Source: Geobacter metallireducens GS-15
Lineage (GTDB): Bacteria > Desulfobacterota > Desulfuromonadia > Geobacterales > Geobacteraceae
Assembly (NCBI RefSeq): GCF_000012925.1
Contig: NC_007517.1
Location: 180,001 to 212,000, forward strand
Direction of reading: 5' to 3'
Length of the DNA stretch: 32,000 nt
Made by a program: the position numbers and the translations under genes. The notes beneath the pieces were generated by a model. The model was given only the letters and a program-made list of their open reading frames with translations, ran no database searches and was not told the origin of the DNA. This document shows, piece after piece, positions 1-32,000 of the stretch (the first letter of the stretch is position 1; each line of letters starts with the position of its first letter).

Positions 1-354
1 GCCTTCGAGTACATGACCGCGGGGCGCGTGGTTGTCCTCGGCGATCCCGGCCCCTGGATCTGCTCCGGCATGACCGGCGGCGTGGTCTACTGTCGCCTGG
101 ACGGGGCCATGGGGCTCGACCGCGAGGCCCTGCGCCGGCGCCTGGCCCGGGGAGCCGGGGTGGAAATCCGCGACATCGGGGAGGAGGATGTGGCGGCCAT
201 CGGTGAACTGCTGCTCAAATACCACCGGGAGCTCCTCCACTCCCACCAGGAGGAGGAAGCCGACGCCGTGGAGAGAATCATTGCCGCGGCCCGGAGCGGC
301 TTTGTGAAGATCGTGCCGGAAAAAAATATTGTTACCCCCCGGAGTACGGAGTGA
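1..354 (+). CDS. 3' end of a glutamate synthase large-subunit-like gene (GXGXG C-terminal domain); the 5' end lies outside the window
   Basis: Frame 1 is open from base 1 to TGA 352-354. AFEYMTAGRVVVLGDPGPWICSGMTGGVVYCRL shows the repeated glycine-rich beta-helix motif of GltB C-terminal domains. The tail SGFVKIVPEK resembles the GltB C-terminus. Recognised from memory; no search was run. Confidence 0.6.
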   Translation, partial: AFEYMTAGRVVVLGDPGPWICSGMTGGVVYCRLDGAMGLDREALRRRLARGAGVEIRDIGEEDVAAIGELLLKYHRELLHSHQEEEADAVERIIAAARSGFVKIVPEKNIVTPRSTE

Positions 355-390
355 TACAATCCGTTCCGGCGAATACAAGGAGGTAGTGCC

Positions 391-579
391 ATGGCCCGCA
401 ACGTTTACGTCGAGAAAGATGTCTGCATCAGCTGCGGTCTCTGCGTTGAGACGGTCCCCGAAGTGTTCCGTTTCGACGACGACAACCTGGCCGAGGCTTA
501 CGACCCGGCCGGCGCCGCCGAGGAGAAAATCCAGGAGGCCATCGACGCCTGCCCGGTCTCCTGCATCCACTGGGGGTAG
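391..579 (+). CDS. small single-cluster Fe-S ferredoxin (62 aa)
   Basis: RBS AAGGAGG at 377-383. CISCGLC plus a distal CP (DACPVSC) is the Cys pattern of small single-cluster ferredoxins. Confidence 0.8.
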   Translation: MARNVYVEKDVCISCGLCVETVPEVFRFDDDNLAEAYDPAGAAEEKIQEAIDACPVSCIHWG

Positions 580-612
580 CCGGGCGCCAAATCCCATGAA
601 ACAGGAAGACCA

Positions 613-1827
613 ATGATTATCCTTATCCTGAACTGCCGGGGCTTTTCCATCCATTTCCAACTCTTCGACTGGTCCACCCGCACCATCCTCGCCCGGGGGG
701 ACGTGGACCGGATCGAGCTGGGCGATTCCTTCATTGTCATGGAAGTCCCGGGCCGGGACCCCTACCATCTGGACTCGGACTGCTCCAGCTTCGGAGCCGC
801 TGTGGCCCTCATCCTCTCCACCCTCACCCATCCCCTGGAGGGACCCCTTGACCGGGTCGAACAGATTGCCGCCGTGGGGCATCGGGTTGCCCATGGCGGC
901 GAGCGGTTCACCTCGTCGGTCACCATCAACGAAGAGATCATTGCGGCGGTCCGGGGATTCGAGGAGCTGGCACCGCTCCACATTCCCGCGAACCTGGCGG
1001 GGATCGAGGGGGCCATGGCAACCCTTCCCCGCACCCCCCACGTGGCAGTCTTCGACTCGGCCTTCCATCAGACGATGCCCCTCCACGCCTACATCTACCC
1101 CCTCCCCTGGGAGTGGTACGAAAAGCACGGCGTGCGACGCTATGGCTTCCACGGCGCACCCCACTGCTACGCGGCGCAGCGGGGTGCGGCCCTCTTGGGG
1201 CGCGATCCGGCGGCATGCAACCTGGTCACCGTCCACATCGGCAATGGCACCTCCCTCTGCGCCGTGGAGGGGGGACGCTCCATCGACACGAGCATGGGGC
1301 TCACCCCCCTGGAGGGGACCATGATGGGGACCCGCTGCGGCTCCATCGATCCCGGCATCCCCCCCTTCATGATGCAGGAGGAGCAGCTTGCTCCCCGGGA
1401 CATGGACCGGATCCTCAACCAGCGGAGCGGGGCAGCGGGAATCACCGGGCTGAAGCTGGATCGGGCTGCGTTCCTGGCCCGGGCCGCAGAAGGAAACGAG
1501 CGGTGCCTCCTGGCCCTGGAGATGGAGGCCTACCGCCTCAAGAAGCACATCGGCGGCTACGCCGCGGCTCTCGGCCGGCTCGACGCCGTGGTCTTCAGCA
1601 CCGCCTCGGGGGAAGGGGAATGGCTCGTGCGGGAGAAGACCCTCGCCGACATGGAAATCTTCGGCATCCGGCTCGACCGGGAGCGGAACCGGGCGGCCCG
1701 TTCCGTGGAGCGGGAGGAGCGGATCAGCGCCGACGACTCCCCCGTGGCGGTCTACGTGGTCCACACCGAAGAAGAGATGGTCTATGCCGAGGAGGTGGCG
1801 GCCCTCCTGAACGGCGCCGGGGGATGA
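613..1827 (+). CDS. acetate/propionate kinase family protein (ASKHA fold) with a divergent N-terminal phosphate loop
   Basis: 404 aa. Conserved blocks are HRVAHGGERF, FDSAFHQTMP, RRYGFHGAPH, HIGNGTSLCAV, DTSMGLTPLEGTMMGTRCGSIDPG and VHTEEEMVYAEE. The N-terminus reads ILILNCRGFSIHFQLF where canonical enzymes have LN-x-GSSS-x-K-x-Q. Confidence 0.85.
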   Translation: MIILILNCRGFSIHFQLFDWSTRTILARGDVDRIELGDSFIVMEVPGRDPYHLDSDCSSFGAAVALILSTLTHPLEGPLDRVEQIAAVGHRVAHGGERFTSSVTINEEIIAAVRGFEELAPLHIPANLAGIEGAMATLPRTPHVAVFDSAFHQTMPLHAYIYPLPWEWYEKHGVRRYGFHGAPHCYAAQRGAALLGRDPAACNLVTVHIGNGTSLCAVEGGRSIDTSMGLTPLEGTMMGTRCGSIDPGIPPFMMQEEQLAPRDMDRILNQRSGAAGITGLKLDRAAFLARAAEGNERCLLALEMEAYRLKKHIGGYAAALGRLDAVVFSTASGEGEWLVREKTLADMEIFGIRLDRERNRAARSVEREERISADDSPVAVYVVHTEEEMVYAEEVAALLNGAGG

Positions 1828-1889
1828 CAAACGCCTGAAACGGGGTAAACTGTTTTTCTCACCGAATTCCATCCACCAAGGAGAGACTT

Positions 1890-2360
1890 ATGTCGCTGGA
1901 AGGCAAACAAGCCCCCGACTTCACCCTGGAAGGGAGCGACGGAAGGAAGCACTCCCTGAAGGATTACGCAGGGAAGACCACCGTCATCTATTTTTACCCC
2001 AAAGACAGCACCCCCGGCTGAACGAAGGAGGCCAACGGCTTCCGTGACCTGAAGCCGGAATTCGACAAACTGGGCATCGGCATCCTGGGGGTGAGCAAGG
2101 ACAGCCTCAAGGCCCACGACAAATTCGTCCGGGACCAGGAGATCCCCTTCACCCTCCTCTCGGACCCCGACACCACAATGATGACCGCCTACGGCGCCTT
2201 CGGCAATAAGCTCCTGTACGGCAAGACCACTCTGGGGGTTATCCGCTCCACGGTGGTGGTCGGCCCCGACGGCACCGTGATGAAGCACTGGCCCAAGGTG
2301 GCCAAAGCCGACGCTCATCCGGCCCAGGTGCTGGATTACCTCAGGAAGACGGCTGCGTAG
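1890..2360 (+). CDS. BCP-type peroxiredoxin with in-frame UGA (2019-2021) at the peroxidatic Cys position; predicted selenoprotein
   Basis: ATG 1890 is preceded by AAGGAGAG (1878-1885). The frame is continuous with track ORF 2091-2360 apart from one TGA. Read-through gives VIYFYPKDSTPG[U]TKEANGF, the FYPKD-x-TPG-C-T peroxiredoxin motif. The rest aligns with Bcp-like proteins (SKDSLKAHDKF, FTLLSDPD). Confidence 0.8.
2027..2043 (+). promoter_or_regulatory. candidate SECIS-like hairpin for the peroxiredoxin UGA
   Basis: GGAGGCC-AAC-GGCUUCC forms a 7-bp stem (one G.U) starting 5 nt after UGA 2019-2021. I paired it by eye and ran no folding program. The 3-nt loop is small, so the real apical structure may differ. 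Confidence 0.4.
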
Positions 2361-2369
2361 GGAGATCCC

Positions 2370-2822
2370 ATGGCCGCAAGCGGTGAATCCTTTCTCGTCA
2401 CCTGTTCCGCCTGCGGCACAGCGAACCGGGTGCCGGCAGAAAAGGAAGGAGTTGCGGGACGATGCGGCAACTGCCGAGGGACGCTTCCCCCCCTCTACCT
2501 CCATCCGGTCCCCCTTACCGACCGGAGCTTCGATCCCTTCGTCGCCGGGTATCCGGGCCCTGTCCTGACCGAGTTCTGGGCCCCCTGGTGACCCCACTGC
2601 CAGAGATTCGCACCGGTGGTGCGGGAAATAGCGCGCGAGCTTGCCGGAAGGGGGGTGGTGGCCCAGGTGAACACCCAGGGAAATCCCCAGGTGGCGAGCC
2701 GTTTCGGCATCCGGGGAATCCCGGCCCTCGTCCTCCTGCAGAGGGGTAAGATCCTCGGGTCCCTGAATGGTGCCCAGTCGAAGGAGTCAGTCCTTTCCTG
2801 GGTCCGGAGCACCCTTCGCTGA
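2370..2822 (+). CDS. Trx2-type thioredoxin (N-terminal zinc-finger extension) with in-frame UGA (2589-2591) in a U-x-x-C active site; predicted selenoprotein
   Basis: Track ORFs 2370-2591 and 2616-2822 share one frame and are separated only by TGA 2589-2591. Read-through gives FWAPW[U]PHCQRFAPVVREIARELAG...NPQVASRFGIRGIPALVLLQRGK, which matches thioredoxin (W-C-G-P-C ... GIRGIPT). The N-terminus CSACGTANRV...GRCGNC is a CxxC-x16-CxxC zinc finger as in Trx2. Confidence 0.8.
2607..2625 (+). promoter_or_regulatory. candidate SECIS hairpin for the thioredoxin UGA
   Basis: UUCGCACC-GGU-GGUGCGGG forms 8 bp (6 Watson-Crick plus 2 G.U) with a G-rich apical loop. The stem starts 15 nt after UGA 2589-2591, which is compatible with bacterial SECIS spacing. 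Paired by eye. Confidence 0.5.
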
Positions 2823-2857
2823 CACCGGGCTGAATCGGCAGCCGTCCATTACGACCG

Positions 2858-2885
2858 TTGACATGAGTTCCTCGTGCGCTAGAGT
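2858..2885 (+). promoter_or_regulatory. candidate sigma70-type promoter for the nuo operon
   Basis: TTGACA (2858-2863), a 16-nt spacer, then TAGAGT (2880-2885), about 40 nt upstream of the nuoA ATG. Motif match only. Confidence 0.35.
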
Positions 2886-2923
2886 TTGAACTTGGCATTT
2901 CACTCGACATCACGGAGAGTAGA

Positions 2924-3340
2924 ATGCAGCAAACCACCGTCGCAAACCATTCCCTCTTCCCGACCCTGCCGCCCGAGTTCCTCCCCCTGGCGCTCTATAC
3001 CGTTGCGGCAACCGTCCTGATCGGCGTCCTCCTCCTGGCCGCCTGGTGGCTCGGCGCGAAGACCACCAACCGCAACAAGGAACTCCCCTACGAATCCGGG
3101 GTCATCCCCACGGGAAGCGCCCGCCTCGCCTATCCGGTCCCCTTCTACCTCATCGCCATCTTCTTCATCGTCTTCGACGTGGAGGCGGCCTTCATCTTCG
3201 CCTGGGCCACGGCCTGGCGCGAACTGGGTCTGGCGGGGCTCATCCATATCACCTTCTTCATCGTCATCCTCCTCCTGGGGCTCGTCTGGCTCTGGATGAA
3301 GGGAGGCCTCGACTGGGGCCCTTCCCGTGAACGGAGGTGA
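2924..3340 (+). CDS. nuoA: NADH-quinone oxidoreductase subunit A
   Basis: 138 aa with three hydrophobic segments. ELPYESGVIPTGSARLAYPVPFYLIAIFFIVFDVEAAFIFAW matches the NuoA/ND3 signature. Confidence 0.9.
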   Translation: MQQTTVANHSLFPTLPPEFLPLALYTVAATVLIGVLLLAAWWLGAKTTNRNKELPYESGVIPTGSARLAYPVPFYLIAIFFIVFDVEAAFIFAWATAWRELGLAGLIHITFFIVILLLGLVWLWMKGGLDWGPSRERR

Positions 3341-3460
3341 GAAACGTGGCTTTTCCGCAATCTCTGCGTAAGTCTTCGGGACCGCTTGTGCGACGTAGCG
3401 CTGCTACGTCTCCGCGCAGTCCTTCGACAGCCTTGATCTTGCGAAAAATCCACGTTTCTC
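3339..3460. repeat. 122-nt imperfect palindromic intergenic element (E1) filling the nuoA-nuoBCD spacer
   Basis: Terminal arms 3339-3360 (GAGAAACGTGGCTTTTCCGCAA) and 3439-3460 (TTGCGAAAAATCCACGTTTCTC) are complementary at 20/22 positions. A central perfect 8-bp hairpin GACGTAGC-gct-GCTACGTC lies at 3392-3410. A C-UUCG-G tetraloop-like motif lies at 3374-3379. Confidence 0.7.
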
Positions 3461-3478
3461 GAAAAGCAGGATTAAATA

Positions 3479-5854
3479 ATGGAAGAGACTGAAATCCCAC
3501 AGAACATAGTGCTGACCCGCCTGGACGACCTCATCAACTGGGGGCGCGCCAATTCCCTCTGGCCCATGTTCTTTGGGCTCTCCTGCTGCTTCGTGGAGAT
3601 GATGACCTCCTTCACCTCCCGCTACGACATCTCCCGCTTCGGGGCCGAGGTGCTCCGGGGGACTCCCCGGGAGGCGGACCTGATGGTCATCGCCGGCACG
3701 GTCTTCAAGAAGATGGCCCCCTCCATCCTTCGCCTCTACGAGCAGATGGCCGAGCCCAAGTGGGTCATCTCCATGGGGAGCTGCGCCAACTCCGGCGGCA
3801 TGTACGACGTCTACAGCGTGGTCCAGGGGGTGAACCAGATCATCCCGGTGGATGTCCACGTCCCCGGCTGCCCGCCGCGCCCCGAGGCGTTCCTCCAGGG
3901 GGTGATGCTCCTGCAGGAGAAGATCAGGCGGGAAGAGCGCCCCGCACGCAAAGTTCTTCACATGGCCGGCGGGACCGAGGGGACCACCCGGCCGGTCCTC
4001 GTGGACGGGGTGACGAAATCCCGCGACACCCGCGGGCCGGGGATGGAGGGAATCGCCATTCGCGGCACCCCGGTCCAGCATCCCCGCTTCTGGATGTCCC
4101 GTTCCGACGAGATGTGGCGCCCTCCCGCGCCGCGGCACGACTATCCCGACTTCGGCCTCGCCGGAGAACTGGAGACGATCTTCGGCGGCCGGGTGGCGGT
4201 GGAGCAGGCCGCCACCGACATGCTCACCTACCGCTGCCCTCCGGAGCTGGTGCCCGAGGTGCTGCGCCACCTGAAGAGCCGAAGCTCCGCCCCCTTCCGG
4301 CGCCTGGAGGACGTGGTCTGCGTGGACGAATCGTGCCGCCGGGAGCGGGAGCGGTTCCCGGACTTCACCGTCAACTACCACCTCCTGAACTTCGACATCC
4401 CCGGCCACCTCCGGATCAAGACGGAGCTGATGGGGGAGACCCCGGAGCTTCCGAGCGCGACCGGCGTCTTCCCCGCGGCCGACTGGTACGAGCGGGAGGC
4501 CTTCGACATGTACGGCATCCGCTTCGCCGGGCATCCGAACCTGCGCCGCATCCTCATGCCCCCCGACTGGGAGGGGCATCCCCTGCGCAAGGAGCACCCC
4601 TTCCGGGCCACGGAGATGCCTCCCTACACCACCGACGATGCACGGCGCCACCAGGCCCTGCCGGCCAGCGATTTTTTCGATAGAATCGACGAGGAGACCT
4701 TGATCATCAACCTGGGCCCCCAACATCCGGGGACCCACGGGATCATCCGCTTCATCCTCAAGCTGGACGGCGAGGAGATCGTGGACATGGACACCGACAT
4801 CGGCTACCACCACCGGGGGGCCGAGAAAATCGGCGAACGCCAGCACTGGAACCAGTTCATCCCCTACACCGACCGGATCGACTACCTGGCCGGGGTCCAG
4901 AACAACCTCGCCTACGTGAACAGCGTGGAGCGGCTCTGCGGTATCACCGTGCCGGACCGGGCCATCACCATCCGGGTCATGCTGGCGGAGCTCTTCCGGA
5001 TCGCCAGCCATCTGGTCTGGCTCGGCACCTTTGCCGCCGACGTGGGGGCCATGACCCCGGTCTTCTACACCTTCACCGACCGGGAGAAGATCTTCGACAT
5101 CATCGAGATGGTCACCGGCGGCCGGATGCACCCCTCCTGGTTCCGGATCGGCGGCGTGACCGAGGATCTCCCCGAGGGGTGGGACGGGGCGGTGAAGGAA
5201 TTCCTCGACTGGATGCCGGGCCGGCTCAAGGAGTACGAAGACCTCCTGAAGGAAAACCCAATCTTCAAGGCGCGGCTGAAAGGGGTCGGCGTCATTACGA
5301 AAGACGAGGCCATGGAGTGGGGAATCACCGGCCCGAACCTTCGGGCCTGCGGCATGGCGTGGGACCTGCGGAAGAAAATCCCCTACAACGGCTACCAGCA
5401 CTTCCACTTCGAGATCCCCACGGAGGAAGGGGGGGACTGCTGGGCGCGGTACCGGATCAGGGTCGAGGAGATCCGCCAGTCGCTCCACATCGTGGCGCAG
5501 TGCCGGAAGGAGATGCCCGCCGGCCGCTGGATCACCGACGACTACCGCTATGTCCTCCCCAAGAAGAGGGACACGCTCCACGACATCGAGTCCCTCATCC
5601 ACCACTTCATCAACGCCACCCGGGGGATGGCGCCCCCCAGGGGGGAAAACTACAGCGCCATCGAGGCTCCCAAGGGGGAAAACGGCTACTTCGTGGTGAG
5701 CGACGGCCTCAACGTCCCGTACCGGGTGCGGATCAAGACCCCGAGCTTTCCCCACATCCAGGCGCTCCCCCTCATGAGCCGAGGGTGGCTCGTGGCGGAT
5801 TTTCTCGCCATCATCGGGTCCATCGACTTTGTACTGGCGGATCTGGACCGGTGA
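3479..5854 (+). CDS. nuoBCD: fused NADH-quinone oxidoreductase subunits B, C and D (791 aa)
   Basis: NuoB part: [28 protein letters not shown] (N2 cluster ligands). NuoC part: [27 protein letters not shown]. NuoD part: [41 protein letters not shown] roughly 85-aa unconserved linker separates B from C. Confidence 0.95.
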
Positions 5855-5864
5855 AAAGGTTTTT

Positions 5865-6386
5865 ATGCTTACTAACCGTCTGAAATCTGATCTCCAGGCC
5901 CGCATCGCCCACGCCGTCACCAACCGCGAGGCGGCGGTGGACGTGATAAAGGAGCTGCAGCGGCACTACGGCTGGCTCACCGACGAGGCGGTGGCCGAGG
6001 CGGCAGGGCTCCTGGGGCTCACGCCGCTCCAGGTGGAGGAGCTGGCCACTTTCTACGAAATGATCTACCGCCGGCCGGTAGGTAAGCGGGTGGTCCACGT
6101 CTGCGACTCCATCTCCTGCTGGGCCATGGGAGGAGAGAGCCTCATGGCGCACCTGGCGGCGAAGCTCGGCGTAGAACCCGGCGGGACCACGGCGGACGGG
6201 ATGTTCACGCTCCTTCCCTGCTGCTGCCTCGGCAACTGCGGCGAGGCGCCGACGCTGATGATCGGCGACACCCTCTATGGCCGGGTGACGCCGGAGCGGG
6301 GAGAGGAAATCCTGAGCAACGCGCGGGAAACCGCAGCAACCGTGCCAGAAGGACCCGGCACACCACAAGAGGAGGAGAACGTATGA
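5865..6386 (+). CDS. nuoE: NADH-quinone oxidoreductase subunit E (2Fe-2S)
   Basis: CDSISCWAMGG and LLPCCCLGNCGEAP are the NuoE 2Fe-2S ligand blocks. I prefer the start at ATG 5865 (MLTNRL) over track start 5829, which overlaps the end of nuoBCD. Confidence 0.9.
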   Translation: MLTNRLKSDLQARIAHAVTNREAAVDVIKELQRHYGWLTDEAVAEAAGLLGLTPLQVEELATFYEMIYRRPVGKRVVHVCDSISCWAMGGESLMAHLAAKLGVEPGGTTADGMFTLLPCCCLGNCGEAPTLMIGDTLYGRVTPERGEEILSNARETAATVPEGPGTPQEEENV

Positions 6387-6715
6387 AAAAGGGAATTATC
6401 ATCTCCATCAGCCTGCTGGCCACGGCGGCGTTCGCCACGGCCGGCCTCGCCGACACCAAGAAGGGGGGGAAGATCGACGGCGCCAAGGAATTCAAGGAGC
6501 ACTGCGCCGTCTGCCACCCCGACGGCGGCAACATCGTCAACCCCGCCAAGCCCCTGAAGAAAGCGACCCTGGAGGCCAACGGGGTCAAGACCTGGAAAGA
6601 CATCGTTGCCAAGATGCGCAACCCCGGACCGGGGATGACCAAGTTCGAGAAGAAGGATGTGAGCGACAAAGAGGCAAGGGCAATCGCGGAGTATGTTCTG
6701 AAGACCTTCAAGTAG
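6383..6715 (+). CDS. periplasmic monohaem class I c-type cytochrome (110 aa)
   Basis: Signal peptide MKKGIIISISLLATAAFATAGLA. There is a single CAVCH haem motif and a candidate Met ligand in NPGPGMTKF. The ATG overlaps the nuoE stop (ATGA at 6383-6386). Confidence 0.85.
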   Translation: MKKGIIISISLLATAAFATAGLADTKKGGKIDGAKEFKEHCAVCHPDGGNIVNPAKPLKKATLEANGVKTWKDIVAKMRNPGPGMTKFEKKDVSDKEARAIAEYVLKTFK

Positions 6716-6720
6716 AGGCA

Positions 6721-6761
6721 AGAGTGGCGACTGGCCACGGTCGCCACTCTCTTCTGTTTTT
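6721..6761 (+). terminator. strong intrinsic terminator-like hairpin inside the nuo locus
   Basis: AGAGTGGCGAC (6721-6731) and GTCGCCACTCT (6740-6750) form a perfect 11-bp stem with an 8-nt loop, followed by CTTCTGTTTTT. It begins 6 nt after the cytochrome c stop codon. Confidence 0.7.
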
Positions 6762-6774
6762 GACGGAGGATGGG

Positions 6775-7113
6775 ATGCTCAGGATCAAGCGGATATACGA
6801 TCCGCCGGCGCCGGAGGACGGAACGAGGGTGCTCGTGGATCGCCTCTGGCCCCGGGGGATTTCTAAGGACGAGGCCCGGATCGACGAGTGGCTCAAGGAG
6901 ATCGCCCCCAGCGACGAACTGAGGAAGTGGTTCGGCCATGATCCGGCCCGGTGGGAGGAGTTCCGGGAACGGTTCCGGCGGGAACTGGAAGCGAAGGCGG
7001 AAATCCTGGACCACCTTCGGACTCTTGTCGGCAAGGGAACGGTAACGCTCCTCTTTGCGGCCAAGGATGAAGAGCACAACAACGCGGTGGTTTTGAAGGA
7101 AATGCTCGATTAG
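6775..7113 (+). CDS. DUF488 family protein
   Basis: RBS GGAGGA at 6765-6770 and ATG at 6775. MLRIKRIYDPPAPEDGTRVLVDRLWPRGISK...WLKEIAPS..LRKWF is the characteristic DUF488 N-terminal pattern (recalled from memory). Confidence 0.75.
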   Translation: MLRIKRIYDPPAPEDGTRVLVDRLWPRGISKDEARIDEWLKEIAPSDELRKWFGHDPARWEEFRERFRRELEAKAEILDHLRTLVGKGTVTLLFAAKDEEHNNAVVLKEMLD

Positions 7114-7116
7114 CCC

Positions 7117-8385
7117 ATGGAACAGCTCCTCTTCCGACATAACCGCCCCGGCCGGTGCGTGACCTTTGCCGAGTACCGGGCCGAGGGGGGCTTCGCGGCG
7201 CTGGAGAAAGCCCTTGCCGGCATGTCCCCCAACGACGTCCAGCAGGTCGTGATCGACTCGGGCCTGCGCGGCCGCGGCGGCGCCGGCTTCCCCACGGGGA
7301 AGAAGTGGTCCTTCGTCCCCCGGGACATCCCCGGCCCCCGTTACCTCATCTGCAACTGCGACGAGATGGAGCCGGGGACCTACAAGGACCGGGTGCTCCT
7401 GGAGGCGAACCCCTATTCCCTCGTGGAGGGGATGACCCTGGCCGCCTACGCCATCGGTGTGGCCCACGCCTTCATCTTCATCCGGCGGGGGTACGAGGAG
7501 GCGGCGGAGAACTGCCGCCGGGCCATCGCCGAGGCGAAAGCGGCGGGGCTTCTGGGGGAGAACATCCTCGGCACCGGCTTCTCCCTGGAGCTGGACGTCC
7601 ACCAGTCCGCCGGGCGCTACATCTGCGGCGAGGAAACCGCTCTCATGAACGCCCTGGAGGGGAAGCGGGCCAATCCGCGGAGCAAGCCCCCCTTCCCGGC
7701 GGTGAAGGGGCTCTGGGGGCGCCCCACGGTGGTGAACAACGTGGAGACCCTGGCAAACATCCCGGCCATCGTGGCCAACGGGGCCGCCTGGTTCAAGGGG
7801 CTGGCACGGATCCCCGAGGCGGCGGGGATGAAGCTCTTCTGCGTGAGCGGCCATGTGAACAACACCGCCTGCTTCGAGTTGCCGCTCGGGATGACCCTGG
7901 GCGAGATCATCGACGGCCCCTGCGGCGGGATGCTCCCGGGACGGGAGTTCAAGGCGTGCATCCCCGGTGGGGCGTCGACGCCGTTCTTCACGAAGGAGCA
8001 CTGGCACGTTCCCATGGATTTCGACACCGTGGCCAAGGCCGGGTCCCGGCTCGGCACCGGCGGCATCGTGGTCTTCGACCGGGACACCTGCATGGTGGCG
8101 GCAACCCTGAACCTAATCGTCTTCTACGCCCGGGAATCGTGCGGCTGGTGCACCCCCTGCCGGGAGGGGCTCCCCTTCGTGCAGGACGTCCTGGCCCGGA
8201 TCGAGGCGGGGGAGGGACGGGAGGAGCACATCGGCATCCTCCGGGAGCATATCCAATACCTCAACTACTCCTTCTGTCCCCTGGCCCCGGGCGCCATGGG
8301 GCCGGTGGAGGGACTGTTGCGGCTCTTCGAGGGCGAGATCCGGGAGCATATTGTTCTGGGGCGCTGCCCCTTTGGAGGGAAATGA
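7117..8385 (+). CDS. nuoF: NADH-quinone oxidoreductase subunit F (FMN/NADH-binding)
   Basis: GLRGRGGAGFPTGKKWSF, YICGEETALMNALEG and ESCGWCTPCREG (N3 cluster). 422 aa. Confidence 0.95.
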   Translation: MEQLLFRHNRPGRCVTFAEYRAEGGFAALEKALAGMSPNDVQQVVIDSGLRGRGGAGFPTGKKWSFVPRDIPGPRYLICNCDEMEPGTYKDRVLLEANPYSLVEGMTLAAYAIGVAHAFIFIRRGYEEAAENCRRAIAEAKAAGLLGENILGTGFSLELDVHQSAGRYICGEETALMNALEGKRANPRSKPPFPAVKGLWGRPTVVNNVETLANIPAIVANGAAWFKGLARIPEAAGMKLFCVSGHVNNTACFELPLGMTLGEIIDGPCGGMLPGREFKACIPGGASTPFFTKEHWHVPMDFDTVAKAGSRLGTGGIVVFDRDTCMVAATLNLIVFYARESCGWCTPCREGLPFVQDVLARIEAGEGREEHIGILREHIQYLNYSFCPLAPGAMGPVEGLLRLFEGEIREHIVLGRCPFGGK

Positions 8386-8954
8386 TGGCACCACCGGTGG
8401 ATGATTTCGGCGGCCTCGTCACCCGGGCCACACGGCTCTGGACAGGGAACTTCGGCAACCTGCTCATTCTCTCCCTGGTCTTCGTGCTGGTGTGCTGGAT
8501 CCCCGTCGCCAACGTGGGGTTCCTTGCCGGCTACACCCGGGCGATCCTCAAGGTGGCCAGGGGGGAAAAGGCCGAGGCAGGGGACATCTTCCGGGCGTGG
8601 GACTGCTTCGGCGACCTCTTCGTCTACCTCCTCCTGGTGCTCGTGGCCCAGTTCGCCCTGAACCACGTGCCGGGCATCGGCCAGGTGGCGGGGTTCGCCC
8701 TGGCGGTGGTGGTTGCCCCGGGGATGTACGGGATCATCGACCGGAGGATGAAGTTCATGGACGCCTTCCGCTGGAGCCTCGAAGCCATCAAGGGGGATCT
8801 GGTCGGCTGGCTCCTGGCGGTGCTCATCGGCGGCATCTTCATGGCCGTGGGGGCGCTCCTTCTCGGCATCGGCATCATCATCACCCTCGGCTGGGGAAGC
8901 CTCGTCATGGCGCTCCAGTACGACCGGGAACGGCCCCGGGTGATCATCCTGTAG
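8382..8954 (+). CDS. integral membrane protein of unknown function (190 aa) between nuoF and nuoG
   Basis: This is the last 190 codons of track ORF 7155-8954. ATGATG at 8382-8387 overlaps the nuoF stop. There are four to five hydrophobic segments (NLLILSLVFVLVCWIPVANVGFLAG, LFVYLLLVLVAQFAL, VAGFALAVVVAPGMYGII, LLAVLIGGIFMAVGALLLGIGIIITLGWGSLVMAL). It has a loose DUF975-like look, which I have not verified. Confidence 0.7.
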   Translation: MMAPPVDDFGGLVTRATRLWTGNFGNLLILSLVFVLVCWIPVANVGFLAGYTRAILKVARGEKAEAGDIFRAWDCFGDLFVYLLLVLVAQFALNHVPGIGQVAGFALAVVVAPGMYGIIDRRMKFMDAFRWSLEAIKGDLVGWLLAVLIGGIFMAVGALLLGIGIIITLGWGSLVMALQYDRERPRVIIL

Positions 8955-8963
8955 CGAGAGACC

Positions 8964-10892
8964 ATGCCCAAGCTCATCATCGATCACATACCGGTTGAAG
9001 TCCCCGCCGGCACCAGCGTTCTGGAGGCGGCCAAGTCCGTCGGGATCTGGATCCCCCACTTCTGCTACCATCCGGCCCTCGGAAGCGTGGGGGCCTGCCG
9101 GCTCTGCGCCGTGAAGATGCTGGACGGCCCGGTGAAGGGGATCCAGATGTCGTGCATGCTCCCGGCCCAGGACGGGATGGTGGTCTCCACCACCGACCCC
9201 GAGGCCCTGAAGATGCGGAGCCTCGTCATCGAGTGGCTCATGACCAACCATCCCCACGACTGCCCGGTCTGCGACGAGGGGGGTGAGTGCCTCCTCCAGG
9301 ATTACACCGTCGCCGGGGGCCACGGCATCCGCCGCTACGAAGGGAAAAAGCGAACCCACGTGAACCAGTACCTTGGGCCGTACATCGAGCACGAGATGAA
9401 TCGCTGCATCCAGTGCTACCGCTGCGTCCGGTTCTACCAGGAATACGCCGGCGGGAGCGACTTCGGCGTCATGGGAAACGCCCGGCGGGTTTACTACGGC
9501 CGCTTTGAGGAGGGGAAGCTCGAATCTCCCTTCTCCGGCACCCTCGTGGACATCTGCCCCACCGGCGTCTTCACCGACAAGACCGCCCGCTTCCGGGCCC
9601 GCTACTGGGACTACGAGATGGCCCCCTCGGTCTGCCCCCACTGTTCTCTGGGATGCAACACCGTGCCGGCGGCCCGCTACCGGGAGCTCCTGAAAACCAT
9701 TGCCCGGGAGAACCCCACCGTGAACGGCCCCTTCATCTGCGACCGGGGACGGTTCACCAATGCCCCGGTGAACGACCCGGCGCGCCCCCGGGTGCCGCTG
9801 GTGGACAGGAAAGAGGTTTCGTGGGATGCGGCCCTGGATGCCCTCATGGTGCGGGTCAGCGAACTGGAAGAGCTGTACGGCCCCGGGAGCCTGGCAGTGG
9901 TCGGCTCGCCCCGGCTCGCGCTGGAGGGGAACATCCTGCTGGCGCGCCTGGCGGACCTCCTCGGCGCGGGGCACCTCTGCTACTTTACCGAGAAGGAGGA
10001 GGGGGAGCGGACCGCCGCGGCAGTCGACCTCCTCGCCGGCGACAAAGCCGCCTCCATGGCGGACGTGCGGAAGGCCGACTGCGTAGTCATCCTCGAAGCG
10101 GACCTCCGGGACGAGGGGCCCATGATGCTCCTGGCGGTCCGGCAGGCATGGCGCCACGGCGCGCCGGTCTTCCTGGTGGGGAAGCACGCCCCCCTGGAGC
10201 AGGCCCGCACCGTCTCCATGGAAGCCATCGAGCTCAGCATCCTCGAAGAGGTTCCCCTGGCCATCTTCGAGCGCCCCGTGGTCATCTGCGGGACCAGGAA
10301 CAGCACCCGCGCCGCCATCGAACTCCTGGCCCGGGCCGATGCCAAGATCGCCTGCCTCCTCCCCGGCCCCAACGCCTTCGGAGCCAGGCTTCTGGCAAAG
10401 GAGCACGGAGCGGTCGCCCTGGCCGAGGCCGTGGCCTCCGGAAAGGTGAAGGGGATCATCGCCGTGGAGGCAGACATCCCGGAGGAGCTTCTGGCGCAAG
10501 TCCCCCTTATCGTCGCCGCCGACTGGCTCCCCACGGAGACGCTCCGGCGGGCCCAGGTGGTTCTCCCCACGGCCGCCTGGGTAGAGATGGACGGCACCTT
10601 CGTCAACAACGAGGGGCGGGCACAGCGCTTCCGCAAGGCCATGGTCCCCGGTCTCCCGATCCGGGGGCTCCCGGCCCGCTACCACGCCTCACCGGACAAG
10701 CCGGCGCCCTTCCATCCGCCCCGGGTCCACCGCAGCGTTTCACCCGGCGGTGATACTCGCCCCGCCTGGCGGATCGTGGCGGAACTCATGGAGCGGTGCG
10801 GAGGGGAGACAGAGACTGACCCCTTTGTGGGGCGGTGGGAGGTGTTGCGGGGGCTCGATCCGGAGGGAGATGGGGTGAGGCTGAGAGGGTGA
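8964..10892 (+). CDS. nuoG: NADH-quinone oxidoreductase subunit G (642 aa)
   Basis: CYHPALGSVGACRLCAV (2Fe-2S), HPHDCPVCDEGGECLLQD, CIQCYRCVRF and CPTGVFTDK Fe-S motifs, followed by a molybdopterin-oxidoreductase-like domain. Confidence 0.95.
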   Translation: MPKLIIDHIPVEVPAGTSVLEAAKSVGIWIPHFCYHPALGSVGACRLCAVKMLDGPVKGIQMSCMLPAQDGMVVSTTDPEALKMRSLVIEWLMTNHPHDCPVCDEGGECLLQDYTVAGGHGIRRYEGKKRTHVNQYLGPYIEHEMNRCIQCYRCVRFYQEYAGGSDFGVMGNARRVYYGRFEEGKLESPFSGTLVDICPTGVFTDKTARFRARYWDYEMAPSVCPHCSLGCNTVPAARYRELLKTIARENPTVNGPFICDRGRFTNAPVNDPARPRVPLVDRKEVSWDAALDALMVRVSELEELYGPGSLAVVGSPRLALEGNILLARLADLLGAGHLCYFTEKEEGERTAAAVDLLAGDKAASMADVRKADCVVILEADLRDEGPMMLLAVRQAWRHGAPVFLVGKHAPLEQARTVSMEAIELSILEEVPLAIFERPVVICGTRNSTRAAIELLARADAKIACLLPGPNAFGARLLAKEHGAVALAEAVASGKVKGIIAVEADIPEELLAQVPLIVAADWLPTETLRRAQVVLPTAAWVEMDGTFVNNEGRAQRFRKAMVPGLPIRGLPARYHASPDKPAPFHPPRVHRSVSPGGDTRPAWRIVAELMERCGGETETDPFVGRWEVLRGLDPEGDGVRLRG

Positions 10893-11069
10893 TACGTGTC
10901 CCGTTTGTGGAGATGAGCGCGCACGTGAACCGCTCAAGCGTGGGGACAGGCATTGACTGATTTGACATCTTGAAAGGGAGAAGGCTTTCCTAATCAGGAA
11001 GATGCAGCCATTGACGCGGCTGATCTCCCAGCCGTTTATGCAAGACAGAAAATTTATCACGAGGAGACC

Positions 11070-11447
11070 ATGCCAATGATCCCGGAAAAACTATTGGAAA
11101 TCATGAAACAGGACGGAGTTGTCGCCATTGCGACCTTGGGGGAGGATGGTCCGCATATGGTCAACACGTGGAATAGCTATATCAAGGTCTCACAAGACGG
11201 GCGTTTGTTCATTCCAGCGGGGTACATGCATAAGACTGAGGCCAACATTGCCCATAATCCCGATGTGCTGATCACCTTGGGAAGCAGCAAGGTTGCGGGG
11301 TTGCACGGTCCCGGCGCCGGTTTCCTGATCAAGGGTAAGGCGAACTTCATAACTTCCGGGCCGGATTTTGACTTTATGAAGGCAAAGTTCAACTGGTTAC
11401 GAGCCACATTGGCCGTTACCATCGAATCGGCCACTCAAACCTGGTGA
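11070..11447 (+). CDS. pyridoxamine 5'-phosphate oxidase-like FMN-binding split-barrel protein (125 aa)
   Basis: RBS GAGGAG lies upstream. VVAIATLGEDGPHMVNTW...KTEANIAHNPDVLITL is typical of small PNPOx-family proteins. G+C is visibly lower: three hand-counted 60-nt lines gave 57, 48 and 50%. Confidence 0.65.
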   Translation: MPMIPEKLLEIMKQDGVVAIATLGEDGPHMVNTWNSYIKVSQDGRLFIPAGYMHKTEANIAHNPDVLITLGSSKVAGLHGPGAGFLIKGKANFITSGPDFDFMKAKFNWLRATLAVTIESATQTW

Positions 11448-11546
11448 GCCTTGCATGATATCCAATCACAAACCTTGCCAAGCGGCTGGGGGTGACCAAG
11501 CGGCGTGACAGGCTGAGACGACAGGCAGCGAAACAGAGATGATGGA

Positions 11547-12536
11547 ATGACCCCTGTAGCCCTCGACATAGCCATCCACCTGGCCAAGATCGCCCTGATC
11601 TTCTTCGTGGTGCTGACTCTGGCGGCCTACCTGGTCTTCGCCGAGCGGCGGATTCTGGCCTGGATCCAGGACCGGAAGGGACCGAACCGGGTGGGGCCCT
11701 TTGGCCTCTTGCAGCCCCTGGCGGATCTCATCAAGCTCCTGACCAAGGAGGACTTCCGACCCGCCGGGGCCGACAAGTGGCTCTTCTACCTGGCCCCTGC
11801 CATGGCGGCGATCCCGGCCATTCTCACCTTCGCGGTGATCCCCTTCGGGGCCCCTCTGACGCTCTTCGGCAGGGAGGTGCCGCTCCAGGTGGCGGACCTG
11901 AACGTGGGGCTCCTTTTCTTTCTGGCACTCTCCTCAATAGCGGTGTATGGTGTGGCCCTGGGGGGGTGGGCGTCCAACTCCAAGTACGCGCTTTTGGGCT
12001 CCATCCGGGGGCTGGCGCAACTCATCTCCTACGAGCTGTCCATGGGGTTGTCGCTGGTGCCGACGGTGATGCTGGCCGGGTCGCTCCGGCTCTCGGACAT
12101 CGTGGCGGCCCAGGAGGGGATCTGGTTCATCGTCTATCAGCCCCTGGCATTCGTGATCTTCCTCATCAGCATCGCGGCGGAGTGCAAGCGGATTCCCTTC
12201 GACATCCCCGAGGCGGAGGGGGAGCTGGTGGCCGGGTTCCACACCGAGTACTCGGGGATGCGCTTCGGCCTTTTCTTCGTGGGGGAGTACATCAACATCA
12301 TCGTCCTCGGCGGGCTGGCAACCACCTTCTTCCTGGGGGGTTGGCACGGGCCGTGGCTCCCCCCCTTCGTCTGGTTCTCGGCGAAGACCCTCGCCTTCGC
12401 CTTCTTCTTCATCTGGATGCGGGGGACGCTGCCGCGGCTTCGCTACGACCAGCTCATGCACCTGGGCTGGAAGGTGCTGACGCCGCTGGCGCTGGTCAAC
12501 ATTCTTGTCACCGGCTGGATACTGATGCTCCGCTAA
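11547..12536 (+). CDS. nuoH: NADH-quinone oxidoreductase subunit H
   Basis: WIQDRKGPNRVGPFGLLQPLADLIKL and PFDIPEAEGELVAGFHTEYSGMRFGLFF. 329 aa, polytopic. Confidence 0.95.
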   Translation: MTPVALDIAIHLAKIALIFFVVLTLAAYLVFAERRILAWIQDRKGPNRVGPFGLLQPLADLIKLLTKEDFRPAGADKWLFYLAPAMAAIPAILTFAVIPFGAPLTLFGREVPLQVADLNVGLLFFLALSSIAVYGVALGGWASNSKYALLGSIRGLAQLISYELSMGLSLVPTVMLAGSLRLSDIVAAQEGIWFIVYQPLAFVIFLISIAAECKRIPFDIPEAEGELVAGFHTEYSGMRFGLFFVGEYINIIVLGGLATTFFLGGWHGPWLPPFVWFSAKTLAFAFFFIWMRGTLPRLRYDQLMHLGWKVLTPLALVNILVTGWILMLR

Positions 12537-12545
12537 CGGAGCATC
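12524..12545 (+). other. perfect 9-bp hairpin enclosing the nuoH stop codon
   Basis: GATGCTCCG-ctaa-CGGAGCATC, with the TAA stop (12534-12536) in the loop. Only a weak T-rich tail (ggacatttta) follows. Confidence 0.5.
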
Positions 12546-12665
12546 GGACATTTTAACGGAAAGGAGGGGAACGGGTAGTCCGCACGCATCAAGGTATCAC
12601 TCACGCATTGGTCATTGTCCCGGAGAAGTGAACTCATTACGCAACATTTCAAAGGAGGACGTGTC

Positions 12666-13091
12666 ATGGTTGAGAACGTGAATACCAAAGACAAGCATGG
12701 GCATACGCCGCTCATCGAGGCGGCCAAGACAGGGGACGCCGAGACGATCAGAGATCTCCTGAACCGCGGCGCCGACATGGATGCACGGAGCGAGAAGGGG
12801 AAGACGGCCCTGCATTACGCGGCGGCCAACGGTAAGGCAGCGGCCATCAAGACTCTGCTGGAGGCGGGGGCTGAAGTGGACCCGCGAGACATGGAATGGC
12901 ACACCCCCCTCATGCTGGCGGCCAACTACGGATGCAACGAGTGCGTGGAAACCCTTTTGACGGCCGGCGCCGACCCCCTGGCCAAAATGAAGCTCGGCAA
13001 CACCGCCCTGACCTATGCGGAAGCGAACGGACACCCCGACACCCTGGAACTGATAACGAAGGCCCAGCGGGCCAAGGCCGGAAACGCCTGA
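12666..13091 (+). CDS. ankyrin-repeat protein (141 aa, about 4 repeats)
   Basis: RBS AAAGGAGG at 12651-12658 and ATG at 12666. Repeats: GHTPLIEAAKTGDAETIRDLLNRGADMDA, GKTALHYAAANGKAAAIKTLLEAGAEVD, WHTPLMLAANYGCNECVETLLTAGADP, GNTALTYAEANGHPDTLELI. Confidence 0.85.
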   Translation: MVENVNTKDKHGHTPLIEAAKTGDAETIRDLLNRGADMDARSEKGKTALHYAAANGKAAAIKTLLEAGAEVDPRDMEWHTPLMLAANYGCNECVETLLTAGADPLAKMKLGNTALTYAEANGHPDTLELITKAQRAKAGNA

Positions 13092-13113
13092 TCCTGCAAG
13101 GGTACGTTACCGC

Positions 13114-13137
13114 AGGGGCGGGGGATGCCTCGCCCCT
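13114..13137 (+). other. GC-rich hairpin with the upstream candidate nuoI start codon in its loop
   Basis: AGGGGCGGGG-gatg-CCTCGCCCCT forms 10 bp (one G.U). ATG 13125-13127 lies in the 4-nt loop. Paired by eye. Confidence 0.45.
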
Positions 13138-13679
13138 CTGTTGCCACCATGCCCATCATCACCGACTTCAAAGCAATCGCCACCGGGCTCTTTGTCACCT
13201 GGAAGCACATCTTCCGCAGGAGCGTCACGGTGGAATACCCCGAGGTGAAGCGGACCCCCGCTCCCCGCTACCGGGCGAGGATCGTCCTCACCCGCGACCC
13301 CGAGGGGGGAGAGCGGTGCGTGGCCTGCTACCTCTGCTCCGCCGCCTGCCCCGTTGACTGCATCTCCATGGAGGCGACCGAGGACGGGAACGGCCGCCGG
13401 TACGCCCGGTGGTTCCGGATCAACTTCTCCCGCTGCATCTTCTGCGGCCTCTGCGCCGAGGCCTGCCCCACCCTCGCCATCCAGATGACCCCTGACTACG
13501 AGATCTGCGAGCGGGACATCATGGAACTGGTCTACGAGAAGGAAGACCTCCTCATCGACGGCTGCGGCAAGGACCCCGCCTACAACTTCTACCGCCATGC
13601 CGGCATCGGCGTCACCCAGCCACGGGGCGCCGGCGAGCGGGAAGAGGAACCGGTTGATGCGCGGGGACTCATGCCGTGA
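13125..13679 (+). CDS. nuoI: NADH-quinone oxidoreductase subunit I (2x 4Fe-4S)
   Basis: YPEVKRTPAPRYRARIVLTRDPEGGERCVACYLCSAACP and CIFCGLCAEACP. The start is ambiguous: ATG 13125, or ATG 13149 (MPIITDF), which gives a more typical N-terminal length. Confidence 0.9.
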   Translation: MPRPSVATMPIITDFKAIATGLFVTWKHIFRRSVTVEYPEVKRTPAPRYRARIVLTRDPEGGERCVACYLCSAACPVDCISMEATEDGNGRRYARWFRINFSRCIFCGLCAEACPTLAIQMTPDYEICERDIMELVYEKEDLLIDGCGKDPAYNFYRHAGIGVTQPRGAGEREEEPVDARGLMP

Positions 13680-13810
13680 CATCCCCACGCCTGAGCGTCT
13701 AACCGGCAGACCGATCCTGCCTCTCCATCCCCGCATTCCGCAAGCCCTCCCCTTCCACAGCAACAGACTTTATGCCGAAAATGAAACAGTGGCTTACAAT
13801 TACCAAACTC

Positions 13811-13816
13811 TATAAT
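13811..13816 (+). promoter_or_regulatory. perfect TATAAT hexamer in an AT-rich patch (candidate -10 element)
   Basis: TATAAT at 13811-13816 sits in a local 47% G+C stretch (hand count of line 13741-13800). No good -35 lies at 16-18 nt; TTACAA is only 11 nt upstream. Confidence 0.25.
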
Positions 13817-13897
13817 GTGTGGATGTTGCGGCATCTCAGAGCCCAGGCACATGCGCACGCTAGACTGCGACAGGGGACCATCAGCGAGGTTTCCTGC

Positions 13898-13993
13898 ATG
13901 TGGCCCCGTCCCGGCAGCACCGACCCGGTGCCCAAGGTGAGCTTCGTCACAAAGGTGGACGATCAGGTCTGCACGGTGGGCTACTACAAGTAG
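13898..13993 (+). CDS. candidate 31-aa small protein (MWPRPGSTDPVPKVSFVTKVDDQVCTVGYYK); may extend upstream to 13772
   Basis: GAGG at 13886-13889 lies 8 nt before ATG 13898. 28 of the 31 sense-codon third positions are G/C, as in neighbouring real genes. A strong terminator follows 38 nt downstream. I recognised no homologue. Confidence 0.35.
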   Translation: MWPRPGSTDPVPKVSFVTKVDDQVCTVGYYK

Positions 13994-14031
13994 CATGGAT
14001 TGACATCTCCCCCACGGAAGTATGAACGCAT

Positions 14032-14075
14032 GGGGTCTCTCCGGCGAAAAACTGCCGGGAGAGGCCCCTTTTTTT
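14032..14075 (+). terminator. strong intrinsic terminator 37 nt upstream of nuoJ
   Basis: GGGGTCTCTCCGGC (14032-14045), loop gaaaaact, then GCCGGGAGAGGCCCC (14054-14068, one bulged G and one G.U), followed by seven T (14069-14075). Confidence 0.75.
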
Positions 14076-14112
14076 CTGCAATTTACCCCCGATATGGTAG
14101 ATTTTATCCGAT

Positions 14113-14598
14113 ATGGAATCGGCCCTCTTCTACATCCTGGCCGTTGTAACGGTCACGGGCACCGCCTTCGCCATCACGGAAAAGCACGCGGTGCACGCCA
14201 TCGTCTACCTCGTCACCTCGTTTTTCGCCCTGGCGGTGATCTTCTTCCTGCTCGGAGCGCCGGTGGTGGCAATCTTCGAGGTGATCATCTACGCCGGCGC
14301 CATCATGGTCCTCTTCCTCTTCGTGATCATGATGCTCGACCTGGGGCACCCGGAGCGGGCGCGGCTTCCCGGAATCCGGGAGTGGTGGCCGGCCCTTGCC
14401 CTCGGCGCCGTGACCCTGGCGTCGGCCCTGGCCCTCGTCGTATCCCGCGCCCCGGCGATTCCGGCACCGGGGAAAGCCATCGGCGTCAAGGAGTTCGCCC
14501 TGGCCCTCTTCGGCAAGTACGGCGTGGCGGTGGAAGTCATTTCGATGCAGCTCCTTTTCGCGCTCGTCGGGGCGCTTTACCTGGCACGGAAGCGATAG
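14113..14598 (+). CDS. nuoJ: NADH-quinone oxidoreductase subunit J
   Basis: 161 aa, hydrophobic. AIVYLVTSFFALAVIFFLLGAPVVAIFEVIIYAGAIMVLFLFVIMML is a NuoJ-like core. Confidence 0.9.
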   Translation: MESALFYILAVVTVTGTAFAITEKHAVHAIVYLVTSFFALAVIFFLLGAPVVAIFEVIIYAGAIMVLFLFVIMMLDLGHPERARLPGIREWWPALALGAVTLASALALVVSRAPAIPAPGKAIGVKEFALALFGKYGVAVEVISMQLLFALVGALYLARKR

Positions 14599-14651
14599 GA
14601 ACACTCGTGCCGAACAGGCGGCACGGTGCATATCAACCAAGGAGGAATGGC

Positions 14652-14936
14652 ATGAAACATCTCAAGGGAATGGTTGTTCTGCTGGCTGCAGTAGTGGCGA
14701 TGTCCGCGGTCGGATGCAAGAAGAAGGAGGTAGGGCCGGCGGAGAAGGCGGGACAAGAGATCGACAAGGCCGTGGAAAAGGCCGGCGAAGGGCTTGGCAA
14801 GGCAACCGAAAAGAGCAAGGAGGCTGTCGAGAAAGCCGGTGAAAAGGTGGGCGAGGCCGTCGACAAAAGCAAAGAGGCAGTCGACAAGGCTGCCGACAAG
14901 ACCAAAGATGCGGTCAAGGACGCAACACAGAAGTAA
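14652..14936 (+). CDS. small lipoprotein with Lys/Glu/Ala-rich 11-mer repeats (94 aa)
   Basis: RBS AAGGAGG at 14639-14645. Lipobox LAAVVAMSAVG-C. The mature part is repetitive: EKAGQEIDKAVEKAGEGLGKATEKSKEAVEKAGEKVGEAVDKSKEAVDKAADKTKDAVKDA. This is the last 94 codons of track ORF 14022-14936. Confidence 0.75.
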   Translation: MKHLKGMVVLLAAVVAMSAVGCKKKEVGPAEKAGQEIDKAVEKAGEGLGKATEKSKEAVEKAGEKVGEAVDKSKEAVDKAADKTKDAVKDATQK

Positions 14937-14951
14937 CGTGAGCATCGCGCA

Positions 14952-15256
14952 ATGATCGTCCCCTTTGAGCACGTCCTGATCCTGGCCGGCATCCTCTTTG
15001 CCCTGGGGCTCGTCTGCGTCCTGGTCTGGCGGATGAACCTGATCATGCTCCTCATCGGCATCGAGGTGATGCTCAACGCCGCCATGCTCGCCTTTGTGGG
15101 AGGGGCGGCCCGATGGGGAATGGCCGACGGCCAGGTCTTCTCCCTCGTCATCATGGCCCTCACCTCAGCCGAGGTCTCCCTGGCCCTGGCCATGGTGGTC
15201 TACCTCCACCGGCGCAAGAGGACGGTGGATGCGGATGAGTTCAGCGAGCTGAAGGG

Positions 15257-15260
<4 letters not shown>
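14952..15260 (+). CDS. nuoK: NADH-quinone oxidoreductase subunit K
   Basis: 102 aa with three TM segments. LIGIEVMLNAAMLAF and ALTSAEVSLALAMVVYL carry the conserved membrane glutamates. Confidence 0.92.
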
Positions 15261-17134
<1,874 letters not shown>

Positions 17135-17198
17135 ATGGAGAACCGCCGGAATGGATGCGCAGCATGAATGACCGGACTGAACACGGAAGGGACCGGGG

Positions 17199-17891
17199 AT
17201 GAGCACGAAGAGCGAAACTCACTATGCGGAGCGAATCGGCTGGCTGCGGGCGGCAGTGCTCGGGGCCAACGACGGGATCATTTCCACCGCGAGCCTGGTC
17301 GTGGGGGTGGCGGCCGCCCATGCCGCCCGGGGAAATGTGCTCATAGCCGGGGTGGCGGGCCTCGTCGCCGGCACCATGTCCATGGCAGCGGGCGAGTATG
17401 TGTCCGTCAGCTCCCAAGCCGACACCGAAAAGGCCGACCTGGCCCGCGAGAGGAGGGAACTGGAGGAAGACCACGAGTTCGAGCTCAAGGAACTTGCGTC
17501 CATCTATGTGGACAGGGGGCTTGAACCGCAGCTTGCCAAGCAGGTCGCTACGCAGCTCATGGCCCACGACGCCCTGGCGGCCCACGCCCGCGACGAACTG
17601 GGGCTCAACGAAATACACACTGCGCGCCCCATCCAGGCGGCACTGGCGTCGGCGGTCACCTTTGCCGTCGGAGCAACCCTCCCCCTCATCATCACCCTGC
17701 TCAGTCCGGAGCAACTCATCGTCCCCGGCGTGGCCGGAGGCTCCCTCGTCTGCCTGGCGCTCCTGGGAACGCTGGCGGCACGGGCTGGGGGCGCGGACAT
17801 CGCCGTCGGCGCAACGCGGGTAACGCTCTGGGGGGCGCTGGCCATGGCGGCCACGGCAGGGGTCGGGGCGCTCTTCGGGACGGCTGTGTGA
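17199..17891 (+). CDS. VIT1/CCC1-family membrane protein (putative Fe/Mn transporter)
   Basis: ERIGWLRAAVLGANDGIISTASLVVGVAAA, SMAAGEYVSVSSQ, and an acidic central helix (ERRELEEDHEFELKEL) followed by three TM segments. Confidence 0.8.
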   Translation: MSTKSETHYAERIGWLRAAVLGANDGIISTASLVVGVAAAHAARGNVLIAGVAGLVAGTMSMAAGEYVSVSSQADTEKADLARERRELEEDHEFELKELASIYVDRGLEPQLAKQVATQLMAHDALAAHARDELGLNEIHTARPIQAALASAVTFAVGATLPLIITLLSPEQLIVPGVAGGSLVCLALLGTLAARAGGADIAVGATRVTLWGALAMAATAGVGALFGTAV

Positions 17892-17987
17892 GCGGGTGAG
17901 CAATACACGTTAGGCAACCCTCACATGAGACGCACAACATCACGGAAATTATACTCGGGAGAAAAATCTCCAGACAAGGAGCTTGGC

Positions 17988-19778
17988 ATGACCATCATCA
18001 CTGCTCACTGCCGGTGCATCCTGCAGTCTGTCGCTTCCCTTATTCTGCTACTGCTTTTTGTGCAGGTCGGCGCAGCTCAGCCTTCTGATGCAGCTCAGCC
18101 TCCTGATACGTGCAGTGGCTGCCACGCGGACCGGTCGAAAATGCTTCGGTTCGGCTTCCCCCACCTGAGCGTGACTGCTGAGGAGGCAACCAGGCAATCA
18201 GGCATGAACGCAGCCTGTTCAGATTGCCATTTGGGAGACCCGACGAACCCGGGCCGCACGGCTGCCCACCGGGGCATGGGACGGTTGCTATTGGTGCGCA
18301 AGAAAGGGATGCTGGCCGAGTCTGTACAGCGCGAGGCCCCTCTGAAGCTGACCGGCAATCCCATGACCCGTATTCAGCATCAAATCGTCAGGGACGGCAA
18401 GGTGGTCATCGACCCCAATGTCACCCTGATCCTCTATCAGGACAAGCGTCGAGACAATCTTTCCCAGGATTTCGGCGTCATGGAGAAGACCTGCGGCGCC
18501 TGCCATGCCAAGGAGTTCTCCGAGTTCACCCAGAGTACTATGGGACGCAACGCCAAACAGAGCCGATACCAGAGCTGGACCGACCAACAGCGAGGCCCCC
18601 ATAACTGCGGCGCATGGTTCAATGGAAATTACGAGAGAATCTCAACCAACACGGCCGTCCCCTTTTCTCGGGAGCAAAGTGCGTTGAACCAGCGCAGTTG
18701 CAACACCTGCCACGTGGGGTGCCTCGATTGTCACTACGATCCACAGCCGACGGATCCGGCCAACCCAAAGCGGGGGATACACACCTTCAACCGAGTACCG
18801 AAGCCGGAAAGCTGCTATGGTGGCGGCCGTGGGCAGATCTGCCATGCCGGGCCGGAGGAGCGGCGCCGGGGAGCGGGCTATTTCGGCGGCAGCTACGCCA
18901 ACCCGGAGGGAATGGAGCCGGACATCCATCAGGCTAAGAAGGTTGGCTGTCTCGACTGCCACGAAAACAGCGGATCCAAGAGCGGCCTGGGACATGGGAT
19001 GATCAAGCGGCAGGGACGTTGCGACCGGTGCCACGAGCGGCAGGTCGCCAGCCACAAGCTGACGCTACACAAAACTCTCTCCTGCGAAGCATGCCACATT
19101 CAGAACATTTCCGGCTACCAGGGGACCTTCTGGGGACCAGGCAAACTGGCCGGTTCAAACACGCCCTTCTTCAAGTACAAGGAATACTACGGGATCATGA
19201 AGGAGCCTATTCTGATACGCGATCAAAACGGGCGCTGGATACCGGTAAAACCATTTCCGATGGCGGTCCTGAACCAGAAGGAGTCGGCATTGAAGCCGGG
19301 GCTGCACTGGCGCTGGCCCAAAGAACTGCCCGACCTGCAGCGCACCGATGACGCTTACGGGTATGTCGGGCTGTTCGACGGCTTGCCCGAGAACAACCGG
19401 GCACTGGCATGGATCCAGATGGACAAGGTCTCCCATAAATATGGGAAAAGCCGTCCTTGCGCCTCGTGCCACGAGTTGCCCGACGGCGAGCAGCGCCAGC
19501 ATGTGGAATGGGACTTCACTGACGCCGGCGCTTTACCCTTCAGCGGGAGTCACGTGGTAGTTGCCGGGAAGAAGGGGCTTTCCATTCGTGACATGAAGTC
19601 TGAAAAAATCGACGTCCTCGATGGATACCGCTTGTCCAGCCTGGCACCCTGGTTCTATTTGAAGGATCGTTGGCAAATTGAGGGAGACTTCTCCTTGCCG
19701 TCGATCAAGGAGCAGGAGTTCTACAGCCGGGCCAAGGGAGATGTCGCCAAGGCGCGTCAGGCGAGGGTTGTGCATTGA
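17988..19778 (+). CDS. secreted multihaem c-type cytochrome (596 aa, nine CXXCH plus one possible CX8CH)
   Basis: RBS AAGGAG at 17976-17981. Signal peptide ...LILLLLFVQVGAAQP. Haem motifs: CSGCH, CSDCH, CGACH, CNTCH, CLDCH, CLDCH, CDRCH, CEACH, CASCH. The C-terminal ~200 aa contain only one haem motif. G+C is lower than the flanks: two hand-counted lines gave 55 and 48%. Confidence 0.9.
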   Translation: MTIITAHCRCILQSVASLILLLLFVQVGAAQPSDAAQPPDTCSGCHADRSKMLRFGFPHLSVTAEEATRQSGMNAACSDCHLGDPTNPGRTAAHRGMGRLLLVRKKGMLAESVQREAPLKLTGNPMTRIQHQIVRDGKVVIDPNVTLILYQDKRRDNLSQDFGVMEKTCGACHAKEFSEFTQSTMGRNAKQSRYQSWTDQQRGPHNCGAWFNGNYERISTNTAVPFSREQSALNQRSCNTCHVGCLDCHYDPQPTDPANPKRGIHTFNRVPKPESCYGGGRGQICHAGPEERRRGAGYFGGSYANPEGMEPDIHQAKKVGCLDCHENSGSKSGLGHGMIKRQGRCDRCHERQVASHKLTLHKTLSCEACHIQNISGYQGTFWGPGKLAGSNTPFFKYKEYYGIMKEPILIRDQNGRWIPVKPFPMAVLNQKESALKPGLHWRWPKELPDLQRTDDAYGYVGLFDGLPENNRALAWIQMDKVSHKYGKSRPCASCHELPDGEQRQHVEWDFTDAGALPFSGSHVVVAGKKGLSIRDMKSEKIDVLDGYRLSSLAPWFYLKDRWQIEGDFSLPSIKEQEFYSRAKGDVAKARQARVVH

Positions 19779-19945
19779 AAAAGCTTCTGTCATGGGGTGC
19801 CGTCGGACTCCTAACGAGCGCCCTGCTCGATCCGCTCATCTATTCCATGCTGGAGAAGCCGATTCCGTGGCTGCGCGATATACTCATGGGGGCGGGGGGC
19901 TGCGTCTGCTTCTATCTCCTGATCCGCTTCCGCAATGAGCTGTGA
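19775..19945 (+). CDS. candidate 56-aa two-TM micro-protein, translationally coupled to the cytochrome (TTG start)
   Basis: TTG 19775-19777 overlaps the cytochrome stop (cATTGA). Translation: (M)KKLLSWGAVGLLTSALLDPLIYSMLEKPIPWLRDILMGAGGCVCFYLLIRFRNEL. 43/56 third positions are G/C. It is absent from the track because of the non-ATG start. Confidence 0.4.
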   Translation: MKKLLSWGAVGLLTSALLDPLIYSMLEKPIPWLRDILMGAGGCVCFYLLIRFRNEL

Positions 19946-19988
19946 CGGTGGCGGGTTGCCACAAAACGTGATGTCGTAAAACAGGTAC

Positions 19989-21485
19989 TTGATCGTGACC
20001 GACTATCCGATCCTCACCATCCTCATCTTCCTCCCCCTGGCGGGATGCCTCTGTTTAGCGCCGGTCTGGCACTGCCGGACGTCTGCCCGCGCCGTGGCCC
20101 TGGGGTTTGCCGTTGCCGAACTGGCCCTGGCGGCGTGGCTTCTGGTGGCCGCCACGGGGATGCCCGCCGCCCCCGGCGCGCCGACGGGGTATTTCCTCTG
20201 GGAGGATGCCGTGTGGATCGAGCGCTTCGGCATCCGCTACCTCCTTGGGATGGACGGGATCAGCCTCCTCATGGTGGCGCTCACGGCCTTCATCACGGTG
20301 GTCGCCATGGCGGTATCGTGGCGCGCCGTCACCGAGCGGACGGCCCTCCACTATTTCCTCATCCTCCTCATGGAGAGCGGGCTCATGGGGGTCTTCCTCG
20401 CCCTGGATCTCGTCCTCTTCTACCTCTTCTGGGAGGTGATGCTGATCCCCATGTTCTTCCTGATCGGCATCTGGGGACACGGCCGCCGCATCTACTCGGC
20501 GGTGAAGTTCTTCCTCTACACCCTGGCCGGTTCACTCCTGATGCTCCTGGCCATCATCGGGGTCTACCTCATACATGGCGATGCCACCGGCATCTACACC
20601 TTCACCCTCCCCCTCCTGGCCAAGGCCCCCATAGCCCACGCCGCGGCACCGTGGCTCTTCGGGGCGTTTCTCCTGGCCTTCGCCATCAAGTTCCCCCTCT
20701 TCCCGGTGCACACCTGGCTCCCCGATGCCCACACCGACGCCCCCACGGCCGGGAGCGTGATCCTGGCGGCGCTCCTCCTGAAAACCGGGGCCTATGGGCT
20801 GGTTCGCTTCGGCTACCCCCTCTTTCCCGAGGCGGCCAAGGGGTTCACGCCCTTCATTTCGGCGCTGGCCGTCGTCGGCATCCTCTACGCCTCGTGGGTC
20901 GCCTATGCCCAGGAGGACATGAAGCGGATGGTGGCCTACTCCAGCGTGGGGCACATGGGGTTCGTGGCCCTGGGAATCGCCTCCTGGAGCCCGGTGGCCC
21001 TGTCCGGTTCCATCCTCCAGATGGTGAACCACGGCGTCACCACCGGCGCCCTCTTCGCCCTGGTGGGGATGCTGGACGAACGGACCGATACCCGGGAGAT
21101 CGCCGCCTACGGCGGGGTGTGGGGGAAAGCGCCCAAGCTCGCCTTCTTCTTTCTCCTTTTCGCCATGACATCGGCGGGGTTGCCGGGGCTCAACAACTTC
21201 ACGGGCGAATTCCTGATCCTTGCGGGGGTCTTCCGGACTACGCCGGCGGCAGCGGCCATCGCCTTTATCGGCATCGTGCTGCCGCTCATCTACACAGTGA
21301 GGCTCGTGCAGGAGGTGCTCTTCCAGACGGAGCGGCGGCCCCTGCGACTGCCGGACGTGACCCTGCGGGAGGAGGCGCTTCTGGCGGTGCTGGCGACGAT
21401 CGACGTGTATATCGGTGTCCATCCGAAACCGCTCCTGGATATCCTCAAGGTGCCGGTGGCGCTCCTGACGGGGGCGACGCCATGA
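19989..21485 (+). CDS. nuoM: NADH-quinone oxidoreductase subunit M (antiporter-like)
   Basis: 498 aa. FAIKFPLFPVHTWLPDAHTDAPTAGSVILAALLLKTGAYG. TTG start at 19989; GTG at 19995 is an alternative. Confidence 0.93.
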   Translation: MIVTDYPILTILIFLPLAGCLCLAPVWHCRTSARAVALGFAVAELALAAWLLVAATGMPAAPGAPTGYFLWEDAVWIERFGIRYLLGMDGISLLMVALTAFITVVAMAVSWRAVTERTALHYFLILLMESGLMGVFLALDLVLFYLFWEVMLIPMFFLIGIWGHGRRIYSAVKFFLYTLAGSLLMLLAIIGVYLIHGDATGIYTFTLPLLAKAPIAHAAAPWLFGAFLLAFAIKFPLFPVHTWLPDAHTDAPTAGSVILAALLLKTGAYGLVRFGYPLFPEAAKGFTPFISALAVVGILYASWVAYAQEDMKRMVAYSSVGHMGFVALGIASWSPVALSGSILQMVNHGVTTGALFALVGMLDERTDTREIAAYGGVWGKAPKLAFFFLLFAMTSAGLPGLNNFTGEFLILAGVFRTTPAAAAIAFIGIVLPLIYTVRLVQEVLFQTERRPLRLPDVTLREEALLAVLATIDVYIGVHPKPLLDILKVPVALLTGATP

Positions 21486-22882
21486 CCATAACCGAACTCT
21501 GGGCCCTCATCCCTCTTCTGATCCTCGCCTGCGGGAGCGTCTTCGTGCTCATGCTCGGGGCAATCGTGCCGGGACGGTGCGGAACCGTCATCGGCGTTGC
21601 CGTCTGCGCCGGCACGGCTCTCTGGGCGATGCTGGCTCCGCCGCAGCCCCTGGCGCCGCCGACTCTGGGAGTGACCGTCACCCCCTTTACCCGCTTCTTC
21701 CTCGTATTTTTCGCCGTGACGGCAGGCTTGTCGCTCCTCCTGGCCCGAGACCATGCGGCGCGGCAGGGGCTTAAGGGGGAGGAGTACCCGGCCACGATCC
21801 TCTTCGGCACCTTCGGCATGGGTGTGGTGGCGAGCGCGGCCAACTTCCTGACCCTCTTCCTGGGGCTGGAGGCCCTCACCTTCGCCTTCTACATTCTGGT
21901 GGCCTACGACCACAACCGCCCGGCGTCCGGGGAGGCAGGGCTCAAGTACCTCCTCATGGGGGCCGTGTCGGCGGCCTTTGTGGCATTCGGCATCGCGCTC
22001 CTCTACGGGGCCACGGGGACCCTGGAGATTAGCCGGGCCGTGGCCGCCTCGGCAGCCGGGGGAGGGATCGCCCTGGCGGGATGGGGGCTCCTCTTGGCGG
22101 GGCTCGCCTTCAAGATATCCCTGGCACCGGCCCACCTCTGGACCCCGGACATCTACCAGGGGGGGCCGACGCCGGTGGTGGCCTTCCTCGCCTCCGGCTC
22201 CAAGGGGGCGGCCATCGCCCTTTTCCTGCTCATTCTCTCCCCCCTCGGAACGCTCGGCACCCTGCGGGCGCCCCTCTGGGGGCTGGCGTTCCTCTCCATG
22301 ACCGTCGGGAACCTGGCGGCACTCCTGCAGCCCAACGTGAAGCGGATGCTCGCCTACTCATCCGTGGCCCAGATGGGGTACGTGGCCCTGGCGCTCCTGT
22401 CGGGGGGACGGGGGTACGAGGCTGCGGCGTTTTATGCCGTGGCCTACGGAGCCATGGTCCTGGCTGCCTTCGGCGCCCTTGCCTCCCTGGAGGGAGAAAC
22501 GCCGCTGGAACAGGTGGATGACCTCCGGGGGCTCGGCTATCACCGCCCCTTCCAGGGGGTGGTGCTGGCCGTGGCCATGCTCGCCCTGGCAGGGATTCCT
22601 CCAACGGTGGGCTTTGTGGGAAAGTTCGCCATCTTCTTCGCGGCCCTGAAAGGGGGAGAGGCTCCCCTGGCGGTCATCGGCATCCTCACGGCGGCGGCCT
22701 CGGCCTACTACTACCTGCGGGTGGTGGTGAACCTCTACATGAAACCGGCGGATGAGACGGGCTCCGGCCAACGCCCCACCGTTGCGGAAGCGCTCTCCCT
22801 TGGCATTGCAGCCCTCGCCATCTTCATCCTCGGCATCTGGCCCGGCCCCCTCTTCGACCTGGCAGCCGCGATTCTTCGCTAG
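21482..22882 (+). CDS. nuoN: NADH-quinone oxidoreductase subunit N (antiporter-like)
   Basis: 466 aa, the last part of track ORF 20045-22882. ATGA overlap with the nuoM stop. FKISLAPAHLWTPDIYQGGPTPVVAFLASGSKGAA. Confidence 0.93.
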   Translation: MTITELWALIPLLILACGSVFVLMLGAIVPGRCGTVIGVAVCAGTALWAMLAPPQPLAPPTLGVTVTPFTRFFLVFFAVTAGLSLLLARDHAARQGLKGEEYPATILFGTFGMGVVASAANFLTLFLGLEALTFAFYILVAYDHNRPASGEAGLKYLLMGAVSAAFVAFGIALLYGATGTLEISRAVAASAAGGGIALAGWGLLLAGLAFKISLAPAHLWTPDIYQGGPTPVVAFLASGSKGAAIALFLLILSPLGTLGTLRAPLWGLAFLSMTVGNLAALLQPNVKRMLAYSSVAQMGYVALALLSGGRGYEAAAFYAVAYGAMVLAAFGALASLEGETPLEQVDDLRGLGYHRPFQGVVLAVAMLALAGIPPTVGFVGKFAIFFAALKGGEAPLAVIGILTAAASAYYYLRVVVNLYMKPADETGSGQRPTVAEALSLGIAALAIFILGIWPGPLFDLAAAILR

Positions 22883-22894
22883 AACGGAGCCCCC

Positions 22895-23227
22895 GTGCAG
22901 AGCATCATAAAGGCCCTCATCAGCCTCGTCATCATCATCGCCTGCGCCAAAATCGGCAAACGCTTCCCGACCCTCGGGGGCCTCATCGCCACCATGCCCC
23001 TCACGAGCCTCCTGGTCCTCCTCTGGCTCTGGTCCGACGCGCCGGGAGACTACCGGCTCATGGAGGGGTACACGAAGGGGGTCCTCTGGGGGATCATCCC
23101 GACGGTCCTCTTTTTCGTGGCAGCCTTGTTCCTCTTCCGGCGCCAGTTCCCCCTGCCCCTGGTCCTGGCGGCCAGCTTCGGTGTCTGGCTGACCGGGGCC
23201 GCAGTGCACCAGTATTTTCTCAGGTGA
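22895..23227 (+). CDS. small four-TM membrane protein (110 aa; resembles DUF3147-type proteins, unverified)
   Basis: GTG start 12 nt after the nuoN stop. Hydrophobic throughout (IKALISLVIIIACAKIGKRFPTLGGLIATMPLTSLLVLLWLW...). Confidence 0.7.
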   Translation: MQSIIKALISLVIIIACAKIGKRFPTLGGLIATMPLTSLLVLLWLWSDAPGDYRLMEGYTKGVLWGIIPTVLFFVAALFLFRRQFPLPLVLAASFGVWLTGAAVHQYFLR

Positions 23228-23369
23228 GGCACTTACAAAACTATTGCGGGACCGGTCTGCGTTGTTGCCGCTCGCTCGAAAGCTCAACGTACCAACGGGT
23301 ACGCGTCGCTTCCTCGTTCGCTTGCGCCTAGCATCCCGGCCTCCTCATCACGTTTTGCAAATGCCTCAC
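23224..23369. repeat. 146-nt imperfect palindromic intergenic element (E2)
   Basis: Arms 23224-23241 (GTGAGGCACTTACAAAAC) and 23352-23369 (GTTTTGCAAATGCCTCAC) are complementary at 16/18. A central CGTACC-aacg-GGTACG hairpin is present. Like E1, it starts at GGTGAG overlapping the upstream TGA stop and contains CGGGACCG. Confidence 0.65.
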
Positions 23370-23390
23370 GTAGCAACGAAAGGAATTGTC

Positions 23391-24290
23391 ATGTCTCGCT
23401 GGTTGAAGGCCGCAGCCGCGGCCTTTCTCATGCTGCTGAGTACGACCGTGGCCCGGGCAGGCGATGCGCAGCACTACGCAGTGGCAGAGTTGCCGACGCC
23501 GGTGCTCAACACCCCGGATTTTCCCCGCGTATTCGGCGGCCAGGACGGCAGGACCGTCAAAACCGACCACCAGGGACAGATCCGAGAACTAGAGTTCATC
23601 GCCCTGCCGGGGGCAGCCTTTACGGTGCAGGAGACGCTCCGCAGGGGGGGATCGGTGGTCCACCGGGTCACCACCGACGACTACCCCTACCCGACCACGA
23701 CAGGCTACTTTGTGGATGCCCGCTTCGTACGGCTCACGGACGAAACGCCCCATCCCCGTGCCCGGAAACTTCCTTCCCGCAACAAGATCATCACCCGACT
23801 CCTGGCGGCCCGGGGAAGCCGTTACGTCTGGGGAGGAAACGTCCGTGCGGGGGTGCCGGATATGATCCGCCTCTTTCCCCCGGCGGGAAAACTCTCCGCC
23901 GAGACGGAGCGCCGCTGGCTGCTGCAAGGGCTCGACTGCTCGGGGCTCCTCTACGAGGCCACCGACGGCGTCACCCCCCGCAACACGAGCGCCCTTGCTG
24001 GCTACGGCCGGGGGGTGCCCATTGCCGGGCTCTCTACAGAAGAGATCCGCCAGCAACTGGAGCCCCTGGACCTCATCGTCTGGAAGGGACACGTGATTAT
24101 CGTCCTTGACCGGGAGCGGACCATCGAGAGCCGACTCGGCCCGGTGCCGGGAAAGCGGGACGGTGTGGCCGTGAGGCCGCTGCGGGATGTTCTGTCCGAG
24201 GTGATGGGAAAGAGGGTGCCTGTGGATCGGTTCGCGGAGAAAAACGGGAGGGGAGAGAAGACCTTTGTCGTGCGACGGTGGTACCCCTAG
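23391..24290 (+). CDS. secreted NlpC/P60-family (C40) cell-wall hydrolase-like protein
   Basis: ATG 23391 follows GAAAGGA. Signal peptide MSRWLKAAAAAFLMLLSTTVARA. YVWGGN ... GLDCSGLLYEA (catalytic Cys) ... VWKGHVIIVLD (His). Confidence 0.7.
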   Translation: MSRWLKAAAAAFLMLLSTTVARAGDAQHYAVAELPTPVLNTPDFPRVFGGQDGRTVKTDHQGQIRELEFIALPGAAFTVQETLRRGGSVVHRVTTDDYPYPTTTGYFVDARFVRLTDETPHPRARKLPSRNKIITRLLAARGSRYVWGGNVRAGVPDMIRLFPPAGKLSAETERRWLLQGLDCSGLLYEATDGVTPRNTSALAGYGRGVPIAGLSTEEIRQQLEPLDLIVWKGHVIIVLDRERTIESRLGPVPGKRDGVAVRPLRDVLSEVMGKRVPVDRFAEKNGRGEKTFVVRRWYP

Positions 24291-25081
24291 AATCCCCTGC
24301 GCCGGAGTTCCTCGCCGATAAGCCGCTTTTGCTCCTGGCCGAGGCGGCCCGAGACTGCCAGGTTCCGAAGTTCCATGGCCGGTGCCCCGGCAAGAAGCGA
24401 AACAAAGACCGTCGAGGGAGTGCGGGGATTCTTGATCATGGCAATTTTCAGGTTGGGGCGGCTCGCCCATCGCTGGTGGCGGGCCACGGCGGCAATGGCC
24501 TCGGTGGAGGAGCGGGCGCTTGAGACAAGCTGGAAGACCGACGCCTCCTTGAGGCGGGGGTTGGCGAGGCACGGCTCCACCACCCGCACGTCCCCCTCCT
24601 TCATGAGGGCATCGAGGACCGAGGCGCTGGCCCGGCGGGCAAGGGTGATCCGGTTCCCCAGGGGAGTGGTGGGGAGCCGCTGGACGATGGCCCGCTCCGC
24701 CGCCAGCCGCTGGTCGGGAGTGGTCCCCGGAAGCTCGCTGAGGGTAACGAGTTCGAAGAGGTAGAGACGGGGAAGGAGCGACAGGGCTACGCCGGCCGGG
24801 GTTGCAGGATTCTGGACCAGGGCCACGGTCAGGTTGTGGTTCCCCGCCACCGTATCAAGCCCAGCCACGGTCCTGAGGAGATCCTCGGTCAGGTCCCGGC
24901 GCCCCAGGAGGGCGAGGAGGTGGTTACCGTCCAGGGCGGGGTTCCGGAGGGCCGCCCGGAGCACCTCGGGGGAGGAGTCGAGGATTGCCTCGAAGAGCTC
25001 CTCCTTGCCGCAGGTGAGGGCCCGGTGGAGCCGCCGTGACAATTCAGGGTCCAGGTGTGTACTTTTTGCGCTCCTCTCCAT
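24287..25081 (-). CDS. helical-repeat protein (leucine-rich-variant/HEAT-like N-P-x-x-P repeats)
   Basis: Repeating LRNPALDGNHLLALL, VQNPATPAGVALSLL, LANPRLKEASVFQLV, IKNPRTPSTVFVSLL. The start is uncertain (25081, 25096 or 25123). It lies directly downstream of the MerA-like gene on the - strand. Confidence 0.65.
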   Translation of the reverse strand: MERSAKSTHLDPELSRRLHRALTCGKEELFEAILDSSPEVLRAALRNPALDGNHLLALLGRRDLTEDLLRTVAGLDTVAGNHNLTVALVQNPATPAGVALSLLPRLYLFELVTLSELPGTTPDQRLAAERAIVQRLPTTPLGNRITLARRASASVLDALMKEGDVRVVEPCLANPRLKEASVFQLVSSARSSTEAIAAVARHQRWASRPNLKIAMIKNPRTPSTVFVSLLAGAPAMELRNLAVSGRLGQEQKRLIGEELRRRGF

Positions 25082-25112
25082 GGCCCGCCCCGTCATGATC
25101 CGTGTGGAACAG

Positions 25113-26522
25113 CTATTCGGCACAGCACGACAACCGGCTGATATCCCTACTGAATCCCTGGGCGCAGAGCCTCAGGCCCTCCCCCATCGAAGGATAGACA
25201 TGCAACGCGTTTGCCAGATCCTCCACCGTGGCCCGGAAGCGGATGGCCAGGGCTGCCTCGTTGATGATGTCCGCTCCCCGGTGGCAGGCCAGATGCACCC
25301 CCAGGAGACGGCCCGTGGCCTTGTCCGCCACCATCTTGATGACCCCGGCTGTGTGGCCGGTGACGTGGGCCTTGGGGATGGCCGCCACCGGCATCACATT
25401 CACGACCACGTCGAAGCCGGCGGCTTTGGCACCCTCTTCGGTGTGCCCCACCATCCCCACCTCCGGGTCGGTGAAGATGGCCATGGGAGCGCTCAAAAAA
25501 TCCATGGAGCAGCCGCAGCCGGGGTTCAGCATGTCGTCCACCGCCACGATCCCTTCCCGGGCGCCGACCGTGGCGATCATCATCCCGCCGGTGCAGTCGC
25601 CGGCGGCCCAGATACCCGGCGCCGTGGTCCGCATCCGTTCATCCACCGTCACGAACCCCCGCGGGTCGGTTTCAACCCCGGCCAGCTCCAGCCCGATCCC
25701 GTTGGTGGCCGGAGCCGTTCCCGTCGCCACGAGGAGCTTTTCGGCGGTGAAGCTCACCCGCTCCCCGTCCCGTTCCGCCTCCACGCGCACCCCGGCCCCG
25801 TCCTGGGCCGCCAAGCAGATCGTGGTGCGGCAGACGATCTTCATTCCCTCCGCCCGCAGAAAGTCACGCACCGCCAGGGCCGGCTCCGGCTCCACCGGCC
25901 CCAGGATGCGGGGACCGTGCTCCAGGATCGTTACCTTGGCGCCGAGGCGCTGGAACATCTGCCCCATTTCCACGGCGATGACCCCGCCGCCGATGATGAC
26001 AAGGGACTGAGGAATGGTCTTGAGGAGGAGAGTCCCCCGGCTCGTGAGAAAGGGGGTCGATTCCAAACCAGGAATCCGCGGGACCCGGGGATCCCCCCCC
26101 ACGGCCACCAGAAACCGCTCGCTCCTGATCTCCCGGTCCCCCACCTCCAGCCGGTCGGGCCCTAGGAAGCGGCCGGTCCCCTTCACCAGTTGAAGCCCCG
26201 GCACATCCTGGAGGATATCAAGGTATTTCGTCTGGCGGAGATGCCCCACCACCTGATCTTTGCGGGCCATGAGGCGCTCTAGAACCACCGTCCCGCCGCA
26301 TTCCCCGAGCCCGAGCCTTGCCCCGAGCTTCCCCTCCTGATAGAATAACGCGGCATGGATCAGCGTCTTGCTTGGGACGCACCCCCAGTTGATGCAGGTG
26401 CCGCCCGGCACCCCCTTTTCCACCATGAGGACCCGCGTCCCGTAGGACTGGGCCCTGAGCGCCGCGGCAAAGGCGGTGGAGCCGGAGCCGAGGATGACGA
26501 GATCGTGTGTGTCGTCGGGCAT
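25113..26522 (-). CDS. MerA-like pyridine nucleotide-disulfide oxidoreductase (core only, no N-terminal metal-binding domain)
   Basis: 469 aa. FAD motif LVILGSGSTAFAAA, redox disulfide GGTCINWGCVPSK, NAD motif VIIGGGVIAVE. The C-terminus ...DISRLSCCAE carries the vicinal Cys pair characteristic of mercuric reductase. Confidence 0.8.
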   Translation of the reverse strand: MPDDTHDLVILGSGSTAFAAALRAQSYGTRVLMVEKGVPGGTCINWGCVPSKTLIHAALFYQEGKLGARLGLGECGGTVVLERLMARKDQVVGHLRQTKYLDILQDVPGLQLVKGTGRFLGPDRLEVGDREIRSERFLVAVGGDPRVPRIPGLESTPFLTSRGTLLLKTIPQSLVIIGGGVIAVEMGQMFQRLGAKVTILEHGPRILGPVEPEPALAVRDFLRAEGMKIVCRTTICLAAQDGAGVRVEAERDGERVSFTAEKLLVATGTAPATNGIGLELAGVETDPRGFVTVDERMRTTAPGIWAAGDCTGGMMIATVGAREGIVAVDDMLNPGCGCSMDFLSAPMAIFTDPEVGMVGHTEEGAKAAGFDVVVNVMPVAAIPKAHVTGHTAGVIKMVADKATGRLLGVHLACHRGADIINEAALAIRFRATVEDLANALHVYPSMGEGLRLCAQGFSRDISRLSCCAE

Positions 26523-26603
26523 TGTCGGATCTCCTTTGAGAGAAAGTGTACCCGACCGCAGCCGTTTGAGAAGCTTTGAACAACAATTGTCAGGGAGGAC
26601 ACC

Positions 26604-28610
26604 ATGTCAGCACCAGTACTTACCAGCGAAGACGCCCGCCTCGGCGCCGATACCCTCAGAATGCTGGCGGTGGACGCCGTGGAGGCGGCCAACTCGGGCC
26701 ATCCCGGGCTCCCCATGGGGGCTGCGGACTATGCCTTCCTCCTCTGGCATTCCCACCTTCGCTTTGCCCCCACCGACCCGGAATGGGCCGGACGGGACCG
26801 CTTCGTCCTCTCGGCGGGGCACGGCTCCATGCTCCTCTATAGCCTCCTCCACCTCTTCGGCTTTGACCTCCCCCTGGACGAGCTGAAACGGTTCCGCCAG
26901 TGGGGGAGCCGCACCCCGGGCCACCCGGAGTTCGGCCACACCCCCGGCGTCGAGGTGACCACCGGCCCCCTGGGGCAGGGGTTCGCCATGGGGGTCGGCA
27001 TGGCCCTGGCGGCCCGGATGGCCTCTGCCCGCTTTGCCGACGAGCGCTTCGACCCGTGCGGCCACCAGGTCTACGCCATCGTGAGCGATGGGGACCTCAT
27101 GGAGGGAATCAGCCAGGAGGCGGCCTCCCTGGCGGGACACCTGAAGCTCGGCAACATCGTTTATATCTACGACGACAACCGGATCACCATCGAGGGGTCC
27201 ACGGATCTCGCCTTTTCGGATGATACGGCCGGACGCTTCACGGCCCTGGGGTGGCAGGTGCAGAAGGTGGACGGCCACGATATCGGCCAGGTGGGGGAGG
27301 CCCTCTGGCGGGCCAAGGTGGAGCGGGACCGCCCCTCCCTCATCATTGCCCGGACCCACATCGCCCAGGGCTCGCCGGGAAAGCACGACACGGCCGCCGC
27401 CCACGGCTCCCCCCTGGGCGCCGAAGAGGCGGCCGCCACCCGCAGGAATCTTGGGTGGCCCGATGAACTGTTCCACGTGCCGGAGCGGGTGCGTGAGATC
27501 TGCGACAAGCGTCGGGAGGAGCTTGTCGCGGCCTACGCCGCCTGGGAGGATGAGTTCCGCCGCTGGCGCCGCCGCAACCCCGACAAGGCCCGGCTCTGGG
27601 ACGGCATGTGGCAGAAGGCGATCCCGAAAGACCTGGAAACCCGGCTCCTAGCCGCCGTTGAGGGGAGTACCGGCGCCACCCGCGCCCTGTCGGGAAAGGT
27701 GATCCAGGCCGCGGCCGCGGCAATGCCGGCCCTGGCCGGCGGCTCCGCCGACCTGGAACCCTCCACCAACACCTGGATCGCGGAATCACCGTCGGTGCTT
27801 GCGGGGAGCTACAGGGGGCGGAACCTCCACTTCGGCATCCGTGAGCACGCCATGGCCGCCGTCATGAACGGCATGGCCCGCTACGGCTGCTTCATCCCCT
27901 ACGGCGCCACCTTCCTGGTCTTCTCCGACTACTGCCGGCCAAGCATCCGGCTCGCGGCCCTCATGAAGCAGCAGGCGATCTACGTCTTCACCCACGACTC
28001 GATCTTCCTGGGGGAGGACGGCCCCACCCACCAGCCGGTGGAGCAGCTCTCGTCGCTGCGGCTCATTCCCAATCTCCGGGTCATCCGCCCCGCCGACGGC
28101 CCCGAGACGGCCCTGGCCTGGAACGCGGCCCTGCGCCGCGCCGACGGCCCCACGGCCCTCATCCTCACCCGCCAGAAGGTGCCGGCCATCATGCGGGAGG
28201 AACCACTGGATGCGAAAACCTTCGCCAAGGGGGGGTACGCGGTCCGGCAAGACGGGGCAACGCCCGACGTGGTCATCATGGCAAGCGGTTCCGAGGTGGG
28301 GCTGGCCCTGGCCGCGGCAGATATCCTGGCCGGCGAAGGGGTGACGGCCCGGGTAGTGTCGGTCCCCTCTCTCGAAACCTTCCTGGCCCAGCCCGAGGCG
28401 TACCGGCGCCGGCTCCTGCCGGGCCGCGTCCCCCGGGTGGCGGTGGAGGCAGGGCACGGCGGCCTCTGGTGGCGACTCCTCGGCCCGGGGGGCCTCTTCA
28501 TCGGCATGGAGGGCTTCGGTGCCTCGGCCCCGGAAAAGGTCCTTGCCGAGCAGTTCGGCTTCACCCCGCCCCAAGTGGCCCAGCGGGTAAGAGAGCTCGT
28601 GGGGCGCTAG
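26604..28610 (+). CDS. tkt: transketolase
   Basis: 668 aa. [78 protein letters not shown]. Confidence 0.95.
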
Positions 28611-28616
28611 AGGATT

Positions 28617-29216
28617 ATGGGAACCCGATCGAAGCGAAGCGAGCGGTGCGGCCGCTGCCGCATGCATCTGGAGCGGTGCGTCTGCCCGGCCATCCCCCGG
28701 TATGACCTGACGACCCGCGTGGTCCTCGTCATGCACCACCGGGAATACCCGAAGCCCACGGCCACCGGTCCCCTGGCCCTGGCGGCCCTCCCCAACAGCG
28801 AGCTCCGCATCCACGGCGAGCGGGACTCCCTCCTGGACCTGGGCGACCTGGCAACTCCGGAGCGCCGGACCCTCCTTCTCTATCCCGGTGACGACGTGCC
28901 GGTCCTGACGAGGGAGCTTCTGGAGCGGGACCGCCGCCCCGTCACCCTCGTGGTACCGGACGGCACCTGGCGCCAGGCGTCCCGCATGGGGCGGCGGCTT
29001 CCCGGCCTCGACCACGCGGAGATGGTCCGGCTTCCCGAGGGCCTCCCCACCGAGTGGGGCATCCGCCGGGAAAACCACCCCCAGGGGCTCGCCACCTTCG
29101 AGGCCATTGCCCGGGCCCTCGGGATCATTGAATCACCGGCAGTCCAGACCGGCCTGGAGGAGCTCTTCCGCCTCATGGTGCGAAGAACCCTCAGCGCCGG
29201 CGGGCGCGCCATTTGA
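28617..29216 (+). CDS. DTW-domain protein (tRNA acp3U-transferase-like)
   Basis: N-terminal Cys cluster CGRCRMHLERCVCP and the motif LVVPDGTWRQA. 199 aa. It starts 7 nt after the tkt stop. Confidence 0.75.
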   Translation: MGTRSKRSERCGRCRMHLERCVCPAIPRYDLTTRVVLVMHHREYPKPTATGPLALAALPNSELRIHGERDSLLDLGDLATPERRTLLLYPGDDVPVLTRELLERDRRPVTLVVPDGTWRQASRMGRRLPGLDHAEMVRLPEGLPTEWGIRRENHPQGLATFEAIARALGIIESPAVQTGLEELFRLMVRRTLSAGGRAI

Positions 29217-29240
29217 ACCAGACAATTTTTGAAACATACA

Positions 29241-29356
29241 AGCAACAGAGCAACGGAGTAAAACCTGAGAAAGAATTTTTTTATGTTCTCAACAACGGCA
29301 CCCGCATGATTGATGATTTTGCCTGGAGGTTTTGATTCCTCTGTTGCTCTGTTGCT
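29241..29356. repeat. 116-nt imperfect palindromic AT-rich intergenic element (E3)
   Basis: Arms 29241-29258 (AGCAACAGAGCAACGGAG) and 29339-29356 (CTCTGTTGCTCTGTTGCT) are complementary at 17/18. Pairing extends inward through AAAACCT/AGGTTTT. Each arm is itself a tandem AGCAAC-AG-AGCAAC. Confidence 0.65.
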
Positions 29357-29393
29357 CAGTGTTATTTTGCCTGTAGTTTCCAGGAGACCCGCC

Positions 29394-29870
29394 ATGTCCG
29401 CCGCAGACGAACTCATTGCCTTCCTCGCCCCGAAGCTCGGCACCGAGATCCACGTGGGCCCCTGGCTCGTCATGGAGCAGGCGCGGATCGACGCCTTTGC
29501 GGCGGCAACGGCGGACGTGCAGTGGATTCACACCGACCCGGAGCGGGCCCGGAGCGAATCCCCCTACGGCACCACCATCGCCCACGGCTTCCTGACCTTG
29601 TCCCTTCTCCCCTTCCTCACCGAGGCCAACGCCCCGGGGCAGTTCGAGCGGAACTACCCCGGCATGCGGCTGCGGGTCAACTACGGCCTCAACCGGGTCC
29701 GGTTCCCGGCGCCGGTGAAGACCGGCTTACGCATCCGGGCCCGGACCAGGCTTACGGCCCTGGAGCCCCTGGGTTCCGCGGTGCAGATTACCTACGAAAT
29801 CACCGTTGAAATCGAAGGGGAGCCGAAGCCCGCCTGCGTGGCCGAGCAGCTTTTCCGGCTCTACCCCTGA
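29394..29870 (+). CDS. MaoC-like (R)-hydratase / hotdog-fold protein
   Basis: RBS AGGAGA lies before ATG 29394. Track start 29310 lies inside element E3. IDAFAAATADVQWIHTDPERARSESPYGTTIAHGFLTLSLL is a typical MaoC dehydratase block. Confidence 0.8.
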   Translation: MSAADELIAFLAPKLGTEIHVGPWLVMEQARIDAFAAATADVQWIHTDPERARSESPYGTTIAHGFLTLSLLPFLTEANAPGQFERNYPGMRLRVNYGLNRVRFPAPVKTGLRIRARTRLTALEPLGSAVQITYEITVEIEGEPKPACVAEQLFRLYP

Positions 29871-29935
29871 GGCGGGTTGCCGTCGGCCGGTTCCGTGGTA
29901 TAGGTTTCGGAACGATCCGACTGCGAGGTCTGCCG

Positions 29936-30358
29936 ATGCCAGTCCCTCCCGAATTTCCCCTCAGTGTCTTCTACGACGGCTCCTGCTCCGTCTGCGCCAC
30001 GGAGATGGAGGCCTACATGCGCAAGGAGCACGGGGGGCGCCTCCTGTTCGTCGACATCAGCGCCCCTTCCTTCGACCCCACCCCCTACGGCATCACTCTC
30101 GACGCGTTTATGTACCAGATGCACGCCATCGACCGGACCGGCCGGGTCTACCTGTCCGTGGAGGCGTTCTGGGCGATCTGGCAGGCCTTTCCGGCCTCAA
30201 CCCTCTATGGATTCCTCGGTGCCCTCGTGATGCTTCCGGGGGTGAACCTTCTGGCCCGGGCCGGTTACCGGGGTTTCGCCCGCATCAGGAAATACCTCCC
30301 CCGTCGCCGTGAAACGTGCGCAGGGGGGAGCTGCCGGATCGGGCAGCGGGAAGAGTGA
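29936..30358 (+). CDS. DCC-family (DUF393) thiol-disulfide oxidoreductase-like protein
   Basis: VFYDGSCSVCATEMEAY is the D-G-x-C-x-x-C signature of the DCC family. 140 aa. Confidence 0.75.
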   Translation: MPVPPEFPLSVFYDGSCSVCATEMEAYMRKEHGGRLLFVDISAPSFDPTPYGITLDAFMYQMHAIDRTGRVYLSVEAFWAIWQAFPASTLYGFLGALVMLPGVNLLARAGYRGFARIRKYLPRRRETCAGGSCRIGQREE

Positions 30359-30384
30359 TCCTGCACACGAAGGGAGACAAAGCC

Positions 30385-30555
30385 ATGGGTGAAGAGGCGT
30401 CACGGTGCCGGTGCGGCCAGGGGAAGCCCGGCGAGAAGTGTCCCCACTGCGGCAAGGACGAGGAGACGTGGTACTGGTGCGAGGTCTGCGAAGAGGCGGT
30501 CGCCTCCAGCCGCTGCCCCATCTGCGGTCTGAAGACCCGGAGGATGCGCGGGTGA
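30385..30555 (+). CDS. 56-aa Cys-rich zinc-ribbon protein
   Basis: RBS AGGGAGA lies before ATG 30385. MGEEASRCRCGQGKPGEKCPHCGKDEETWYWCEVCEEAVASSRCPICGLKTRRMRG has four Cys pairs (CxC, CxxC, CxxC, CxxC). Confidence 0.6.
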   Translation: MGEEASRCRCGQGKPGEKCPHCGKDEETWYWCEVCEEAVASSRCPICGLKTRRMRG

Positions 30556-30596
30556 CCCTTGCCGCCCGCTTCCCTCTTTCAAGTCTGCCCCCCCTG

Positions 30597-30605
30597 TGGT
30601 AGTAT
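30597..30605 (+). promoter_or_regulatory. candidate extended -10 promoter element for tex
   Basis: TG-g-TAGTAT at 30597-30605, 37 nt upstream of the tex ATG. The -35 region is weak (TTTCAA). Motif match only. Confidence 0.3.
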
Positions 30606-30641
30606 CCTTCCCCTTTTCATCCGCCGAACAAAGGACCATCC

Positions 30642-32000
30642 ATGAGCCTGAACAACGACGTACTCACGAAAATCACCACCTTCATCATCGAAGAGACCGG
30701 CCTGAAGCCGTTCCAGGTGGAAAACACCGTGGAGCTCCTAAAGGAGGGGGCCACGGTGCCGTTCATCGCCCGGTACCGGAAGGAGCGGACCGGGGAGCTG
30801 GACGAGGTGCAGATCCGCACCGTGGAGGAGCGCCTCGGCTACTTCACCGAGCTGGAGGAGCGGAAGGTCACGGTGCTGAAGTCCATCGAGGAGCAGGGGA
30901 AGCTGACCCCCGAGCTGAAGCTCCGCATCGTGGGCTCCCGGCAGAAGACGGAGGTGGAGGACCTCTACCTCCCCTACAAGCCCAAGCGCCGCACCAAGGC
31001 CACCATTGCCAAGGAGCGGGGGCTGGAGCCCCTGGCCGAGATCTTGGCGGCCCAGGAACTTATGGCCGGCACGCCGGAGGAGGTGGCGCTCCCCTTCGTG
31101 GACCCGGCCAGGGAGGTCCCCGACGCGGCTGCGGCCCTGGAGGGGGCAGGGCATATCCTGGCGGAGCGGCTGGCCGACGATGCCGACGCCCGGGCCTTTG
31201 TCCGCCGACTCACCTGGGACGACGGCATCTTCGCCTCCCGGGTGGCCAGCGACAAGAAGGAAGCGGTCACCAAGTTCGAGATGTACTACGACCACCGGGA
31301 GCCTCTGAAGAGCGTCCCCTCCCACCGGATGCTCGCCATGCGCCGGGGGGAGAAGGAGGAGGTGCTGCTTTTGGCCGTGGAGGCGCCGGTGGCGGAGATC
31401 CACACCGGCCTCAAGGGACGGCTCGCGACCCGGGAAAGCATTTTCCGGCCGCTCCTGGAGCGGGTGGCCGAGGATGCCTACAAGCGGCTCATGGCCCCCT
31501 CCATCGAGGTGGAGCTGCGACTTGAGGCCAAAAAGCTGGCCGACGAGGCGGCCATCCGGGTCTTTGCCCAGAACCTGCGGAATCTCCTCCTGGCCCCTCC
31601 GGCCGGGGGGAAGTGGGCCCTCGGCATCGACCCGGGGCTTCGGACCGGCTCCAAGCTGGCGGCGGTGGACGGCACCGGCCGCTTCCTGGAGCACGTGACC
31701 ATCTACCCCCACACCGGCGAGGCGCGTGTCGCCGGGGCGAAGAAAGATTTCCTGCGCCTCGTTGAAGCCCACGATGTCGAGATGATTGCCGTGGGGAACG
31801 GCACCGCCGGCCGCGAGATTGAGCAGTTCGCCAAGGAGACCCTGGCCGAGGCGGGTAAGCGGGTGCCGGTGGTCATGGTGAGCGAGGCCGGGGCCAGTGT
31901 CTACTCGGCGTCGGAGATTGCCCGGGAGGAGTTCCCGGAGCTGGACCTCACGGTGAGGGGGGCCATCTCCATCGCCCGCCGCCTCCAGGATCCCCTGGCG
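30642..32000 (+). CDS. tex: Tex-like transcription accessory protein, 5' part (453 codons); continues beyond the window
   Basis: ATG 30642; the frame stays open to base 32000, so it is absent from the ORF track. MSLNNDVLTKITTFIIEETGLKPFQVENTVELLKEGATVPFIARYRKERTGELDEVQIR is the canonical Tex N-terminus. GIDPGLRTGSKLAAVD is the YqgF/RuvC-like motif. Confidence 0.9.
   Translation, partial: MSLNNDVLTKITTFIIEETGLKPFQVENTVELLKEGATVPFIARYRKERTGELDEVQIRTVEERLGYFTELEERKVTVLKSIEEQGKLTPELKLRIVGSRQKTEVEDLYLPYKPKRRTKATIAKERGLEPLAEILAAQELMAGTPEEVALPFVDPAREVPDAAAALEGAGHILAERLADDADARAFVRRLTWDDGIFASRVASDKKEAVTKFEMYYDHREPLKSVPSHRMLAMRRGEKEEVLLLAVEAPVAEIHTGLKGRLATRESIFRPLLERVAEDAYKRLMAPSIEVELRLEAKKLADEAAIRVFAQNLRNLLLAPPAGGKWALGIDPGLRTGSKLAAVDGTGRFLEHVTIYPHTGEARVAGAKKDFLRLVEAHDVEMIAVGNGTAGREIEQFAKETLAEAGKRVPVVMVSEAGASVYSASEIAREEFPELDLTVRGAISIARRLQDPLA

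Follow-up and report, generated by a model that had tools for sequence, protein, structure and literature searches.

Growth of Geobacter sulfurreducens with fumarate requires GSU0338-0351 and can dispense with GSU3429-3445 (PMC5585712), a result for that one species under one growth condition. The latter cluster carries inserted genes, which bears out the statement in the original prediction that a second Geobacter nuo cluster does so. The locus analyzed here (about Gmet_0152-0172) is the "type E" complex I operon of Geobacter metallireducens GS-15, the second in that species and the one with a fused nuoBCD; proteins encoded in the window (the whole stretch of 32,000 nucleotides that was analyzed) are identical to GS-15 entries (ABB30402 onward; Gmet_0164). 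As predicted, all core subunits are present and intact, with 12 nuo genes supplying 14 subunit modules, every one confirmed by Pfam. We also confirmed that ten annotated non-nuo ORFs lie on the same strand at seven junctions of this cluster, and Pfam upheld most of the identities proposed for them (cytochrome c, DUF488, PNPOx, ankyrin, VIT1 and multihaem cytochrome). Gene callers correct the previously given starts of the nuoE, DUF488, ankyrin and multihaem cytochrome genes to those in Table 1. The overlaps ATGA at 6383-6386 (nuoE stop and Gmet_0155 start), ATGATG at 8382-8387 (nuoF and Gmet_0158) and TTGA at 19775-19778 (Gmet_0170 and the micro-ORF) are exact. Two further insertions, both non-coding (3338-3478 and 6718-6774), lay beyond the original account, and when these are added to the ORF-bearing ones 8 of the 11 junctions are interrupted.

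Table 1. Features of the G. metallireducens type E complex I locus, in window coordinates.
Feature	Position	Strand	Evidence or remark
Sigma-70-like promoter match TTGACA-16-TAGAGT, upstream of nuoA	2858..2885	+	predicted, consensus match
nuoA	2924..3340	+	PF00507
141-bp palindromic non-coding insertion, nuoA/nuoBCD	3338..3478	none	specific to G. metallireducens
Fused nuoBCD, 791 aa	3479..5854	+	PF01058 + PF00329 + PF00346, single ORF
nuoE	5865..6386	+	PF01257; start from gene callers
Monohaem c-type cytochrome Gmet_0155 (E/F)	6383..6715	+	PF13442; OmcF paralogue; signal peptide
Terminator-like hairpin after Gmet_0155	6721..6761	+	13-bp stem + T-tract; -29.6 kcal/mol
DUF488 protein Gmet_0156 (E/F)	6775..7113	+	PF22752/PF04343
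nuoF	7117..8385	+	PF01512, PF10589
Polytopic membrane protein Gmet_0158, 189 aa (F/G)	8385..8954	+	start overlaps nuoF stop
nuoG, 642 aa	8964..10892	+	Pfam
PNPOx-family flavoprotein Gmet_0160 (G/H)	11076..11447	+	PNPOx_N PF01243
nuoH	11547..12536	+	PF00146
Ankyrin-repeat protein Gmet_0162 (H/I)	12666..13091	+	Pfam ankyrin repeats
nuoI	13125..13679	+	Pfam
Annotated 73-aa ORF Gmet_0164 (I/J)	13772..13993	+	no Pfam family; read as an sCache_2 gene remnant
Intrinsic-terminator-like hairpin + T7 tract, nuoI/nuoJ	14032..14075	+	-28 kcal/mol
nuoJ	14113..14598	+	Pfam
Lipoprotein Gmet_0166, 94 aa, Lys/Glu-rich repeats (J/K)	14652..14936	+	lipobox in PMC10989804 supplement
nuoK	14952..15260	+	Pfam
nuoL	15257..17134	+	Pfam
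VIT1/CCC1-family Fe/Mn transporter Gmet_0169 (L/M)	17199..17891	+	PF01988, E 4.6e-67
Multihaem cytochrome Gmet_0170, 596 aa (L/M)	17988..19778	+	Cytochrome_C7-type; 9 CXXCH motifs; signal peptide
Hydrophobic micro-ORF, 56 aa, directly 5' of nuoM	19775..19945	+	no Pfam family
nuoM	19989..21485	+	Pfam
nuoN	21482..22882	+	Pfam
110-aa membrane protein, 12 bp past nuoN	22895..23227	+	outside original observation

We think it likely that this is a functional mosaic cluster in which unrelated genes can be gained, lost and replaced at the junctions, and genome comparison shows most of the extra genes to be changeable passengers under separate regulation rather than parts of the enzyme. Across about 15 related loci compared for synteny, the same junctions hold unrelated genes in other species, including toxin-antitoxin pairs, sensor kinases, GGDEF and PD-(D/E)XK proteins, an IS3 transposase and a reverse transcriptase. 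Thus G. sulfurreducens has a YjdM protein and a PAS/GAF histidine kinase at G/H; G. hydrogenophilus has a DUF4160/DUF2442 pair at G/H, an sCache_2 gene at I/J, a PAS-SpoIIE gene at L/M and a 155-aa ORF at BCD/E; and locus L090 has a ParE/HTH pair at G/H with AbiEii-like and nucleotidyltransferase pairs at L/M. PDDEXK_3 occupies F/G in G. pickeringii, where an IS3 transposase, an nSTAND ATPase and a RelE/HTH pair follow nuoL, while G. argillaceus has V4R and GGDEF genes at F/G and a PhdYeFM antitoxin at K/L. The nearest out-groups (L001, L002 and L004; NuoH 78-87% identical) are compact and without inserted ORFs, the loci compared also include one compact cluster of the nuo-1 type (L029, from a Geobacter metagenome bin), and distant relatives show occasional I/J insertions, one of them a group II intron-like reverse transcriptase. 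With sister species carrying unrelated genes, the suggestion that the inserts as a set are accessory subunits is unsupported.

DNA breakpoints relative to G. hydrogenophilus coincide with gene edges (homology, for example, extends to window position 17126 and resumes from 19776), and nearly all cargo across the loci is co-directional with nuo. So many independent insertions at gene boundaries in a uniform orientation might instead mean that a dedicated mobile-cassette system, integron-like or element-driven, targets this cluster as its landing site, especially as much of the cargo is of kinds typical for mobile pools (toxin-antitoxin, AbiEii-like and nucleotidyltransferase pairs, IS3, reverse transcriptase), PDDEXK_3 is found twice at one junction (G. 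pickeringii and L089) and a multicopy palindromic element sits at A/BCD in G. metallireducens. We regard this as improbable, since no integrase, recombinase, transposase or tRNA was found in the window, no repeat or target motif common to the junctions was found, and the cargo, from 31-aa remnants up to 600-aa cytochromes, has no common flank.

Under the passively tolerant reading, the inserts fall into three layers. The oldest, family- or genus-wide and of native codon usage, comprises the membrane protein, DUF488, ankyrin and small cytochrome genes; a layer common to the closest species comprises the PNPOx gene, the lipoprotein gene, the 56-aa ORF and a decayed sensor-domain gene; and VIT1, the multihaem cytochrome and both non-coding elements are lineage-specific. 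The predicted split between inserts of native and low G+C holds, with GC3 running from 0.92 in the membrane protein gene to 0.65 in the PNPOx gene, as compared with 0.82-0.92 in nuo genes. Shared inserts have dN/dS of 0.05-0.32. Conservation across relatives, the synteny check proposed originally, fails for most inserts, which are missing from close relatives, and stands for four of them. The small cytochrome (dN/dS 0.16-0.24; GC3 0.87) occurs at E/F in G. hydrogenophilus, G. pickeringii, G. argillaceus (two copies), L090 and L094 and immediately 5' of nuoF in L106 and L131; it was not found at the locus in L087, L093 or G. sulfurreducens. DUF488 (dN/dS 0.08-0.19; GC3 0.79), whose best Pfam match is the "inactive DUF488-N3 subclade", is at E/F in all seven Geobacter-clade loci covering that junction, except L089 and L094. 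The ankyrin gene (dN/dS 0.08-0.17; GC3 0.80), in which inspection of the N-terminus revealed no signal peptide, is at H/I in all Geobacter-clade loci examined, including G. argillaceus and L003, and was not found there in L089, L001, L002 or L004. These three and the membrane protein are more widely kept and better conserved than casual passengers would be, and the word "cargo" may understate their standing.

VIT1, the multihaem cytochrome, PNPOx and the lipoprotein are species-level cargo. PNPOx (G+C 0.516) and the lipoprotein (GC3 0.68) are at this locus only in G. metallireducens and G. hydrogenophilus. Copies of the former, 89-90% identical in amino acids and 82% in nucleotides, are found outside nuo contexts on contigs of 47% G+C, the DNA homology being confined to coding sequence; the latter, annotated "OsmY" with a flagged lipobox (PMC10989804 supplement), has only weak Pfam matches to low-complexity families (LEA- and MT0933-type). 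VIT1 (GC3 0.82; three members in its 90%-identity cluster) and the multihaem cytochrome (GC3 0.72) are at the nuo locus in G. metallireducens alone among the loci compared; G. grbiciae, outside that comparison, has proteins 98% identical to both. The multihaem family, with 670 hits, is widespread in Geobacteraceae, its 80-82% identical homologues being in non-nuo contexts; a published table lists Gmet_0170 with "10 hemes", as against the nine canonical motifs counted here. The 56-aa micro-ORF (dN/dS 0.12-0.14; GC3 0.75), 89% identical in G. hydrogenophilus and L090, forms the right-hand boundary of the variable L/M cassette. At I/J, the homology of Gmet_0164 to a 148-aa gene that is intact in G. 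hydrogenophilus and L090 is limited to 13872-13993, which corresponds in frame to the 3' end of that gene. We therefore read Gmet_0164 not as the independent "orphan" unit first proposed but as the decayed 3' end of an sCache_2 sensor-domain gene, followed by a predicted intrinsic terminator.

Published RNA-seq (TMM log2 values from co-cultures with M. barkeri/M. acetivorans; PMC10989804 supplement) gives steady-state RNA levels, from which transcription starts are not mapped. From the first to the second partner, nuo genes and Gmet_0158 rise by about 2 log2 (nuoBCD 8.15/10.49, nuoF 7.81/10.14, Gmet_0158 7.25/9.11, nuoM 7.48/9.26; PMC10989804). Six inserts do not track nuo: the small cytochrome (9.90/9.32), DUF488 (8.05/8.24), ankyrin (11.70/10.08), lipoprotein (11.90/9.68), VIT1 (7.92/8.07) and multihaem cytochrome (9.17/9.38) (PMC10989804). 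The ankyrin transcript far exceeds those of nuoH and nuoI on either side and moves the opposite way, and the lipoprotein transcript stands at 11.9 versus 5.4 for nuoJ and 7.5 for nuoK (PMC10989804). Most nested genes, these six included (the small cytochrome being OmcF-like), are expressed on their own terms.

Such divergence bears on the proposed electron link from complex I, through the two periplasmic cytochromes, to a periplasmic or extracellular electron-transfer chain. Both cytochromes have signal peptides and are transcribed, and the small one recurs beside nuoF in several lineages. However, their transcripts depart from the nuo pattern, the larger is confined to one species at this locus among the loci compared, and neither was found at the G. 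sulfurreducens locus, which leaves the link unsupported and, in our judgment, very improbable. Complex I reduces quinone within the membrane arm interface and is not known to have a periplasmic redox site.

Gmet_0158 is a different case. Among the inserts, it alone combines co-regulation with a credible translational coupling to a nuo gene, as judged from the overlapping start and stop; the co-translation originally envisaged for several inserts is credible for this gene and not for the others. No Pfam family was found for the protein (189 or 190 aa); its AlphaFold2 model (pLDDT 87) has a weak fold match to CysZ 3tx3 (probability 0.98, TM 0.55-0.58, E 0.27). All close orthologues (at least 68% identity) lie between nuoF and nuoG, and seven distant homologues (45-50%) adjoin one or both of these genes, with both flanking where the contig reaches; the family is likewise found between nuoF and nuoG in a stand-alone nuoE-nuoF-X-nuoG cluster, X being the family member. 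These features, and the genus-wide fixed positions and low dN/dS of ankyrin and DUF488, would suit a reading in which some of the conserved inserts serve this complex I as accessory or assembly factors particular to the lineage, with Gmet_0158 the main candidate and the other two weaker ones. We find this doubtful. The Gmet_0158 slot holds PDDEXK_3 or V4R and GGDEF genes in species whose nuo genes are intact, and about 60 of 80 metagenome homologues have no nuo gene visible nearby (at most 4 kb per side, many contigs being short), several adjoining cobalamin genes. Ankyrin and DUF488 transcripts diverge from nuo, and Pfam shows no likeness of any of the three to a known accessory subunit. NuoF and NuoG sit at the peripheral-arm tip of complex I, far from the membrane, which makes it unlikely that a polytopic membrane protein is their direct partner once the enzyme is assembled. 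Gmet_0158 alone behaves as if functionally tied to NuoF/NuoG, and is a weak candidate accessory factor.

The 141-bp insertion separates nuoA and nuoBCD, which abut or overlap in the other species compared. It has 22-nt terminal inverted repeats (3339-3360 and 3439-3460), an RNA fold energy of -49.5 kcal/mol and a central palindrome, GACGTAGCGCTGCTACGTC, that agrees at 18 of 19 positions with GRCGTAGCGCTGCTACGCC, the consensus of a 24-copy element family (PMC2700814). The other non-coding insertion, 57 bp and also specific to G. metallireducens, contains the hairpin that follows Gmet_0155; the cytochrome-to-DUF488 gap is 4 bp in G. hydrogenophilus and G. pickeringii. The nuoI/nuoJ hairpin is kept in G. 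hydrogenophilus and L090. Terminator-like hairpins came in with two of the insertions, so that the cluster probably comprises several transcription units, not one operon.

Internal terminators and a gene remnant, together with dispensability of the G. sulfurreducens orthologue, expression below the other complex I (nuo-1, at about 12-13; PMC10989804) and, in G. pickeringii, an IS element after nuoL with nuoM and nuoN not found within 5.9 kb, could be symptoms of a redundant isozyme turning into a pseudogene array. We give this almost no credence, as all nuo frames are intact and 84-99% identical between species (nuoA 88-95% in other Geobacter species), and the genes are transcribed and regulated together. 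Their dN/dS of 0.04-0.39, mostly at or below 0.25, shows strong purifying selection. The 110-aa protein after nuoN is also there in G. sulfurreducens and L087 (78-83% identity); its GlpM match is weak, and PF28289 is among the precomputed hits.

In the tolerant mosaic that we favor, an insertion would survive only when co-directional with nuo and when downstream nuo expression is not cut off, and tolerance may stem from the cluster being the lesser-used of two complex I isozymes. Conserved flanking nuo genes could act as homology arms, permitting cassette swaps between species by recombination. A role for homologous recombination is suggested by one discordant gene, DUF488, whose dS against G. 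hydrogenophilus is 0.60 where neighboring genes are at about 0.2. The observation of extra ORFs between nuo genes is confirmed, and its original interpretation as a whole is partly supported. In GSU3429-3445, the orthologous G. sulfurreducens cluster, the DUF488, membrane-protein and ankyrin genes are present.

All 14 core modules of complex I are intact in the window and colinear from A to N, each giving a Pfam match of near-full profile length with no internal stop. NuoB, NuoC and NuoD form one 791-aa ORF that matches PF01058, PF00329 and PF00346 in that order in Pfam. The cluster is orthologous and syntenic to GSU3429-3445 of Geobacter sulfurreducens (79-94% protein identity), which has been classed as a type E complex I (PMC5585712, PMC4453560). 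The locus is the fused-nuoBCD complex I cluster of G. metallireducens, roughly Gmet_0152 to Gmet_0172. The ten inserted ORFs of the original prediction were all found at their predicted places and with their predicted families (Pfam): a small cytochrome c (Gmet_0155) and a DUF488 protein (Gmet_0156) between nuoE and nuoF, a membrane protein (Gmet_0158) between nuoF and nuoG, a PNPOx protein (Gmet_0160) between nuoG and nuoH, an ankyrin protein (Gmet_0162) between nuoH and nuoI, a 73-aa ORF (Gmet_0164) between nuoI and nuoJ, a lipoprotein (Gmet_0166) between nuoJ and nuoK, and a VIT1 transporter (Gmet_0169), a multihaem cytochrome (Gmet_0170) and a 56-aa ORF between nuoL and nuoM. The three gene overlaps that it quoted are exact in the sequence, and its division of the inserts by G+C is reproduced by GC3, which separates a native group (membrane protein 0.92, cytochrome c 0.87, VIT1 0.82; nuo genes 0.82-0.92) from a lower group (PNPOx 0.65, lipoprotein 0.68, multihaem cytochrome 0.72). 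The suspicion that the architecture might already be annotated was also justified, as the locus is indeed annotated. Exact-sequence look-up matched eight of the ten nuo-nested proteins, seven of them in clusters naming G. metallireducens GS-15 and RCH3 (ABB30402, ABB30403, ABB30405, ABB30407, ABB30411, which is Gmet_0164, ABB30416 and ABB30417); the 56-aa ORF matches the G. metallireducens record AFR42788 exactly.

On its 5' side the cluster is bordered by acetate kinase and two redox genes, and on its 3' side by a 110-aa membrane protein, a dihydrolipoamide-dehydrogenase-like flavoprotein, transketolase and other housekeeping genes. The peroxiredoxin and zinc-ribbon thioredoxin genes upstream of nuoA look like candidates for selenocysteine-containing proteins: gene callers break each into two ORFs, there is one TGA per gene, and the peroxiredoxin of the related locus L087 is an unbroken 155-aa ORF. 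The 110-aa membrane protein is 78-83% identical, with dN/dS of 0.12-0.17, to its counterparts in G. sulfurreducens and L087, and may represent one more conserved passenger gene, at the cluster's 3' end.

Features located in the window and in comparison loci (coordinates are those of the sequence in the first column)
Sequence	Feature	Coordinates	Strand	Remarks
Window	Peroxiredoxin gene	1890-2360	+	5' of nuoA; in-frame TGA 2019-2021 at active-site Cys position (FYPKDSTPG*TKE)
Window	Zinc-ribbon thioredoxin gene	2370-2822	+	5' of nuoA; in-frame TGA 2589-2591 at active-site Cys position (FWAPW*PHC)
Window	Non-coding insertion between nuoA and nuoBCD	3338-3478		141 bp; 22-nt terminal inverted repeats; long hairpin, -49.5 kcal/mol
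Window	DUF488 gene	6775-7113		dS 0.60 against G. hydrogenophilus; neighbours about 0.2
Window	nuoI/nuoJ stretch homologous to G. hydrogenophilus	13872-14112		Limit of homology at this junction
Window	31-codon conserved stretch	13898-13993		Rejected as micro-protein
Window	Conserved hairpin and T7 tract	14032-14075		-28 kcal/mol
Window	End of homology to G. hydrogenophilus past nuoL	17126		
Window	Resumption of homology to G. hydrogenophilus	19776		First base after the 56-aa ORF start
Window	110-aa membrane protein gene	22895-23227		Starts 12 bp past nuoN; same place in G. sulfurreducens and L087
L003 (Geobacter bin)	nuoH, ankyrin gene, nuoI, nuoJ, nuoK, nuoL together	1-20258		
L008	603-aa reverse transcriptase gene	11568-13379		RVT_1, E 2.5e-39; between nuoI and nuoJ
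L085 (G. pickeringii)	IS3-family transposase, endonuclease/phosphatase-family gene, nSTAND/AAA ATPase, RelE/HTH pair	15301-20999		Past nuoL
L173	Stand-alone nuoE-nuoF-X-nuoG set	7705-11947		No other nuo genes nearby
L174	Stand-alone nuoE-nuoF-X-nuoG set	236-7554		No other nuo genes nearby

The locus was compared with its relatives in two steps. A NuoH scan of species-representative genomes gave 80 loci, onto which all window proteins were mapped; because NuoH is so conserved, these were mostly distant complex I loci. Closer genomes were collected through NuoH homologues and exact-protein look-ups, with 10-kb flanks. The close set consists of G. sulfurreducens (L084), G. pickeringii (L085), G. 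hydrogenophilus (L086), G. argillaceus (L088), L087 (whose NuoH is named Geotalea uraniireducens in NCBI), L089 (a Geobacteraceae groundwater bin) and L090 (a Geobacter bin), with the metagenome fragments L091-L096 as extra junction coverage. The nearest three loci with enough sequence in the NuoH scan, L001, L002 and L004 (NuoH 78-87% and NuoBCD 80-82% identical), hold no inserted ORFs at all, and their widest junctions are non-coding gaps of at most 119 bp. L003 carries an ankyrin gene at the nuoH/nuoI junction; its nuo cluster appears to be split, with nuoA-nuoG not within 10 kb upstream and nuoM and nuoN not within 5 kb downstream. A metallo-beta-lactamase and DUF3795 pair lies between nuoI and nuoJ in L006. 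The L008 cluster, from an uncultured deltaproteobacterium, is of the 11-subunit type without nuoE, nuoF and nuoG, and its reverse transcriptase probably belongs to a group II intron.

Across the close and fragment loci the junctions differ greatly in what they hold. DUF488 is present between nuoE and nuoF in all except L089 and L094, and the small cytochrome is found there in G. metallireducens, G. hydrogenophilus, G. pickeringii and L090, twice each in G. argillaceus and L094, and not in G. sulfurreducens, L087 or L093. Between nuoF and nuoG most loci have the membrane protein, which is replaced by PDDEXK_3 in G. pickeringii and L089 and by V4R and GGDEF genes in G. argillaceus. At the nuoG/nuoH junction, G. 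metallireducens and G. hydrogenophilus have PNPOx, a YjdM gene is found in G. sulfurreducens, G. pickeringii and L090, and further cargo comprises a PAS/GAF kinase, an Ada-type zinc protein and two gene pairs, ParE/HTH and DUF4160/DUF2442; the junction is empty in L087 and L089. An ankyrin gene follows nuoH in all but L089. Between nuoI and nuoJ there is an intact sCache_2 gene in G. hydrogenophilus and L090, a 68-aa ORF in L087 and nothing in G. sulfurreducens. The lipoprotein between nuoJ and nuoK is limited to G. metallireducens and G. hydrogenophilus, and G. argillaceus has four ORFs between nuoK and nuoL, one of them an antitoxin on the opposite strand. Among the loci compared, VIT1 and the multihaem cytochrome occur after nuoL in G. 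metallireducens only; G. hydrogenophilus has a 138-aa ORF and a PAS-SpoIIE gene there, L090 has AbiEii-like and nucleotidyltransferase pairs, and G. pickeringii has an IS3 transposase, an nSTAND ATPase and a RelE/HTH pair, with nuoM and nuoN not found within 5.9 kb 3' of nuoL. The 56-aa ORF lies immediately 5' of nuoM in G. metallireducens, G. hydrogenophilus and L090. About 50 cargo genes were counted in all, and all except about four run in the same direction as nuo.

This comparison, proposed originally as a check on function, divides the inserts. Six do not accompany the nuo genes consistently in the related loci (the 56-aa and 73-aa ORFs, the lipoprotein, PNPOx, VIT1 and the multihaem cytochrome), and DUF488, the membrane protein, the ankyrin gene and the cytochrome c do so in part. 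The latter four are missing in L089, L001, L002 and L004, and three replacements of the membrane protein were seen.

Pairwise comparison with up to four genomes gave dN/dS of 0.05-0.32 for the cytochrome, DUF488, the membrane protein, PNPOx, the ankyrin gene, the lipoprotein and the 56-aa ORF, the same range as the nuo genes (0.04-0.39, mostly ≤0.25). DUF488 is closer to the L090 allele (88%) than to that of G. hydrogenophilus (79%), and this closeness together with its discordant dS indicates recombination within the cluster. Other cargo has homologues outside nuo clusters. The multihaem cytochrome belongs to a family with 670 matches that is common in Geobacteraceae, and its homologues at 82% and 80% identity have a PAS kinase or a lipocalin as neighbour and no nuo genes close by. 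PNPOx homologues that are 89-90% identical are found on contigs of 47% G+C, where their neighbours are a PAS sensor, a methyltransferase and a PhdYeFM-PIN pair; the DNA similarity (82%) is confined to the coding sequence. The small cytochrome has been described as a paralogue of OmcF, and its G. sulfurreducens counterpart GSU2743 is located elsewhere in the genome (PMC2700814). A 54-aa ORF following a Geomonas homologue of the multihaem cytochrome was considered as a relative of the 56-aa ORF and proved unrelated.

The edges of the insertions were examined by DNA alignment with G. hydrogenophilus, which breaks exactly at gene edges. Between the two breakpoints of the nuoL/nuoM junction, G. metallireducens has 2.65 kb and G. 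hydrogenophilus 2.0 kb of unrelated DNA. The stretch shared between nuoI and nuoJ corresponds in frame to the 3' end of the sCache_2 gene that G. hydrogenophilus and L090 have there, and a conserved hairpin and T7 tract come after it. This homology indicates that the 73-aa ORF is what remains of a decayed gene, with a 5' end that is new. A 31-codon conserved stretch within it was considered as a micro-protein and rejected, since it is the in-frame 3' end of the sister species' sensor-domain gene.

Two non-coding insertions were also detected, and with these added eight of the 11 junctions are interrupted. The first, between nuoA and nuoBCD, is absent from the other five species compared. Inside it, GACGTAGCGCTGCTACGTC matches at 18 of 19 positions GRCGTAGCGCTGCTACGCC, the central palindrome of a 24-copy family of intergenic elements in G. 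metallireducens (Additional file 4, PMC2700814). By its intergenic position and palindrome, the 141-bp insertion is assigned to this family as a predicted member. The second, a 57-bp insertion 3' of the cytochrome gene, holds a hairpin with a 13-bp stem followed by a T-tract and is likewise not in the other species compared. Neither element has an extra copy elsewhere in the window, and no Rfam family matched anywhere in the window, the 141-bp insertion included. The ORFs scanned across the window contain no integrase, recombinase or transposase domains, the window has no tRNA gene, and the junctions have no repeats or target motifs in common beyond echoes of codon usage. These searches found neither the integrase or recombinase nor the flanking attachment repeats that mark an integron or a genomic-island cassette array.

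Published transcript data allowed the inserts to be compared with the nuo genes in two conditions, co-cultures of G. metallireducens with M. barkeri and M. acetivorans (normalised log2 values, supplement of PMC10989804). From the first co-culture to the second, the nuo genes go up in step by about 2 units and Gmet_0158 rises by 1.9, and the genes for cytochrome c, DUF488, the ankyrin protein, the lipoprotein, VIT1 and the multihaem cytochrome are flat or falling (PMC10989804). With M. barkeri, the ankyrin gene (11.7) and the lipoprotein gene (11.9) both rank among the strongly expressed genes of G. metallireducens and exceed the flanking nuo genes (5.4-9.8) by 4- to 90-fold; the other complex I cluster, from Gmet_3342 onward, stands at about 12-13 (PMC10989804). 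A consensus scan gave no internal sigma-70 promoters besides a match 5' of nuoA, the count not exceeding shuffled controls, and a seven-species alignment of the spacer between nuoH and the ankyrin gene showed conservation of the ribosome-binding site only, with no clear promoter. In G. sulfurreducens, transposon sequencing with fumarate found that the type E cluster is not required and that GSU0338-0351 is (PMC5585712).

These results bear directly on the functions first suggested for the inserts. As accessory subunits or assembly factors, six of the ten fail on conservation and six do not follow the nuo genes in the transcript levels of the two co-cultures, and the idea survives, weakly, for the membrane protein. 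The nested cytochromes, transporter and lipoprotein provide no evidence for a periplasmic electron outlet of complex I. The ankyrin and DUF488 genes are conserved and have their own regulation; for DUF488, a PDB sequence search found no solved structure, and the literature offers only an association with the ParB fold in fusion proteins.

The membrane protein matches no Pfam family at threshold, and two family members have faint EI24 matches. Homologues at 62-97% identity are 189-233 aa long; those at 41-55% identity are mostly 210-234 aa, and many of these have an N-terminal zinc ribbon. Among 80 metagenome loci, the six closest all adjoin nuoF, and nuoG where the contig reaches it, and seven distant homologues adjoin nuoF and/or nuoG; about 60 of the 80 have no nuo gene within the sequence examined, which extends at most 4 kb on each side and includes many short contigs. 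One lineage has a stand-alone cluster of nuoE, nuoF, the zinc-ribbon membrane protein, a 270-aa protein and nuoG, located beside the cobalamin genes CbiX, CbiC and CbiD. L134 and L100, two other loci, have the membrane protein, the 270-aa protein, CbiX and CbiC in that order without nuo genes. An AlphaFold2 model of the 189-aa protein is confident and all-helical (pLDDT 87, pTM 0.82), and its best fold match in the PDB is CysZ (3tx3, 6d9z; probability 0.98, TM 0.55-0.58). The match to CysZ/EI24-type proteins is weak (E 0.27-0.74, 12-13% identity), and the more distant relatives of the membrane protein have an N-terminal zinc ribbon that CysZ does not have. The membrane protein is at most a putative member of the CysZ/EI24 group.

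The simplest account of these data is that this is a functional mosaic cluster, at the junctions of which unrelated genes, mostly with regulation of their own, can be gained, lost and replaced. Selection would retain an arrangement only if it is co-directional and does not stop expression of the nuo genes farther downstream. A more elaborate reading, which we offer tentatively and think rather unlikely, is that the type E cluster is an integrase-free platform for cassette exchange and, at the same time, that the zinc-ribbon-derived membrane protein between nuoF and nuoG is a real, undescribed partner of the NADH-oxidising module. The conserved co-directional nuo genes would then act as homology arms and also supply read-through transcription; a gene that lands in any junction could be maintained and expressed, and recombination could carry it from one species to another. 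The membrane protein holds the nuoF-nuoG position both in full operons and in the stand-alone nuoE-nuoF-X-nuoG clusters.

Taken together, the original observation is real, its functional reading is largely unsupported, and the comparative pattern is moderately interesting. For complex I research, a tempting but unsupported idea of a periplasmic outlet is removed, and a single membrane protein family is left as the leading candidate for an accessory factor, the ankyrin and DUF488 proteins being weaker candidates. In terms of genome evolution, this is a clear natural example of a long, conserved, dispensable operon that gains and exchanges unrelated genes at its junctions with reading frames kept. 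It illustrates that an "operon" can acquire terminators and independent regulation through insertions, and it cautions against inferring function from operon membership.

The nearest known system is the G. sulfurreducens cluster GSU3429-3445 (nuo-2, also with fused nuoBCD), with which the G. metallireducens locus has in common its nuo proteins (79-94% identical, NuoE lowest), DUF488 between nuoE and nuoF, the membrane protein between nuoF and nuoG, and the ankyrin gene between nuoH and nuoI. Unlike G. metallireducens, G. sulfurreducens is without the cytochrome c, PNPOx, the sensor-gene remnant, the lipoprotein, VIT1, the multihaem cytochrome and the 56-aa ORF; it has instead YjdM and a PAS/GAF histidine kinase between nuoG and nuoH, and its nuoJ-K-L-M-N genes are contiguous. 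In the literature searched, including by the locus tags Gmet_0152-0172 and GSU3435-3444, we found no paper that discusses the inserted genes as a set and no description of cargo turnover at fixed junctions among Geobacter species.

Bacterial complex I can carry supernumerary subunits, such as Nqo15 and Nqo16 of Thermus thermophilus and the Paracoccus homologues of NDUFS4, NDUFS6 and NDUFA12. These are lineage-specific additions to the 14-subunit core, the role first proposed for the inserts. In contrast, the ten inserts match none of these known accessory-subunit families in Pfam (nor does DUF488 match PDB sequences), and most are not conserved with the enzyme. A likeness is also offered by the nqo/nuo operons of Paracoccus denitrificans and Rhodobacter capsulatus, in which interspersed co-directional unidentified reading frames (URFs) were reportedly described in the 1990s by Xu, Matsuno-Yagi and Yagi and by Dupuis and colleagues; those R. 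capsulatus URFs that were tested are reported to be dispensable for the enzyme. These are likewise co-directional non-subunit ORFs in a colinear operon, but their protein families differ from those in Geobacter. The Geobacter locus shows rapid turnover of cargo among sister species, internal terminators and separate regulation.

Follow-up and report, generated by a model that had tools for sequence, protein, structure and literature searches.

A probable gene-flux hotspot between nuoL and nuoM in the second complex I operon of Geobacter metallireducens GS-15

The window analysed here, 32,000 nt of Geobacter metallireducens GS-15 (contig NC_007517.1, positions 180,001 to 212,000, forward strand), covers the second complex I (nuo-2) operon of this strain. 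Its nuoL and nuoM genes are well conserved (identities to relatives of 89-96% and 86-94%, respectively) and are separated by a gap of 2854 nt, between the end of nuoL at 17134 and the start of nuoM at 19989. A preliminary description of the same DNA had placed three ORFs in about 2.85 kb at this junction, namely a VIT1/CCC1-type transporter, a 596-aa secreted cytochrome with nine CXXCH motifs (a single one in its C-terminal ~200 residues) and a 56-aa ORF with two transmembrane segments and a TTG start over the cytochrome stop. All three were recovered here. The features of the locus are as follows (window positions):

15257-17134, + strand: nuoL-2 (Gmet_0168), conserved left flank; Pfam Proton_antipo_N and Proton_antipo_M
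17121-17198, + strand: left breakpoint, where nucleotide homology ends, and nuoL-VIT1 spacer
17199-17891, + strand: VIT1/CCC1-family Fe2+/Mn2+ transporter gene (Gmet_0169); Pfam PF01988, E 4.6e-67
17301-17311, + strand: GTGGGGGTGGC inside VIT1, the 11-nt microhomology that joins VIT1 to an imported nuoL 3' end in a relative (L015)
17892-17987, + strand: VIT1-cytochrome spacer of 96 nt with a GGAGA/TCTCC hairpin (assessed by fold z-score and Rfam) and an AAGGAG ribosome-binding site
17988-19778, + strand: gene for a predicted 10-haem periplasmic c-type cytochrome of 596 aa (Gmet_0170), with nine CXXCH and one CX8CH
18813-18845, + strand: haem motif C-Y-G-G-G-R-x-x-x-C-H (CX8CH)
19095-19775, + strand: predicted C-terminal all-beta domain, containing a single CXXCH and ending in an invariant His (AlphaFold2 on A3)
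19770-19780, + strand: right breakpoint, cytochrome stop fused to micro-ORF start (CAT|TGAAA|AAG)
19775-19945, + strand: 56-aa predicted two-helix membrane micro-protein, a fixed and conserved element of the slot, not annotated under the original Gmet numbers
19989-21485, + strand: nuoM-2 (Gmet_0171), conserved right flank; Pfam Proton_antipo_M

The locus tag of nuoL-2 was taken from the supplement of PMC10989804. The start of nuoM-2 may be TTG at 19989 or GTG at 19995, and is probably the latter, which is the start called in G. grbiciae. A monohaem cytochrome c gene lies between nuoE and nuoF of the same operon, the cytochromes of which are Gmet_0155 and Gmet_0170. Ancient inserts were also observed in nuo-2: nuoH and nuoI are separated by an ankyrin gene, nuoF and nuoG by a gene for a membrane protein of ~185 aa.

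Likeness of Gmet_0169 to the VIT1/CCC1 family extends over its full length (positions 1-213 of the 214 of PF01988; 226.4 bits for a cut-off of 28.1). Bacterial relatives in this vacuolar iron transporter family include MbfA-type Fe exporters; unlike these, Gmet_0169 has no N-terminal erythrin/ferritin-like domain. Its GC3 was 0.82. Judging from its family, the protein would export Fe2+/Mn2+ to the periplasm. Its location inside a nuo operon is peculiar to the G. metallireducens lineage. Five transmembrane helices are annotated for it in the supplement of PMC10989804.

The cytochrome gene is preceded by AAGGAG 7 nt upstream of its ATG, and its product starts with a hydrophobic helix followed by VGA-AQ, judged by eye to be a signal peptide. 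It thus combines the CXXCH motifs and the predicted export signal by which multihaem c-type cytochromes are recognized, and it is annotated as '10 hemes, periplasmic' and is transcribed. Homologues numbered 670, the one in G. grbiciae being 98% identical. Besides the ten proximal histidines, eight further ones were invariant. The CX8CH motif (CYGGGRGQICH in Gmet_0170) was invariant in an alignment of 37 cytochrome sequences (A1); it was retained in 50%-identical homologues from Nitrospirota and, as CMGDGRAQICH, in a 32%-identical paralogue. No description of such a motif was found in the literature.

A search with the cytochrome family profile brought out G. lovleyi NrfA (6v0a; E 4e-7) over ~100 residues covering the motifs of haems 1-3, in which the CX8CH region aligned to the CXXCK haem-1 region. 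The conserved GGG...C-H and RRRGxGYF stretches fall in the NrfA active-site region, and a weak Pfam Cytochrom_C552 match likewise recalls the NrfA/octahaem/HAO group. NrfA, however, is a pentahaem protein with CXXCK at its active site, whereas Gmet_0170 has ten haem motifs, with CX8CH at the aligned position, as well as an extra all-beta C-terminal domain of ~226 residues with a single CXXCH, and no NrfH-type partner gene occurs nearby. Assignment to NrfA (PF02335) was rejected, with 15.6 bits against a gathering threshold of 24.1, coverage of profile positions 104-177 of 438 only and no CXXCK. The C-terminal domain modelled alone (pLDDT 80, pTM 0.80) displayed about 13 strands and had no PDB counterpart in Foldseek (best E 0.22, TM <0.2). 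The full-length model (pLDDT 61) gave no Foldseek match either; its poor quality is expected when a haem protein is folded without its haems. NCBIfam returned only sub-threshold ExtN/ExtO-type haem-motif similarity. Gmet_0170 would be a periplasmic redox protein working independently of complex I, and it may be an enzyme whose active-site haem resembles that of NrfA.

Neighbourhoods of the cytochrome gene elsewhere disclosed no conserved functional partner (sensor kinases adjoin in 3-4 loci only), and VIT1, the micro-ORF and nuo genes were near it in none of 10 other cytochrome loci. G. benzoatilyticus encodes an 82%-identical cytochrome, yet its own nuoL-nuoM slot is filled with other cargo. 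In L001/L002 the gene order is sensor kinase, cytochrome, MCP. On the evidence of these loci, the cytochrome gene appears to be normally a stand-alone one.

The micro-ORF belongs to a family of 195 clusters, almost all of 56 aa and 65-100% identical, with 16 invariant residues and two hydrophobic segments. With a pN/pS of 0.10-0.32 (about 0.25), its sequences point to purifying selection and conservation in Geobacteraceae, and no NCBIfam match was obtained. Adjacency to nuoM was restricted to the G. metallireducens clade (WIN, L010, L012, L016, L018 and L021), where the micro-ORF keeps this place behind unrelated cargo in four other genomes; in other Geobacteraceae it follows YaiI-like, RlmI-like, dehydrogenase and other genes. 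A role as an accessory subunit of complex I is not supported, given this clade-restricted nuo linkage. A role as cytochrome anchor is likewise not supported, co-occurrence being nil both in the 10 other cytochrome loci and at more than 80 other micro-ORF loci. In GS-15 the TTG start of the micro-ORF lies over the end of the cytochrome gene (CAT TGA AAA), and its translation may be coupled to that of the cytochrome. A 4-nt overlap with the upstream gene was seen with at least five unrelated gene families.

Across about 10 nuo-2 junctions sampled, the orthologous nuoL-nuoM pair enclosed six distinct cargo alleles, and three junctions were empty (G. anodireducens, Geotalea uraniireducens and Geomobilimonas luticola). 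The GS-15 island occurred in only one other genome, that of G. grbiciae (97-98% identity). Other cargo comprised a 138-aa ORF with a PAS/SpoIIE (phosphatase) gene in G. hydrogenophilus; PDC-S01, DarT, DarG and an Argonaute-associated-like gene in G. benzoatilyticus; a radical SAM gene with the same defence block in metagenome-assembled genomes (MAGs) L015/L021; a GDSL lipase gene with a 178-aa ORF in an ENA MAG (L016); and an rve transposase, nSTAND, a toxin-antitoxin pair, DUF2284 and NosL in G. pickeringii. Orthologous flanks with differing gene content between them in related genomes are what characterizes a hotspot. The preliminary description had taken the junction to be uninterrupted in the best-known Geobacter nuo clusters, which is true of the three empty ones, and the island to be acquired by insertion, a proposal that would have fallen had the island been present in all relatives; it now rests on the three empty junctions and on other cargo in five relatives, not on composition. 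No description of variable cargo in the nuo-2 operon was found in the literature.

Composition was indeed a poor guide. The cytochrome gene is lower in G+C than nuoL and nuoM, as had been reported from hand counts, although at 59.0% (lowest 400-nt windows 56-57%; nuoL/nuoM 66%) and not 48-55%. Its GC3 of 0.72, against 0.88-0.89 for nuoL/nuoM, compares with 0.77-0.78 for its closest relatives at other loci, so that the gene itself accounts in part for the low G+C. As several non-nuo genes of the window also range from 0.65 to 0.77, composition was dismissed as proof of foreign origin. The GGAGA-AAAA-TCTCC sequence previously noticed in the 96-nt leader is present, but as a hairpin it is not significant (z = 0.22; 111 of 200 shuffled sequences fold as well). 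An Rfam scan of 13.5-23.5 kb gave chance-level snoRNA matches only and none for the leader, which contains a GTTAGGC core-like heptamer and in which homology to the nearest cytochrome locus (L002) starts only at 17974, past the presumed left joint of the cytochrome insertion (17892-17973).

Both edges of the island coincide with gene boundaries. On the left, homology to G. hydrogenophilus, G. benzoatilyticus and the ENA MAG stops at 17120-17126, i.e. at the nuoL stop codon. On the right, homology to relatives restarts at 19776, inside the fusion of the cytochrome stop with the micro-ORF start. CATTGA is the 3' end of cytochrome homologues, whereas three other micro-ORF alleles display a native CC-ATG-AAA-AAG start with a GGAT ribosome-binding site. 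Since this start and ribosome-binding site were overwritten by the 3' end of the cytochrome gene, the latter came after the micro-ORF. Metagenome genome L015 retains a 53-nt VIT1 remnant (codons 19-38). In the interval 10198-10262 of L015, the VIT1-like stretch passes into GTGGGGGTGGC-TGGTTTAG, which is the end of a nuoL of the G. benzoatilyticus type; cargo of the G. benzoatilyticus type (3.57 kb, 97.6% identity) comes next. This remnant and its 11-nt microhomology joint are a direct footprint of cargo swapping. They further indicate that VIT1 held the slot independently of the cytochrome, and VIT1 is probably an older resident. Finally, nuoM-nuoN is a recombination tract, over which the identity of the G. 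metallireducens sequence to that of G. grbiciae drops from 98-100% to 85-91%. Only short chance-like direct or inverted repeats and no att-like pair were detected around the island, no recurrent inverted repeats were found at its gene boundaries, and no integrase domain or gene was present in the window or beside the slot.

A pattern scan revealed no promoter or terminator on the + strand within the island. RNA-seq log2 values for Gmet_0168, Gmet_0169, Gmet_0170 and Gmet_0171 are 8.5, 7.9, 9.2 and 7.5, and 9.9, 8.1, 9.4 and 9.3 in a second listing (PMC10989804 supplement). These similar read levels, together with the pattern scans, suggest that transcription reading through from the nuo-2 promoter drives expression of the passengers. 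Two outcomes that the preliminary description had named as fatal to its proposals, a cytochrome that is never expressed and a micro-ORF that is not conserved, are contradicted by these read levels and by the family statistics given above.

Our results argue, with a probability of about 0.8, for a nuoL-nuoM interval that acts as a gene-flux hotspot, the GS-15/G. grbiciae island being a set of three independent genes turned over by recombination. This reading draws on the boundaries, the differing alleles, the VIT1 remnant with its joint and the fact that each of the genes has a distribution of its own. In G. metallireducens and G. grbiciae the allele would be a composite in a slot bounded by conserved nuo genes. 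The micro-protein gene would have been fixed directly upstream of nuoM across the G. metallireducens clade, with the VIT1 exporter gene as an earlier resident, and the cytochrome gene would have moved in or been imported last. Its TGA stop would have landed over the micro-ORF start, changing ATG to TTG and replacing the native ribosome-binding site. Exchange of cargo may have used the nuo flanks as homologous anchors and short microhomologies for the other joint (homology-facilitated illegitimate recombination). Co-orientation and lack of terminators may be the price of survival where the distal nuoM and nuoN need transcription.

The most attractive alternative is a functional complex I module, in which the cytochrome, tethered by the 56-aa protein, exchanges electrons or is co-regulated with the NADH dehydrogenase while VIT1 manages iron. 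All island genes are co-oriented, the micro-ORF overlaps the cytochrome stop, and the monohaem cytochrome between nuoE and nuoF is a second one in the operon; Gmet_0155 and Gmet_0170 moreover rise together in co-culture with G. sulfurreducens, and this co-regulation means that a selected functional link to nuo-2 may exist in G. metallireducens. Yet the three genes were together at no other locus examined, which runs against the single iron-related system that the preliminary description proposed and whose co-occurrence elsewhere it had suggested checking. The micro-ORF still precedes nuoM where the cargo in front of it consists of DarTG, lipase or phosphatase genes, lies far from nuo and cytochrome genes in most Geobacteraceae and overlaps unrelated upstream genes just as well, and nuo-2 operons of the closest relatives apart from G. 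grbiciae do without the cytochrome. Such a module is accordingly considered improbable.

Even less credit can be given to a dedicated site-specific system, whether integron-like cassettes or a tyrosine/serine recombinase with its att site. Co-oriented cargo that differs between close relatives does recall cassette arrays, further nuo-2 junctions vary, and the leader heptamer resembles a core site; but no integrase gene was found in the window or beside the slot, nor any repeated attC-like inverted repeats or direct repeats around the island, breakpoints coincide with gene ends and different microhomologies (GTGGGGGTGGC, TGAAA) instead of a common site, and the sole mobile-element gene codes for an rve transposase of ordinary type, present in a single allele. 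An island ancestral to nuo-2, deleted or replaced in other lineages, is equally hard to credit. The VIT1 remnant in a second lineage implies that VIT1 predates the present G. metallireducens allele, and some other inserts (ankyrin, ~185-aa membrane protein) are ancient. Against this, nuoL and nuoM overlap or abut without any scar in three deeper-branching genera or species groups, wherever else the cytochrome gene occurs, G. benzoatilyticus included, its locus is an unrelated one, and in the island the 3' end of the cytochrome gene overwrote a pre-existing start region.

The hotspot reading has consequences beyond this locus. Gene adjacency inside an operon provided here no evidence for a cytochrome-complex I machine, and an appealing interpretation had to be corrected. 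A large respiratory enzyme operon can tolerate, and go on exchanging, foreign genes between its structural genes, anti-phage systems included, which bears on operon evolution and on the whereabouts of accessory genes in Geobacter genomes; the slot also provides a nucleotide-level footprint of cargo swaps. Two uncharacterised, strongly conserved proteins are brought to attention, i.e. the 56-aa Geobacteraceae membrane protein and the 10-haem cytochrome family with its invariant CX8CH. More speculatively, and with considerable doubt, the nuo-2 junctions (at least E-F, G-H, I-J, J-K and L-M) might form an integrase-free "expression rack" under respiratory-operon control, where genes caught by homology-anchored illegitimate recombination are exchanged between strains, and Gmet_0170 might stand for a so far uncharacterised family of periplasmic enzymes with ten haems, whose catalytic haem is bound through CX8CH at the NrfA active-site position, beside a new beta domain.

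GS-15 shares with the Geobacter nuo-2 clusters of the GSU3429-3445 type its gene order, the nuoBCD fusion and the ankyrin gene between nuoH and nuoI. In G. sulfurreducens-type clusters nuoL and nuoM overlap, whereas G. metallireducens has extra genes at the E-F, G-H, J-K and L-M junctions. The slot resembles known hotspots of horizontal gene transfer (genomic islets, defence islands) in having conserved flanks with wholly different content between close relatives, cargo of low G+C (50-57% versus 65-68%) that includes DarT/DarG, PDC-S01, toxin-antitoxin genes and an IS element, and one joint formed at a microhomology of 11 nt while homologous DNA anchors the opposite side. It departs from the usual hotspots by its location within an operon for respiration, where it separates two structural genes of the same enzyme, by cargo that is nearly all co-oriented with that operon, and by the variability of at least four other junctions of nuo-2.

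The interval between nuoL and nuoM in the second complex I ("nuo-2") operon of G. metallireducens GS-15 is a recombination-driven cargo slot, and the VIT1, cytochrome and micro-ORF genes are its present occupants. VIT1 is older, the stand-alone cytochrome gene was placed there recently, and the gene for a small membrane protein is a conserved part of the nuoM side. This set is not the cytochrome-anchor-iron system attached to complex I that was proposed in the preliminary description, as its three members are distributed independently. Every gene of the operon lies on the + strand, in the order nuoA, fused nuoBCD, nuoE, monohaem cytochrome c, DUF488, nuoF, a membrane protein of about 185 aa, nuoG, PNPOx-like, nuoH, ankyrin, nuoI, nuoJ, lipoprotein, nuoK, nuoL, VIT1, multihaem cytochrome, 56-aa ORF, nuoM, nuoN and GlpM-like. 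The upstream acetate kinase homologue and the nuoE-nuoF monohaem cytochrome matched Gmet_0149 and Gmet_0155, respectively (genome paper, PMC2700814). Gmet_0167 to Gmet_0172 correspond to nuoK-2, nuoL-2, VIT1/CCC1, "c-type cytochrome, 10 hemes", nuoM-2 and nuoN (transcriptome supplement, PMC10989804).

Features around the slot (window positions)
Stop at 17134, + strand: nuoL
17199-17891, + strand: VIT1 (PF01988, E 4.6e-67)
17988-19778, + strand: multihaem cytochrome, 596 aa
19775-19945, + strand: 56-aa micro-ORF, TTG start within CAT-TGA-AAA
Start at 19989 or 19995, + strand: nuoM

The coordinates and anatomy initially described were thus recovered, including the nine CXXCH motifs of the cytochrome, its haem-poor C-terminal part (one CXXCH in the last ~226 residues) and the TTG start overlapping its stop codon; an additional C-X8-CH motif (CYGGGRGQICH) was also present. 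The low G+C initially attributed to the cytochrome (48-55%) had to be corrected to 59.0%, with a GC3 of 0.72. The GGAGA/TCTCC hairpin of its 96-nt leader showed no advantage over shuffled sequence (z 0.22), and an Rfam search at this hairpin matched no known RNA family.

Other non-nuo genes (monohaem cytochrome c, DUF488, PNPOx-like, ankyrin and lipoprotein) are interleaved at 6383-7113, 11070-11447, 12615-13091 and 14652-14936, and GC3 of most interleaved genes is 0.65-0.77 versus 0.81-0.91 in the 12 nuo genes. The nuoF-nuoG gap encodes a hydrophobic protein of ~185 aa at about 8390-8954 (+ strand, GC3 0.91), which is the tail of a 7155-8954 ORF; in Geotalea and Geomobilimonas, this junction carries a gene of 189 aa. 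A mechanically called ORF in this gap (8492-8998) was rejected (wrong frame, GC3 0.39). None of the frames checked by GC3 in the 433-nt nuoI-nuoJ spacer (13680-14112) was coding-like; since an sCache_2 gene occupies that junction in G. hydrogenophilus, the spacer may be a decayed leftover of former cargo. Elsewhere in the window, a Bcp/peroxiredoxin-like ORF (1890-2360, + strand) is probably a selenocysteine peroxiredoxin: an in-frame TGA (2019-2021) takes the exact place of the catalytic Cys in the TPG-C-T motif, and a hairpin with a SECIS-like stem (GGCUUCC...GGAAGCC) begins ~17 nt 3' of it.

The nuoL-nuoM interval was compared among relatives picked by nuoL similarity. Outside G. grbiciae, the interval carried different cargo or was empty, which bears out the earlier proposal of an insertion; the uninterrupted junction described there for the best-known Geobacter nuo clusters was seen in G. 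anodireducens, Geotalea uraniireducens and Geomobilimonas luticola.

Content of the nuoL-nuoM interval in relatives
G. grbiciae (L010): same island as the window, 97-98% identical
G. hydrogenophilus (L018): 138-aa ORF, PAS/SpoIIE phosphatase, micro-ORF
G. benzoatilyticus (L012): PDC-S01 ATPase, DarT, DarG, 239-aa ORF, Argonaute-associated-like protein, glyoxalase-like protein, micro-ORF
One MAG (L015 and L021): radical SAM gene, then the G. benzoatilyticus block
ENA MAG (L016): GDSL lipase, 178-aa ORF, micro-ORF
G. pickeringii (L014): rve transposase, phosphatase-like gene, nSTAND NTPase, toxin-antitoxin pair, DUF2284, NosL; micro-ORF absent
G. anodireducens (G. sulfurreducens group, L013): empty, nuoL/nuoM abut or overlap
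Geotalea uraniireducens (L017): empty, nuoL/nuoM abut or overlap
Geomobilimonas luticola (L101): empty, nuoL/nuoM abut or overlap

Slot cargo displayed a G+C of 50-57% versus 65-68% in nuo genes, and followed the operon orientation in all cases except one toxin-antitoxin pair. Nucleotide homology of the window to G. hydrogenophilus, G. benzoatilyticus or the ENA MAG ends at 17120-17126, i.e. the nuoL stop, and restarts for the same three at base 2 of the micro-ORF start codon (19776). The G. benzoatilyticus cargo (L012 8954-14654) constitutes a small defence island (PDC-S01, E 5e-116; DarT, 5e-42; DarG, 4e-50; one protein weakly pAgo/SIR2-APAZ-like). Junctions E-F, I-J and J-K of nuo-2 likewise differ in content between species. 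G-H also varies from genome to genome, its occupant being PNPOx-like, YjdM, DUF4160/DUF2442, a PAS kinase or a Pyr_redox_2 gene. The inserts at H-I (ankyrin) and F-G (membrane protein gene) are conserved.

Footprints of cargo exchange were observed. Between the radical SAM gene and the DarTG block, MAG L015 retains a 53-nt stretch with 92% identity to codons 19-38 of VIT1 (window 17259-17311). This stretch ends in GTGGGGGTGGC and runs directly into TGGTTTAG, the stop codon and last preceding bases of a nuoL of the G. benzoatilyticus type, different from the MAG's own nuoL end; the 3.57 kb 3' of the joint match the G. benzoatilyticus cargo at 97.6% identity. Since a VIT1 remnant is joined here to a foreign nuoL end, a segment like that of G. 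benzoatilyticus, comprising the nuoL 3' end and cargo, entered by recombination a genome in which VIT1 occupied the slot, the left joint being made at an 11-nt microhomology and the right one presumably by homology in the micro-ORF/nuoM region. This pattern is that of homology-facilitated illegitimate recombination. The remnant also shows that VIT1 held the slot in more than one lineage, independently of the cytochrome, which fits their GC3 values (0.82 versus 0.72). At the right edge of the island, three other alleles have a native micro-ORF start, CC-ATG-AAA-AAG preceded by a GGAT ribosome-binding site, altered in G. metallireducens to CAT-TGA-AAA-AAG, and cytochrome homologues elsewhere end in CATTGA (in Geomonas, CATTGAAAG). 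The right joint of the cytochrome insertion therefore lies within a TGAAA microhomology, and the cytochrome arrived later than the micro-ORF. Next to the slot, identity between G. metallireducens and G. grbiciae (window 20500-23500) falls from 98-100% to 85-91% in a stretch that covers the 3' half of nuoM together with nuoN and the GlpM-like gene; beyond it, identity is again 97-99%. This stretch looks like another recombination tract.

The micro-ORF is conserved well beyond this operon: its 195 clusters, found in Geobacter, Geomonas and Desulfuromonadales, have 65-100% identity and, with few exceptions, a length of exactly 56 aa. The protein has 16 invariant residues and two hydrophobic segments, with pN/pS of 0.10-0.32 (mean 0.25 over all pairs). 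It precedes nuoM in only 6 of 87 loci, all from the G. metallireducens clade; elsewhere its upstream gene is YaiI-like (21 loci), RlmI-like (8), 3-hydroxyisobutyrate-dehydrogenase-like (5), an old-yellow-enzyme gene or others. A 4-nt NTGA overlap with the preceding gene occurs in 30 of 76 loci (L043-L100 and others) and a TTG or GTG start in 26 of 73; in the window, GAGGG 7 nt before the TTG would permit translational coupling. The small gene appears to depend on such coupling to whichever gene precedes it. Since the overlap recurs with at least five unrelated upstream families, its overlap with the cytochrome is a habit of the small gene, not a sign of partnership.

Island genes are expressed. 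In the log2 normalised values of a G. metallireducens co-culture RNA-seq study (supplementary file 2, PMC10989804), Gmet_0168, Gmet_0169, Gmet_0170 and Gmet_0171 stand at 8.5, 7.9, 9.2 and 7.5 in the first listing and at 9.9, 8.1, 9.4 and 9.3 in the second. Judged against the file-4 table, the two listings seem to stand for the co-cultures with G. sulfurreducens and with Methanosarcina barkeri. Island levels are close to those of flanking nuo-2 genes and far under nuo-1, at about 12-13, and Gmet_0170 and Gmet_0155 change together in the same comparison (Table 1, PMC10989804). A scan of the island's + strand revealed no promoter-like or convincing terminator-like site, and read-through is the simplest reading of its transcription.

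The island genes were already annotated in this well-studied genome. The searchable literature yielded no description of an operon-embedded hotspot with a recombination footprint, of the wide conservation of the 56-aa protein or of the CX8CH/NrfA-like character of the cytochrome family.

This family comprises 670 homologues. Association with its island neighbours was absent at ten other loci: these, from Geobacter, Geomonas, Geobacteraceae MAGs, Nitrospirota and another deltaproteobacterium, had no VIT1, micro-ORF or nuo gene within about 6 kb, nor any synteny common to them, a sensor kinase recurring in a few. The genome of G. benzoatilyticus includes a copy with 82% identity, and its nuoL-nuoM slot is filled by the defence block. 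In a 37-sequence alignment, the nine CXXCH, C-Y-G-x-G-R-x-x-x-C-H, eight further His and a C-terminal His were invariant, and CX8CH was kept in 50%-identical Nitrospirota homologues and a 32%-identical paralogue. A Nitrospirae MAG (L006) carries tandem paralogues (3982-5913 and 5983-7767; 32% and 53% identical to the window cytochrome), both with nine CXXCH and CX8CH. The resulting count of ten haems agrees with the published annotation (PMC10989804); as only eight spare His are invariant, up to two haems would have Met or open coordination. The C-terminal 227 residues were confidently predicted as an all-beta fold (pLDDT 80, pTM 0.80), for which a PDB structure search returned no match. Among PDB entries, the family profile matched two nitrite reductases of the NrfA type (G. 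lovleyi 6v0a, E 4e-7; 8bcx, E 5e-5) and nothing else. The cytochrome falls outside the NrfA family, since its Pfam NrfA score was under threshold. The match spans the haem 1-3 region and aligns CX8CH where NrfA has its CXXCK active-site motif, and it is reasonable to hypothesise a catalytic core like that of NrfA.
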